Shown here in pieces: positions 1-64,000 of a stretch of 64,000 bases of DNA. The translations under genes and the position numbers were made by a program. The notes beneath the pieces are model-generated. The model made no database searches. It was not told the origin of the DNA and saw only the letters and a list, made by a program, of their open reading frames with translations. Source of the DNA: Malacoraja senta (lineage: Eukaryota); contig JAXLNO010002127.1 of NCBI GenBank assembly GCA_038087875.1, positions 310,001 through 374,000 on the forward strand, read 5' to 3'. Numbering within the stretch: position 1 is the first letter of the stretch; the number at the start of each line of letters is the position of its first letter.

Positions 1-525
1 GTCTGAAGAAGAGTCCCGGCCTATCCACGTCCTCCAGAGATGCTGCCTGACCCGCCGAGTTACCCCAGCGCTCTGTGACCTGAGCTAGCCGTGGTTTATT
101 GCTTTGCAATCATTTGTTAAATGTTGGCCATTTAACAGATTCTATCCGCAGAAACTGAGTCAGTGCAGTGAATATTCTGACTCATCTCATCAGCCGGAGT
201 GGCAGCTCACATTGATCAAGCATCCTCAGTCTTTGAGTGGAGAGTTACAAATTTACACTACTCTTTGAAAGAAAACCTACTTGCTAATTTTGTATATTTT
301 GGAAGCTCTTCAAAAGATGCCTCCTTGACATTGATCCTGCGAAAGCAGGAATTGAAGCTATCTTTCAAATCTTTTCAAAAACCCTCCATAGAATTGAAGC
401 AAGATTCAAACAACCTCAGTACAACATCGGCAGAAGGAACTGCAAATGCTAGTTGAACCAAAAAAGATGCAAAGCGTTGGAGTAACTGAGCAAGTCAGGC
501 AGCATCTCTGGAGAACATGGAGAAG

Positions 526-960
526 TGTAGGAAAGAACTGCACATGCTGGTTTAAATGGAAGGTAGACACAAAATGCTGGAGTAACTCAGCGGGACAGGC
601 AGCACCTCAGGAGAGAAGGAATGGGTGATGTTTCGGGTCGAGACCCTGCTTCAGACTGATGTCAGGGGAGGGGGCGGGACAGAGGTAGAATGTAGTCGGA
701 GACAGTAAGGCTGATGGGAGAACTGGGAAGGGGGAGGGGATGGAGTGGGAGGGAAAGCAAGGGCTATTTGAAGTTAGAGAAGTCAATGTTCATACCGCTG
801 GGGTGTAAGCTGCCCGAGCGAAATATGCTGTTCCTCCAATTTGCGCTGGGCCTCACTCTGACAATGGAGGAGGCCCAGGACAGAGAGGTCAGATTGGGAA
901 TGGGAGGGGAGTTAAAATGCTGAGCAACCAGGAGATCAGGTAGGTTAAGGCGGACTGAGC
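526..960 (-). mobile_element. Penelope-like element 3' fragment (GIY-YIG endonuclease C-terminus plus pLTR with hammerhead motif)
   Basis: Minus strand encodes remnants ...LSVLGLLHCQSEAQRKLEEQH..FRSGSLHPSGMNIDFSNFK*, followed by the terminal repeat. Confidence 0.8.
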
Positions 961-994
961 GAATAGGTGACGTTTCAGGAAGGGTTTTGACCTT

Positions 995-1381
995 AAACGT
1001 CGCCTATCCATGTTCTCCACAGATGCTGCCTGACCCGCTGAGTCACTCCAGCACTCTGTGAAACATCACCTATCCATGTTCTCCACAGATGCTGCCTGAC
1101 CCGCTGAGTTACTCCAGTATTCTGTGAAACATCACCTATCCATGTTCTCCACAGATGCTGCCTGACCCGCTGAGTTACTCCAGTATTCTGTGAAACATCA
1201 CCTATCCATGTTCTCCACAGATGCTGCCTGTCCCACTGAGTTACTCCAGTATTCTGTGAAACATCACCTATCCATGTTCTCCACAGATGCTGCCTGACCC
1301 ACTGAGTTACTCCAGTATTCTGTGAAACATCACCTATCCATGTTCTCTCCAGAGATGCTGTCTGACCCACCCGCTGAGTTT
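995..1381 (+). repeat. Tandem array of a 66-bp unit (about 5.8 copies) derived from the Penelope terminal repeat
   Basis: Unit aaacatcacctatccatgttctccacagatgctgcctgacccgctgagttactccagtattctgtg starts at 995, 1061, 1127, 1193, 1259 and about 1326. Confidence 0.92.
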
Positions 1382-1416
1382 CGGGTCGAGACTCTACTTC
1401 AGACTCTGTCGTACCT

Positions 1417-1672
1417 AGCGCACCCATCTTCACCACTCATGTGCCCCCCTGGGGTGATATCCCTTCTCTTGTTTGAGGGGTGTCCCAACCAGACTCTGCC
1501 CCTCAATGCCCAGCTGTGGAGGGCCCTAGACTGTGGTCCTCCCCCACAGAGCCTTGGCGTTGGCTGCACCGAACTTCAGTGCGTCCCTCAGCACGTACTC
1601 CTGCAGTCTGGAGCGGGCCAGTCGGCAACATTCCCTGACGGACATCTCGCTCCGCTGGGAGTCCAACAAGGT
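1417..1672 (-). mobile_element. Tx1-like (L1 group) ORF2 C-terminal fragment and 3' UTR
   Basis: ...SVRECCRLARSRLQEYVLRDALKFGAANAKALWGRTTV* resembles the C-terminus of vertebrate Tx1-type ORF2 proteins. Confidence 0.6.
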
Positions 1673-2442
1673 TGGGGCAAATCCTTCCTGGGATTCTGTG
1701 GATGCGATTGGATCAATGATGTGCGTTGTGGCCTGTCTTCCTGCACTTTGTATTTCAATCCGCGCCCATGTAAAGGCTGGCATCTATGCACCTGTTTACT
1801 GCCCTTAATGAGTTGTGGCAGTCTTAACATTGAAATACATACAGTTCCCCACATGAGGTGATCAATACTATCACAATGAAGTCCATTTTCAACCTTAGCC
1901 CAAATTCTTCATAATGCCACAATGTAAAAACCTTTATAAAAATCTATTAAACTTAATTGGTGTATGTGAAGGCAACAAATATGAGCATTAAATCAGCACA
2001 CACTCTGCTGCTGAGTAGCGGGTAGAATTGAAAGCAGAATATCCTTCAATTTACTGCCTACATATCTATGCCCTTCATTCCCAATTATCTTTTCTGTTGT
2101 AGATTTCAGTCAGGGACACACCATCCTTTCATGTGAACCGGGAATCTCTCTTATTGGAATGTGGTACTATTTTGAGACTCGAAACGTCACCCATTCCTTC
2201 TTTCCAGAGATGCTGCCCGTCCCGCTGAGTTACTCCAGCTTTTTGTTTCTACGGTTTAAACCAGCACCTGCAGTTCCTTCTTCCACTGTTCTCTTCATCC
2301 TTTCCTGAACGGGTGTGGGAAAATATAATCCTGTGACAATGGTTCTCATTTACCGGCCCGAGACAGAATAAGCAGATTACCAGAATAAGATGACCATTTC
2401 TGGCCTTTGTCCAACTGTCTGCCAATAAGAAAATGCCCCCTT

Positions 2443-2867
2443 ACATAGAAACTTAGAAACATAGAAAATAGGTGCAGGAGTAGGCCCTTCATTCAATATG
2501 ATCATGGCTGATCATTCAACTCAGTATCCTGTACCTGCCTTCTCTCCATACCCCCCGATCCCTTTAGCCACAAGGGCCACATCTAACTCCCTCTTAAATA
2601 TAGCCAATGAACTGGCCTCAACTACTTTCTGTAGCAGAGAATTCCACAGATTCGCCACTCTCTGTGTGAATTTTTTTTTCTCATCTCGGTCGTAAAGACT
2701 TCCCCCTTATCCTTAAACTGTGACCCCTTGTTCTGGACTTCCCCAACATCGGGAACAATCTTCCTGCATCTAGCCTGTCCAACCCCTTAAGAATTTTGTA
2801 AGTTTCTATAAGATCCCCCCCTCAATCTTCTAAATTCCGGCGAGTACAAGCCGAGTCTATCCAGTCT
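2443..2867 (-). mobile_element. CR1 (HER1-like) LINE 3' fragment
   Basis: (tttctatg)n tail, stem-loop 3' UTR and FTQRVANLWNSL-type ORF2 end. Nearly identical to the copy at 41226-41768. Confidence 0.85.
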
Positions 2868-2886
2868 GTAATCACCTGTCACTTAA

Positions 2887-3355
2887 GATAGACACTAAAT
2901 AATGGAGTAACTCAGCGGGACATGCAGCATCTCTGCGTGATGTTTCGGGTCGACACCCTTCTTCAGACTGAGAGTCAGGGGAGAGGGAGATACAGAGATA
3001 AGGATGACGACGAAATATCAAAAGAGATGGAGATCAAGGCAAATGTAGAATAGATCAGCAAGGAGAATAGAGTAGAATAGTGAGGAGAAGGTAACAACAA
3101 AGCAAACAGAGATAAAATGTAAACAGGGGGACAGTCAGACTGGTCGGAGAGTTAGGATGGGGAGGAGTGAGGGAAAGCAAGGGTTACTTGAAGTTAGGGA
3201 AGTCAATGTTCATACCGCTGGGCTGTAAGCTGCCCGAGCGAGATATGAGGCGCTGTTCCTCCAATTTGCGCTGGGCCTCACTCTGACAATGGAGGAGGCC
3301 CAGGACAGAAAGGTCAGTGTGGGAATGGGAGGGGGAGTTAAAGCGTTTAGCAACC
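2887..3355 (-). mobile_element. Penelope-like element 3' fragment
   Basis: KLEEQRLISRSGSLQPSGMNIDFPNFK*-type endonuclease end plus pLTR. Confidence 0.8.
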
Positions 3356-3364
3356 TGTTACTTG

Positions 3365-3790
3365 TCAAGTCAAGTCAAGTTCATTCGTCACATACACATA
3401 CGAGATGTGCAGTGAAATGAAAGTGGCAATGCTCGCGAATTGTGCAAAAAAAACAAACAAACTACAAACAGAATGGAACAGAATCACATATTCACATATT
3501 ACATATTTGTGGGAGGGAAGAAAAAGAAAAAAAAACAGCAATTTAAAAAAGACACCTCACAACAGTAGAATGGTACAATAAAGTTAGTCCCTGGAGAGAT
3601 TAGGAGTCCTAATGGCCTCTGGGAAGAAACTCCTTCTCATCCTCTCCGTTCTCACAGCATGGCAACGGAGGCGTTTGCCTGATCGTAGCAGCTGGAACAG
3701 TCCGTTGCAGGGATGGAAGGGGTCTCCCATGATCTTGTTGGCTCTGGATCTGCACCTTCTGATGTATAGTTCCTGCAGGGGGGCGAGTGC
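3365..3790 (-). mobile_element. Rex1/Babar LINE 3' fragment
   Basis: LQELYIRRCRSRANKIMGDPFHPCNGLFQLLRSGKRLR...RMRRSFFPEAIR is the typical Rex/Babar ORF end. (ttgac)n tail. Confidence 0.8.
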
Positions 3791-3991
3791 CAGGCTTTGT
3801 TCGGCCCCCACCTCTATTCCAGCTTTCTCCACCACCAGTCAGTCTGAAGAAGGGTCCCAACCCAAATCGTCACCTGCCCATGTTCTCCAGAGGTGCTGCC
3901 TGACCCGCTGAGTAACTCCAGCACTCTGTGTGTGGACGTGTTGAAAGTCTCTGCTATCATTGCCTACTTTGCCACGATGCACAACTTGTGA

Positions 3992-4237
<246 letters not shown>

Positions 4238-4309
4238 TGAGCGTCTCTGTGGCACAGTGCCTCACAGCGCCAGAGGCATGGGTTCGATCCTGACCTTGAT
4301 GCTGTTTAT

Positions 4310-4476
4310 GCTGGAGAAACTCAGGCGGTGAGGTAGCATCTATGGAGCAAAGGAATAGGCAACGTTTCGGGTCGACACCATTCCTTCGCTCCATAGATGC
4401 TGCCTCACCCGCTGAGTTTCTCCAGCATTATTGTCTACCTTCGATTTGTCCAGCATCTGCAGCTCTTTCTTAAACA
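4310..4476 (+). mobile_element. Palindromic Penelope-derived mini-element inserted into an HE1 SINE
   Basis: Inverted arms. 14-bp direct repeat ttgatgctgtttat at 4296-4309 and 4477-4490. Confidence 0.8.
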
Positions 4477-4683
4477 TTGATGCTGTTTATAATCAGTTTA
4501 GTCTATTATCAAGTCTACCGAGGTACAGTGAAAAGCTTTTTGTTGCTTGCCATCCAGTCAGCGAAAAGACAACACACGGTTACATTCGAGTTGTCCACAG
4601 TTTGCAGATACAGTGTGGAGTTTGCACATTCTCCCTGTGACAGCGTGGGTTTCCGCCCGGTGCTCTGGTTTCCTCCCACATAT

Positions 4684-5620
4684 ACAATAGACAATAGGCG
4701 CAGGAGTAGGCCATTCGGCCCTTCGAGCCAGCACCGCCATTCAATGTGATCATGGCTGATCGTCCCCAATCAGTACCCCGTTCCTGCCTTCTCCCCAGAT
4801 TCCCTGACTCCGCTATCTTTAAGAGACCTATCTAGCTCTCTCTTGAAAGTATCCAGAGAACCTGCCTCCACCGCCCTCTGAGGCAGAGAATTCCACAGAC
4901 TCACCACTCTCTGTGAGAAAAAGTGTTTCCTCGTCTCCGTCCTAAATGGCTTACCCCTTATTTTTAAACTGTGGCCCCTGGTTCTGGACTCCCCCAACAT
5001 CGGGAACATGTTTCCTGCCTCTAGTGTGTCCAAACCCTTAACAATCTTATATGTTTCAATGATATGCCCTCTCATCCTTCTAAATTCCAGAGTGTACAAG
5101 CCCAGCGACTTTGAGTCCTGAAAAGCGCTATATAAAAATAAAAATAAAATGTATTATTATTATTCTCTCAGCATATGACAGTCCCGCCATCCCGGGAATT
5201 AACCTTGTAAACCTACGCTGCACTCCCTCAATAGCAAGAATGTCCTTCCTCAAATTAGGGGACCAAAACTGCACACAATACTCCAGGTGTGGTCTCACTA
5301 GGGCCCTGTACAACTGCAGAAGGACATCTTTGCTCCTATACTCGACTCCTCTTGTTATAAAGGCCAACATGCCATTCGCTTTCTTCACTGCCTGCTGTAC
5401 CTGCATGCTTACTTTCATAGACTGATGAGCAAGGACCCTCAGATCCCGTTGCACTTCCCCTTTTCCCAACTTGACGCCATTTAGATAGTAATCTGCCTTC
5501 CTGTTTTTGATACCAAAGTGGACAACCTCACATTTATCCACATTAAACTTCATCTGCCATGCATCTGCCCACTCCCCCAACCTGTCCAAGTCATCCTGCA
5601 TTCTCATAGCATCCTCCTCA
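4684..5620 (-). mobile_element. CR1 LINE 3' fragment, interrupted by a short L2-like tail (about 5107-5164)
   Basis: MQDDLDRLGEWADAWQMKFNVDKCEVVHFG...LYRALVRPHLEYCVQFWSP...QRVVSLWNSLP. (ctattgt)n tail. Confidence 0.92.
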
Positions 5621-7551
5621 CATCCCAAAGACGCGCGGGTATGTAGGTGAATTGGCCTCTGTAAAGTGCCCCTTGTGTGTAGGGAGTGGATGAGAAAGTG
5701 GGAGAGCATGAACTAGTGTGTACGGGTGATCAGCGGTCGGTGTGGTCTCGGTGGGCCGAAGGGCTTGTTTCCACGCTGTAACCCTAATACTAAATCTTGA
5801 ATAAAGCTGTCTTAATGCAAGGATTTTGAGTAAGCAAAAAATTGTAGAGTACAGATTTAACATTTTAAGTACAGATTTACCATTCAGTACCCCAGCTTCC
5901 TATTGAACAAAATTCTTAAAAGTGACAGATTTCCAGATACACGAGCTCCAAGTATTGTGAACTCATATTTTTGAGAAAGGCTGCACAACAAATCATTCTC
6001 CTAAAGCTGAATAAATTTTGAATGCTCACACGTGCCTTCTTCTAAATGCCGTCTCTGTTCTCTTTGGTGTTTGGCGATTTATTGCACAAACCAGGTCAAC
6101 ACCTCAAGTCCGCGGATGAATCCAGGCTCGAAACTGAGGTTGAAGTCTAGGTTTATTATTGTCACGTGTACCGAGGTACAGGGAAAAGCTTTTGTCTGAG
6201 CACTATCCAGTTCAGCTTTGTGGTGAGAGGGGGAAAGTTTAAAGGAGATATACAGGGCAAGGACTTTCCACAGAGGGTGGTGGGTGCCTGGAACGCACAG
6301 CCAGGGGTGGTGGTGGTGGAGGCAAATACGATAGTGGTGTTTAAGTGGCTTTTGGATAGGCACGTGGATATGCAGGGAATGAAGTGCAGAGGGGTGAGAT
6401 TAGTTTAACGTAGCATCATGTTCGGCACCGACACCGTGGACCAAAGGGGCTTGTTGGATGTGCATCCTGTGGATGTGGATGTGGTATTTAACATACCTGG
6501 TGAATGGTAAAAATGGAGCTCACCACCACCGTGGAATTTCAGTTTCGAATCGACAATAAATGATGGCCTTGCCATGGATTCACACATCCCAGAGATAAAC
6601 TCAAAATTCCCACTTTAATAGATCGATTTATGATGAGTGTGAATACCATGTAACCCGGTATACTGTGTGCCCCAATCGTTAGTATGCCATTTATATTTTG
6701 CTTCTTATCATGTTGCAAGCAGTTTCGTTTCAGATTCTGTGGTTAGTGTGAACACCAGAAGCTAAAGCAATCCCTTTTATTTCTGGTGCGGAGTTACTCC
6801 AGCACTTTGTGTTTCTTTTCCCCCTTTTATTTCATAGGATCATGGCGTATAGGAGCAGATTTAGGCTCTTCGGCCCATCGAGCCTGTTCTGCCATTCGAT
6901 CAGAGCTGATCTATTTTCCCTTCTCAATCTTATTCTCCTGCCTTTCTCCCCTTAGCCTTTCATCCCCTTACTAATCAAGAACCTATCAATCTCCGCTTTA
7001 AACATACTCAATGACTTGGCCTCCACTGCCGTCTGTGGCAATGGATTCCACACAGATCTGCCACCCTCTGGCTAAAGAAATTCCTCCTCATCAATATTCT
7101 GAAGGTACGTCCTCGGCCCTCAGGTCCTAAACTCCCGACTACTGGAAACATTCTCTCCCCATCCACCATGTGGGCCACGTGAGCTCTGGAAGGGAATGTG
7201 CAAACTATTTTTATACAGCATTTAAAATGTTCTGTTCAAGTGGTCAATTCTCATTATGAGCCTCAAAACAGAGGGACTTCCAACAAAGCACAAAGTGCTG
7301 GAGTAACTCAGCAGGTCAGTCAGCATCCCTGGAGAACATGGGTACGTGGCAGCTGACAACCCAGTGGATAGACACAAAAAGCTGGAGTAACTCAGCGGGA
7401 CAGGCAGCATCTCTGGAGAGAAGGAATGGGTGACATTTCGGGACAAGACCCTTCTTCAGACTCACTCGAAACGTCACCCATTCCTTCTCTCCAGAGATGC
7501 TGCCTCTCCCCCTGAGTTACTCCAGCTTTTTGTGTCTATCTTTGGTTTAAA

Positions 7552-7954
7552 CCAAAGATCCTATAGCGGAGCAAGATAGACCACTCCTGCTAAATGCAAT
7601 GGGCTGACGTGTAGTACGCAACGGAGCGGAACGTGGGCCTTTTTTTCATCCATTTCCGTAATCGGAACCGACCCGACCCGACTCGCATGTGTAATCAACG
7701 TTGCAGGGGAACGGTTTGTGTCAATAAATTAAAATTCTGAAAATGAGGAGAAGATTTTTACCAAATAACTTTTATTTTTACGAGGATGTTTCCATAACCG
7801 GCTTCCGTCTCCGCACTAGTATCCTATGGGGTCTTTGGTGCGGAGACGGAAGCCGGTTACGGAAATGGGGCCTTAAATTACCCATGAATCTGCCCATGAC
7901 CGTACTACGTCTTTTTCGTCAAGTGGACTATCTTGCTCGCTATAGGATCTTTGG
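7552..7954. mobile_element. 403-bp MITE (non-autonomous DNA transposon), TIR CCAAAGATCCTATAGCG..., TSD TTTAAA; superfamily not assigned
   Basis: About 34-bp imperfect terminal inverted repeats. TTTAAA is duplicated on both sides, inside a Penelope repeat whose intact copies carry a single ggTTTAAAcc. Confidence 0.85.
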
Positions 7955-9072
7955 TTTAAACCAGCTCCTGCAGTTCCTTTTTACAACCCAGTGGTATGAA
8001 TATTGATTTCTCTAAATTCAAGTAGCCCCGGCATTCCCTCTCTCTCCATCCCTCCCCCACCCAAGTCGCAGCAGCTTCTCGTTTTCACCCAACAAACAAT
8101 GGCCTTTATCGTCTTTACTTTTTTGCATATCTTTCATTCATTGTTCTATCTCTCTCTTGTCTACATCTCTCGTTTCCCTTTCCCATGACTTTCAGTCTGA
8201 AGAATCTTCTCGACCCGAAACGTCACCCATTCCTTCCCTCCGGAGATGCTGCCTGTCCCGCTGAGTTACTCCAGCTTCTTAGGTCTGTCTTCGGTTTAAA
8301 CCAGCACCTGCAGCTCCTTGTGCAGGAAAGAACTGCAGATGCTGGTTTCAATCGAAGGTTGAGACAAACTGCTGGAGTAACTCAGCGGGACAGGCGGCAT
8401 CTCTGGAGAGAAGGAATGGGCGACATTTCGGGTCGAGGCCCTTCTTCAGACTGATGTTCAGTTCCTTCCTGCACATGGGTAGGTGACATTTTGGGTGAGT
8501 CTAAAGAGGGGTCCCGACCTGAAACGTCACCTATCCATGTTCTCTGGGGATGCTGCCCGACCCTCCGAGTTACTCCAGCACTTTGTGTCTTCATCTGCAT
8601 TGCCGGCAGCTTACATGTTGGCATTCAGACAGTTCTGACTGCTCCAGTTATCTTGGCAGAAGCAGCTGTGTTTACTGGCTGCTTCACTCCTCGTTAAAAT
8701 GCATTGACTGCAATAACAAACAGAAGTAAATAACACCTCATTACTAAATTGTCTTTGGTGTAAAGCCCTCAGCTTTGTGACTGATTCCTGGATCACATGC
8801 AGATTTATGAATGGCCTCTGATTTTCAGGAGACATTTGTTCAGGTCGAGATTGGTCATTCAACAGTGTTGCAGAAAGAGTTCTCTGGTCTAACAACGGGG
8901 AAAGGCAGGACAGAAAATGTTTGACATTCTGCTGACTTGAAAGGGCGGCACAGTGGCACAGCTGGTCGACCTGCTGCCGCACAGTGCCAGCCAGGGACCT
9001 GGGTTTGATTCTGGACTCGTGTGCTATTTGTGCGGAGTTTGCACGTTCTCCCTGAAGGATCTTCTTCTGAAG

Positions 9073-10815
9073 AAGGGGTAAGCCATTTAGAACGGAGATG
9101 AGAAAACACTTTTTCACATGGAGTGTTGTGAGTGTGGAATTCGCTGCCTCAGAAGGCGGTGGAGGCCGGCTCTCTGGATGCTTTCTTTTTATTAAATTTA
9201 ATTTAATTTATTTTTTTATTAGAAGTAAGTACAATTGTATACACTCATATTTTCATAATACATTTTATGTACAACTTCTTTTTTTTAATTTTGTTATAAT
9301 AAAGAAGAAAAAGAAAAAGAAATTAGATAATGAAGTATAGAAAAATGTGAGATATATAGTGTGTGGAAAAGAAAAATAGAAAGTGAAAGAAGAAGTTAAA
9401 GAATTAAAAAAAAAAAAAAAAAAGAGAATAGAAGAAAAAAAAGAAAGGAAGAAAAAGAAAAAAGAACTCAGGAGATCTTATTTATAAACTTGACCATCCC
9501 TCGCCCAGTCACGAGTTAGCTTTTACAATTGTGTTGCACCATATGATTCCAAAAAGACGACAAATGGAGACCAACTCGTTGTGAATTGGTCAAATTTATC
9601 TATTAGGAGAAATTCTTCAAGATGTGCGGTGTCCAACATACTTACAATCCACATTTTGAGCATTGGTATGAGTGTATTTTTCCAAAATTTAAGTATTAAT
9701 TTTTTTGCTATTATTAAACCATAATTTAAAAATAATTTTTGAGATGGATTCAATTTATTCCCATCTTCCATTACCCCAAATATAATCAATTCATTATTAG
9801 GTTCCATTTTTATCTTAAATAATTTTGTGAATATTTCGAAAATATCACTCCAAAATCTATAGAGTTTCATACAGGAAACAAAAGAGTGTGTTATAGTTGC
9901 ATCTTGGGTTAAACATTTATCACAAATGGGGGATATATTTGGGTAGAATTTATTTAATCCCGAATTTTCTGTATTATTATTGGCCAATACATATTAAGAA
10001 TATAATTTATTGGTTGGATAGTTCTACTCAACAGACAGAATGGATAAAAATGGAGAAAGAGGATTGTTTTCCTTGTAACATAGGAACGATCCTCTTCGCC
10101 CCGAAAAAAATGAACAATACAATATATAAGAATAACCCAATTATACAGGATACAATAAGAATATGGAAACAAATAAAATTATCCTTAAGATTAAGAAACC
10201 TTTCATTGTTAACACCAATAGCGAATAATCCTTTATTTAAACCATCTCTAAATGGACAAAATATATAATCAATGGGAAAGTTTAGGAATTAAAAGGATCG
10301 GGGATATGTATGAAATGGGAGATTTATTATCATTTCAACAATTACAATTAAAATTTAAATTGAAAAATAATCACTATTTTAAATATCTCCAGATTTGCGA
10401 TTTCTTGAAGACATACATACAAGGATATTAAAAAATAACTCCTGATTTATTGGAAGAAGTAATGAATATTAAAGCTGATACACAAAAATTAATATCATAT
10501 TTATATAATAGTATTTTAAATATATACCTACCAGCGACAGAGGTACTTAGAGAAGAGTGGGAACGGGAATTAATGATAAAAATTACGAAGGTTACATGGG
10601 AAAAGTAATTGACACACATTCACAAATGTTCGATTAATGGATGCTTTCAAGAGAGAGTTAGACAGAGCTCTTAAAGATAGCGGAGTCAAGGGATATGGGG
10701 GAGAAGGCAGGAACAGGGTACTGATTGTGGATGATCAGCCATGATCACAGTGAATGGCGGTGCTGGCTCGAAGGGCCGAATGGCCTACTCCTGCACCTAT
10801 TGTCTATTGTCTATT
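9073..10815 (+). mobile_element. CR1 3' fragment split by the L1 insertion (9073-9185 and 10638-10815)
   Basis: The halves join seamlessly when the L1 and one TSD copy are removed, and match the CR1 copy at 28131-28560. Confidence 0.85.
9186..10637 (-). mobile_element. L1 LINE 3' fragment with 5' inversion, inserted into a CR1 copy
   Basis: 9186-about 9957 on the - strand: LNKFYPNISPICDKC...HSFVSC (CCHC) through stop, 3' UTR and AATAAA. About 9958-10637 on the + strand: PNFLYYYW...WKQIK...HKCSIN. TSD TGGATGCTTTC at 9175-9185 and 10638-10648. Confidence 0.88.
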
Positions 10816-11472
10816 TGTTCTTTGTACCTACTCATACCCCCAGTTTCCTTCTCAGGCTGAAGGAAGGGTCTTGACCTGAAACATCGCCTATTCCTTCTCT
10901 CCAGAGATGCTGCCTGACCCGCTGAGTTGCTCCGGTATTTAGTGTCAATCCAAGGAGAGACTGGCTTTGTTTTGCTGGAGGCAGAAGCCACTGCCAACAT
11001 GAAGGGATTAAAGCTCTACTAATACAATTCAGCAACAAAGGCAATTTTTTTGGCATTCTTTTAGCAAAGTCTTTGTTTAGCTTTTGGCTGGTTGCGCAGA
11101 GCACACTGAGTCTGTCATTAGGAAATATTACACCCTGCACTCAGTGCAATGCTCAAAGTGCTGGAAGAACTCAGCGGGTTGAGGCAGCATCTGTGGAGCG
11201 ATAGGCAAGCGACGCTTCGGGTCGGGACCCTTCTTCAGACCGTTCGTCAGACAGTATCATTCCCTCCGCAGATGTTGCCTGACCCACTGAGTTCCTCCAG
11301 CACTTCGTGGTTTTCCCAAGATTCCAACACCTGCAGTTCCTAGTGTGTCTTCATTGCAATAATGAACAAGTTGAGGCTGGTCACACGAGAGCACTGTTTG
11401 AATGAATCATCCAACAAGTTCATGATTAAATTAGAGCTGTCTCGGCTACAACTCGATGCTCACAGTAAAGAA

Positions 11473-11750
11473 CTTTAGAGATACAGTGTGGGAACAGGCC
11501 CTTTGAGTCCGTGCCAACCAGTAATCACCCCATACACTAACCTACACAGACTAGGGACAATTTTACAACTTATCAAAGCCGATTAACCAACAAACCTGTA
11601 CATCGTTGGAGTGTGGGAGAAAAACGGAGCATCTGGAGAAAACCCACGGGGAGTACGCTCAGCCTCAGTACAGGCAGCACCCGTGGTCAGGATCGAACCC
11701 GGGTCTCTGGAGCTGTGAGGCAGCAACTCTGCCGCTGCGCCAACGTGCCA
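11473..11750 (-). mobile_element. HE1-type V-SINE
   Basis: Reverse-complement match to the copy at 12168-12486. Confidence 0.8.
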
Positions 11751-11898
11751 AACAAAATTAACTTCCACTAATTCCTATTTTCATCAAAGACTAAATGGCC
11801 CAAAATGTGACATATATTTCAGCCAAAACAGGAAGTTTGTTGAGTACGTGGGGGAAAACCTGCCTTCACCAACAGGCTATGTGGTTTGTTTCTTCCAG

Positions 11899-11972
11899 GA
11901 TGAAAAGGCGGAGGGATTCATCAGCCTGCCAGAGTTCAGGATCGACAGAGCAATTGAATGCAGACGGAAATA
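11899..11972 (+). CDS. CNKSR2: CNKSR2-like PH-domain exon DEKAEGFISLPEFRIDRAIECRRK(Y)
   Basis: ttcttccag|GAT...AAATA|gtaagt. Phase 0 in, phase 2 out. Continues the previous exon in frame; this frame is not in the ORF track. Confidence 0.93.
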
Positions 11973-12167
11973 GTAAGTGTTGACCTGAAAGCTGAATTGC
12001 AATATTTGTAAAAAGATGAACTCTGTAAACCAAGGACATTGTTGACATTGAGTAACTCAGCGGGTCTGACAGCATCTGTGGAGGGAATCGGACAGGCTAC
12101 GTTTCGGGTGGGGGGCCCTTCTTCAGACTGATTGTAGAAGGGGGGAAAAAGCTGGAAAAAAAAGGTT

Positions 12168-12486
12168 GGGGAGGCACAGTGCCGCAGCGGTAGTGTTGCT
12201 GCCTTACATCCCCAGAGACCCAGATTCGATCCTGACTAGGGGTGCTTGTCTGTACAGAGTTTGTACGTTCTCCCCGTGACCTGCGTGGGTTTTCTCCGAG
12301 ATCTTCAGTTCCCCCCCACACTCCAAATACGTACAGGTTTGTAGGTTAATTGGCTTGGTATAAATGTAAAATTGCCCCCAGTGTGTGTAGGATAGTGTTA
12401 ATGTGCGGGGATCGCTGGTCGGTGCGGTCCCGGTGGGCCGAAGGGCCTGTTTCCGCGCTGTATCTCTAAACTAAACTAAACTAAAC
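12168..12486 (+). mobile_element. Full-length HE1-type V-SINE
   Basis: tRNA-like head with B box (gattcgatcc), V-domain gagtttgtacgttctccccgtgacctgcgtgggtttt, CR1-type tail gggccgaagggcctgtttcc...(ctaaa)n. Confidence 0.88.
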
Positions 12487-12748
12487 GGGGTGAGGACAAA
12501 GCCTGGTGAGTGATAGGTGGAAACGTAGCAATAATGAACTGCAGATGCTTGTTTACAAAAAAAATGACAGAAAGTACTGGAGTAACAGCAGGTCAGGCAG
12601 CATCTCTGGAGAACATGAATAGGTGATGTTTCGGGTCGAGACCCCTCTTCAGATAGCATGTCTCCATTGATAATTACATGCTAAAAATAATTACCTTCCT
12701 TCTTTTCTGTTCCGTGTTGTGTGACTGTGACATTTTGTTTTCCTGAAG

Positions 12749-12820
12749 TGCCTTCAAGGCTTGCCATCCAAAGATAAAGAGCTTCTACTTTGCCACCGAC
12801 TGTTTGGAGGAAATGAACAG
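12749..12820 (+). CDS. CNKSR2: CNKSR2-like PH-domain exon (Y)AFKACHPKIKSFYFATDCLEEMN(R)
   Basis: ttttcctgaag|TGCC...AACAG|gtaaaa. 72 nt, phase 2/2. Matches AFKACHPKIKSFYFA. Confidence 0.93.
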
Positions 12821-13616
12821 GTAAAAAGAGTTCCATTCTGACAGACATTATTCAAGCATTTGAACAGTAGCTTTAGGCTCAAGCGGCAATGAGTTTTATT
12901 TGACCACTTTATGCATGCTTCAATGGCACCTAAATGATAGATTATGCAGAGTAATCGGCAGTCACATTGTGATCACAATCACAGATTGAATCAGTGAAAT
13001 TGCAAAGTGCTTCCATTAACACAGTCTGATTACGCTAAATGTTTTAAAACAAGACGTGTGCGTTGCTGCTGGTCTTCTCCGCGAGAGGAAGTTGGTGAGA
13101 TAATCATCGTTGTTCAACGTAGACATTGAAATCCATTTGCAAAGAGCTTGCTGTGACCTCGCAGTTCATTTAATGTGAATGTGAATGTGAATGTGAATGC
13201 CTTGGTTGTTTACCTGCAGATGTGGAGAGTGTTTATTTCAGCGCCTTAAATGTTTCATCTTGAACTACATCTCTGAGCACGACTGCAGTCACTTCTCTCT
13301 ATCTGGGCACTTTGTTGTCAGTGTATAGAAATGTTGTGCGTACAGAATATGTGTATATGTGAAAATGGCTGTGTAGTCAACGAGAAAAGGCAAAGTTCAA
13401 GTTCAAGTTCACATTTATTGTCCCAAGCACCAGTTGGTACAGTGGGATTTGAGTTACCATACAGCCATACGAATAAAAAGAACACAACACACGATAGAGT
13501 TTAACATCAACATCCACCACAGTGGAATCAACGTTCCTCACTGTGATGGAAGGCAATAAAGTTCAGTCATCTTCCTCCTTTTGTCATCAAAGTATGTTTT
13601 AAACAGCCTGATATTA

Positions 13617-13825
13617 AAGGGTCTCGGCCTGAAATGTCATCTATTCCTTCGAAGGGTCTCGGCCTGAAATGTCATCTATTCCTTCGAAGGTTCTCGACTG
13701 GAATTGTCACCTATTCCTTCGAAGGGTCTCGACCCGAAACGTCACCTATTCCTTCGAAGGGTCTCGACCGGAAATGTCACCTATTCCTTGAAGGGTCTCG
13801 ACCCGAAACGTCACGTATTCCTTCA
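13617..13825 (+). repeat. Tandem array of a 35-bp unit (6 copies) covering the stem II-GAAA-cleavage-site part of the hammerhead motif
   Basis: aagggtctcgacccgaaacgtcacctattccttcg-like units start at 13617, 13652, 13687, 13722, 13757 and 13791. Confidence 0.88.
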
Positions 13826-13967
13826 CTCCATAGATGCTGCCTCACCCGCTGAGTTTCTCCAGCATTTTTGTCTATCTCTGATATATAAACTGATCATTGC
13901 TGCCAAAACATGGCGACACTTGTGTAGTGCCTTCGTGAGGTCGGCCGCACAATACAAAACACCGCAT

Positions 13968-14045
13968 TACACTGTATCTGTGCACTGTATCTGTACACTG
14001 TACCTGTACACTGTATCTGTACACTGTATCTGTACACTGTATCTA
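13968..14045. repeat. Minisatellite (tacactgtatctg-like unit)
   Basis: Direct inspection. Confidence 0.8.
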
Positions 14046-14096
14046 GGTTCATATGATAAAAAAGCATCATTGAATCATGATAGTTTAACATCACGT

Positions 14097-14395
14097 TAGT
14101 TTTTAGTTTGCTTTAGAGATAGAGCATTGAAACAGGGTTTTCGGCCCACTGAGTTGACACGAATCGTCAATCACTCGCTCGCACTCGTTCTATGTTAACC
14201 CACTTTCTAATACACTCACTACACACTAATTTACAGTGGCCAATTAACCGAGAGAGACCGCATGTCCCTGTGTGGATGTGAGCGGAAGCCCACGTGCTCA
14301 CATTGAGAACGTGCAAACTCTACGCAGGCAGCACCAAAGGTCAGGGTCGAACCTGGGTCTCCGGCGCTGTGAGTCAGCTGCTCTACTGTGCCTCA
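14097..14395 (-). mobile_element. HE1-type V-SINE
   Basis: Reverse-complement match with head, V-domain remnant and tail. Confidence 0.75.
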
Positions 14396-15478
14396 CCTTC
14401 AAGGACAATTTTCTTTGACTGGCGTGGAGGGGGCATCTTGGACAGCGTGGGCGAGTTGGGCTGAAGGGCCTGTTTCCGTGCGGCGTGACTGTGCGGCTGG
14501 TTCTCTGGCTCACCTCCAACAAAGCACAGAGGGCGCCTGATGAATGATTTGTCGAACTGGACTTTGATGTCGACCAGATATTGCACCGCTCACTTCCAGA
14601 CACCCAGCACCTGCTGAAACAAGAAAGAGACCGGTTACACCAATGCGGCGTCTCATCATCTCCTTCCTTTCTACATCCCAATGGACCGGCTCTCTTGTCC
14701 TGTATCTGTATACTGTGGACAGTTCCCATTGGAATCATGGATTGTGTTTCTGCTGACTGGTTAGCACGCGACAAAAACCTTTCACCGTACCTCGGTACAC
14801 GTGACAATAACCTAGTCTGAAGAAGGGTTTTGGCCCGAAACGTTGCCTATTTCCTTCGCTCCATAGATGCTGCTGCACCTGCTGAGTTTCTCCAGCATTT
14901 TTGTGTACCTAAACTACTAAGTTGCCTCAGTTACTTGTGACCTGCTAGGAGAGGTTGACACCAATCGTGGCGACAGGTTCTGAGCCCCCATCACCACTCT
15001 CTGTGTTAAAGATTTGCCCCACACATCTCATTTAAACTTTGAGTTTGAGTTGAGTTTAGTTTATTGTCACGTGTAACGAGGTACAGTGAAAAGCGTTTGT
15101 TGCGTGCTACCCAGTCAGTGGAAAGGGCCTCTCTCACCTGTAAGCTATGCCCTCTACTCTTTGGCATTTCCACCCTGGGGAAAAAGGTTCTGACTATCTA
15201 CCTTACCGACACCTCTCTGCATTTTATATACCTACTGTATCAAGTGCCACCTCAATCTCCAATGATCTGGAGAAAATAATCCAAGTTTGTCCAACCTCCT
15301 CTCCAGCTAAGCCCCTCTAGTCCAGGCATCACTCTGGTAAACCCCTTCTCCTCTCCAAAGCCTCCATCCGCATCCTTCATGTAAAGGGGAGACCAGAACT
15401 GCACACCACACTCCACATATGGGCTCAACCAAGTTTCATAACACTGCAACATGACTTCCTGGTTTTAATTTTAGATCA

Positions 15479-16155
15479 GACAATAGACAATAGGAGCAGG
15501 AGTAGGCCATCCGGCCGTTCGAGCCAGCACCACCATTCAATGTGATCATCCCCAATCAGTACCCTGTTCCTGCCTTCTCCCCATGTCCCCTGACTCCGCT
15601 ATCTTTAAGAGCTCTATCTAACTCTCTCTTGAAAGCATCCAGAGAATTGGCCTCCACTGCCCTCTGAGGCAGAGAATTCCACAGATTCCCAACTCTCTGG
15701 ATGAAAAGGTTTTTCCTCATCTCCGTTCTAAATGGCCTACCCCTTATTCTTAAACTGTGGCCCCTGGTTCTGGACTCCCCCAACATTGGGGACATGTTTC
15801 CTGCCTCCAGCGCGTCCAATCCCTTAATAATCTTATATGTTTCAATAAAATCCCCTCCCATCCTTCTAAATTCCAGTGTATACGAGCCCAGTCACTCCAT
15901 TCTATCAACATATGACAGTCCCACCATCCCGGGAATTAACCTTGTGAACCCACACTGCACTCCCTCAATAGCAAGAATGTCCTTCCTCAAATTTGGAGAC
16001 CAAAACTGCACGCAATACTCCAGGTGTGGTCTCACTAGAGCCCTGTGCAACAGCAGGAGGACCTCTTTGCTCCTATACTCAACTCCTCTTGTTATGAAGG
16101 CCAACATGCCATTAGCTTTCTTCACTGCCTGCTGTACCCGCATGCTTACTTTCAG
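15479..16155 (-). mobile_element. CR1 LINE 3' fragment
   Basis: VQQAVKKANGMLAFITRGVEYRSK...WNSLPQRAVEA. Same subfamily as 4684-5620. Confidence 0.92.
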
Positions 16156-16904
16156 TATTAAATAAAGTATTATTTCATGGAGAGAGAAAACAGTTCTAAT
16201 CTGTGCTGCATTGACTAATCTGTGAACAGGTTGCCTATGTATATATTTCTTTAACAGACTTTAATGTTTACAAGCGATACCATACATAATTAATACACAA
16301 TACATACACAATACATACATAATTAAATATGAAGCATTTTAACAAGTTAATTCCGTTTAACTGAGCTGTAATTTTACCTAATGAAAATGCACTTTATACC
16401 AAAAGTTAGTCTGAAAGCAAAATGTTTGACAGGACCATAAGAATAATCTGCTCTGCATTGAATTATAAAATTACAGAAGGCAGCCATTTGGTCAATAATG
16501 CATGCTCTTTGTCAGGGGCATTAATTAGTTCCACTTATACTTTTTTCCTTTCAAATATTCATCCAAATTTGTTTTGAATGAGCCCAGTGAATCCGTTTCC
16601 ATCACTCGCCCAGACAGCGCATCCCAGATCACAGGAACTTTTATTTTTGTACGGTTCTCTCATGTTGCCTCCGGTTTGGTTTCCAATTCCTCTTCTCTCT
16701 GATCTCCGCTTTTCAATCCTTCTGCCGCAGGAAACAGGCACCCACCCACACTGTCACAACAGAAATTGTTTTATACACAGCAATGATACATCAAATGAGA
16801 AGCATAGAATCTAAGAAGGATGCGAGAGAAAGCCATTTGGCCCATCATGTCAATGCCAGCCCTATAATGGAGTAATCCAATTAACCATTCTTTCCCCATA
16901 ACAT

Positions 16905-17168
16905 TTAGTTTTAGACTTTACTTCAGAGATACAGCGTGGAAAGAGGCCCTTCGGTCCACCGATTCTGTGCCGACCAGCACTCACCCTGTACACTCACACG
17001 ACCCTACACATTGGGGACAATTTACAATTTTTATCAAAGCCAATTACCCTACAAATATGTACGTCTTTGGAAGGTGAGAGGAAAGCGGAGCACCCGGAGA
17101 AAACCCACGTGGTCACAGGGAGAACGTGCAAACTCCATGCAGACAGCACCCGTAGTCAGGATCGTACC
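16905..17168 (-). mobile_element. HE1-type V-SINE (5'-truncated)
   Basis: Reverse-complement match. Confidence 0.78.
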
Positions 17169-17627
17169 CAGTGTCCCGTGCCACTGACCAGGAATTTCCC
17201 AGCTGACGGCGTTCATCATTCATGTCAGTAAGTTCAGATAACCAACCTTTCCAGTTTGTGTTTCCAGCCAAGGGGCAACACAAGGAGAAGGAGTGGTGAA
17301 GCAGGTGTAGGTTAGCTTGCCTTTGTCACTAGGGCCATTGAATACAAGAGTCACGCCGTCATGTTGCAGCTTTATAAAACCACATTGGTTCAACCACATT
17401 GGGAGTATTGTTTGCAGTTCTAGTGGCCCTATTATGGGAAGAATGTAGAGGCTTGGGAAAGGCAGAAGAGATTCATCACAAGAGCTGGCTGGATTACGGG
17501 ATATTAGCTACCGGGAGTTTGGACAAACTCGGATTGTTTCCTGTGGAGAGTTGGAGGTTGATGGGGGATATGAAATTATGAGAGGCATCAATAGGGTCGG
17601 ACAGACTGAATCTTTATCCCAGGATAA

Positions 17628-18025
17628 AGTCAAAGACAATTTTATTCGTCACATACTCCCGATGGTGCAGTGAAATGAATTTGCCAGCAGAGGCACAATT
17701 AAAAAAGAACACACAATACACAATAGGATTTAACACAAACATCCACCACAGCATTCTTCACCATGGTGGAAGGCACAAAGTTCAGTCAGTCCTCTTCCTT
17801 GTTCACCCGTGGTCGGGGCCATAAACCCTCCATAGTATGGATGGCCCGATGTACAGGCCCTCTCGTCGAGACGGTCGAACACACTCCGCGGCTTGGAGTA
17901 TGTTCCCGAATCGGCACTTTCTTACTGGAGACCGTGGGCGGCTTCAGGATGTTATAGGCCGCAGGCCGGCGGTCGGAGTTCTTCTCTGGCTATTCCCGGC
18001 GGGGGATCCCACGCTCCGGATGGAA
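17628..18025 (-). mobile_element. Non-coding GC-rich retroelement with Rex/Babar-type tail
   Basis: Shares the tail and the gaaggcacaaagt.cagtc block with 25056-25865 and 13395-13585. Confidence 0.6.
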
Positions 18026-19449
18026 ATGTCAAAGACTAGATGGAACAGCTTTAAGATGAGAGGGGCGAAGTTAAAGGGGGTGTGCGGGGGAAGTTATTTT
18101 ACACAGAGGGTGGTGAGTGTCTGGAACGCGCTGCCGAGGATGGTGGTGGAGGAAGAAATAATAGCGTGTTTAAGATTCAATGATTAGAGAAGTTCCAATC
18201 TGTGATGGAGATGGTGGCGGTGATATTATGTGAAGTAGGAAAGGTTTGGACAGGTCAGGTTTAGAGGGATATAGGCCAAATGCAGGCAGGTGGGACTAGT
18301 GTAGGTGGGACATGTTGGTCAGTGTGGGCAAGTTGGGCCGAAGAGCCTGTTTCCACGCTGTATGACAATGAAATGCTGAAATCTATAGTGGCCAATTATA
18401 AGGCTGGTGGTCTGTCTTCGATTTACAATTATACCAAGCCAAGTAACCTACAAACCTTTGTCTTTGGAGTGTGGGAAGAAACCAGAGCACCCGGAGAAAA
18501 CCCTCGAAGGAAAATTGTACAAACTCCATACAGACAGCACCCGCAGTCAAGATCGAGCCTGTCTCTGCTGCTGTAAGGCAGCAATACTGTGAATCAGACA
18601 TGGTTCGCCAAGTAGATATCATCAGCCATCAGTCAGATCCAATTTGAGGACATGGTTGTATTGCAATGTGCATGGTATGCATGAACTCCATCCGCATGTG
18701 AATGAGGATCCTGGAGAGAGTTGCGGAGGTGACGGCTGCAACACTGGCAGTGGCCAAGGGTGGCCCGTGACGAACGTCCAAGGAAGGTCAGCGAGTGGGG
18801 TGGTGAGACGGGGTACTGGAGGGCAGTGAGGTGGGGCACCCCAAATTGTTACTGTAAGGAGACAACATTTTGAAGCTGTGTACCTAGCCAAGTGGGAGAA
18901 GCTCGAAGAGTACCAAGGCATTACGAAAGGATTTGAAAGAACACCGAAGAAATGGGGTGAGAGCAGAAAAGGAAAAAGGAAAGAAAGAACTGAGCGTAAG
19001 ACTTCATGTAGAAACAAGGAACTGCAGAAATAGACTCAAAGTCGCTGGAGCTGCAGATGCTGGAGACTACAAGGAACTGCAGATGCTGGTTTACAAAAAA
19101 AAGGATTCAAAGTGCTGGAATAACTGAGGGGGTCTGGCAGCATCTCTGGGGAGCATGAATTCTTCAGTCCAAAGAAGGGTCCTGACCTGAAACGTCACCT
19201 CTCCATGTTCTCCAGAGATGCTGCCTGACCCGCTGAGTTACTCCAGTACGTCCTATTTGATTAAGAGACTGTCTTGGTAAAGAATCACAATGAGCAGTTT
19301 CTGAAACACATCTCAGTAATGCTAATCTAGCAGCTCCTGTCTGAGTGTATCTACTGCTTTATCTAAAGTTACTGGAGAACTTCAGAAATCGAAAATGATA
19401 AAGATCTGAAAACACATGTAGAAGGCTGTGCAAAGGCAAGAGGTCGTCA

Positions 19450-19778
19450 TGGGCCTGTCCCACTTGGAGATTTTTTTAGGCAATTGGCAGCGACTGTCAT
19501 AGTCGTAGCAGGTCGCCGAAAAACCGGCGGCAACTGACGTCATCCTGGCGACAACCTACGACAGCACCCACGTCAGGAGAAGTCAAGCTACGCTCATTGG
19601 CGTCAAACCCACTGTCGCCGAAAATCTTTCAACATGTTGAAAATTTAGCGGCGACCGGAAAGACGCGACGACGTTTTGCGCGACTGAGGAGACGACTCCC
19701 GGCGACCACCGGCGAACATGTGGCGACAAACTAGTCGCCTGTAGCTGCCTAAAAAATCGCCTAAGTGGGACAGGCCCA
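19450..19778. mobile_element. PIF/Harbinger-like MITE
   Basis: TIR tgggcctgtcccactt...aagtgggacaggccca, flanks TCA/TTA. Related to 32650-32980. Confidence 0.8.
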
Positions 19779-20589
19779 TTATTCCGCTGGTGGACTGTGG
19801 GTGCATGTTTTATTAATGCATGCTGGTGCATCACACAAAGTGCCATGTAGACTATTCTAGAATGTATCAATAAGTTGCCAGTGCCACTGAGAGTCGGGGG
19901 AGGGTGAGCAGGACTGGAAAGGGTGGATTTAAACATGCGCTTCCTGGCTTGACATCTATCTGTGGAGGCAATGATTAGGACAAGATATTATCTCAAGCAT
20001 ATTTGGGGGTATTTTTAGAAATGTGACAAAGAGTCATTTTTGCATATTCTCTGATTGCCACTCATGTGTAGCAGCAGAATGAATCATCCGAGTCAGGTTA
20101 GAACAGAAGATGACTGCTAATGATAGCAGCAGCTGGAAGGTTTCTGCCCAATGTTTCTCTTCACTATTTTAAGGCAAAGGTTCAACTCCTATTTAAAATG
20201 AGCTTGTAAATTTATTTACAATTTTACAAGTCTATAAAATGGCAGGCAAATAAATTGTGACATAGAGCTAATTAATATTCATACATTATTGAATAAGCAG
20301 AGGTCACCCAGACTGAAGTCCCGTCACCCCTTTGGTCCACATGGAAAACAACTCCTAGCATCCATCCAGCCAACTGAGACAAAAGCACACTGGATAGCCA
20401 CCAAGTGGTCACAGGAGTGGAAGGCAACCTCATAGAAACATAGAAACATAGAAAATAGGTGCAGGAGTAAGCCATTTGGCCCTTCGAGCCTGCACCGCCA
20501 TTCAATATGATCATTGCTGATCAACCAACTCAGTGTCCTGTACCTGCCTTCTCTCCATACCCCCTCATCCCTTTGGAGCCACATCTAAT

Positions 20590-20958
20590 GGCTCCAAAGA
20601 CGTGCAGGGCTCATCTCCATTACACAGCTACATCTCTTCACCAGATAAAAGTTGTCCAGGGTCTGACCTCCCCAGAGGAGCATGGGTGAAGCTCAACAGA
20701 CTTGGTACTGGAGTTGGGCGTTTCAATGCCAGCGTGTGGAGATGGGGGCTCCGCCAGAGCCCAGCCTGTGAATGTGGAGCAGAACAACAGACAGTCAACC
20801 ATGTCATCTCTGGGTGCCCGCTCTACCACCCACCAAATGGAGCTGTGTCAGGGCCTGGCAGACATTGACGCCAACAGAGACAACAACCTGGCTGCTCAAC
20901 ACCCGGCGCGAGATCTAACTATTCATTTGGTTTATGTTTCATTCGCAAGAAGAAGAAA
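20590..20958 (+). mobile_element. Vingi/Ingi-type LINE 3' fragment
   Basis: PGSDLPRGAWVKLNRLGTGVGRF...CECGAEQQTVNHVISGCP (CCHC) and a (gaa)n tail. An upstream piece RLKSRHPF...KWSQEW lies at about 20305-20428. Confidence 0.72.
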
Positions 20959-21116
20959 TAATTTGTAGATTAGTCCCCTTTTAGTTTGGGGTTGCCCTAC
21001 CGATAGCTAATGAGATGATTTAAATATGATCTAGTAATAGGAACAGGCCCTTTGGCCACCGTCTGCACTCATTTACAGTAACCCCCTTCATTTTCTCACA
21101 TTCTTATCAACTCCGT

Positions 21117-21515
21117 GGATTGTCACCTTGTCGTGGTGGAGAAGCTTGTGTGGTCCTGAGATCCTGAGAGCGATGCCGTCTGGAGCTATGCTCCTGGTAG
21201 GGCCACCCATGGCAGTAAGGTCGAGGGGGAGGTCTCTGACAAAGAGCAATCCAACCAAGACCTCAACGGTGGAACAGGCGGAGGACGATGGCTGACTTTA
21301 GTGGAACGTCACAACGGCTGGGAAGGCGGATGAAGGCTGCAGCAGAAAAGGGTCTCCCGTCGTCTTGGACTCCATGCCACTGGATCCTGACCCAGATCTG
21401 TCAAGGACCGTGGGGTGGCTGTCTGTGCACCAGTCTCCCCATGTTAAACAATGTCACGCACAGGCGTCCTCCATAGAGGGGACAGTCATACTCGTTTCGA
21501 GTGACCGCCAATGAC
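21117..21515 (+). mobile_element. Non-autonomous element beginning with an RTE-clade (Expander/BovB-like) 5' UTR
   Basis: caccttgtcgtggtggag...ctggtagggccacccatggc...ctgacaaagagcaatcc resembles RTE 5' ends as I recall them. No RT-like ORF. Confidence 0.6.
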
Positions 21516-21810
21516 CCAGATTTTATCATTTATCTTATCTATGCCCTTCATGATTTTATAAACCTCAGTCAGTCACCCCTCAGCCTTTTACGCTCCAGAG
21601 GCAAGGTTCTAGCCTATCCAGCCTCCTTATAACTCAAACCCTTCAGGCTCATAAATAGTTTTTGCACCCGTACCAGTTTATAGACATCCTTTCTATAGCA
21701 TGGGGACCAGAACTGTACAGTGTATTCCCTTTATCTTTGGTGTAAGCAGCATCTGCACTTCTCTCCTACACAGTGTTCCGAATGTTGTCTCCATCATTTA
21801 GTTTTTTTTG

Positions 21811-22080
21811 TTTAGTTTAGAGATAAAACATGGAAACAGGACACAGTACACGAGCACTATCCCACACACTAGGAACTATTTTGAATCTTTACCGAAGCCA
21901 ATTAATCTACAGACCTGCACGTCTCTGGAGTGTGGGAGTAAACCCGAGCACCCGGAGAAAGCCCATGCGATCACGGGGAGAACGTGCAAACTCCGTACAG
22001 ACAGCACTCGTGGTCAGAATCAAACCCGGGTCTCTGACGTGGTAATGCAGCAATTCTACCGCTGTGCCACCGTGCCGCCC
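21811..22080 (-). mobile_element. HE1-type V-SINE
   Basis: Reverse-complement match including the tRNA-like head. Confidence 0.82.
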
Positions 22081-22195
22081 TCCATCCTGCATCTATGTAG
22101 CTGTAACATAACATCCCAACCCCTGTACTCAATACCAATGAAGACAAGTATGTCAAATACCTTCTTTATCACTTTGTCTACTTGTGGGGTTTTAA

Positions 22196-22506
22196 TTTAG
22201 GTTAGTTTAGAGATACAGCGCGGAAACTGGCCTTTCAGCCCACCGAGTGCGTGCCAACCAGTGATCCCCGCACATAAACACTATCCCACACACATTAGAA
22301 ACAATCGACACATGCACCAAGCCAATTAACCTACAAACCTGTACGTCTTTGAAATGTGGGAGAAATCTGAAGATCCCGGAGAAAACCCACGCGGTCAGGG
22401 GGAGAACGTACAAACTCCGTACAGACAGCACCCGTAGTCAGGATCGAACCCGGATCTCCGACGCTGCAGGCGCTGTAAGGCAGCAACTCTACCGGTGTGC
22501 CACCAT
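22196..22506 (-). mobile_element. Full-length HE1-type V-SINE
   Basis: Near mirror image of 12168-12486. Confidence 0.86.
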
Positions 22507-23210
22507 CTTCATGGAATGATGTACTTGCATCCTAGCTCTCTCTGTTCTGCATCACTGCACAGGGCCCCATCACTTACTGTGTAAGTCCTGTCCTGGTTTG
22601 ATGTGTTCTATTGAGAGTTGATCCATATTAAAGTATTCAATAGTTTAAAAAACAAAAGTGCTGGAGTAACTCAGCGGGTCAGGCAGCATCTGTGGAGGGA
22701 ATGGACAGGCGATGTTTCGGGTGGGGACCCTTCTTCAGACAGATTATAGTGAAGCTGGAAGAGAGGTGGTGGTGGGACAAAGCCTGACAAGTGAAAGGTG
22801 GAGACACAGGGAAATGCAGATGCTGGTTTACAAAAAAAAGAGACAAAGTGCTGAGTAACTCAGCAGATCAAGCAACATCTCGAGAGAATATATGGATAGA
22901 AGGCATTTTGGGTCAGGACCAAGAGCACTGTTGAACTACTATCTACCTCATTAGTGACCCTAGATGGGGCTTTGCTGGCTTTACCTTGCACTAAACGTTA
23001 TTCCCTTATCATGTATTTGTACACTGTAAATGGGTCGATTGTAATCATGTATTGTCTTTCCACTGACTGGATAGCACACAACAAAAAGCGTTTCACTGTA
23101 CCTCGGTACACGTGACAATAAACTAAACTGAACTGAACCCTGAATAGATTGAGAAGTTTTTAAGAAGGAACTGCAGGTGCTGGAACAATTGAAGGTTGAC
23201 AAAAATGCTG

Positions 23211-23332
23211 GAGAAACTCAGCGGGTGAGGCAGCATCTATGGAGCGAAGGAATAGATCTGAAGAAGGGTCGAGACCTGAAACGTCACCTATTCCTTTGCT
23301 CCGTAGATGCTGCCTCACCCGCTGAGTTTCTC
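23211..23332 (+). ncRNA. Candidate type I hammerhead ribozyme with about 47-bp stem I (Penelope-derived)
   Basis: Arm 23211-23257, CTGAAGA 23258-23264, A-GGGTC-ga-GACCT, GAAA 23278-23281, CGTC, then arm 23286-23332 complementary to the first arm. Confidence 0.55.
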
Positions 23333-25055
23333 GTAACCGAATAGGTTGAGGTGAGGGTTTGGGGGGACGGGAGGGGGGGGGGGGGGTGATTGGAACAGAC
23401 AGTGAGGCCAGGAATGTAAAGGAGAGAAAAGAGTGATAATGAAATGTAAAGCCAGAGGGAGGGATGTATGTGGCAGGGGATGGGTGGGGTGGGGGCAGGA
23501 GAAACAGGTGCGATAGGGGGGAAGGAGGAACAGGAAAAAAAAGACAGGAAATATATCATCAAGATCTCGCCCATGTTGACAAATAACAAGCTAGTTTCTG
23601 TGAGTACATTTTACTTGGAACAGGGCCTTGTTGAGACAACCTTTTGATGTCGGCCTGACTGCCTTTGAAGCATTCACTCGTGAGTTGGCTGATGTTCTGT
23701 ATCCCAATGATCACATACTCTTGCTACAAAGAAATCTAATTTGCCACTGATGCATTAGTGTTACGTCTCTCCATCTGAAATGCCCTTGGCCCAGACGACA
23801 GCAATTGCTTAATGGCCACATTTATTTCCAGAGTAGTAAACAACAAATTAAATGTTGTAATATCCTCCAATTGAAAAGCAAACTGGCGAGAGATTAAAGG
23901 AAGGAGAATGTTAATGAATTCCACACTTGCAGGCAATAGTGTCGGGAGCTACAGTGATGATACTCCGATCTGTTGGTTACACAAGGCTTGTTTAAAATGG
24001 AGCCAATCATTTGTAGCATTGGCAACAAGTCCAAGCATCAATTAGAATGACTGTGGCAATCAACCTTTCCCCTGCCGAGATTTATTGCAGTCATTTTTTT
24101 CTGTTGCATATTTTATTTCTGTCGGTGTTATTTCTCTTTAAAAAAAAAGGCAGTTTAGTAGCACATCGTACAGAAGCTGTGCTGTTAAATGATCAGTTTC
24201 AATACATATATTTCATCGGACTTGCTGATTAAATGTGGAGGATGCAACTGCAGATGCTGGTTTATACCGTAGATAGACACAAAATGTTGGAATCTCAGTG
24301 GGTCAGGCAGCATCTGTGGAGAGCAGCATTCCTGTCAGGCTACGGCCAGCCAATGAATCGCACGTCAGTCTGTGTTTGGTCACTCTGCCGTGATGGTTTA
24401 GTAAGGTGCCAAATCGAACTTTTGCAGATTTACTCACTTTGTGAAAGTCACTTGTTGAAGAATTGAATGCATAACTGTTGCGTCCCTCTCAAAATGCTGG
24501 AAAGCAGGATATCCACATTGATGCTGGGATACATCCCGGCTTTAGGAATGATCTGCCACTATTTGTGGTGGAACCAACCTAGACCTTATCTTCTGCATTG
24601 AAACCGAGTTAGTTCAAAATCTAACTGTTTCAATACAGCAGATAAGGTCGAAGATAAGGGATCCTCAAGGGAAATGTGATTACAATTTTAGTTTAGGAAG
24701 GAACTGCGGATACTGGTTTGCACCAACGATAGACACAAAATGCTGGAGTAACTCAGCAGGACAGGCAGCATCTCTGGAGAGAAGGAATGGGTGACGTTTC
24801 AGGTCGAGGCCCTTCTTCAGAGTAGTTTGGGATAAAGGAAACAAGAGACATAGACAATGATGTAAAGAGATAAAGAACAATGGGTCGAGACACTGCGTCA
24901 CCCATTCCTTCTAAATGAGTTACTACAGCATTTTGTGTCTATCTTCGATGACAATTTTAGTTTAGTTTTAAAGATACAGGGCGGAAACAGGTACTTCAGC
25001 CCACCGAGTCTGCGCCGACCAGCGATCCCCGCACATTAACACTATCCTACACACA

Positions 25056-25865
25056 AAGGTTGAAAGGTTCATTTATTGTCACATACACTAACTGGTGTAG
25101 TGAAATTCGAGTTGCCATTGCAGCACATTAATAAGAATACAATACAACATTGAAGAAGAATTTAACATTAAACATAAAAACATCCCCCCACAATGGTTCC
25201 CACTGTGGGGGAAGGCACAAAGTCCAGTCCCCATCCTCTTGTTCACCCATAGTCGGGCCTATTGAGGCCTCCGCAGTCGCCGCTACGGCGGCCCGATGTT
25301 TCAGGCCCTCTCGGCAGATGATGGAGCTCCGGCGTCGGGAGAACCCTCTCAACGGCTTGGAATACCTGGAACGGCCGCTTCTTTACCGGAGACCGCGGCT
25401 CCCGAAGCCAACAGGCCGCGCTGGTCGGAGCTCCAACACTGGCGATCTCGGCGAGAGATCCCAGGCTCCGCGGTGTTAAAGTCAGCGCCGCCGCCCGCGG
25501 CTGGCCGCTCCACAGACCCGCAGGTCCGTGATGTTCCATCGGCGGACTCAGCATTCCGGAGCTCCAGCACGGCGACCCGGGCAAGGCATCGCCCGCTCCG
25601 TGACGGTGATCCAGCGCTGTGCCGCCGCCGAAGCCGAGGTTCTGGCCGGTCCCGACAGGAAACGCCGCTCCAGTCCCGATGGTAGGCCCGGAGAAAAGCC
25701 GCATCTCCGACCAGGTAGGGACCGAGAAATACAGTTCCCCCCTTACCCACCCCCCACATAAAAAGAATAGACCTCCAAACAAAACACTTTTTAACATACT
25801 AAAAATTTAAAAAAGGATTGCAAGGACGGACAGCTGCAGGCAGGGCAGCCATACCCAACTGCCCA
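25056..25865 (-). mobile_element. About 810-bp CpG-rich non-coding retroelement with Rex/Babar-type tail, nested in an HE1 SINE
   Basis: The HE1 sequence stops at about 25055 and resumes at about 25866. Minus-strand 3' end ...atgtgacaataaatgaacc. Confidence 0.68.
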
Positions 25866-26804
25866 ACTATTTACACTAGGGTCAATTTGCAATTATACCA
25901 AGCCAATTAACCTACAAACCTGTTCGAGAGGGAGACAGATCAGTGAATTGAAGATAGACCATTCTGTAAGAATCGGAGTAAAATGGTTCAGATCATTTGG
26001 GAAATTAGATTGAAAACCTTTTCTTCCCCTGTAGTCAGGCTTGGCCAAGATCTGCTATCTCTGAATTCTATCCACAGACATTACATCGACAAATTCTTTG
26101 CTGTCAAATGCTACCGAGAGGCATGTTTTGTTCCAATTGTAGAGGTGAATCCCATCGGGTGGAAATGGTATATGTTTTTAGATTTGAATCAAATCGGCTT
26201 TCTTCCCTGTAAGAATTGGAAAAGATAATCTGGTGTCGCAGAAAATAGCTCATTTAAATGATGCTCTGAAGTCCCACAGTCTCCCTTTGGATAATTTCTT
26301 CTGGATTTCTGTAGTTCATCTACGCGCCTAATAATGTCTTTCTTCTTCCATTATTTAGTGCTTCATTCATTTTTAATTCATGCTAAACCATAAAGCAATC
26401 AAATATGTTGTTTGTTCTAAGCTTTTGGGGTAGCTTTGAAAAATGTACACCTTCTCTCCACTCCTCGCTGCTCAAAACGTTTAAGTACTAGAGAGGAGAC
26501 CAAGAGAACTGCAGGTGCTGGTTTACAAAAAGGCACAAAGTGCTGGAGTAACTCAGCAGGTCAGGCAGCATCTCTGGATAACATGGAGAGGTGATGTTTC
26601 GGGTCAGGACCATTCTCCGGTACTAAATTTTGGTGGAAGTATAAAACAGATGCTCACTTCAGTATCCTGATCAGCTTTTCCTAACAAAATCCATAGAGTG
26701 TATTAAACCGGCTGCCTTTAAAGATTTTTAAAATTATACTAGTACATTGGCATTATGTACTCATCTTCATGTTCGGCACAGACATTGTGGGCCAAAGGGT
26801 TTAT

Positions 26805-27062
26805 AATAGATAATAGATAACAATAGACAATAGGCGCAGGATTAGGCCATTCAGCCCTTCGAGCCAGCACCGCCATTCAATGTGATGATGACTAATCATC
26901 CCCAATCAGTACCCCGTTCCTGCATTTCCCCCAAATCCCCTGACTCCGCTATCTTTAAGAGCCCTATCTAGCTCTCTCTTGAAAGTATCCAGAGAACCGG
27001 CCTCCACTGCCCTCTGAGGCAGAGAATTCCTCAGACTCACAAGTCTCTGTGTGAAAAAGTTG
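26805..27062 (-). mobile_element. CR1 3' end
   Basis: Tail and 3' UTR as in 4684-5620. Confidence 0.85.
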
Positions 27063-27343
27063 AGAAAACTTTAAAAGTACAGAAATCTCTAAAGTCTAAA
27101 GCACAGGAACAAACCCTTTGACCCACCAAGTCCATGCTGACCAGCGCCCTCCAGGAGTATCCTACACACTAGGGACAATTTACAATTTTACTGAAGCCAA
27201 TTAACCTCGAAACCTGTACGTCTTTGGAGTGTGGGAGGAAACCGGAGCAGCGGGAGAAAACCCACACAGGTCACAGGGAGAACGTACAAACTACGTACAG
27301 ACATCACCCGTTGTCAGGATCGAACCCGGGTCTATGGTGCTGT

Positions 27344-27790
27344 CTTCTTCTTCTGTCGTGTGTCTTTTAGACCTGCAGCTCCGTTGAGGCGAGCCAGGCC
27401 AACGTGTCATCGTCCAGGTCAATCAGACCTCGTTCACCATTCGGTGGCCGGTGTTTGGGGCAACTGGTGACTATGTGCTCCACTGTCTGTGTTGGGTCCC
27501 CACACTCGCAGGAGGCACTCGCTGTCCACGAGGCCCCACCTCGCCATCGCTACTCCACAGCGTCCGATGCCTGTCCTCAAGCGGTTGAGGGTTGTCCACT
27601 GCTTTCGGGGGCAGGTCCTGGCCAGGGACGTCCATAGGGTCATCGATGTAATGGTGTAGCCTAGATGGTTCCGCTGACTTCCACTGGTCTCTCCATCTCG
27701 TCTTGACCCAGGCAGCCTTAGAAGCGTCAGCCGGTGTTGTGCAGAGCAGCTCTTGGGCTCGCGTGGCAAAGGGGCGCCGTGACTTGAGAG
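27344..27790 (-). mobile_element. Vingi/Ingi-type LINE 3' fragment nested in an HE1 SINE
   Basis: RKQWTTLNRLRTGIGR...CGDPTQTVEHIVTSCP, (gaa)n tail, TSD ctatggtgctgt / ctgtggtgctgt (27332-27343, 27791-27802). Confidence 0.78.
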
Positions 27791-28130
27791 CTGTGGTGCT
27801 GTGAGGCAGCAGCTCTACCGCGGCACCACTGTTCTAGGCTCTGTTCTATTCTTGAACACAGAAGGTAAGCACACACTTGTAACATTCATCCAAAGAATAG
27901 GCCGTGTTGCTTTGAAGGATATATTGCAGTTCCCTGTCCAACACGAGGGAATTGGTCACTCAAGTGTCACTGTACCTTACTTGGTGCATGTGACAATAAA
28001 TTTGAACTTGAACTTGAACTTTATCTCTCAGCGATGGCACACCTACTCCTGATGTCCGTCAGTAGTGAATGATGGACCAGGAGAGACTGGTGCAGTTGGT
28101 TTCGAAGATCTCCCAATGGGATATGCAATA

Positions 28131-28560
28131 TCTACACTGGAGTTTAGAAGGATGAGAGGGTATCTCATTGAAACATATAAGATTGTTAAGGGCTCGGACA
28201 CGCTAGAGGCAGGAAACATGTTCCCGATGTTGGGGGAATCCAGAACCAGGGGCCACAGTTTAAGAATAAGGAGTAAGCCATTTAGAACGGAGACGTGGAA
28301 ACACTTTTTCTCACAGAGAGTGGTGAGTCTGTGGAATTCTCTGCCTCAGAGGGCGGTGGAGGCAGGTTCTCTGGATGCTTTCAAGAGAGAGCTAGATAGG
28401 GCTCTTAAAAATAGCGGAGTCAGGTGATATGGGGAGAAGGCAGGAACGGGGTACTGATTGGGGATGATCAGCCATGATCACATTGAATGGCGGTGCTGGC
28501 CGTAAGGGTCAAATGGCCTACTCCTGCACCTATTGTCCATTGTCTATTGTCTATTGTCTA
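28131..28560 (+). mobile_element. CR1 3' fragment
   Basis: TLEFRRMRGYLIETYKIVKG...QRVVSLWNSLP and a (ctattgt)n tail. Confidence 0.9.
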
Positions 28561-30165
28561 CACAGAATGCGAGGTTCTGCCATCTCAGTTACACCCACAC
28601 ATAATTCTCCCTTGATGGTGAGAAACTCCAAATACCCACCCGTGAATTAAGGTTGATCTTCTCAATTTTAGTGACGCACGAGGAATTTTAATTTGAGCAA
28701 CATGTGCCAGACACCTCTCTACACTCTATAAATGCTGGCAAGCATCGCTACAGGTATGGCCACTCTCCTGTGGACATCCTCCCTGGGAATGTTTTCAACT
28801 CCTGATGAATTCCAAAGGAGTCCCTTCAAGTTGGCCCACGCTAAAGAACTCACTGCAAGATTCATGAACATCTTGGCTTTCGCTAAAAATATCCTCACGC
28901 TCCAGGGATATCGTTGAGTACTAACGTGCTCCAGGGACTTCGCACAAGAAGTTATAATGATACAATCCAGACACCAGATACCTCATGATTCTCTTGGGAC
29001 AGGGAATCAAAGATCCCCTCAAGTACACGTCCCAGAATGTTTCATTGTGATGGGAGTTTCTGTCTCTGCCACCTTTTCAGCTCAGTGCTGCATTCCAAAC
29101 TCACATTACCCACTGGGTGAAATCATTCCCTTTCATCCTCCTTCTAATTCTTCCAATTTTTGAGCCAATCACTCAGAGAAATGTCTCCTCCTGATTCACT
29201 CCATCCATTCCCCGCGACATTTTATACGCCTCGACAAAGTCTCCTCTCAGTCTGCCTTGTTCCAAGTTTATCCAGTTGCTTCTCACTCATTTGCACACAT
29301 CCACCACATCCACACATGTACACACATTCAACACCGACACACATGTACACCCTCTCCGCACATTTACACGCACCCTCTGCTGTGAGGTAGCAACTCTACC
29401 GCTATGCCACGATGCCAATTCAATAAATTAATAACCGTATTACTCATGCAAAAAAACCCAAAGTCTTTGGTGCAACCAAAAATATCCCATGTGTTTTGGC
29501 TGTATTTTCAACTTTTTGACGGGATGTTGGCATGACAGGCAATGCTCCACTTGCTGTCTATCTGTGATTCCCTCTGAACCAAGAGGCAGTTAAAGAGTCA
29601 ACCATGTTGGCCTAGAGTCACTGTGAGACGGGCCAGAGAAGGAAGGCCGTTCGGCACCGTGAAGGAAGTTTGTGAACCAGATGCATTTTGTTTTATGACA
29701 TCTGGGGGGGGTGGGACTGAGGATAGAGCGTGGTGATTGGAGGAGGGAGATGTGGCACAGACCTGCACCTCATCCGCAGGCAGGATCGATCCCGGCCGGG
29801 TCTCCGGCGCTGTCCCGAGTGCCCCCCCCCCCCCCATGTGTGGCCAGAGAGGTCGGGAGACAGACGCGAGCTGTACCCCCAGGCCCACAGCCAGCGCAGA
29901 GAAACAGTGCTAAACCCAGCTCAACTCTGCCTGTCCTGCCTGGGCTTGCGGGAAATATGGCCAGCGTGGAGAAGCAACGCTAGTGTCCCGTCAGTCCAGA
30001 CAGGGCTGTAGTTAACCCGGCGAGACAGGCAGAGTTGAGCTGCATTTAGCGCTGGATTGAGCCTCCGAAGCCTCGCGCGTGTGTGTGTGAGTGTGCGCAG
30101 GCGCGCGCAGCCGCCAAAAAATTGTGTCCCCCGTCCCTTCCATGTTTTGATAGCGAGTTCCGCTC

Positions 30166-30480
30166 TTGGGAGGTACAGAAGTGTGCAAACGCACACCTCC
30201 AGATTCAGGGACAGTTTCTTCCCGGCTGTCATCAGGCAACTGAACTATCCCATCACCGACTAGAGAGCAGTCCTGACCTACCATCTGCCTCATTGGAGAC
30301 CCTTGGACTATCTTTAATCGGACTTTACTGGACTTTATCTTAGACTAAACATTATTCCCTTTATTCTGTAACTGTGCACTGTGGACAGTTCGGTTGTAAT
30401 CATGCATAGTCTTTCCACTGACTGGATAGCACACAACAAAAAGCTTTTCACAGTACCTCGTTACATGTGACAATAAATGA
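30166..30480 (+). mobile_element. Rex1/Babar 3' fragment
   Basis: GRYRSVQTHTSRFRDSFFPAVIRQLN, then a 3' UTR ending gtgacaataaa. The same UTR recurs at about 22922-23138 and 47970-48135. Confidence 0.8.
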
Positions 30481-30521
30481 TACTACACCCACTCAACCGC
30501 CTCTCTCCCTCTATGTTGTAG

Positions 30522-30592
30522 GTGGATGAATCGGCTGGGCCTGGCTGCTATTGGGTACGCTCCCGATGATAAGGTGACCAGACCCGACGAAG
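30522..30592 (+). CDS. CNKSR2: CNKSR2-like exon, end of PH domain (R)WMNRLGLAAIGYAPDDKVTRPDE(D)
   Basis: ctatgttgtag|GTGG...GAAG|gtgagc. 71 nt, phase 2/1. Contains the conserved Trp of the PH C-terminal helix. Confidence 0.88.
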
Positions 30593-32649
30593 GTGAGCTG
30601 AAGCTTTTAAAGCCATTTTTTAAATGTCCTGCTCAATGAGGATGCTTTCTATTGGGAGCTGGGAGGGGGGGGGGGGGGAACTCCTACTAATACTTCATTT
30701 AGAACTGGTAGCTCTCGATCAACAAGATGGGTCCAATGTTGGCTCGGAACCAGAACAGACGCAGTCAGGAGCACACAGGGGAATGTCCATCGATGCCCTA
30801 CTGGGAGGGTACGATACAGATGCATTAGACACGTTATACACATACGGAAACATGGAACTGAAAACAAAAAACTCAGCGAGTCAGGCAGCATCTCTGGAGG
30901 TGACGTTTTGGGTCAGGACTCTTGTTCAGACCCAGAACGTCACATATCCGTGTTCTCTGGAGATAAACACACATACATCGATGGATATCCTTGATATTTT
31001 ATTATCCTTGGTATAGATAGGGTGGACAATCAGAACCTTTTTCCCCAGGGTGGAAATACCAAAGACTGGAGGACTTAACTTTCAGATGAAAAGAGAAAAG
31101 TTTAAAAGAGATGTGCAGGAGCAAGTTGTTTTGTACACAGAGGGTGGTGAGTGCCTGGAACACACTGCTTGGTGGAGGCAGATATGATAGTGGTGTTTGA
31201 GATGCTTTAAGATGGGCACATGGATGTGCAGGAAATGGAGGGATATGGATCACGTGCAGGCAGATAAGATTAGATCAGCTCAACATCATGTCTCCCACAG
31301 ACATTGTGAGCAAAAGGACCTTTTCAGTTGCTGTAACATCCCATGTTTGATATTCTTATTATTGCTTTGGGAGAAACTATGTTCTTGCGCTTGTGTTTGT
31401 TTGACTATTATTTATACTAATCAGATAAAGAGGTTCAGAAGTCTTTAACTGTTGCTTTATATTATCAGACACAAATGGTCTAATGAGAAGTTTATAATTT
31501 TAAACTGGATTTATCAGTTGAAACATTTACCCAGCACAAACCCACATTATTCAAGTTTCTATTGAGGGATTCACAAGAGGTTAACATTGAGGGGGGCCGG
31601 TCAGTGTGGCCATATCCCTGTGAGAAGATCACTTGGTATTTATACTTGGCCTTGTGGTTTGGATTGTGTTCACCACCCACTCCCTACCCTCAACCTCCCA
31701 ACACAGAGTGGGAAAGACGAGATGTGTAGGAAGGAACTGCAGATGCTGGTTTAAACCGAAGATAGACACAAAATGCTAGAGTAACTCAGCGGGGCAGGCA
31801 GCATCTCAGGGCATGCGGGTGGTTACAGTCAGATCATGGTCCACCAATGAGAAGCCCATTATCAGTTGGTCGAATCGCGGGGTTGAATGCAATATCAAAG
31901 CATAAAGTGCAGATGTTTCCACTAGTGGGAGAGTCCTGGACCAGAGGACACAGCCTCAGAATAAAAGGACGTACCTTTAGAATGCAGATGAGGAGGGGGT
32001 TTTCTACCAGAGGGTGGTGAATCTGTGGAATTTTGCGACAGACAGCTGTGGAGGCCAAGTTATTGGGTATTGTTAAAGTGGAGATTGATAAGCTTTTGAT
32101 TGGAAAAGGCATTAAAAGTTACAGGGAGAAGGCAGGAGAATGGGGTTGAGAGGGGAAAATGGATCAGCCATGATTGAATGGCGGAGTTGACTTGATGGGC
32201 CGAATGGATTAATTCTACTATTTATTATGATATGATGTTGAATAGTTCGACAACCACTGAGGAAACAATAACACAGAAAATGTTAACAGTTCATCTTTAG
32301 TTTTCTTTGCAAACCTTTTCTTTAATTTAAAACCAGCACATCGGGCATGGGTAAATATGAGTTCTGGACCAGGGGCAAAGCTTGACTTAACGCATGAAGA
32401 GTTATATAACTCACACCAGCACAAGCAGGCAGCCACAACGCCACGAGCAACATATCTAGAGGAGATTGCTTGGCTGAATGTAAAGGCCAACTGAACTTAG
32501 TTATAACTGTGTGGGCAGAACACTCGCTCACCATTTCATTGTTAGTCAGTTCCCAGGGCTGGCTGGTGCTCCCCAAGCTGCGGACTTTGTCTATCATTCT
32601 CGGGAAATGGACTTTGCTGGCAGATTCAACATTTATTGTCCATCCCTAA

Positions 32650-32980
32650 AGGGCCTGTCCCACTTACGCGACTTTTCCGGCGACTGCCAGCACCCGTCAT
32701 AGGTCGTTACAGGTCGTTGAAAATGTTCAACATGTTGAAAATCCAGCGGCGACCAGAACAAGGTACGACTCTTTGGGCGACCACTCACGACCGTACAGGC
32801 TTCACCCCCGCGACATGTCGTCAGGGTGTCACCTGTATGGTCGTGAGTCGTCTCCTAGTCACCCAAAGAGTCGTAGCGTCTTTCTGGTCGCCGCTGAATT
32901 TTCAACATGTTGAACATTTTCGGCGATCTATGATGGTTGCTGGCAGTTGCCGAAAAAGTCGTGTAAGTGGGACAGGCCCT
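32650..32980. mobile_element. PIF/Harbinger-like MITE, TSD TAA
   Basis: taa|agggcctgtcccacttac...gtaagtgggacaggccct|taa, with long inverted arms. Confidence 0.85.
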
Positions 32981-33924
32981 TAACGATCCCAGACTAAGTC
33001 TCACGCACATTGTCAGGCCAGCTCTTTTAAATCTCCATAAGGTCATAGGATGTAATGATTAGATTGTACCTGCCCCAAATAACTCTTCTGGCAGCTCATC
33101 CCGTAGGGTGATGGAGTCTAACCGTACAGAAAAACTCGTCCATGTCAACCAAGATTCCCCATCTACGCTAGTCCCATTTGCCCATGTCTGGCCCATATCC
33201 TGCCAAATCTTTTAGACAATAGACAATAAACAATAGGTGCAGCATTAGGCCATTTGGCCCTTCGAGCCAGCATCGCCATTCAATGTGATCATGGCTGATC
33301 ATCCCCAATCAGTACCCTGTTCCTGCCTTCTCCCCATATCCCCTGACTCCGCTATTTTTAAGAGCCCTATCTAGCTCTCTCTTGAAAGCATCCAGAGAAC
33401 CTGCCTCCACCACCCACTTTTATATGTATGTACCTGTCCAAGTGTCTTTCAAATGTTGCTATACCCACCCCCCTTTGTGTGAAAAGTTGCTCGTCAGATT
33501 CCTGTTAATTTTCCCCCCTCTCACCTTAAAGGTATGCCCTCTAGTCCATGATTCACCAACCTCAAGGAAGACTGTGTGTATTCACCGTATCTGTACACTT
33601 CGCCATCTTGTACACCTCTACAGAATCATGCTCCAAGCAAACAAACCTTAGCCTGCCCGGCCTCTTCCTATCTGAAGATGCAAGGAACTGCAGGTGCTGG
33701 TTTACGCAAAAGGAGACAAAGTGCTGGAGCAACTCAGCGTTGTCAGGCAGCACCTCTTGAGAACATGGACAGGTGACGGTTCGGGACTGAAGAAGGGTCC
33801 CGACCCAAAACGTCAACCACCCATGTTCTCCAGAGATGTTGCCTGAGCCACTGAGTTACTCCAGCACTTTGTGTCCCCTCCCTATTTGTATTTGTAAAAG
33901 TGTGGTGTTTTTATTCCACTTTAG

Positions 33925-34025
33925 ACTACTGGAGTGAGAGTGACCAAGAGGACGTGAATGACTCCTTGACGGTGAAGGCAGAAGGCCCGTCAACCGTGTG
34001 TGACACCTACCCCCGAACCCCTTCA
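33925..34025 (+). CDS. CNKSR2: CNKSR2-like exon (D)YWSESDQEDVNDSLTVKAEGPSTVCDTYPRTPS
   Basis: ccactttag|AC...TCA|gtaagt. 101 nt, phase 1/0. Has the DYWSESD and DTYPR motifs of CNKSR2. Confidence 0.9.
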
Positions 34026-34224
34026 GTAAGTCTCGGACTGCAGTGCCCTTCATTAGTAGCAGCAAACATCTTGCACACTCACACATTGTTCAGCGGCTCA
34101 GCACGGGAATGGCCACAGGGATTAGTCTTGGACTCGGGGTTTGATTGCCTCATTTTCTGACAGATGGGAGTGTCAGGTAAAGGTTGGAATACGTTGAAAA
34201 CAGAGCGATCATCTTTCATTAATA

Positions 34225-34370
34225 GGTAGACAAAAATGCTGGAGAAACTCAGCGGGACCCGAAACGTCGCCTATTCCTCCGCTCCATAGATGCTGCCTCA
34301 CCCGCTGAGTTTCTCCAGCATTTTTGTTTACCTTCGATTTTTCCAGCATCTGCAGTCCTTTCTTCAACCA
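34225..34370 (+). mobile_element. Palindromic Penelope-derived mini-element
   Basis: TSD ttcattaata at 34215-34224 and 34371-34380. The 5' piece is inverted. Confidence 0.78.
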
Positions 34371-34879
34371 TTCATTAATATGTGTAGACAACTGCAAATG
34401 AAGGAGGGGGGGGGGGGAGGCACGCTCTCGAGGGCAGATACTTGGATCGGGATGGACGTAGAGTTAATATTTGGATGGAAACAGGCCCTTCAGCCCACCG
34501 AGTCCATGCTGACCATCGATCACCCAGTTCACACTAGTTCTACGTTATCCCACTTTCTCATCCACTCCCTGCACATTAGAGACAATTTACAGAGGGCCGA
34601 TTAACCTACAAACCCGCACGTCTTTGGGATGAGGGAGGAAACCGGAGCACCCGGAGGAAACCCACGTGGTCACAGAGGGAGCGTGCAAATCCCACACAGA
34701 CCTCACCCGGGTCTCTGGCACTGTGTGGCAGTGGCTCTACCAGTTGCGCCACTGTGCCGGCCTTCTTTAGATATGGGCCAGGTGAGACAGGTGGGACTGG
34801 TGTAGATGGGGAATCTTGGCTGGCGTGGTCAAGTTGGGCTGAAGGGCTTCTTTCCCTGCTGTATGACCCTGATGACCAT

Positions 34880-35300
34880 GACTCTACATCGGTGAGACCA
34901 AGCGCAGGCTTGGCGATCCCTTCGCCCAACACTGGTTCGCATTAACCAGCCTGATCTCCCGGTGGCCCAGCACTTCAACTCCCCCTCCCATTCCGAATCC
35001 GACCTTTCTGTCCTGGGCCTCCTCCATGGCCTTAGTGAGTCCCCCTGCAAATTGGAGGAGCAGCACCTCATATTTCGCTTGGGTAGTTTACACCCCAGCG
35101 GTATGAACATTGACTTCTCCAATTTCAGGTAGACCTTGCTTTCTCCCTCCATCCCCTCCCCTTCCCAGCTCTCCCACAGCCCACTGTCTCCGCCTCTTCC
35201 TTTCTTCTTCCACCCCCACATCAGTCTGAAGAAGGGTCTTGACCCAAAACGCTCCATAGTTGCTTCACCCGCTGAGTTTCTCCAGCATTTTTATCTACCT
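34880..35300 (+). mobile_element. Penelope-like element 3' fragment with the YIG motif of the GIY-YIG endonuclease
   Basis: LYIGETKRRLGDPFAQH/..VRINQPDLPVAQHFNSPSHSESDLSVLGLLH...KLEEQHLIFRLGSLHPSGMNIDFSNFR*, followed by ctgaagaagggtcttgaccc. Confidence 0.85.
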
Positions 35301-35383
35301 ATGACTCTACGAAATGGAGGTGAGATAAGGATTGTTGTCATTATTATGTTTGGCGGTAACCGCTTCTGCTTACTTCCCTACAG

Positions 35384-35909
35384 GTGAATTCTTCCAGTCC
35401 CTTCCCTGAGCCGAAGCACGGGCGCCACTTCTCGAGCGAGTCCACGTACTCGCACTCGTCCGCGGAGGACTCGCGACACGAGGCGTCGGGGAGCACGCAC
35501 TCGTCCGGCTGCCGGTCCTCGTACAGGGAGCGGCGCTCGTGGCAGGACCTGATCGAGACACCGCTGACCAGCTCAGGCCTACACTTCCTGCAGACCATCC
35601 CGCTGGAGATGGAGTACGCCCCCGGCCGCACGGGGCCCATGTCGCCCGAGAGGAGGCGGCAGGCCACCCTGCCCGTCCAGAGGCACCACCACCACGACCG
35701 CGACGGGCCCTTCCCCCTGGTGGAGTGCGAGCGGGGGCACAACAGCACGCACGCCAGAGTCTGCAAGCAGCGCAGCCAAAGCCTACCGAGGAACCGCGAG
35801 GCCAGGATCAAAGCGCACGTGCTGCCTCCCGGGCTGGCGGAGGAGAGGTCGGAGGATGACGAGATCCAGGGCATCAAGCAAAATGGCGGCGGCAGCAGCA
35901 GCAGGCAAG
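35384..35909 (+). CDS. CNKSR2: CNKSR2-like large exon VNSSSPFPEPKH...RRSWQDLIETPLTSSGLHFLQTIPLE...GGGSSSRQ
   Basis: ttccctacag|GTG...CAAG|gtcagt. 526 nt, phase 0/1. RRSWQDLIETPLTSSGLH is characteristic of CNKSR2. Confidence 0.92.
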
Positions 35910-37083
35910 GTCAGTGCTGGCTGGCTACATCCCTCTGTGTGTGTACAGTGAGTGATTGGGCAGCACTCAGTGTGACTGCGGTCCACTTCATTTGTCCTCT
36001 CGCATTTCACATTCTCTGTACATCACAAAAGGCTTCGTAGCCAACAAAATTGGTTTTGTACCAAACAGCAAGCTGCTGGGGGAACTCACGTGGAGGCAGA
36101 TGGGGGTGGTCAAACTCTGTGAGCTGAGAATGAGCAGGGAGCTGAGGGCAAGTAAGAATTTCATTGTTCTGGTTCTGGCAATAAAACACTCTTGACTCCT
36201 GAGTGCCATAGGTTCATAAGCTACAGCAGCAGAATTAGGCCATTCGGCCCATCGTCTGCGCCGCCATCCAATCATGGCTGATCTATCTTTTCCCCCTCAA
36301 CCCCATTCTCCTGCCTTCTCCCCATAACCCCTGACACCCGCACTAATCATAAATCTGTCAATCCGCGCCTGGTAAAATATTCATTGGCGTTTGTCGGACA
36401 ATGTAGAGGAGGCCACATGGAGAGGACCAATTGCAACAGACAAGGTTGGAGGAGGAGCACGTGCATCTCTGTCATAGAAACATAGAAAATAGGTGCAGGA
36501 GGAGGCCATTCGACCCTTCGAGCCAGCACCCGCCATTCATTGTGATGGGCGTACCAGGATGGGCTGTTTGGGTCAGCCACATTGGGAATATTGCGAGTAG
36601 TTCCGGTCGCCCCATTACAGGGAAGATTTGGAGGCTTCGGAAATGGTGTAGAGGAGGTTTACCAGAATACTGCATGGATTAGAGGGCATTAGCAGCAGGA
36701 CAGACTTGGATTGTTTCTTCTGGAACACAGGAAGTTGAGGGGAGACCGGATAGAAGTATATAAAGTTATGAGAAGCATAGATAGCGTGGACAGCCGATCT
36801 GGCTGTAATGTCACTTTCGGGGATCAATGTACCTGCTCTCCTTGATCCCTCTCCTCTGCAACACCCCCCTACCATTTAGTTGAGTTTAGTTTATTGTCAC
36901 GTGATACAGAGGTGCAGTGTAAAGCTTTTGTTGCGTGCTAACCAGACAATGGAAGGACGATACATGTTTACAATCGAGCCATCCACAGATATATGATCAG
37001 GGAATAACGTGAATAACGTCTGATGCAAGGTAAAGCCTGTGAAGACACTGCGAATGTCCTGCCAACATCTACACTCAGTAAGA

Positions 37084-37730
37084 GTCGAAAGGAACTGCAG
37101 ATGCTGGTTTAAACCGAAGATAGACACAAAGGGCTGGAGTAATTCAGTAGGTCAGGCAGCATCTCTGGAGAAAAGGAACGGGTGTGTTTCGGATCAAGAC
37201 CCTTCTTCAAACTGCGAGTCAGGGGAAAGGGAAATGAGAGATATAGATGGTGATGTAGAGAGATATAGAACAAATGGATGAAAGGTATGCAAAAAAGTAA
37301 CGATGATAAAGGAATCAGACTATTGTTAGCTGTGGATAGACACAAAAAGTTGGAGTAACAGCGGGTCATGCAGCATTTCCAGAGAAAAGGAATGGGTGAC
37401 GTTTCAGGTCGAAACCCTTCTTAAGACTAAAGTTGAAAGTCTGAAGAAGGGTCTCGTCCTAAATCAACACCCATACCTTCTCTCCAGAGATGCTGCTGCC
37501 TGTCCCGTTGAGTGACTCCAGCATTCTGTGTCTATCTTCGGTTTAAACCAGCATCTGCAGTTCCTTCCTACACATTGTTAGCTGTGAGCTAGGTGAAAAT
37601 GAGTTACAGACAATGAGACTCAACAAGACGACTTTGAAGCTGGTACGACCTGGGTGGGGGAGGGGATGGAGAGAGAGGGAATGCAAGAGAGGGAATATTC
37701 ATACCGCTGGGTTGTAAGCTGCCCAAGCGT
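37084..37730 (-). mobile_element. Penelope-like 3' fragment containing a nested palindromic pLTR copy (about 37335-37573)
   Basis: pLTR plus endonuclease-end remnant. attgttagctgtg is duplicated at about 37322 and about 37574. Confidence 0.7.
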
Positions 37731-40410
37731 ACTCAGTACCTTAACTGTTGAAGGCCAACGTACCAAAGCCTCTCGACCACTGGTGTTGAACGTTACCACT
37801 GCCTGGTGTTTGATCCATTACATCACGTGTGTGTGAGAGAGAGAGAGAACTTGACTGAATGACCCTGGAGCAGTAATTCCATACCAACAAATATCGTCAG
37901 ATTACCGTTTAAAGAAAAAGAAACAATGCATGCAAATGATGTTGCAGTTTAATGAATCAGCCACTGGAGAAGTGAGTGTTGCCTCTCTTACTTTAAAAAT
38001 CCCCTGTTCCCTGTTTCAGGCCGATCTCCAAGGCCACAGTCACATGACATAAATAATGTAATCCCCGCGAGATTACATTGCTTATGTCTGAAAACAGTGG
38101 AAACAGCCCAAGAGTGGAGAATTTGTAAGGTAAGAGGAGGCAGAGACCAAGTTGGTAATTTTTTTAATATGTTTGTTTGGTGTACCTCGTTTGTTTTTTA
38201 TTGCAATCATAAAATATATAGCTTTAGACACCCTGTCGGTTCTTTTCACTTGTTACATAAGCTTACGCTGCACACTTCTATAATCATCTCATCCCGAGAT
38301 GAGTAGAGAGGGTAGACAGCCTGAACCTTTCTCCCAGGATGGAAAAAAAATCAAATACTAGAGGGCGTAGCTTTAAGGTGAGAGGGGCAAAGGGGAATCG
38401 AGAACCAGAGGACGCAGGCTTAAGGTGAGGTGGGAAAGATTTAATCGGAATCTTTGGGGTAACTTTTATCACACAAAGGATGGTGGGTGTATGGAACGAG
38501 CTACCAGAGGCAGCAGTTCAGGCAGGGACTATCGCTACTTTTGAGAAACATTTATGGTACATGGATAGGACAGGTTTAGAGGGCCAAACGTGGGCATGTG
38601 GGACTAGTGTAGATGGGATATGTTGGCCATTGTGGGCAGGTAGGGACGAAGGGCCTGTTTCCTTCATACAAAACTCTACGACTCTATGAGATGTGTGGGG
38701 CATGTTTTTTACCCAGATGGTGGTGGGTGCCTGGAGCATGCTGCCAGTGGTGGTGGTGGAAACAGATACGATAATGGCATTTAAGAGGCTTTTGGGTAGG
38801 CACATGGATATACAGGGAATTGATGGATATGGCAGACAAGAGTTAATCTTGGCTTCATGTTCGGCACGGACATGGTGGGCTGAAGGGCCTGTTCTTTTGC
38901 AGTACGGTTCTATGTTCTAAGTTCTATCTCCAATTATGTTGCAAAGATATCTTGTATGATCTGTAAATAGAAACACTTAAAATTCCTTGAATAGCTTTAA
39001 TCAAAGATCCAGCCAGGATATCCTGCATATCATGGGAGGGCTAGGGTGAATATACAGAGTGTTTTTACCCAGTGGGGGAATCAAGAACCAGAGGGACATA
39101 GGTTTAAATTGAGAGGGGAAAGATTTAATAGGAACCTGAGGGGCAACTTTTCACAGAGGGTGGTGGAACGAGCTGCCCTGAGGAGGCAATTGAGGCAGGT
39201 ATTTTAACATTTAAAAGACATTTGGACGGGTACATGGATAGGAAAGGTTTAGAGGGATTTGGGCCAAACGTAGGCAGGTGGGATTAGCATTGATGAAGCA
39301 TCTTGGTTGGTATGGGCAAGTTGAGCTGAAGGACCTGTTTCTGTGCTGTATGACTCTGCCCAACAATAATATTTATACACATAGAAATCATTTTAATTTG
39401 TATTTGTGACTGTGCAAACTGTGGGAGGAATTACATGTTAAAATGTATCCGTTAACTTTGAGACTGATTAATCCATGGGTGTTACAATAATTACAACCAT
39501 CATGATGACTTGTGTTGGCCACTCGATGGTTTCCCATGCTGTCAGTCTCTGAACACACGACTATTTATTTTAAGAAAGTAATTCCACGCAAAACATCTCA
39601 GAGTGCACAGGGCTTGGCTGTCTAAAGAGTGTGTATTCTGTTTTAATGGATGTTTTTCACTATGTCTCTGCAAACAGAACTCTGTTGACAGATGTAAATT
39701 CAATGGTTTTTGTAACTTTAGTTTCAATATTGAGATTAGTCCCCCAGATCTTGTTTAATCAAAGCAGGTTAGCAAACACGTTTTTAAATGTTTCATATTA
39801 TTATACTATTAAGATATACATTTGTATTTCAGTTTTACGGACTTAATTCTATTATAAATCCATGAATAATGAATTATGTTTTTCTATGAACTGCTCTTCA
39901 AGTGATGGCTTCCTCATTTTGGATTATACCATGAATTAGTTTAGTTTAGAGATGTAGCATGGAAATGGGCCCTTCGGCCCACAAAGTCCACGTCCGCCAT
40001 CAATCACCCGTTTACACTAGTTCCAGGTTATCTTGCTTTCTCATCCACTCCCTAAACACGAGGGGAAATTTACAGAGGGACAATTAACCTACAAACCAGC
40101 AGTTGTGAATCTGTGGAATTCTCTGCCACAGAAGGCAGTGGAGGCCAATTCACTGGATGTTTTCAAGAGAGAGTTAGATTTAGCTCTTAGGGCTAACGGA
40201 ATCAAGGGATATGGGGAGAAGGCAGGAACGGGGTACTGATTTTGGATGATCAGCCATGATCATATTGAATGGCGGTGCTGGCTCAATGGGCCGGATGGCC
40301 TACTCCTGTACCTATTTTCTATGTTTCTCCAGGGATGCTGCCTGACTGGCTGAGTTACTTCAGCATTTTGTGTCTTTTTTCAGGCTGTGTGTTGGTTTGT
40401 AAATGATTAG

Positions 40411-40689
<279 letters not shown>

Positions 40690-40908
40690 TAAAAAGCCCT
40701 GGCTAATCTGATGCCCACTATTTGAGTACATTTTTGAATCTCTCTGCAATCCAAATGAGATCACTTTTTTTTTGTTGGAGAATAGCTAGAAAATAAATTG
40801 ATTCTCAGCATAACAGTATAAGTTCAAGATACGAGGGTTAAATTAGGAAGTAATGAGCATAGGTTGCATTAAGTGTAGATTTGAAGCGGTTAATATTAAG
40901 ATCCTCTC

Positions 40909-41175
40909 TTTAGACTTTAGAGATAAAGAGTGAAAACAGGCCCTTCAATCCACACCAACCAGCGATCACCCCGTACACTAGCACCATCTTACACACTAGG
41001 GACAATTTACAATTTTACCGAAGCTAATTTACCTACAAACCTGGATGTCTTTGGAGTGTGGGAGGAAACGGGAGTACCTGGAGAAAACCCACGCAGTCAT
41101 GGGGAGAACGTGCAAATTCCGTACAGACAGCGCGCGTAGTCAGGATCGAACCCGGATCTCCGGCGCTGTGAGGCC
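40909..41175 (-). mobile_element. HE1-type V-SINE
   Basis: Reverse-complement match. Confidence 0.8.
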
Positions 41176-41225
41176 GCCCGCTTTCATGGGGGAATCAAAT
41201 TTAAGAGGACATGTTAACAATATTA

Positions 41226-41768
41226 GAACATAGAAACATAGAAACATAGAAAATAGGAGCAGGAGTAGGCCATTCGGCCCTTCGAGCCTGCACCGCCATT
41301 CAATATGATCATGGCTGATCATCCAACTCAGTATCCTGTACCTGCCTTCTCTCCATACCCCCTGATCCCTTTAGCCACAAGGGCCACATCTAACTCCCTC
41401 TTAAATATAGCCAATGAACTGGCCTCAACTACCTTCTGTGGCAGAGAGTTCCAGAGATTCACCACTCTCTGTGTGAAAAATGTTTTTCTCATCTCGGTCC
41501 TAAAGGATTTCCCCTTAATCCTTAAACTGTGACCCCTTGTCCTGGACTTCCCCAACATCGGGAACAATCTTCCTGCATCTAGCCTGTCCAACCCCTTAAG
41601 AATTTTGTAAGTTTCTATAAGATCCCCCCTCAATCTTCTAAATTCTAGCGAGTACAAGCCGAGTCTATCCAGTCTTTCTTCATATGAAAGTCCTGACATC
41701 CCAGGAATCAATCTGGTGAACCTTCTCTGTACTCCCTCTATGGCAAGAATGTCTTTCCTCAGATTTGG
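41226..41768 (-). mobile_element. Young CR1 3' fragment
   Basis: Uninterrupted frame IPGMSGLSYEERLDRLGLYSLEFRRLRGDLIETYKILKG...WNSLPQKVVEA, with a (tttctatg)n tail. Confidence 0.92.
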
Positions 41769-42001
41769 AAGGATTTCCTCAGAACTGTATCATTAAGGAA
41801 GGTAATCGAGACACATTATTTTTACATCCTCCCCCGTGTGAATCTAGAGCCCTATTCCCCACCACCAGAAGGAATTAGATGCTGGAAGACAATTAGAATA
41901 TTCAAAGTGAGGATATGTAAATAAGATGCAGATTAGGCATGAATATGAGTAACATAAACCCAAATTATTGGTGCAATAATTGTACTTTATAACTTTATTA
42001 G

Positions 42002-42446
42002 AAATAGAAACATAGAAAATAGGTGCAGGAGGAGGCCATTCGGCCCTTCGAGCCAGCACCGCCATTCATTGTGATCATGGCTGATGAACTGGCCTCCTCC
42101 TGCACTGTGCCTGCCTTCTCCCCACATCCCTTGACTCCACTAGCCCCTAGAGCTCTATCTAACTCTCTCTTGAATCCATCCAGTGACTTGGCCTCCACTG
42201 CCCTCTGTGGCAGGGAATTACATAAATTCACAACTCTCTGGGTGAAAATGTTTTTTCTCACCTCAGTCTTAAATGACCTCCCCTTTATTCTAAGACTGTG
42301 GCCCCTGGTTCTGGACTCGCCCAACATTGGGAACATTTTTTCTGCATCTAGCTTGTCCAGTCCTTTTTATAATTTTATATGTTTCTATAAGATATCCCCT
42401 CATCCTTCTAAACTCCAGTGAATACAAGCCTAGTCTTTTCAATCTT
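42002..42446 (-). mobile_element. CR1 3' fragment
   Basis: MFPMLGESRTRGHSLRIKG...TQRVVNL and tail. Confidence 0.88.
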
Positions 42447-45400
42447 TTATAGTTAATAATGTGGTTAAATAAGGTGGTTAAAACTGCTCAATAGAAAGAG
42501 GACCTTCGTATGATTGTGTGTAAAATTATTTATTCCCTGGAGATCTTTAACACCCTTAAATGTCTACCGTAAAAGGGAGCAATGACCAATTTTATAATTG
42601 TTAAAATGTTTTTGTTTGGTGTTGCTCTTTTAATTTTATTGTAATCTTAAAAGATGCAGATTGAGTCACTCTATTCGATCATTTTTCTTGTATCTAGACT
42701 TGCTCTGCACACTTTTATAAATATCTCCAATGTAGATAATTATATTGTAAAGATATCTTGTACGACTTGTAAATGAAAACACTTAGAATATCCCGAAGAG
42801 CTTAATCAACGATCCAGCCAGGATATCCTTGATATTGTGTGGGGAATAGATAGGGTGAAGGCACAGAGTCTTTATACAGCGTAGGGGAATCAAGGGGACT
42901 ATTTTATGCAGCGTAGGGGAATGAGGACATGGGCTTAAGGTGAAAGGGGTGAGGAGTTTCCAATGTGAGCCATTTTGAATTCACCTTCTGGTTATCCAGC
43001 AAACATCCAATTCTCCCATCACCAACCCCCAGCAGTTAATCCAGATCCATCCTGAATCCTCTTCATTTAGCCAATGAACACAAAAAATAGCCTTCAGAAT
43101 TGACTTGAGGACCAAAGACTCCAAGGAGGAAAATAGGGGAGTGAGAAACAAAAGAGATGATGGGTGTTTCTGTAAAAATACAAACAAGGAAAAGGCTAGC
43201 CTCTACCCCACTGCGGACATTGGACTTTGTCCATGGAGCCTACGTGCTGCAATACTGAGAACTGTATCCTGCACTCTGTATCTTCCCCTTTGCTCTATCT
43301 ACTGTACTTCAGTTTGAACTGATTGTATCTATGTGTGGTATATCTGATATAGCACGCAAAACAAAGCTTTTCCCTGTACTTAAATACACGTGACAATAAT
43401 AAATCAGAACTTAAACCTTATATTAGAACTATGTCATCAATGAGTGAAATCTACCAGTATTTATGTTTACACATTGCGTCATGTGAATTTAGAAAGTAGA
43501 ATAGAAAGGTGAGAAACAAAAAATAAACAAAGAATTCTGTGGAATTCATTGCCACAGATGCCTGTGGAGGCCAAGTCATTGGGTATTTTTAAGGAGCAGA
43601 TTGACAGATACTTGATTAGTAAGGTTATGGGGAGAAGGCAGGAGAATAATGTAGAGGGGGAAAGATCGATCAGCCACGAGTGAATAGCAGAGTAGACCTA
43701 ATGGGCCGAATGGCCAAATTCTGTTCCTATAGCTTATGAACATGATGGGTGTTTCTATACTAAAAGGAAAAGGCTGGTCCTTAAGGCGATTCCCTTCCAG
43801 ACTGAGATGAAAGAAACTGGGATTATCAAAATAAATGGGAAGTTAAAAAAATAATCCATTTCTCAATGTGTTCAAAGAAATTAGCTTTGGTTTGAAAAAA
43901 CTAGTATTGGAGAAATTGATGGGACTGAAATGTCTTCAACCAGAGAGTAGTGCATCTTTGGGAGTCCGTTGTAGCTTAGTCTCTGACAGAGGTCAGAGGT
44001 CACTAGATTTTGACATATTAAGGAACTCATTAGATACGGCGATGTGCAGGATAGTGGCAGTGAGGTAAACAACCAACCAGGGTCTTTTTGAAAGGCGGAG
44101 CAAGAACAAGAGACCAGAAGGGTCAATTCCAAAATAAAACCTTACAGGAGTATATAAAATCATGAGGGGCATGGATAAAGTGAACAGTCACTCCCTTTCC
44201 CTAAGGTCAGGAAGTCAAAAAGGCAAAATTTTAAGGTGATAGGGGAAAGATTCAAAGGGACCTAAGAGGCAACTTTTCACATGGTGGGTGTATGGAACGA
44301 GCTGCCAGAGGAGGTAGTTGAGGCAGGTACTATAACAGCATTTAAAAGACACTTTGATAGGTACACAGATAGGAAAAGTTTGATGAGCCAGGTGAAGGTA
44401 TGTTGTCTGTTTGACAACGTGGATACCAGTTTGTGTGCTGCATCTCTCTATGAACAAAATCAGTTAAAATACTTTCCTGGAAGCAACGAGTTTTCACAAG
44501 AATCTGAAAATTCTGCCCAACATTACTGAGACTGCTTTTTAGAATTCCGGAATAGTTGACTAACAGAATTGAAATTCCACATCTGCAGCAATGGGATTGG
44601 AAATCAAGTCTTCGGCCAAGACATTAAGTCTTGCTCTTTGCCAACCCAGTACTTCCCCTCACAGTGCATGTGCAGGCTTTCCAACACAACTTCCACATGC
44701 AGTGGTCAATACACTTACCAACAAAGGCACGCGGTGGGGTGGTCAGCATTGCACCTGCAAAGGGAATGAGAGAGTATCATGGTTATACTAAAGGGAAACA
44801 TGCCCTTCGGCCCAACATCCATGCCAGCCAAGATCTGAGCTGGTCCCATTTGCTTGCGTTTGGCCCATATCTCTCTAAATCTTTGCTCTCCATGTACCTG
44901 TCCAAGTGTCTTTTAAATGTTATTGTTACTGCTTCAACTACCTCCTCTGGCAGCTCATCCTTATACCCACCACCCTCTGTGTGGAACAAGTTGCCCCTCA
45001 GGTTCCTATTAAATCTTGCCCCTCTCACCTTAAACAAATGTTGACTTGCTTTTGATTTCCCTCCACTGGGTAAAAGACTGAGCTCCGTAGCAGGACTGAG
45101 GTGAAGGGGTGCATTTGTGCCATAACATTGAGTCTGCACACCTCCTCTCTCCACTGCCCACCTCCAGCATCTTGGAAGTCAGTTCAATAAACTTTTGCAC
45201 TCAATGTTATGCTTTAGATATGAGTCACCCGTGAACCGAGGGTTAAATGCACGCACCTCATTGATACGCACTCCTTCTGTCAGCAAGAGACACATCGCTC
45301 TCCTTCCATTTGTCTATTTCAGTCTTGAGAGCCATAGTCACACAGCACGGAAACAGACCCTTCGGCCCAGCTTGCCCACGACGACCAACATGCCCCGTCT

Positions 45401-47235
45401 ACACTAGTCCCACCTGCCCACGTTTGGCCCACGTCCCTCTAAACCTTTCCTCTCCTTTGTCTTTGTGCAGTGGGTAGAATGCATTGAATGAGGAGAATGC
45501 TTTGCTCAACAGAGGCACCTGGTGTCCGTACAAAGCCGAACACTTAAAGGCAGACAATGGTAGATGAAAAATAACATCATCAATTTATGCAGCTTATTTT
45601 TTGGACGCATAAAAATCTTTCCGTTGCATGATCCAGGGAGAGTTAATGAGTTTCATAAATTAAATATTTGGAACCATTTCCATTTTTCTGACAGGTTTCA
45701 TTTTTTAAGAGTTAAAGTCTTTGAAAATGCATGGCATGATTTGATAAATGAAATCAAAAGATAGATCATTTCTTTTTAATTTGGTGTGTGTGAAATGGTC
45801 AGTTAGGTACAGTTGGTAGATCTGACCTCTGATGGGTTTGTAACCCTTCGTGGTCTTGAGATTTAACCCCTCGTGTACACGCTACCCTTGAGCCAGGCCA
45901 GTATTGTCTGACAGGATGCTTCGGATCTCAGCAGCCCTTCAAATAGACATGAAAGTTGACGTAGTTTGTGTCAGAGTCAAAAGTGTCATAGGCTCATACA
46001 GTACAGAAAGAGACCCTTCAGCCTAACTCATCCATGATGCCTCCCATCTAAGCTAGTCCCATTTTCCTGCGTTTATCCCATATATCCCTAATTCATTTCT
46101 ATCTATGTACCTATCCAAATATATTTTATATCTTCCTCTGGCAGCTCGTCCCATATCCACCATTCTGTGTGAAAAAGTTGCCCTTCAAGTTCCTATTAAA
46201 TCTACCCCCTCTCACCTTGAACCTATGGTTTGTCTTTGACATTTGGGCCTGGGAGAAAGGCTCCATCAGTCTACCTCTCACAATTATATTTGCTTCTATC
46301 AGGATCCCTTCAACCTAAAGCATTCCAGAGAAAGCAATTCAAGTTTGTCCAATCTCTCCTTGTAGCCAATACCCACAAACCCAGGCAGCATACTGGGTGC
46401 TGCAGTGGCGTAGCTGGTAGAGCTGCTGCCTCACAGCACCAGAGACCACTAGATGCACAGAGTCACTCGCCCACAGTACGCGAATCGAGGACCAGAAGGC
46501 ATAGATTTAAGGTGAAGGGGAAAAGATTTAATAGGAATCTGAGGGGTAACCTTTCACACAAAGGGTGGTGGGTGTATGGAACAAGCTGCCAGAGGAGGTA
46601 GTTGAGGCAGGGACTATACCAACATTTAAGAAACAGTTAGACAGGTACATGGATAGGACAGGTTTGGAAGGACCAAGCGCAGGCGTGTTGAAAAATTCTC
46701 TTTCAACAATCTTCTGCACTTGGATCATAGGTTCTGTTCCAAACGTAAATGCATTATGTTTGAGATTTGTATTTCATTTTTTAATGAATCCTTTATTCAA
46801 TAATAAATGCACATCTTCTTCTCTTTCACTAATAAGTATAACCTCTGTGTTCATGCATTAGGCTGGCAAGGAACTTTTAATCTAAATGATCTTGAAGTCC
46901 CTTGCAATGTGCTGTATGAACATTCTCCCCACTACCATTAATAGAACATTTAGGTGTCTAATGCATCAATAAAAAATCTCTAATCAATAAAGTCTTTTTT
47001 CTAAAAATAGAACCGGCGGTCTAACGAAGTAATTATTCCTGACTGGGGCATATTGTTTAAACTGCAAACGTGTTCCTATCTCAATTGAACCCTGAAGCGG
47101 CAGCAAAAAATATACTCTGACTTAATCAACCAAAATTAGCCGATAATCAATACTGAACATAAGAAAACTTTATTGAATGCCCAAAATGATATCTTTCAGT
47201 ATCTTTTAACTGTTGTTTTAGTACCTGCCTCAACT

Positions 47236-47540
47236 GGGGCGGCACAGTGGTAGAGTTGTTGCCTCACAGCGCCAGAGACCCAGGTTCGATCCTGACTACG
47301 GGTGCTGTCTATACGGAATTTGAGCGTTCTCCCTGTGATTGCGTGGGTTTTCCCTGGGTGCTCCGATTTCCTCCCACATTCCAAAGACGTGCAGGTTTGT
47401 GAGTTAATTGGCTTCTGTAAATTGCCCCTCGTGTGTAAGATGTGAAACTGGGTTAACATAGAACTAGTGAACAGGTGATCATTAGTCAGTACAGACTCAG
47501 TGGGCCGATGGGCCTGTTTCCACTCTGTATCTCTAAACTA
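47236..47540 (+). mobile_element. HE1-type V-SINE inserted in an older CR1 fragment
   Basis: Head ggggcggcacagtggtagag, B box ggttcgatcc, V-domain and tail. Confidence 0.85.
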
Positions 47541-48310
47541 ACCTACCTACTCTGGCGACTCGTTTCATGTATCCACCAACTCCTGAGTGATAACGTTGCC
47601 CCTCAGGTTCCTATTAAATCTTTCCACTCTCACTTTAAACCTATGTCTCTGGTTCCCCAACCCTCAGTAAAATACTCTGTGCATTTACCTTATCAATTCC
47701 AACTGGTGGAATTTTGCTCTTAATTCAGTACATGCCGACTTTCTTACAGAGCCACATTGAACACCTTAAGAAATGTAACCAAGAGTTTGGTAATGTCAGG
47801 AATTTCTCTTTACTCAAAAGCCAATGGAAATCAATGGATCACTGCTCCCAACAAGATTTTTCAGCCTTAGCCAGTAGAACATTTTGGCTAAGTTTGGTGA
47901 CCTCTTTGTAGTGTAAGGACATTAAGGATCAGGTAGTCAAGGAGGATAAGGATCATGCACTATATCATGCACTTTATCTTGCACTAAACGTTATTCCCTT
48001 TATCCTGTATCCAGACACGGTGGACGGATCGATTGTAATCATGTATAATCTTTCCGCTGACTGGATAACACGCATCAAAAGCTTTTCATTGTACCTTGGT
48101 ACACGTGACAATAAACTAAACTGAACTAAAGCTAAAACTAAATGAACATAGAGCACACAGTTGCTACTTACTGTAAATACCTACATTCGTATGAGTGTAA
48201 CAATGGGGTTGCACAGTAACAGCGGCCTTATCGATCTTGTCCATTGAGTCAAGTCTTCTGAAAAATGGAAGAATTTTGCATTGCTCACTTTAATCTATTT
48301 ACTTATTCAG

Positions 48311-48526
48311 GCAAAAGAAGGAGACCTGGTGATAATCAACCAGGTTCTCGAAGATCCCTACATGACATCCAAACAATTTCGAGAGTGGAAGTGGCTGAAT
48401 CACGAGTTTTTCCTGGACATTTGTGGATACAGTCCTGTGATGAAGCCACAGAATGGTGCATCTGAACTAGTCTCGCCAGCACCTCTCTTGACTCATACGC
48501 ACTCGTTCATCGAAACCCATGTGTGA
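48311..48526 (+). CDS. CNKSR2: CNKSR2-like terminal coding exon AKEGDLVIINQVLEDP...LLTHTHSFIETHV* (class I PDZ-binding motif)
   Basis: cttattcag|GCA...GTGTGA. The C-terminus HTHSFIETHV matches the CNKSR2/MAGUIN-1 end (HTHSYIETHV). Confidence 0.93.
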   Translation, partial: AKEGDLVIINQVLEDPYMTSKQFREWKWLNHEFFLDICGYSPVMKPQNGASELVSPAPLLTHTHSFIETHV

Positions 48527-49870
48527 ATCAATTTTTAACGGGAGCACACAGCCCAGCAGACAGCAGCATCTCACCGTGCTAACAAATGTTTAGCATCCGC
48601 GTTTGTATATTTGTACATAATGTATTCAGCAGTATTCTTGTACATAGATCAGATAACACCAATAGTGTCACAGGATGCCTAATATGTGCATGAGATAACG
48701 TCTGTATTCTGTTTCTTCCAAAATTTTATTTGTTTCTGTTCGTCGACACAGTGTGCTTTCAAACTTGCATCTGAAAGGGTGAACAATAGAACTCATAAAA
48801 GTTATAAGTATACACATATGTTGTACTAAAATAAAACCAAGCTTTTAGTCAACAGCATCTACACGTTCCAAAGTTTTATACTGACAACACAACTCAACCC
48901 ATCTTAATAAATAACACTGGTGAAAAGTGGTTGATAACAATCTCTGTGAACCAGAGGGGAATGTCTTAATCTACTCACAGTTTTAGATGAACATTTGTTT
49001 TTATGTAAGCATTGAACATACAAATTGCTGAATGTATGTAAAGTATGTAAAGTTTTGCTAGTATAACACTGAATGAACAAGAGTAATTTTTGATGTCCCT
49101 TTGAAAACAACCAGCTTTTATTAAAACTATAGCTAAAAGCTGTATATGAAAATGACTAAAAATATCTAAGTATTAAGATTTATATATGACTCCCTGCTCA
49201 CAATTTTTTATACAGTTGCTTGTCAAAAACAAATTGACTCAAAACTTATATGCTTGGGCCCAGAGTCTAATGGGTGAGCTGTGGATACATCCATGGTAGA
49301 ATCTAGCCTTCAGTTTTGTACCATTGTCAATGGTGAACTGGCAGGGAGGGGTTGGCTCTGGGTCTTAGGGTAAATATTCTAATTATATGCAGGTAGACAG
49401 AAGACTTGTTAGATCACACCGTACCTTTAAAAAAAGACACAAATAGTAAGACTTATCTGAACACATTATTGTGTTGTCATTTATTGTCTTTATTGCTTGC
49501 ACTTTACTTGCGCCATTAACTGTAGGCTGAGGAGAAGGAGTGTACTGAAACTGTGATAATCATCATTTGGATCACTTAATGTCGACAGAATTCCTTATAA
49601 GTGGTCGAAGACCTCATTGAGTCTTTTTTTTTAATCCATGCCAATTTGAGAATGTAATTCAGTCTGTTTTTAATTTGAAGTCAATGGAAAACACATCAGT
49701 TTCTGACGGGCATTGAAGTCACCTGTTTATGTCGTGATGACAAGTAGGTTATTTGGCAACTGTAGCTTTTCACTGTACGTTTCCACTGTGTCTATACCTC
49801 ATAATACGTTACACCATGTATGAGTTGTAAGTTGCACTGCAACAATAAAATCAAACATTTTACTTTTGCA
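48527..49870 (+). other. Probable 3' UTR of the CNKSR2-like gene
   Basis: AT-rich and free of recognisable repeats for about 1.5 kb after the stop. AATAAA at 48830, 48906 and 49844; the last is followed by T/GT-rich sequence. Confidence 0.6.
49844..49849 (+). terminator. Candidate polyadenylation signal AATAAA
   Basis: Canonical hexamer near the end of the repeat-free stretch, with downstream T/GT-rich tracts. 48830 and 48906 are alternatives. Confidence 0.45.
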
Positions 49871-52800
49871 ATGCTATGGTTAAATATTAACAGGTGTTTT
49901 GTGCATCATTGAAAGGAACAGTTATTCTTCATAATTTAAAGTTAGTCTTTTTAAACAGTTGTAAACTTGAGTTGTAAAACTTCTGACTTCATTAAATTAA
50001 ACTCGCTGTGATACAGTATCTTCTTTGACTATCTTAATCTCGTTCCCTTGAAGAGATGATATGTGTTTTGATCTGCCTTGTGTGAAAGCATTTCATGATT
50101 ATAATAGAGACACAAGGAACTGCAGATGCTGCTTTACAAAAAAAGATACAAAGTGCCAGAGTAACTCAGTGGGTCAGACAACATCTCTGGAGATCGTGCA
50201 TTGGTAACATTTCGGATCGGGACCCTTCTTCAGACCTGTGTGTGCAAAAATGAGCCTGAAGAAGGGTCCCAAACCGAAACGTTACCAATCCATGTTCTTC
50301 AAAGATGTTGCCTGCCCCGTTACTCCAGCATTTTGTATCTTTTTTTTAATGATTAAAATCGAGACAGATTGTTATAAACAACTCCTGTTGCAAGATTCAG
50401 TGATGTTGTGTTCCAAGAAAGTATTCCAATCTTTCTAAAACCAGGGAGCAATGAAGGAAAATGGCCACTGATAAAATTCAATTATCAAAGTAGGTATGTA
50501 TACTAAGAACAAGAGAAGGGTGACATGCAGATTGGGTAAGATGCCTTAAGGTTGGAGGAAGATTATGTGGAACTTAAGCACTGACCTAGACAGGGCCAAA
50601 TGACTTCAGTTCTACATGATCCTTGCTATGTGTCTAGTGACAGTATGGAGATTGAATGGAATTGGTTACATGTTCTCGAGTCATACGACATGGAGACAGA
50701 CCCTTTGGTCCAACTCATCCATGCTGACCCAGATGCCCCATCTAAGCTAGTCCCGTTTGCCTGTGTTTGGCCCATATTCTTCCAAACCTTTCCTATCCAT
50801 GTACCTGTCCAAGTATCTTATAAATGCTATAGGACCTGCCTCAACTACCACCTCTGGCAGCTCGTACCATATATCCACCACCCTCTGAGTGAAAGTATGT
50901 GTCCCGGAACAAAATGGACATTGTGTTATATTTGATTACATGTACCCAGACAGGATGGAGACAATGTTATTACTGTATGTGTCCTGTGAGGAGTGAGGAG
51001 TCCACGTGGACATTTTGTCAATTCCCAGTTTGCATCAGTTTAACAGTTGGGTCACATTGTACCATTATTCTTTGGGTTTTATTTTATTTGGCAGGTGAAC
51101 CTTGTTATATATGGACAAGATCAGAATGTTTTACTTAGAATAGAAAAACGTGATCCAATATTCATTGCACAATGGAAAGAGAAATTAACACTGCAGAATT
51201 ACTTCGATCATATTTAATATGAATGATACATGCCAATGATTCTTCACAAAAAAAATCAAGATAAATATCTGCGTAAGGTTTCTTCACTATGGATGGTAAT
51301 TCCTTCATTGAATTTGATAGAATCTACGTTTAATAAACAGTCGTCAAAATAAGCAGATTATTTTTTATTATTTTCTAGTCTAGAAGCATAATGCCGTCTC
51401 TTTTGTGTAGGAAGGAACTGCAGATGCTGGTTTATACCGAACATGGACACAAAATGCTGGACTAACTCAGAGGGTCAGGCAGCATCTTGGAGAAATGGAA
51501 TAGGTGACATTTTGGGTCAGAACCCTATTTCAGACTGAAACATCTATCTTGTACTGTCTCATTTAATTACTTAACTCTGGGCATGGTGTTGTGAAGTGAG
51601 AATATGCTATGGAGCTCCAGATTACTATCAGGATTTCAAATAACCATTGTCACAGGGAATGGTTTTGTCTAATTGTCTAATTTTGTCTCAGGGAATTGGG
51701 GTAAAATTTCAAAACTAACTTTTTAAAAAATATTGCCTTGTTTCTTTGCTAGGATAAGTCTTTGTCATGTGTACTATTTTATAACTGCATCTTAATGATA
51801 AATAACTGGTGATCATTTTCCTGGGTACAATAATCCAGTGACTTTGTTAATGAGTTTATATTTCCACCATTCCAGATGAATGAAACTGCATTGAATTTTA
51901 TAGTTTGTGGACTGACTCTAGAAATAAATGACTGTATAAATCGTTTGATTAGCTGGCTGCAAAGAGAGGTGTAATTGGCAGAAGATTTTGTGAGGTGATT
52001 CTACTTCTGCTGTCTGATAGGATTGCTGTGCCAACTAACTACTTTCTAGAGCTGTCTGGTTTCATCTTCATTTTGTGGTTGGATTTATGGTCAGCGTGAG
52101 CCTGAATGAAGTTTTATAATTATGTGTGCTGTCTCGCCAAGGCAAGATACATTCTCACCTCCATACCCACTGTCATAAAATTGAGGGGTTATCGGCAAAG
52201 GGGGGTGGCATCCACAAATCCTCTCCTTTCGATTACCATTTGGGGAAGAGTATTCAAGTCAACACTCTGCGGTGTTGCCTTACAGCGGCCTGCATTCCAA
52301 AACTTCCTTTTAAAAAGTTTGCTTGAATTTCCCAATTTTTTTTTTGTTTGAATATTTCAGATGAAGAGTTTGGCAATATTCTTCCATTCCCGATCCAATT
52401 TTAAACTGTAAATAGATCTCTGGAGTAAGTCATGCAAAGGAATCTTGATGTTTTAACTCTATAATGTACATGGTGACCAATTTGTGTTGACACATGACTT
52501 TCTCTGGTTGTCCAGAAATGTTTTGGCCAAGATTGAAAATGATTGACCAAAACGTATGAATCACTTGATCTTATTCCACAAAAAGAACTTCACAAAGTCA
52601 GCATTTTGACTATTGTCTCAATGGTGGTATGAAATGGCCTTAAATAAATGACCTCTATTGGGCTATGTGCGATACATCATGGCCTGATGGATTCCAACAG
52701 CTGAGTGGGCACTAATGTACCAAATTCCTTGGCAGATCACCAAGGAATGGAACTGACGTATATTCTAACAGCCCAGTCCTCTCAAAGCTGGAAGCCCACC

Positions 52801-53161
52801 AAAGGATCTCGACCCGAAACGTCACCCATTCCTTCTCTCCAGAGATGCTGCCTGTCCCGCTGAGTTACTCCAGCATTTTGTGTCAACCCTTTACCACACC
52901 TTGGTTATTTCCTTCAGGCCTTTGTGACCAGAACTCTGCAGTATTCTGGTGCATTATGCAGTTTCTGTTGAATATCTTCAGAGAGTACTCTTATAAGTTG
53001 ACATTCTGTATGTTTTAGTTGGTTGTTGTACAATATCCAAACAGTTGGGTGCTAAAATTAGAAGCAGAAACAAGGAACTACGGATGCTGGTTTAAAGAAA
53101 AAGATGCAAATTGCTGGAGTAACTCAGCGGGTCAGGCAGCATCTCTGGAGAACATGGATAG

Positions 53162-53636
53162 ATCATAAGATCATAAGTGATAGGAGTTGAATTAGGCCAT
53201 TCAGTCCCTCAAGTCTACTCCGCCATTCAGCCCATCAAGTCTACTCCGCCATTCAATCATGGCTGACCTATCTCTCCCTCCAAACCCCATTCTCCTGCCT
53301 TCTCCCCATAACCCCTGGCACCCGTACTAATCAAGAATCTATCTATGCCTTAAATATATCATTGACTTGGCCTCCACAGCTTTCTGTGGAAATAATTCCA
53401 CAGATTCACCACCACTGACTAAATAAATTCCTCCTCATCTCCTTCCTAAAAGAACGTCCTTTAATTCTGAAGCTATGACCTCTAGTCCTAGACTCTCCCA
53501 CTCGTGGAAACATCCTCTCCACATCCATTCTGTCCAAGCCTTTCACTATTCTGTATGTTTCAATGAGGTGCCCCCTCATTCTTCTAAACTCCAGTGCATA
53601 TAGGCCCAGTGCCATCAAACGCTCATCACATGTTAA
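53162..53636 (-). mobile_element. CR1 3' fragment
   Basis: LTCDERLMALGLYALEFRRMRGHLIETYRIVKGLD... Confidence 0.85.
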
Positions 53637-54602
53637 CTTACTCGGCCCGAAACGTTGCCTATTTCCCTCGCTCCATAGATGCTGCTGCACCCGCTGAGTT
53701 TCTCCAGCATTTTTATCTACCTTTGATACGTGACGTTTCAGGTCAGGACCCTTTTTCAGACTGACCCGACCCAAAATGTCACCGACCCATGTCCTTCAGA
53801 GATGCTGCCAGACTCACTGAGTTACTCCAGCACATTGTGTTTTAGGTGCTAAGATTAGTTTGACGACTTGATTCTCTCGTTGCCCATATCTCACTATTAT
53901 TTGAGTATATTCCAATTGTCAGCCCTTTGCATTGAACTGAACTGCAATTCATTTGCCTCAGTTCTACATGTTTCATCTATTCTGGTGCTTCTGTACTTCC
54001 CTGATTGTTTCATCAATGCTTACTGGTCCTCCTCTCCAATCCCAAATGCACACATAGTCAATTGTCAGTGCAGTTCTGAACACAGGTTATTTAAGTGCAT
54101 TCTTCTTGTCGAGTCCACACACAAGATTAGAAGTTGTTCAGCCAGAGCTGAACACACACTCGGCATCTGCACAATTGTGTGTCTTGTCACTTCTTGTGGT
54201 TTTTGTGCGTGGTAGTAGAAAGATTGGTGGAAACAGGGCCGTGACGTGAACGCTCTTTCCTTGACCCCATTTAAGTGTATTGAAAACAGCAGGCAGCATT
54301 CAGTGAGTCATCTCAACCACAATATATTTCTGGTCTTATGGCCAATTCTTTATCCATCTACACTTATTACTTGACATATGCAGTGTTTAACCCGATTTAA
54401 CAGCCATTAATGGATAGGTTTGCAGAAATGCAGGGACAATATATCACATGAGCTCTTGGAACAACGAAAATCTCCAATCTCCTTGACATTTTGGTGTGGC
54501 AGTCAGAAACCGTGTTAGTTACATGGTGGACTTCTATATGATAATCCTCAGACTTGTTCCCAATTATAGTTACAGGCATAAACCAAATAATCCGTCAAGT
54601 TT

Positions 54603-54807
54603 TTATGTTTAAGAAGGAACTGCAGATGCTGAAAAATCGAAGGTAGACAAAAATGCTGGAGAAACTCAGCGGGTGAGGCAGCATCTATGGAGCGAAGGAA
54701 ATAGGCAACGTTCCGGGTCTGAAGAAGGGTTTCGACCCAAAAGGTTGCCTATTTCCTTCGCTCCATAGATGCTGCCTCACCCGCTGAGTTTCTCCAGCAT
54801 TTTTGTC
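54603..54807. mobile_element. Palindromic Penelope-derived mini-element
   Basis: About 65-bp inverted arms around a mutated hammerhead core. TSD taatc(c/t)gtcaagttt at 54588-54602 and 54808-54822. Confidence 0.82.
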
Positions 54808-55861
54808 TAATCTGTCAAGTTTGTCATCTTTGTTTCATTCCAGTGAAACCTTGCTACGCATCGGCATCTTAAGAGATTGTTAGCCCTTGTCTGATATCAG
54901 TTCTTTTCGCTTAAAGAAAGGTCCCGACCTGAAACGTCACCTATCCATGCTCTCCAGAGGTGCGGCCTGACTCGCTGAGTTACTCCAGAACTTTGTCTTT
55001 TTTAGTGTATAAAGTTTTTTTTTCCACCGTAAACGCCATGTACTGTTCTCAGCTGCACAAATCTTTGCCACTGCATATTGAGGACAAGAAGTAATCAGAG
55101 CTGACAGGATCAGGACACTGAACAGTTATGTTCAGGCTCAGAATGGATTGGCTAGGCATTACAGGAATATTATATTACCTGTCCCACAGTAGGGGCTATA
55201 AACCTGTATGGTCTAGTCCCTAAGAGAATGCACAGGGCTATCAGGAAATATCACGTTGCATTAAGGAAGTGTGCTCAAGTCTACTATGGAAAAGAATACA
55301 TTACGCTCCATCCATTCACCCACAGTCTGCTGGATTCTGGAATGCAGCCAAGTCCTGTGACTAAATACACTTTTCCATTCCACTCATCTATTTATAGTTT
55401 GTACTCATTTATCATTTTATTAAAACAAATTCCACATATACATGGCCTGCCATTTCACAGCATGGTAATAATGCATCATATTTGTCAGTTGCCATTCTGC
55501 TTTCTATAACAGTGAACGTTCACCTCTGCTCTTGAGAAAATGCAAACTTTTGTAATTGAATGCCTTTTTACATTAAATTTAATCTCTGTCTTAATCAAAA
55601 GTACAGAACCTTCCCATTTATTTTTGATTTGGATTTCCATTTATAAAAACTAAATGCAGAAAATTTCACTGAAAGAGGAAGCTGAAAATTAAGGATCTTC
55701 AGAATTACTTACAGTAGGTTTAGAATATTTCGATGGATATGAAAAACAAATAATAAAAGGAAAAGAAAATATCCTGGATTGGATCAAAATCATTTTTGAC
55801 AAGAGAACCAGCTTCAGTCCAAAGAAGGGTCCTAACCCATAACATCATCTATCCATGTTCC

Positions 55862-56326
55862 TCAGTAGCGGCGGCAGCGGTGAAGCCTCGTGGCGGTGGG
55901 ACCTCGGCAGCGGTGAGGCCTCGCCAGCAGCGACGGTGAAGCCTCGGCGGCGTTGGTGGAACCCCTGCGGCAATGGGGCCTCGATGAAGGTGAAGTCTCG
56001 CGGGTCGACCTGCGGTCGGCGGTCGATGAAAGCGTGGGGGGAACCACCGTGGGGAGGGGAGGGGAAGAACAATGTATGACCCGGCATGGGTGGGACTGCA
56101 TGACGGGGGGTGCGGAAGAACAATGGACAATGGGGATGGAGGGGGGTGAGGGGGAGAACAATGGACAATGGAGAACCCGGAGTGGGGGAGTGGAGAACAA
56201 AGGGAGAGCCGGTGTACTTTGTAACTTTGTCAGCGGCGTAGATGGCTGCTATTTGCATGCCTTGTGTATGCAAGCAAAGAATTTCCCTGTGCCTTGTCTC
56301 ATGTGACAATGAGGTATTCCATTCCA
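55862..56326 (+). mobile_element. GC-rich non-coding retroelement with Rex/Babar-type tail, nested in a Penelope repeat
   Basis: Interrupts ccatgttc|ctccagagatgctgcc. Ends ...gaatttccctgtgccttgtctcatgtgacaat...(attcc)n. Contains internal short tandem motifs. Confidence 0.65.
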
Positions 56327-56912
56327 CTCTCCAGAGATGCTGCCTGAAAACCACAGGTGATATCGTTTTCTAAGAATTATCATGCCATAGAAACATAGAA
56401 AATAGGTGCAGGAGTAGGCCATTCGGCCCTTCGAGCCTGCACCGCCATTCAATATGATCATGGCTGATCATGCCATATTCATCTCCACTTTCCAACTACC
56501 CGGCTTCTCACACTGTAACATTTTTTATTTCTTTATAATATCCGGCCCCATTCTCTTTATCAGTTTTATATTAAATTAAATTGTAAACCTTTTCATGACT
56601 TTTGGAGCTCTGTGTACAATCATGAGTGATTTTCTAAGAAATACAGAAATTAATGAATGACAATTAAACACACAATCCACCGTGTACATTGATTTGAACT
56701 GAATTTTATTAAAGCCGCGTGAATGGCCAACAGAGCTACCATTATGACTGTATGTGGAAATTAGGGATATCATTGTTTGGCATGAGAAAGTGGTGACAAA
56801 TGTTACGCCACACTTCAGGATAATTTAGAAAGAGAATTCATAAAAATAATTATAAACTGATTGGCATGTCCCATTCGCAATGGGAACTCTCATTGGACTA
56901 ATTCTTAACATT

Positions 56913-57232
56913 TAGTTAAGTTTAGAGGTACAGCATGGAAACAGAACCTTCAGAACACCAACCATGCTGACCATCGATCACCCGTTCCCACTAGTTCCAT
57001 GTTATCCACTTTCTCATCCAGTCCCCACACACTAAGAGCCATTTCCAGCAGTAGTCAATTAACTTTCAAACCTGCACATTTTTGGGATATGGAAGGAAAC
57101 CGGAGCACCCGGAGAAAACCCACAGGGTCATAGGGAGTGCGTGCAAACTCTGCACAGACAGAATCCGAGGTCAGGGTCGAACCCGGGTCTCTGGCGCTGT
57201 GAGGCAGCAGCTCTCCCTGCTGCGCCACTGTA
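56913..57232 (-). mobile_element. HE1-type V-SINE
   Basis: Reverse-complement match. Confidence 0.82.
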
Positions 57233-57779
57233 CTGCATCTTGGTACCAAATCGGGTTTTTTTTCACTAATACTCTGTCACGGGTTGCCAGAAAATATCAA
57301 AGGTGACTACAATGAAAAGGCATCAGTCTGGAAATTGTGTTGCTCTGCATATATTTTATTCATTGAACTTATATCGAGTGTATAATAGAGTGGGCACACA
57401 GCACTCATTCCTTCTCACAGTGCACTGTTTTTGCTCCATGAGTAACTGAGAAATTGTTGTTCTTTACAATGCTTGTGCAATTCAATCTTTGGTGAACTGC
57501 TGTGTTTGTGAAAACCTGCACCATGCACTTTGCAATCGGTTGGTTCAGGCATTTGGTAGTCAAACCAGCATGGGATAATTGGAGACATTGTTCCTGCGTG
57601 TAGCTACACCTGCACGAACTATATCTAACTATACCCATAGGACAAGAAGGCTGTGTTGACATCAGGATGTATTTCTCTTACCATTATGCTTGAAAGAATC
57701 AACCTTCAGAAGGTTCTCAAGGCAGACTGAGAGTGTACAATCCCATACTTCAGCATGCAGAGCGGTTCTCAGTGGTAGT

Positions 57780-58116
57780 TCATGTCTGCAGTAGCTGTTC
57801 CTGAAACTGGTGGAGTTGGACTTCAGGTTTCTGTACCACCTGCCCAATGGTAGCAGTGAGATAGGTCACAGCCCAGTTGGTGAGGATCCCTGATGATAAT
57901 GCCACCTTCTTGAGGCAGTACCTCGTGTGGATTTTTTCAATGGTGGCGAGGGCTATGCCCAAGATGGGCTGAATTGGGTCCACCACTCCCTGCAGCCTCT
58001 TGCTTTCCTGTGTTTTGGAATTGCCGTACCAGGCCATGATGCAACCAGTCAAGAGACTTCCTACGGTTCATTTGTAAAAGTTTGTTAGTGTATTTGGTGA
58101 CATGCTGAATCTCTTT
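57780..58116 (-). mobile_element. Degenerate Rex1/Babar fragment
   Basis: TGCIMAWYGN...KRLQGVV...GRWYRNLKSNSTSFRNSY. Confidence 0.7.
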
Positions 58117-58739
58117 AGGGGTAGCACAGTGGAAAGCTGGTAGAACTGCTGCCTCACATCGCCAGAGACCCGTGTTCAATCCTGACCTTAGGTGTTGCCG
58201 GTGTGGAGTTTGCTCCTTCTCTCTGTGACCATGTGGTTTTGCTCTGGTTTCCTCCCACATCCCAAAGACTTGTGCGTTGGTAGTTTATTTGCCCCAAGTG
58301 TGTCGGAAGTAGATGAGAAGGTGGAATAACATATAACTAGTGTGAACGGGTGATGGATGGGCGGTGTGGATTCGATGGGCATGTTTCCGTGCTGTTACGT
58401 TAAATTCCACTCAAGTAATGAGTGGACACCCAACAGTTTTTCCAAATATCCCTTGGATGTGGCTCGATTCCAGCAAGATCTTGTTGGACATGAAGGACAA
58501 TGCGGCAGTGTGGGGTGGAGGAGGTTGGGGCCATGATGCGGCCTTGCTGGCCTCCAGCTTTTGTTGGCTTTGTGTCGGGCCCTGGGCTCAGGATGTCCAC
58601 ATGAAATGTGTAGCAAGGAACGGCAGAGATGCTGCCTGTCCCGCTGAGTTACTCCAGCTTTTTGAATTCTATCAGTTGTTCACATGTCCTGCCTCAAGTC
58701 CCTGGAGAGGGGCCTTCATGGCCATGGATGGTGTCCAAG

Positions 58740-59350
58740 TTGGGCGCGCTCCCGCGTACTCCTCAGCGCGCCCCCCTCAGCACGTAACTCTCAGCGCGCC
58801 CCCGCTGCCGAGCCCGAGCCGCCAGTGCGCATGCCCGGCGCTGTCGAGGCCGGTCGCCGGTCGCCATGGCGTCTCAGGTGAGCGGCGGCCTCGGGCCTGT
58901 GTGTGTGGGTCTGGGGCCTGGGGCCTGTGTTTCTGGGCCTGGGGCCTGCGGAGCGGTCTGGCTCGGATCTGGAACCCGGGCAGCAGCGACCTGGTCTGGT
59001 CTGGTCTGGCCTGGGTGTGGGGACCGGGGTGAGGGCTGGGTATCCGCGAGGTGAGGGGAGGGGAGGGGACGGAGTGAGTGTATGGGGGACGTGATGGAGG
59101 GGCAGGGGGAAGGGAAGGGAAGGTGGGGGGGGGGAGGGAGTGATGGAGGAGAGGGGGGGGGGGGGTACGCGGTCCGGGACAGGCCACGGTCGGTGGGGCA
59201 GCGCACTGCCTCAGCTGCCGGGATCTCGGCGCCTCTTGAATCCTGTGGCGGTTGGCGTGGGTTTGACCGGTTGTTCCCCGCGGTCTCGGCAACACCAGGC
59301 TGCCCACTCCGTGCAGTGGAGTAGGTCTGGGGCGGCTGCCGGGCGTGTGG
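58740..59350 (+). promoter_or_regulatory. CpG-island promoter of a second gene, with an NRF1-like site TGCGCATGCC (58826-58835)
   Basis: Sharp rise in GC and CpG in non-repeat sequence. Duplicated CTCAGCGCGCCCCC boxes, an NRF1-like motif, and a G-rich intron start downstream of a donor site. Confidence 0.75.
58866..58877 (+). CDS. Probable first coding exon fragment (Met-Ala-Ser-Gln) of an unidentified gene
   Basis: Strong Kozak context cgccATGG, then CAG|gtgagc consensus donor, inside a CpG island. No second exon recognised in the window. Confidence 0.55.
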
Positions 59351-60110
59351 GTGAGGGAGGGGAGAGGGGCCAGTGGGAGGGAGAAGGGAGCAAGCAGAGA
59401 GTGGGAGGAGGAGGGGGTGGGGTGGGGACAGAGTGGGAGGTGGAGATACTTTGAGGAATATCTTGGTGTTGGAGGGTCCAAAGTTTGCAATCGCAGCGCT
59501 GGAGATTCGGGTTCAATCCTGCAATCCTGACACTTGGGTGTTTTCTATCTGGAGTTTGCACGTTCTCCCTGTGATAATGTAGGTTTCCTCTGGGTGCTCT
59601 AGTTTTCTCCCACATCTGAAAGACTTGCGGGTCTGTAGGTTAACTGGCCTCTGTAAATCGCCTCTTGTGTGTATGGAGTGGATGAGAAAGTGGGATAACA
59701 GAACGAATGTGAATAGGGGATCGATGGTCGGCGTGGATTTGGTGGGAAGGGCCTGTTTCCCTGTTGTATCTCCAATTTAAACAACAGGCTTCTACAGTAA
59801 CATAGTAAACTCTGAAACTGTTATCTGTAAGGGTAATGGTGGTGAACTTGAACAAAATATCACACCCAGTGGACATTTGTCCGGCAAGATTTTAAAAAAG
59901 TAGAGCCTCCCATTACTTTTTTTGATTTCATTTCTGTCTGAATATCAGTGGCACGCAACAGTATGTATTTTTTCTCATCTTTGCCATTATACTGGCCTTT
60001 ACAGTTTTTATAGACAACAAATAAAAATGTGAGAAATAGTAGGGGCAGTCCTTTCAGCCCCGAGAGTTTGCACTATCTTTGGTGAATCAACTTTACGCAG
60101 CATTTTACTT

Positions 60111-60400
60111 TTTAGTTTAATTTAGAATTACCGCATGGAAACAGGCCCTTCGGCACACTGAGCCCATGCTGACAATCGACCATTCACACTAGTTCTGTTA
60201 TCCCACTTTCTCATCCATTCTCTACACATGAGAGCCGATTTACAGAGGACAATTAACCTACAAACCCGCACGTGTTTTAGATGTAGGAGGTAACCGGAGC
60301 AGCCCAGTGGTAAGTCACAGGGAGAATGCGCAAATTCCACAAAGACAGCACCTGAGGTCAGGATTGAACTGGGTCTTTGGCGCCATAAGGCAGCAGCACT
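60111..60400 (-). mobile_element. HE1-type V-SINE
   Basis: Reverse-complement match. Further copies lie at about 58117-58397 and 59497-59778 (+). Confidence 0.78.
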
Positions 60401-62118
60401 GCTAGCCTGAGTATTTTCCTGTATTTTGTTGTATGGAAATCTATCTGCCTCGACTATGAATCTAATCATTGACTCAACACGGACAGGTCTAGGGTAGAGA
60501 ATTTCAAAGAACATGCTCCATATAAAGAAGTGTCTCTTCACTTTAGTTTTGAGTAAGTTGCCTGTTGTTTTGCACCTGATTTCTGCTTATAGATCCGTAT
60601 CCAAGAGAAACATCTTTGCTACATCTACTTGTTGAGCCTTTTTAAAAAAAAGTATTAAGAATAGAGGCACTACTTACGCAATCTAGTGTCCTGTGACAAC
60701 CAGCCTTCTCAGTAACGTGGTGTACAAAAACATAAAGTTCTGGAGAAACTCAGCAGGTTAGGCAGCATCTGTGGAGGGAATGAACAGGTTGGATGAAGAA
60801 TGGTCCTGACCCTGAAACATCTATCCACTCATTCCACAGATCATCGCTGAGTTCCTCCAGCACTTTGTGTTTTGCCAAGATGTCAGCATCTGTAGTTTCT
60901 TGTGTCACCAGTCAGGTGACACTTTGCTACATTTCTGCTGTAGCAAGTATGTCCTACTTTAGGTAAAGCAACTAAACGTGCACAATACTCCAGGTGTGCT
61001 TCTGCCAAGGCATTAAAGGCCAATGTACCATTTTTGTTTCAAATTGCCTTTGCATGTTAGCTGTCAGTGACTTGCAGAGAAGGGGATCCAAGTCCATATA
61101 AACATGAACATTTCACAATCTTTAATTATTTTTAAATACTGACAAATTATGTTTTCATCAAAGCTGTTGAAGTGTTGAACAGGCCGGTTGATTTGTGAGA
61201 ATGAGGTCATCTTTTCTCTGGTCCCTGTAACTAAATTCTGGAGCTTATTGACCCCAGTTCAGTGGGAGCACGTTGATCACACACTACAGCTTTTCCACAT
61301 AAAAAGGCCTCAAGTGTAATTGGTGATGGGTAATAAATGCTGGCCGACCCAGCGAGCATTGATTTTGGGGGAAAAAGTGCAAGTCCATTTACATTACGCT
61401 GATGGCATTGTTGTTAAACACTTTCACTGCACTTATAAGAACGGTCCACAGTTAAGGCATAATGTGACTCTGGAGCAAAAGTTAATGTGATTCATTGAAG
61501 GTAACTGCAGGTCAAGTTCGAACATGATGCAGATATCTACTGCAGAAATATACATTTGTAATTGTAATGCAACTCAAGTAACATGGTAATCACGATCTAT
61601 TCAGTGTCACAAAGTTTACTTTTCAATTACTACCCTGGATAGAAATAATTTCAATGAATAATGATGTTAATGTTTTTCTTAATCAGGTTTTCAAACCTGA
61701 TATTTTTACTTGTTCGAGGCCAGAAAGTTGTTCAAGTAAAGCAATTGATTACAGTCTGAGCAGAGGACTGTTCTTTTTTTATCAGATGCTCTTATAAAAG
61801 CGCACTGTTTGGGTGGAATTTATTCAGAATAGTCTCTCAATCTTAAACATTGAATTTGGTTCATGGACAAAAGTATGAAGAAATGTTTTTATTCCAACTG
61901 ACTACTGAAAAATAAGCTGCTTATATAGTTGCAGATTTTCAGATTGGAATGATTTTTGGCCTTGACGTAAAAAGTATTTAAGGTAGATTCTGTAAATTGA
62001 GATTTAATATGTGCACTGCTTACCAACACAAAAGAGTGAAAACATTTTTTTGTAAATACTAACATGCAGCCATTTCTCCAAGATCAGTGGGCATATGTAA
62101 GTTCTGCTTAATAGGGAT

Positions 62119-62432
62119 ACTTAGATTTATTATAATACCTTTCACAACCTTGGAGCAACTCAAATCATTGTGAAACTAGTTCTGAGGTGTAGTTCTTGTA
62201 CTGGACAGCCAGTTTGTCCAGAGTAGCATCAGCCACAGTGTTTAGTGTTGCATCAGGCATGGCACAGATAAGTTTTCTTTGAAGTGGAGCCTAGCTCATT
62301 GGGCAAATGGGGATTTAATTGAACAATTCTTCTGAAAAACAGCATTGTCTATCAATGCAGCATTCCTTCAAAACCTAAGTTTTGGGACTTGAACCAACAA
62401 ACTTCACATTGAGGTGAGTATGCTGCCATTCA
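62119..62432 (-). mobile_element. Ancient DeuSINE (SacSINE1-like) remnant
   Basis: Degenerate blocks in the expected order: acttagatttat...cctttcacaacc, cagccagtttg, ctgaaaaacagca...tgcagcattccttca, gggacttgaacc...gaggtgagtatgctgcc. Confidence 0.5.
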
Positions 62433-64000
62433 AGTTTGAATGTAGAACTTCCATGTCTAAAAAATCCTGGTGATCACTTATGGCGTATCTACAACGTGCC
62501 AATTTTATGATATTTATCTAAATAGCAAGTCTTCTTATTTGTAAGCAAGGCTTCACTTGAATTTAACTACTATCTCGAAGTGCAATATCCGTGATTTAGG
62601 AGCATGTAAAATCTAAATGATTAAATTAAATTTTACCTATAACATTGCCCTATATAACAATCAAGATTTTGTATAAACGTTCATATTAATGTTAGATTTA
62701 GCTCTTAGGGCTAAGGGAAACAAGGGATATGGTGGAAAAAGCCAGAACGGGGTACTGATTTTGGATGATCAGCCATATTGAATGGCCTACCCCCGCACCT
62801 ATTTTCTATGTTTCAATGAATTGCATTAGCTGAGTCGAAATCAAGGTGGAGAAGGTTTAGGTGTTGGTAATTATATCTCCCAGCACCTAGACATAGGCTG
62901 GTTTAATACATCACCATGATCAGCCATGATCACATTGAATGGCTGGCTCGAAGGGCCAAATGGCCTACTCCTGCACCTATTGTCTATTGTCTATCACTGT
63001 TTTAAAGTCATACACAGTCCTTTGGTATAAAAGAAAAAGAATGAGCATTTATAAAATTCGAGTTGAGAAAGCACAGAGGTGATGGGTGACCGACACAAGA
63101 TTTGAATTGAAATAGGATTCAGCAGCAGAGTTTTGGGTGAAATCATGTTATGCAAGGCTGAAGCAGAGTGTTAAAATGGTCGATTGATGCAGCAAAAGCA
63201 TTAATTCAGGAGCAGATGAGCTGAATTGGAGTGGAGTGGTATGAAGTTAAGTTAATATGGGTAACAGAGCAAATACGTGATAAGATTGGATAGGATGTCA
63301 AGATTCGAATGGTCGGTTTTGGCCAGTCTGCCGGAATTGATGGCTGTGATTTGGAGTCTGAGCTGCAAACAAAGATTTTCGGTGTGGGACCGTCATTGCT
63401 TTCTTGGTCCTTCCTCACTCATCTGGTCTGATCGACTTCTGCCTTCACTCTGTGGAACATAGACGGGGATAGATGTACACAGGCGAATGATTTTATCTGC
63501 TTGTTCTCCATTAGCTCTAGTTTGTTGGAGTGCTTGTTTGACATCAGGTCAAGTACAACAAATGACAGCACAGTTTTATAATAAACCTTTTAGACAAAAC
63601 GTGGAATTGGTCATGGTTTGATATTAAAATTTGTCAGATTTTATAAATTAAACAAAGACCATTTATAGCTAAAATCATATTTCACAATGAATATATTCTA
63701 GATTTAATAACTGCTCTGGTCCAAAATGTGCTGCAACTGGGTATCTTTTCGTGTCGGCCAGTTGTGAGGTTCGTTTCGCTAACGTTGCAGAAACATCTCA
63801 CAAAGTTGCTGAAAGTGCAAGCCGGTAGCATAGCAAAACAAGAAAGGCAAGCAACTATGTATCTCCTTTTTCATCAAGATGAATAGACGAGTTAATTTAA
63901 GCTCCAAAATCTGTCACTGAGATTGAAACGGACAAAAAATAAATTGAGGACAAAAATGATATGAGCAAAAGTAATAATATAAAATTTAACATTTCTTAAA

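Follow-up and report, generated by a model that had tools for sequence, protein, structure and literature searches.

The commonest short repeat of a 64-kb window is the broken-off 3′ end of a hammerhead-bearing Penelope-like element

In the window, the whole 64-kb stretch of DNA analyzed here, the commonest short repeat derives from a Penelope-like element (PLE), of which it is the broken-off 3′ end bearing a hammerhead motif. The copies are very probably fossil 3′-terminal fragments of a canonical endonuclease-bearing PLE, with reverse transcriptase (RT) plus a GIY-YIG domain at its C terminus, carrying a minimal hammerhead (min-HHR) motif in a genome of the cartilaginous-fish type; the literature suggests that such a motif could cleave as a dimer. 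Almost every copy in the window is a decayed fossil, and the feature is real but largely ordinary. The idea of a PLE-borne minimal hammerhead has been known since 2014 and is not new, and neither a new ribozyme class nor a new class of mobile element is involved.

The pattern CTGAAGANGGGTCNNGACCCGAAA, written out as CTGAAGA-N-GGGTC-NN-GACCC-GAAA and allowing up to three mismatches, matched 25 sites on both strands of the window, whereas 100 dinucleotide shuffles of the window averaged 0.01 matches and never exceeded 1. An nhmmer profile covering the entire repeat detected 73 fragments amounting to 6,660 bp (10.4% of the window, about 1.1 fragments per kb), and 37 of them cover the whole motif. 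The cleavage site is spanned by 58/73 fragments, and thus their templates were uncut RNA. The roughly 30 motif copies counted in an earlier sequence-only reading are a fair estimate, and each position it listed is a match or lies within a few bases of one. That reading also claimed at least four subfamilies with diverged flanks; four are real, and a consensus was built for each. The copies are about 7-9% diverged and share a shape, with a fixed 3′ end, a variable 5′ truncation and target site duplications (TSDs).

The origin of the repeat is evident from its contiguity with a coding sequence and from the homologues of the latter. In four copies, 545-790(-), 2881-3210(-), 7999-8306(+) and 35106-35304(+), an ORF ending in ...NIDFSNFK* is followed about 110 nt downstream by the motif:

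545..790, minus strand: PLE 3′ end with the last GIY-YIG ORF codons, a ~110-nt pyrimidine-rich 3′UTR, the motif at 631-654 and a ~80-nt tail; A9 to C and 16.2 G to A render the core defective.
2881..3210, minus strand: PLE 3′ end with an EN ORF remnant (3187-3357), an inserted segment within the 3′UTR, plus the motif at 2943-2966 (minus), whose boxes are intact, whose helix II has 4 bp and in which 16.2 has changed from G to A.
7999..8306, plus strand: PLE 3′ end up to the ORF end, with the motif at 8197-8220; the 5′ strand of helix II is replaced and the copy is therefore dead.
34896..35304, plus strand: EN ORF remnant (34896-35120), 3′UTR, motif (35226-35249, G12 to A) and tail; YIGETKRRLG is encoded at 34882-35103 in a frame other than that of the remnant.

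The placement of the motif directly downstream of a GIY-YIG end, noted before at three loci, was therefore confirmed at a distance of about 110 nt, and the copy at 7999-8306(+) is the fourth. The window's own ORF pieces are frameshifted fragments without any Pfam match by themselves, and their homologues (P0116, P0057, P0130, P0010) contain RVT_1 and/or GIY-YIG, which together with the contiguity of the ORF end bears out the PLE origin proposed earlier. Of the relatives recovered, that of the little skate (locus L001) is the closest; there, one ORF contains both an RT motif (FADD) and a GIY-YIG motif (LIY...YIGETKRRLGDRF) and is followed 114 nt later by the same hammerhead motif. The combination of RT with a C-terminal GIY-YIG that defines an EN+ PLE is thus found through the homologues and L001. 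In a distant PLE, L002, whose EN piece is 44% identical, the same motif architecture recurs about 400 nt after the ORF in different letters (CUGAAGA-A, helix II GUGC/GCAC, GAAA, palindrome AAUU). The motif occupies the terminal non-coding region on the 3′ side of the RT and GIY-YIG element in the four window copies and L001; in the window it was seen only 3′ of the ORF, and no full-length element with two terminal repeats was found.

The consensus motif consists of CUGAAGA, one unpaired A, a helix II of 4-5 bp, GAAA and an ACGU palindrome that replaces helix III; position 17, which comes next, is C or U. The CUGANGA box is present in all four subfamily consensuses, and its columns 11-17 are at least 90% conserved except for G13. 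The base between A9 and G10.1 is A in 25 of the 27 aligned copies and G in the other 2, and is also A in L002. The G10.1-C11.1 pair (columns 19-30), which closes helix II, is GC in 18, GU in 7 and otherwise in 2 (n=27). GAAA-CG-U-C/U is the consensus of every subfamily, and the 15.2-16.2 C-G pair is intact in 15/27 copies, the remainder being CpG-decayed. As helix II has at most 5 bp with a 2-nt loop, it is effectively 4 bp long. Helix I has two regularly paired positions, the third and fourth being unpaired in 19/27 copies, and the earlier caveat that stem I is short was correct.

These features match the min-HHRs reported in 2014 in PLE terminal repeats, with thousands of solo copies in lower vertebrates (Cervera & De la Pena, PMC4209133). 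The published motifs have a base between 9 and 10.1, a G10.1-C11.1 pair, a palindromic 15.2-16.2 that lacks a loop 3, and pairs on opposite strands (PMC4209133). The window motif shares with the metazoan family the type-I box order, the single unpaired nucleotide separating A9 from G10.1, the pairing of G10.1 with C11.1, the loss of helix III to a palindromic 15.1-16.1 (ACGU), a position within the terminal non-coding region of an RT and GIY-YIG element, and the abundance of thousands of solo copies with pairs on opposite strands. The additional base that follows A9 and the palindromic ACGU, both pointed out beforehand, are published traits of the PLE minimal type-I hammerhead, and such traits imply that any cleavage would need a dimer. 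Cleavage by min-HHR dimers is attributed to Lunse, Weinberg & Breaker (RNA Biol 2017), as cited in PMC6765202. The helices, in contrast, fall short of the 4-5 bp helix I and enlarged 6-8 bp helix II of the min-HHR: helix II has 4-5 bp here versus 7-8 bp in the Schistosoma families and 6 bp in D. virilis, and helix I has 2 bp here versus 4-5 bp in the Schistosoma families, 2 bp being published only for D. virilis (PMC4209133). The lineages also differ, in that cartilaginous fish are not listed in the main text of PMC4209133. The known range of hammerhead-bearing Penelope elements thus gains a skate-like cartilaginous-fish lineage with a very high copy density. Canonical type-I hammerheads (Rfam Hammerhead_1, RF00163, and relatives) share the CUGANGA, GAAA and UH core, but the window motif has no helix III, no loop-loop tertiary contacts and a helix I of only 2 bp, and it matches no covariance model at the thresholds tried.

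Conservation among the subfamilies is highest within the motif. Only 2/30 motif columns, loop II and H17, vary among the four consensuses, versus 8/17 just downstream, 4/34 in the tail core and 5/6 upstream. The extra conservation of the core relative to the rest of the repeat, on which the sequence-only reading had made its case depend, is present among the subfamily consensuses. Its statement that stem II pairing is largely kept also stands, with 89.6% of cells paired, but the covariation it had looked to does not appear: every change alters one side of a pair (G-C to G-U, or a mismatch), and compensatory changes are absent among the copies.

The inserted copies, on the other hand, decay freely. 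CpG columns are mutated at 16-38% versus 6-9% in other columns, in agreement with the CpG decay of the core noticed earlier. As the non-CpG mismatch is 9.4% in the core versus 6.5% in the tail, the inserted copies are not under selection. The core is intact in only 2-3 of about 37 copies, as seen among the following motifs:

14817..14844, plus strand: intact motif (CUGAAGA-A, helix II GGGUU/GGCCC, GAAA, CG, UU).
23258..23285, plus strand: intact motif inside a foldback (helix II GGGUC/GACCU, GAAA, CG, UC).
50206..50233, minus strand: near-intact motif in a left foldback arm; 15.2 is U, giving U.G in the palindrome.
50256-50279: right-arm partner of the preceding motif, helix II broken.
12629..12652, minus strand: boxes and helix II intact, 16.2 G to A.
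22715..22738, minus strand: subfamily D, with all boxes intact and a helix II of 4 bp; 16.2 G to A.
1379..1402, minus strand: defective, A9 and helix II mutated; abuts a 66-nt array.
3844..3867, plus strand: defective, G12 to A and A15.1 to U.
7436..7459, minus strand: apex motif of foldback 7364-7554, with a mismatch in helix II and 15.2 C to U.
8426..8449, minus strand: helix II mismatch, GGGCC/GACCC.
8501..8524, plus strand: defective, G5 to A.
11215..11238, minus strand: defective, GAAG replaces GAAA.
19169..19192, plus strand: defective, in a foldback, U4 and G5 mutated.
24797..24820, minus strand: in a TSD-flanked foldback, helix II mismatch.
26597..26620, minus strand: defective, CCGGAGA.
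30906..30929, minus strand: defective, in a foldback, G8 to C and G12 to A.
33787..33810, plus strand: defective, in a foldback, G12 to A.
37187..37210, minus strand: defective, C3 to U.
37402..37425, minus strand: defective, G5 to U.
53736..53759, minus strand: defective, G8 to A.
54719..54742, plus strand: defective, in a TSD-flanked foldback, G12 to A.

No two direct copies within 1 kb of each other in the window both carry intact motifs, and thus no cleavage is expected here. That the motif is near-invariant among active lineages and decays after insertion amounts to a clean natural experiment, from which the motif appears to serve the element rather than the host.

The hammerhead covariance-model search proposed in the sequence-only reading gave no match to any Rfam model in the window, at the gathering score or at E up to 10, nor when the two intact copies were submitted by themselves with the same E limit of 10. 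The double-hammerhead fold is predicted at about -6 kcal/mol versus -21 to -29 kcal/mol for competing dimer folds, on thermodynamics only. RNA ends just after GTC/GTT, also suggested as a sign of cleavage, showed no excess of at least a fifth of the local depth at the predicted cut, or elsewhere across 7200-8700, in reads from a poly(A) library, which does not capture small or circular RNAs.

The insertions themselves follow PLE anatomy. Known PLE insertions are heavily 5′ truncated and flanked by TSDs; the main copy is met head-to-head by an inverted, 5′-truncated one, and only one end has a tail, of 30-40 bp (Craig et al. 2021, PMC8557442; Frangieh et al. 2024, PMC11167929). The same inverted truncated copies, one-sided tail and TSDs are found in the window, where many insertions are extremely 5′-truncated solo tails or head-to-head tail pairs with TSDs and an extension of one arm. 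There are 15 head-to-head pairs versus a single tail-to-tail case. TSDs of 9-15 bp were found by exact match at 4/14 foldbacks, those of the others being undetectable in this way, and the extension of about 30 nt occurs on one foldback arm only:

4296..4490: head-to-head foldback, arms 4308-4386 (minus) and 4378-4447 (plus), 14-bp direct repeat (null P 0.005), ~30-nt tail extension on the right arm.
24682..24965: head-to-head foldback, 15-bp flanking direct repeat (null P 0.004).
34215..34380: head-to-head foldback, 10-bp flanking direct repeat (null P 0.018), tail extension on the right arm.
54594..54822: head-to-head foldback, 9-bp flanking direct repeat (null P 0.037), tail extension on the left arm.

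Unlike known PLE insertions, both arms are truncated here to about 60-130 nt, so that each insertion forms a foldback of ~170-250 nt whose apex is the motif; the junctions also cluster at the motif. The inner arm ends lie at model positions 118-172, around the motif, in 27/30 cases. Among non-tandem fragments, 19/61 start at positions 129-140, directly 5′ of CUGA (binomial P 1e-9 versus uniform truncation), although this clustering may be partly an alignment artefact because the subfamilies cannot be aligned upstream of position 131. Junctions reading ...CGG-GTC-TGAAGAAGGG recur at 54715, 30934 and 33783 in different subfamilies. In a TRF search, the only two tandem arrays derived from the repeat both lack the CUGA box:

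995..1368, plus strand: 66-nt unit x 5.6, the tail from the GAAA box on, without CUGA box and helix II.
13617..13824, plus strand: 35-nt unit x 6, helix II, GAAA and cleavage-site region, without CUGA box.

The intact element would thus comprise an ORF stop, a ~110-nt pyrimidine-rich 3′UTR, the 28-nt minimal type-I hammerhead motif and a 110-140-nt tail, inside which reverse transcription probably starts. Extension on both strands and internal RT initiation have been demonstrated for PLEs in vitro (PMC11167929). By analogy, the PLE protein would nick and extend both target strands and initiate reverse transcription internally, which would account for the pairs being inverted and the tail one-sided. 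When active elements in tandem are transcribed, two motifs might pair through ACGU into a double hammerhead that could cut after GUC or GUU, probably inefficiently, as the literature on related motifs suggests.

The sequence-only reading went further and proposed a genome-wide retrozyme-like system. In its full form, the short copies would be an active non-autonomous family whose tandem transcripts are cut by paired hammerheads, circularized and reverse-transcribed by the PLE enzyme. The very high fragment density and the enormous summed depth in DNA and RNA runs favor this, as do the PLE-derived retrozymes of other vertebrates and of the one chondrichthyan sampled, whose PLE origin was proposed in 2026 (Li et al., bioRxiv 10.64898/2026.07.22.740005). 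Non-LTR retrozymes of animals also share the partner-requiring type-I hammerhead and the PLE terminal-repeat origin, but they form tandem direct repeats of complete units and circular RNAs (Cervera & De la Pena 2020, PMC7229834; Li et al. 2026); the window repeat has no such tandems, and the retrozyme reading is therefore unsupported. Circles would moreover give permuted ends, not the fixed 3′ ends, variable 5′ truncations, head-to-head pairs and TSDs seen here. The uncut templates, the lack of intact direct pairs, the neutral decay of copies whose cores erode at least as fast as their flanks, and the absence of poly(A) read-end pile-ups at the threshold used likewise make an active retrozyme family quite improbable. 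Still harder to credit is a chance hammerhead-like string in a hairpin SINE or MITE of unrelated origin: long perfect hairpins, scoring weakly in Rfam as miRNA precursors, are common among the copies and no hammerhead model matches, but the GIY-YIG ORF end is contiguous in four copies and L001, each foldback joins two copies of one PLE tail at junctions that vary, and all four features that emerged unprompted in published PLE min-HHRs recur here.

A more serious contender, though one we still consider doubtful, is that conservation of the 30-nt block reflects some role besides self-cleavage, catalysis being negligible in this lineage. It might be a transcription initiator, as TCAGT just 5′ of CUGA fits YYANWYY; in that case transcription would begin some 3 nt ahead of the motif, and RT from the nearby tail would yield full-length mini-copies of ~140 nt. 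Alternatively, the palindromic helix II, with ACGU, may be the only site for cDNA snap-back or pairing of like-sense cDNAs, producing the head-to-head foldbacks. The clustered fragment starts and inner arm ends agree with such roles, the CGG-GTC junctions would fit a cDNA ending in GAC that pairs with its own helix II GTC, and the active fold is thermodynamically disfavored. In the green anole PLE, HHR mutations left in vitro insertion unchanged and no RNA-seq ends were found at the HHR site (PMC11167929), and Naiad PLEs, which lack an HHR, proliferate well (PMC8557442). The hammerhead boxes, however, coincide exactly with the invariant positions, and loop II and H17 with the variable ones, a pattern that would not be predicted from a role in promotion or annealing. 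Such a role does not sit easily with L002 either, which keeps the boxes and changes the letters of helix II and the palindrome; the possible artefact in the 5′-end clustering weakens it further. The fossil PLE ends with a minimal hammerhead remain the preferred reading.

It is rather unlikely that the hammerhead block matters mainly as a structural and initiation landmark, and less as a nuclease, whose TCAGT start, tail priming and helix II snap-back or cDNA annealing generate a hairpin-forming, PLE-driven non-autonomous family. If so, the family would spread as self-contained foldback mini-insertions of ~170-250 nt, roughly one per kilobase, distinct from circular retrozymes. That 5′ ends and foldback junctions cluster at the motif provides a concrete lead on how Penelope elements build inverted insertions.

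We found 25 matches to the motif string CTGAAGA-N-GGGTC-NN-GACCC-GAAA at ≤3 mismatches in the window, 10 on the plus and 15 on the minus strand, against a chance expectation of 0.01 in dinucleotide-preserving shuffles. All coordinates listed in the sequence-only reading, which had proposed a minimal hammerhead ribozyme carried by a Penelope-like element (PLE), were recovered among the pattern matches. Comparison of the flanks of the copies showed that the motif is embedded in a longer repeat, and in the self-comparison of the window repetition peaks (~54 matches) in the ~40 nt further downstream rather than at the motif. Iterating nhmmer gave a 247-position profile that extends from an ORF end through the 3′UTR and the motif (positions 138-165) to the tail; it collected 73 fragments with a summed length of 6,660 bp (10.4% of the window), 37 of which contain the whole motif. 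In four copies the profile match extends back into an ORF ending in ...GMNIDFSNFK and the stop codon, and the ~110 nt between the stop and the motif are strongly pyrimidine-rich, with a CAG ending two bases ahead of CUGA.

PLE 3′ ends reaching the ORF, and the adjoining 3′UTR
545-790, minus strand: PLE 3′ end reaching the ORF
2881-3210, minus strand: PLE 3′ end reaching the ORF
7999-8306, plus strand: PLE 3′ end reaching the ORF
35106-35304, plus strand: PLE 3′ end reaching the ORF
660-760, 8100-8195 and 35120-35225: pyrimidine-rich 3′UTR of the element

Pfam found neither a reverse transcriptase (RT) nor a GIY-YIG domain in the endonuclease (EN) pieces or in all 92 stop-free pieces of at least 95 aa in the window, because the copies are too broken and frameshifted, and a word-indexed protein search with a 75-aa piece returned short unnamed fragments only. 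An exhaustive phmmer search with this piece (34896-35120) matched 345 proteins. In the longer homologues P0116, P0057, P0130 and P0010, Pfam detected RVT_1 and/or GIY-YIG, and the match lies at their C-terminus. Canonical PLEs are defined by an RT domain with a GIY-YIG nuclease C-terminal to it. As the homologues share this architecture, the motif had been correctly placed directly downstream of a GIY-YIG end. The nearest relative is P0010; its ORF lies on a chromosome in assembly GCA_028641065.1, listed in a paper as little skate. The ORF at its locus contains the RT motif FADD and a textbook GIY-YIG stretch, LIY...YIGETKRRLGDRF, and ends in the C-terminus seen in the window copies; the motif recurs there, starting 114 nt past the stop. 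Of nine contigs examined for relatives, one held this informative skate locus, one a distant PLE that has a minimal hammerhead of its own, and one a degenerate copy; the others lacked DNA or sequence downstream. One PLE relative, in a different assembly, carries CTGACGA-A-GGTC-GAAA-CGTC (L004:3532-3560) 123 nt past the EN stop, a version of the motif whose helix II has collapsed through a palindrome-internal deletion. Among database proteins that match the EN tail, P0012, P0044 and P0011 are GPCR, NYAP or DUF4518 gene models fused to a PLE endonuclease end, probably annotation chimeras due to the abundant repeat.

Minimal hammerheads occur in the terminal repeats of every PLE examined by Cervera and De la Peña (2014, PMC4209133), where four features emerged outside the search descriptor, among them families with many variants, a conserved G10.1-C11.1 pair and a palindromic 15.2-16.2. 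In coelacanth and Xenopus the same study found solo copies in the thousands, and it described opposite-strand pairs spaced 100-700 bp. All published sequence features of these hammerheads are present in the window consensus (CUGAAGA, A, GGGUC-YC-GACCC, GAAA, CG, U, C/U), but its helices are short. As the sequence-only reading had cautioned for stem I, just two positions of helix I are regularly paired in the aligned copies, and helix II has 4-5 bp; the Schistosoma families have 4-5 bp in helix I and 7-8 bp in helix II, and Drosophila virilis, the only species for which a 2-bp helix I is reported, has a helix II of 6 bp. The distant PLE (L002, public assembly), 44% identical in the EN piece, shows the same layout ~400 nt past its ORF in other letters, with GUGC/GCAC as helix II, AAUU as palindrome and GC/GC as helix I. 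The covariance-model check proposed earlier matched no Rfam hammerhead family at the gathering score or at E up to 10, either in the window or with the two intact copies alone, and yielded only weak, miRNA-like matches over the foldbacks. This is expected because the motif lacks helix III, and membership thus rests on descriptor-type features and genomic context. These features and the ORF context give good support to the motif's assignment as a minimal hammerhead borne by a PLE. PLE hammerheads as a kind have been known since 2014; new details here are their presence in a cartilaginous-fish lineage, the shortness of the helices, the density and the way the junctions cluster.

Outside CpG columns, the inserted copies differ from their subfamily consensus by 9.4% in the core boxes and helix II and by 6.5-6.8% in the downstream tail; CpG columns reach 16-38%, which confirms the suspected CpG decay. 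When pairs were counted in 27 aligned copies, neither helix II nor the palindrome showed a compensatory change, and covariation values among them fall under most shuffles. Only six copies in the window passed a strict scan (CUGANGA, helix II of at least 4 bp, GAAA); 14817 plus and 23258 plus alone also keep CG-U-H, and 50233 minus retains it with a U.G pair. The inserted copies therefore show no sign of selection. In contrast, the four subfamily consensuses, taken to represent lineages once active, are nearly invariant across the motif.

Variable columns among the four subfamily consensuses
130-135, 5′ flank: 5 of 6
136-165, motif block: 2 of 30
166-182, segment after the motif: 8 of 17
183-216, tail core: 4 of 34

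Within the motif block, variation is confined to the base in loop II and to C or U at position 17, the two motif positions that a hammerhead leaves free in the stretch where variation is seen. Thus, the extra conservation of core and stem II predicted earlier is absent among copies and present among consensuses. Judging from these alignments, the motif was maintained in the active elements and is not maintained by the host.

The 3′ end, ...AAACCAGCATCTGCAGTTCCTT..., lies outside the first profile, and many copies end 30-40 nt short of it. In the window, 15 fragment pairs are arranged head-to-head with tails outward, and a single case is tail-to-tail (convergent; 8286-8360, palindrome centred near 8323). 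Exact direct repeats of 9-15 bp bracket four of the foldbacks.

Exact direct repeats around foldbacks
4296/4477
24682/24951
34215/34371
54594/54814

The repeat spacing indicates a ~30-nt extension on one arm alone in three of these four. The same anatomy, an inverted 5′-truncated copy and a tail of 30-40 bp confined to one end, is published for PLE insertions (Craig et al., 2021, PMC8557442). It fits the behaviour in vitro of a purified PLE protein, which cuts and extends both target strands and has two internal start sites for reverse transcription (Frangieh et al., 2024, PMC11167929). The foldbacks at 7387-7518, 23213-23331, 54664-54789 and 4314-4422 are near-perfect hairpins of 100-130 nt that match plant miRNA precursor models of Rfam at ~37-44 bits, well below gathering; such hairpins could be substrates for small-RNA production. 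Further high-copy segments adjoin PLE tails at 7551-7960, where summed contig depth reaches 10^5-10^6 in a DNA run and many short contigs stop at 7551 and 7840-7950.

Among 61 non-tandem fragments, 19 begin at model positions 129-140, directly 5′ of CUGA (P ~1e-9 versus uniform truncation), although alignment may account for part of this clustering, since the subfamilies are unalignable upstream of position 131. The junctions of the foldbacks, unlike this cluster, are unambiguous. Almost every inner arm end falls at model positions 118-172, and the form ...CGG-GTC-TGAAGAAGGG is common to three junctions from two different subfamilies. This form would result if a cDNA ending in ...CAGAC annealed through its three terminal bases to the GTC in its own copy of helix II and then self-primed. 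The conserved TCAGT ahead of CUGA fits an initiator consensus, so transcripts may begin there. We regard self-priming at helix II and a transcript start at TCAGT each as rather unlikely. The pyrimidine tract and CAG before CUGA also resemble a 3′ splice site, and an intron ending at helix I has been reported for D. virilis Penelope; spliced copies as the source of the 5′-end cluster were rejected, as the upstream flanks compared in the window share no common exon and no spliced copy was found.

The motif lacks its own helix III, and on this model the sole route to cleavage is a double hammerhead, in which the ACGU of one copy would pair with that of another and helix I would form in trans. With nearest-neighbour energies, which leave out tertiary contacts, this fold is predicted at about -6 kcal/mol with each of the four consensuses and competing dimer folds at -21 to -29 kcal/mol, one of them pairing the core GAAGAAGGG with CCCAUUCCUUC just downstream. 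Because tertiary contacts are outside the model, these values are only an indication, and they agree with reports that metazoan PLE hammerheads have little activity in vitro. Two other geometries fail. A type-III hammerhead with the foldback arms as helix III would have only 6 nt from the cut to C3, leaving helix I unable to form, and a cut after the GUC overlapping C3 would give partner strands of ≤2 bp.

The predicted cut is spanned by 58 of the 73 fragments, whose templates were therefore uncut there. From a poly(A) RNA run of the same or a related organism, about 10,600 reads were placed on 7200-8700 at 90% likeness. Both strands are equally represented, 97% of the reads continue into unrelated flanks, and no excess of molecule ends or starts was flagged in reads blind to cleavage of less than one fifth of molecules and to small or circular RNAs. 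Thus, the repeat is transcribed mostly as a passenger within longer transcripts. The same negative result on RNA ends was obtained for the green anole PLE (PMC11167929).

The sequence-only reading had also envisaged a genome-wide, retrozyme-like system. The window contains two tandem arrays of PLE tail pieces.

Tandem arrays
995-1368: 66-nt unit x 5.6, 96% matches, PLE tail piece without the CUGA box
13617-13824: 35-nt unit x 6, 89% matches, PLE tail piece without the CUGA box

As both arrays lack CUGA and no direct pair of copies with two intact motifs occurs in the window, the retrozyme reading has no footing there. Both arrays are young, and the 35-nt unit spans exactly from GAAGG to its complement CCTTC, one whole predicted hairpin. 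Elsewhere, 54217-54280 on the minus strand matches the HDV-like CPEB3 model of Rfam below threshold (26.8 bits where gathering requires 35; window-wide E 0.007), and the match is 14 nt short in its middle; it may represent a degenerate HDV-like ribozyme from a LINE, or a chance match.

What the first reader, a model, noticed from the sequence alone, without database searches (positions are those of the whole stretch)
23154..23338. Fold-back copy places an intact hammerhead core on a 47-bp stem I in the sense strand of a CNKSR2-like intron
Seen: 23211-23257 is the reverse complement of 23286-23332 (one mismatch, two G-U pairs). The arms abut the core exactly: ...ggaatagat-CTGAAGA-agggtcgagacct-GAAA-cg-TC-acctattcc... 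Predicted cleavage is after C23285. The unit is flanked by gaatag(a/g)ttgag (23142-23153, 23339-23350). Inference: the inversion has supplied the long stem I that ordinary copies lack. This makes it the best candidate for an active ribozyme in the pre-mRNA, with stem III donated by a second sense-strand copy such as 14817-14847 in the same intron. Cleavage could affect splicing of the 17.7-kb intron.
Basis: partly seen in the sequence, partly recalled or inferred. Interest (0 to 1): 0.72.

Follow-up and report, generated by a model that had tools for sequence, protein, structure and literature searches.

The report
Fold-back retroelement insertion with minimal hammerhead
The 47-bp hairpin around a complete hammerhead core is real. 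It is one head-to-head insertion of a very abundant short Penelope-like retroelement, of a kind seen 14 times in this window, and it lacks the third helix needed for self-cutting, so it is most likely inert in the gene's intron.

Summary
- 23211-23257 pairs with 23286-23332: 44 Watson-Crick pairs, 2 G-U, 1 mismatch.
- The arms abut CTGAAGA-A-[helix II]-GAAA-CG-TC (23258-23285).
- 12-nt direct repeats (11/12 identical) flank 23154-23338.
- The core lies on the sense strand of a ~17.7-kb intron of a CNK-family gene.

The thing is ordinary for this genome. The right arm is a copy of a ~135-nt repeat that covers 9.9% of the window (73 hits). Its motif matches the published helix-III-less "min-HHR" of Penelope-like elements (PLEs). 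The left arm is an inverted, 5'-truncated copy. Head-to-head pairs occur 14 times in the window, against 2 tail-to-tail. This is the known PLE insertion signature.

An active ribozyme that affects splicing is unlikely:
- helix III is absent in cis;
- a trans ACGU duplex is worth only -1.7 to -3.1 kcal/mol;
- the pair next to the core in helix II is G-U, not G-C;
- no Rfam hammerhead model matches;
- no RNA data were available.

An earlier report of this scan read another locus of this genome the same way. One lead is left open: several truncated copies begin exactly at the predicted cleavage site.

The parts
23142..23153 (.). Left copy of the 12-bp target-site duplication (GAATAGATTGAG)
   Evidence: 11/12 identical to 23339-23350 and directly flanks the unit
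23154..23257 (-). Inverted, 5'-truncated copy of the repeat (element positions ~33-140). It reaches the element's 3' end (...AAAAACTT on the minus strand). Its inner end is the complement of A1.1, the first nucleotide after the predicted cleavage site. It supplies the 5' strand of helix I.
   Evidence: nhmmer hit 23158-23255 minus strand, HMM 35-134. Junction read. Other genomic copies continue past 23252 with the ordinary antisense core (loose ends).
23211..23257 (+). 5' strand of the 47-bp helix I
23258..23264 (+). Hammerhead core box CUGAAGA (C3-A9). Also the 5' end of the sense copy of the element.
   Evidence: The family's 5'-complete arms start at T/CTGAAGA.
23265..23265 (+). Extra unpaired A between A9 and G10.1, a hallmark of PLE min-HHRs
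   Evidence: Sequence. Column conserved at 0.94 in the family. Feature described in PMC4209133.
23266..23277 (+). Helix II: GGGU/ACCU (4 bp, with G10.1-U11.1 wobble next to the core) and loop CGAG
   Evidence: Predicted in both folds. Family consensus is GGGTCTCGACCC with paired columns 0.89 and loop 0.70 conserved.
23278..23285 (+). GAAA (G12-A15.1), C15.2-G16.2 palindrome, U16.1, C17. Predicted cleavage is after 23285. There is no helix III hairpin.
   Evidence: Only 2 nt lie between A15.1 and U16.1.
23286..23332 (+). 3' strand of helix I. With 23258-23285 it forms the sense copy of the element (positions 5-79), which is 3'-truncated.
   Evidence: nhmmer hit 23256-23332 plus strand, HMM 3-79
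23333..23338 (.). GTAACC, six letters not matching the element or the target (filler or short tail)
23339..23350 (.). Right copy of the target-site duplication (GAATAGGTTGAG)
   Evidence: A same-species contig (X19) spans 23306-23465 with 0 differences.
12750..12818 (+). Upstream flanking exon of the host gene (approximate bounds; encodes AFKACHPKIKSFYFA..., second half of the PH domain)
30515..30570 (+). Downstream flanking exon (approximate bounds; encodes RWMNRLGLAAIGYA...)

Best explanation
23154-23338 is a single old insertion, with a 12-bp target-site duplication, of an extremely abundant ~135-nt non-autonomous retroelement. The element's 5' end carries a Penelope-type minimal hammerhead: CUGAAGA, one extra A, a 4-bp helix II, then GAAAC/GUC with no helix III.

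The insertion consists of two copies head to head. One is an inverted 5'-truncated copy (23154-23257). The other is 5'-complete and 3'-truncated (23258-23332). Each arm holds element sequence that the other lacks, so the pair was not made by one cDNA snapping back on itself. Inferred mechanism: both 3' ends of a staggered target break primed reverse transcription, and the two cDNAs were joined at their 3' ends. The centre reads GATC, a 4-nt palindrome.

The inverted arm happens to begin at the nucleotide after the cleavage site and the sense arm begins at C3. The join therefore automatically makes a perfect helix I that abuts the core.

In the pre-mRNA the sequence should fold into a 47-bp hairpin with a 28-nt apical loop. 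Without helix III it is not expected to self-cleave at a meaningful rate. It is most likely a neutral intronic transposon remnant.

Shown: the anatomy, the family membership of both arms, the excess of head-to-head pairs, and the gene strand. Inferred: Penelope-like mobilisation, the two-cDNA mechanism, and the lack of activity.
For: Family and motif:
- The family gives 73 nhmmer hits, 9.9% of the window. Raw summed contig depth over the repeat bins is about 5 to 6 orders of magnitude above the neighbouring unique bins in all three genomic DNA runs, which come from three organisms (the tool warns this is not a copy number).
- The motif matches the published PLE min-HHR hallmarks: no helix III, palindromic 15.2-16.2, and an unpaired nucleotide between 9 and 10.1. 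In family columns the core is conserved at 0.94, helix II pairs at 0.89 and its loop at 0.70.

Insertion form:
- There are 14 head-to-head pairs against 2 tail-to-tail (binomial p = 0.004). In most, one arm reaches the element's 5' end and the other is truncated at positions 16-41.
[quoted passage not shown] A PLE protein cleaves and extends both target strands in vitro (PMC11167929).
- The right arm alone has element positions 5-32 and the left arm alone has 80-140.
- The target-site duplication is 11/12 identical.

Against ribozyme activity:
- No Rfam hammerhead match at the gathering score or at E<=10.
- The hammerhead-like secondary structure scores -14.4 kcal/mol against a minimum of -17.2 that pairs core letters UGA with UCA.
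- The ACGU self-duplex scores -1.7 to -3.1 kcal/mol.
- Single min-HHRs showed no detectable cleavage and dimers low cleavage in vitro.
Against: - No Penelope ORF (reverse transcriptase plus GIY-YIG endonuclease) lies in the window, so the link to PLEs rests on motif and insertion architecture only.
- No RNA data were obtained, so inactivity is inferred and not shown.
- The core is fully intact, including its CpG, and this is the one copy in the window with a stable helix I. A protein-assisted or chaperoned reaction, as reported for the Anolis PLE hammerhead, cannot be excluded.
- The central junction itself was not spanned by an independent contig.
Confidence: 0.8

Rival explanations
1. The fold-back makes this copy an active hammerhead in the pre-mRNA. 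Helix III is formed in trans with another sense-strand copy in the same intron, for example 14817-14844. Cleavage after C23285 then influences splicing of the 17.7-kb intron.
For: - All core letters are intact, and this is the only copy in the window with a helix I longer than 3 bp.
- Sense-strand copies with an intact ACGU palindrome exist in the same intron: 13736, 13805, 14837, 19189.
- Dimeric action is the accepted model for this hammerhead class.
- Weak hint: intact cores are rarer on the gene's sense strand, 2/18 against 8/17, Fisher p = 0.027.
Against: - The trans helix III is 4 bp, worth -1.7 to -3.1 kcal/mol, and ACGU occurs everywhere, so there is no specific partner.
- Candidate partner copies lack helix I themselves.
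- G10.1-U11.1 replaces the conserved G-C.
- A continuous 47-bp helix has no internal loop to contact loop II.
- Published min-HHRs are inactive as monomers and weak as dimers.
- Hammerhead cleavage within introns did not impair splicing in vivo.
- The strand asymmetry vanishes when core identity is compared as a continuous measure.
Confidence: 0.05
2. The relevant property is the 47-bp near-perfect double-stranded RNA and not the ribozyme. In the pre-mRNA the hairpin is a substrate for A-to-I editing or for Drosha/Dicer-type processing into small RNAs, as happens with other intronic inverted-repeat transposons.
For: - A very stable hairpin is predicted: -103.7 kcal/mol, z = -13.4.
- Rfam's only sub-threshold matches are long-hairpin microRNA precursor models, 38-44 bits against gathering scores of 73-96. 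These reflect shape only.
- That long intronic inverted repeats are edited or diced is general knowledge and was not tested here.
Against: There is no RNA, small-RNA or editing data. The microRNA matches are far below threshold and to plant families. Thirteen other head-to-head pairs in the same window would do the same, so nothing singles this one out.
Confidence: 0.1
3. The fold-back is an inherited, transposing unit: a palindromic master element in which the inverted arm restores helix I so that the family's hammerhead can work. It is not a by-product of this one insertion.
For: - The target-site duplication flanks the whole unit.
- Ordinary copies have almost no helix I, which leaves open how the family's conserved core could ever function.
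Against: - Every head-to-head junction in the window is different.
- The arms differ in extent, 33-140 against 5-79. A transcript of this unit would lack a normal 3' end on one side.
- An earlier follow-up of this scan on another palindromic copy also concluded that it was made at insertion (s1-200023; not independent evidence).
Confidence: 0.04
4. The palindrome is an assembly artefact, such as a chimeric or hairpin long read.
For: No independent contig spans the central junction. Palindromes are a known artefact class.
Against: - The 11/12 target-site duplication lies exactly at the unit's ends.
- The arms differ at 3 transitions and in extent, which a read-through artefact would not produce.
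- A same-species contig crosses the right boundary with 0 differences.
- Fourteen similar structures with different junctions lie in the window.
Confidence: 0.01

Closest known systems
Minimal hammerhead motifs (min-HHR) of metazoan Penelope-like elements (Cervera & De la Pena 2014, PMC4209133; Lunse et al. 2017, cited in PMC6765202)
   Same: Type I layout. Full catalytic core. No helix III, with palindromic C15.2-G16.2 (GAAAC/GUC). An unpaired nucleotide between A9 and G10.1. Massive genome-wide copy number, mostly as solitary or opposed motifs. Presumed to act as dimers.
   Different: Helix II is 4 bp, where many published families have 6-8 bp. Ordinary copies here have only 1-3 bp of helix I, where 4-5 bp is reported (2 bp in D. 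virilis). This copy has G10.1-U11.1. No PLE ORF lies nearby. The carrier is a ~135-nt non-autonomous element and not a pLTR of a full PLE.
Complex tandem/inverted insertion architecture of Penelope-like elements (Evgen'ev & Arkhipova 2005; Craig et al. 2021, PMC8557442)
   Same: An inverted 5'-truncated copy lies immediately adjacent to the 5' end of another copy, which creates an inverted repeat. Partial tandems also occur in the window. A target-site duplication is present.
   Different: No 30-40-bp 'tail' is seen, only 6 unexplained letters (GTAACC). Both arms are short non-coding copies.
Non-LTR retrozymes (Cervera & de la Pena 2020, PMC7229834; Li et al. 2026 preprint, 10.64898/2026.07.22.740005)
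   Same: Short non-autonomous repeats with type I hammerheads, related to PLE pLTRs. The preprint reports them in one chondrichthyan species.
   Different: Retrozymes are head-to-tail tandem units whose hammerheads cut out monomers that circularise. This locus is a head-to-head pair with a single core.
Conserved intronic hammerheads of amniotes (Rfam Hammerhead_HH9 / HH10; De la Pena & Garcia-Robles 2010)
   Same: A hammerhead core on the sense strand of an intron of a protein-coding gene.
   Different: Those have a proper helix III and loop-loop contacts, are single-copy and conserved across species, and match Rfam models. This one has none of these.
L1 'twin priming' inversions
   Same: An insertion with an inverted 5' part and a target-site duplication, made by priming from both target strands.
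   Different: Twin priming yields adjacent, non-duplicated parts of one RNA. Here both arms cover the same element segment (positions ~33-79).

Membership tests
Hammerhead ribozyme (canonical, as in Rfam Hammerhead_1/3/HH9/HH10) | Invariant core: C3 U4 G5 A6 N7 G8 A9, G12 A13 A14, A15.1-U16.1, H17 | tested here: met
   CUGAAGA 23258-64, GAAA 23278-81, U23284, C23285. One extra A lies after A9.
Hammerhead ribozyme (canonical, as in Rfam Hammerhead_1/3/HH9/HH10) | Three helices around the core, including helix III closing A15.1-U16.1 | tested here: not met
   Helix I has 47 positions and helix II 4 bp. Only CG lies between A15.1 and U16.1, so no hairpin is possible.
Hammerhead ribozyme (canonical, as in Rfam Hammerhead_1/3/HH9/HH10) | Match to a curated covariance model | tested here: not met
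   No hammerhead family at the gathering score in the whole window, nor at E<=10 in 23100-23400.
Hammerhead ribozyme (canonical, as in Rfam Hammerhead_1/3/HH9/HH10) | Site-specific self-cleavage | not testable with these tools
   No RNA run holds the stretch, and only contigs were available.
PLE-type minimal hammerhead (min-HHR) | No helix III; positions 15.2-16.2 palindromic | tested here: met
   GAAAC-GUC at 23278-23285. Criterion from PMC4209133.
PLE-type minimal hammerhead (min-HHR) | [quoted passage not shown] | tested here: met
   A23265. The family column is conserved at 0.94.
PLE-type minimal hammerhead (min-HHR) | Conserved G10.1-C11.1 pair | tested here: not met
   The family consensus has G-C (column 24 is C in 0.78 of copies). 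This copy has G23266-U23277.
PLE-type minimal hammerhead (min-HHR) | Located in the pLTR of an element encoding RT plus GIY-YIG endonuclease | tested here: inconclusive
   I recognised no Penelope-type ORF when reading the list of ORFs of 70 aa or more; this was judged by eye and not by a family scan. Only 4 ORFs were scanned against Pfam, and the two retroelement-like fragments among them matched nothing. The rest of the genome could not be searched.
PLE insertion architecture | Inverted 5'-truncated copy immediately adjacent to the 5' end of another copy | tested here: met
   23158-23255 (minus, HMM 35-134) abuts 23256-23332 (plus, HMM 3-79). There are 14 such pairs against 2 tail-to-tail.
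PLE insertion architecture | 30-40-bp 'tail' extension at one end of the unit | tested here: not met
   Only GTAACC (23333-23338) is unaccounted for.
Non-LTR retrozyme | Head-to-tail tandem units, each with a hammerhead, giving unit-length circular RNA | tested here: not met
   The locus is a head-to-head pair with one core. Circular RNA is not testable here.

The most novel reading that the evidence does not exclude
The exact abutment of the arms on the core may be a footprint of hammerhead cleavage in vivo. The inverted arm begins at A1.1, the first nucleotide after GUC, as expected if a cDNA ran off the 5' end of a self-cleaved element RNA. In this window, two to four further truncated copies besides this locus begin at that same position: 60789- exactly, and 53161-, 4378+ and 522- within 1-3 nt of ambiguity. 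If this holds genome-wide, it would be genomic evidence that Penelope-type minimal hammerheads cut their RNA during retrotransposition. It would also mean that fold-back insertions regenerate a complete helix I.
Probability: 0.15. Interest if true: 0.6.

Novelty: new member of a known kind. Interest (0 to 1): 0.25.

Why it matters
As it stands, this is one more copy of a known class, a Penelope-type minimal hammerhead in a fold-back insertion. It adds little beyond showing how abundant the class is in a cartilaginous-fish genome, about 10% of this window. It would matter in two cases. First, if the copy cleaved the pre-mRNA, which I think unlikely. Second, if truncation points of the family pile up at the predicted cleavage site genome-wide. 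That would bear on an open question, namely whether and when PLE hammerheads act in vivo. The 2024 Anolis study found no RNA-seq reads beginning or ending at the cleavage site (PMC11167929).

Tried and rejected
- Rfam at the gathering score over the window and at E<=10 over 23100-23400 gave no hammerhead family. The only matches were sub-threshold long-hairpin microRNA models, which I take as shape matches.
- RNA evidence: the look-up of sequencing runs returned no run on record as RNA. The 'RNA?' run X1 behaved as DNA. All runs are contigs, which cannot show ends. Expression, cleavage and editing are therefore untested.
- Snap-back (self-primed hairpin cDNA) as the origin of the fold-back is rejected for this locus, because each arm contains element sequence absent from the other.
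- Annealing of two cDNAs through the helix II palindrome is rejected as a general rule, because the junctions are not centred on it.
- I looked for a helix I in ordinary copies and found only 1-3 bp. By eye, neither the ~100-nt conserved upstream part of the long form nor the element's 3' end in a tandem or circular arrangement offers a complement to ACCCAUUCC.
- Strand bias of intact cores (2/18 sense, 8/17 antisense, p = 0.027) did not survive a continuous comparison of core identity (0.90 against 0.92, p = 0.37).
- The paper by Lunse et al. 2017 (PMC5785218) is not held.
- The gene name rests on the PH-domain matches and on my memory of CNKSR2's sequence and ETHV end.
Full report
**Observation**

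The repeat finder reports arms 23211-23255 and 23288-23332, 45 nt and 96% complementary. Counting outwards from the core, 23257-23286 to 23211-23332 gives 47 positions: 44 Watson-Crick pairs, two G-U pairs (23246-23297, 23240-23303) and one mismatch, A23256-C23287, at the second position from the core. Pairing ends abruptly beyond that.

Between the arms lie CTGAAGA, A, GGGTCGAGACCT, GAAA, CG and TC, at 23258-23285. The 12-mers that flank 23154-23338 are GAATAGATTGAG and GAATAGGTTGAG, 11/12 identical. Folded as RNA, 23154-23345 has a minimum free energy of -103.7 kcal/mol (z = -13.4), and the long stem is in both the minimum-energy and the centroid structures.

**Gene context**

Plus-strand ORF pieces encode a PH domain. 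The piece at 3992-4180 matches Pfam PH at E = 6e-7, and its best solved relative is IPCEF1/CNK3 at E = 2e-12. Further pieces lie at about 11914-11970, 12750-12818, 30515-30570, 33927-34000, 35384-35950, 40411-40600 and 48281-48526, the last ending ...IETHV*.

From memory, these resemble CNKSR2. I read the exons one by one and ran no search on a joined protein. The locus lies between the exons at about 12818 and about 30515, an intron of about 17.7 kb, and the core is on the sense strand.

**What the arms are**

The right arm is an ordinary copy of a very abundant repeat. The 17-mer GAAACGTCACCTATTCC occurs 32 times at up to 3 mismatches, where 0.13 is expected. An HMM built from 14 copies finds 73 hits that cover 9.9% of the window. 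Raw summed contig depth over the repeat bins is about 5 to 6 orders of magnitude above the neighbouring unique bins in all three genomic DNA runs, which come from three organisms. The tool warns that this is not a copy number.

The consensus begins (CAG)T-CTGAAGA-A-GGGTCTCGACCC-GAAAC-GTC-ACC... and runs about 135 nt to ...GCAGTTCCTTCC/TTACAC. Some copies have about 100 nt more upstream.

The left arm (23158-23255, minus strand) matches HMM positions 35-134. The right arm (23256-23332, plus strand) matches positions 3-79. At 23252 most other genomic copies continue with the ordinary antisense core (loose-end consensus ATAGGCAACGTTTCGGGTCGAAACCC). The left arm is therefore a truncated inverted copy.

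**What the motif is**

Cervera & De la Pena (PMC4209133) defined the 'min-HHR' of metazoan Penelope-like elements (PLEs). Its features are:
- the full catalytic boxes;
- no helix III;
- palindromic 15.2-16.2;
- a conserved unpaired nucleotide between A9 and G10.1;
- a conserved G10.1-C11.1 pair;
- a short helix I;
- thousands of mostly solitary copies per genome.

This family fits all of these. The exceptions are a shorter helix II (4 bp) and, in ordinary copies, only 1-3 contiguous helix-I pairs.

Across 55 aligned copies the core boxes are the best-kept columns. CTGAAGA scores 0.94, the extra A 0.94 and GAAA 0.91. The paired positions of helix II score 0.89 and its loop 0.70. The CpG of ACGT scores 0.80, as expected from CpG decay. 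The 20 nt after the cleavage site score 0.79. This is the pattern expected of a structured motif kept in the master copies.

No Rfam hammerhead model matches, either at the gathering score or at E<=10. That fits the absent helix III.

**The fold-back is the rule, not an exception**

Among neighbouring hits no more than 25 nt apart, 14 are head-to-head, with their hammerhead ends facing each other. Two are tail-to-tail and 12 are tandem (binomial p = 0.004 for head-to-head against tail-to-tail).

Reading the junctions shows a common pattern. In most pairs one arm reaches the element's 5' end, at T/CTGAAGA, and the other is 5'-truncated at positions 16-41. Every junction is different.

Craig et al. 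[quoted passage not shown] For this locus a simple snap-back of one cDNA is excluded. Only the right arm has positions 5-32, and only the left arm has positions 80-140. I infer two cDNAs, each primed from one 3' end of a 12-bp staggered break and joined at their 3' ends. The centre reads GATC, a 4-nt palindrome that could have served as microhomology. This mechanism is inference.

No PLE ORF lies in the window. I judged this by reading the list of ORFs of 70 aa or more, and only four ORFs were scanned against Pfam. The attribution to PLEs therefore rests on the motif and the insertion architecture.

**Why the arms abut the core exactly**

The sense arm starts at C3, the family's usual 5' end. 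The inverted arm, read in the sense direction, is ATCTATTCC..., against the family's ACCTATTCC.... It therefore begins at A1.1, the nucleotide after GUC, with one transition. The variant GTCATCTATTCC also exists at 13631 and 13666. Joining the reverse complement of 'A1.1 onwards' to 'C3 onwards' necessarily creates a helix I flush with the core.

**Is it an active ribozyme?**

In favour:
- every invariant letter is present;
- the CpG in ACGU is intact;
- of the 10 intact-looking cores in the window, this is the only one with a real helix I.

Against:
1. Helix III cannot form in cis. Only two nucleotides separate A15.1 and U16.1.
2. The trans helix with another copy is ACGU/ACGU, worth -1.7 to -3.1 kcal/mol. 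This is negligible for a partner 8.4 kb away or on another molecule. ACGU is not specific to element copies, and the candidate partner copies lack helix I themselves.
3. G10.1-U11.1 replaces the conserved G-C pair.
4. A continuous 47-bp helix offers no internal loop for the loop I-loop II contact that natural type I hammerheads use at physiological Mg2+. This point is from established knowledge.
5. In a 54-nt construct, the hammerhead-like secondary structure scores -14.4 kcal/mol. The minimum is -17.2 and pairs core U4-G5-A6 with U16.1-C17-A1.1.
6. Published min-HHRs gave no detectable cleavage as single motifs and low cleavage as dimers. The Anolis PLE hammerhead cleaved only with its protein present, and no RNA-seq reads began or ended at its site.

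Even if slow cleavage occurred, hammerhead cleavage inside an intron left splicing intact in vivo. Only a fast ribozyme abolished it (Dye et al. 2006 and Bentley's group, as summarised in PMC2995048).

I could get no RNA evidence. No listed run is on record as RNA, and only contigs were available.

**DNA runs**

A same-species contig (run X19) covers 23306-23465 with no differences and so crosses the right end of the unit. No contig spans the centre. A contig from a related organism (run X22, about 4% diverged) aligns from exactly 23339 onwards and leaves 32 of its letters unaligned on the left. This would fit an empty site in that species, but I could not check it.

**Leads not settled**

- Several truncated copies start at the predicted cleavage site: 23255- and 60789- cleanly, and 53161-, 4378+ and 522- within 1-3 nt. 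With about 30 truncated copies spread over about 85 positions, about 0.35 per position is expected. The sample is small and the boundaries are partly ambiguous.
- Intact cores are rarer on the gene's sense strand, 2/18 against 8/17 (p = 0.027). Core identity compared as a continuous measure does not differ, 0.90 against 0.92 (p = 0.37), and the sense copies are slightly more diverged overall.

**Earlier scan note**

A follow-up on another locus of this genome (s1-200023) reached the same reading: a palindromic mini-Penelope insertion made at the moment of insertion. I reproduced the head-to-head pattern here independently. I did not use that note as evidence.

**Verdict**

The structure is real and this copy is the best-formed hammerhead in the window. 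It is nevertheless a routine Penelope-like fold-back insertion of a known minimal-hammerhead class, with no helix III and no evidence of activity. It is a new member of a known kind.

Noticed in passing
window 23255(-), 60789(-), 53161(-), 4378(+), 522(-): 5'-truncated copies of the repeat begin at element position 33, the nucleotide after the predicted GUC cleavage site. Two are clean and three are ambiguous by 1-3 nt. This could be a footprint of cDNA run-off on self-cleaved RNA.
   Followed up: partly
window 1060-1382 and 13616-13790: Internal pieces of the element are amplified as tandem arrays. One has a 66-nt unit (element positions 25-91, five to six copies). The other has a 35-nt unit (positions 10-44, six copies) that repeats helix II, GAAAC/GUC and the start of the helix I strand, without the CUGAAGA box.
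   Followed up: no
window 14760-14816 and 23085-23136: Two copies of the hammerhead element (14814 and the fold-back at 23154) sit 6-30 nt downstream of the same other repeat's tail (...TACCTCGGTACACGTGACAATAA..., followed here by ACTGA-type repeats). This may reflect an insertion preference for such tails.
   Followed up: no
window 23339 onward (run X22): A contig from a related organism aligns from exactly the first base after the insertion unit and has 32 unaligned letters on its left. The orthologous site there may lack the insertion.
   Followed up: no
whole window, hammerhead-core-bearing copies: Intact cores are 2 of 18 on the gene's sense strand against 8 of 17 on the antisense strand (Fisher p = 0.027). 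Average core identity does not differ between strands, so the asymmetry is weak.
   Followed up: partly
window 8194-8452: Two full-length copies lie tail to tail and overlap by 9 nt at their 3' ends. This forms another ~130-bp inverted repeat of the opposite polarity, one of only two such pairs.
   Followed up: no
window 23355-23390: A G-rich tract, including a run of about 18 G, starts 5 nt after the right target-site duplication.
   Followed up: no
window 4770-5099(-), 15556-15861(-), 28065-28427(+), 41328-41711(-), 41998-42336(-), 53406-53774(-): There are repeated ORF fragments with the same C-terminal sequence (...EFRRMRG.LIETYKI.KGLD...GESRTRGHS...). They look like the end of a retroelement ORF. 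The one fragment scanned, 4770-5099(-), has no Pfam match.
   Followed up: no
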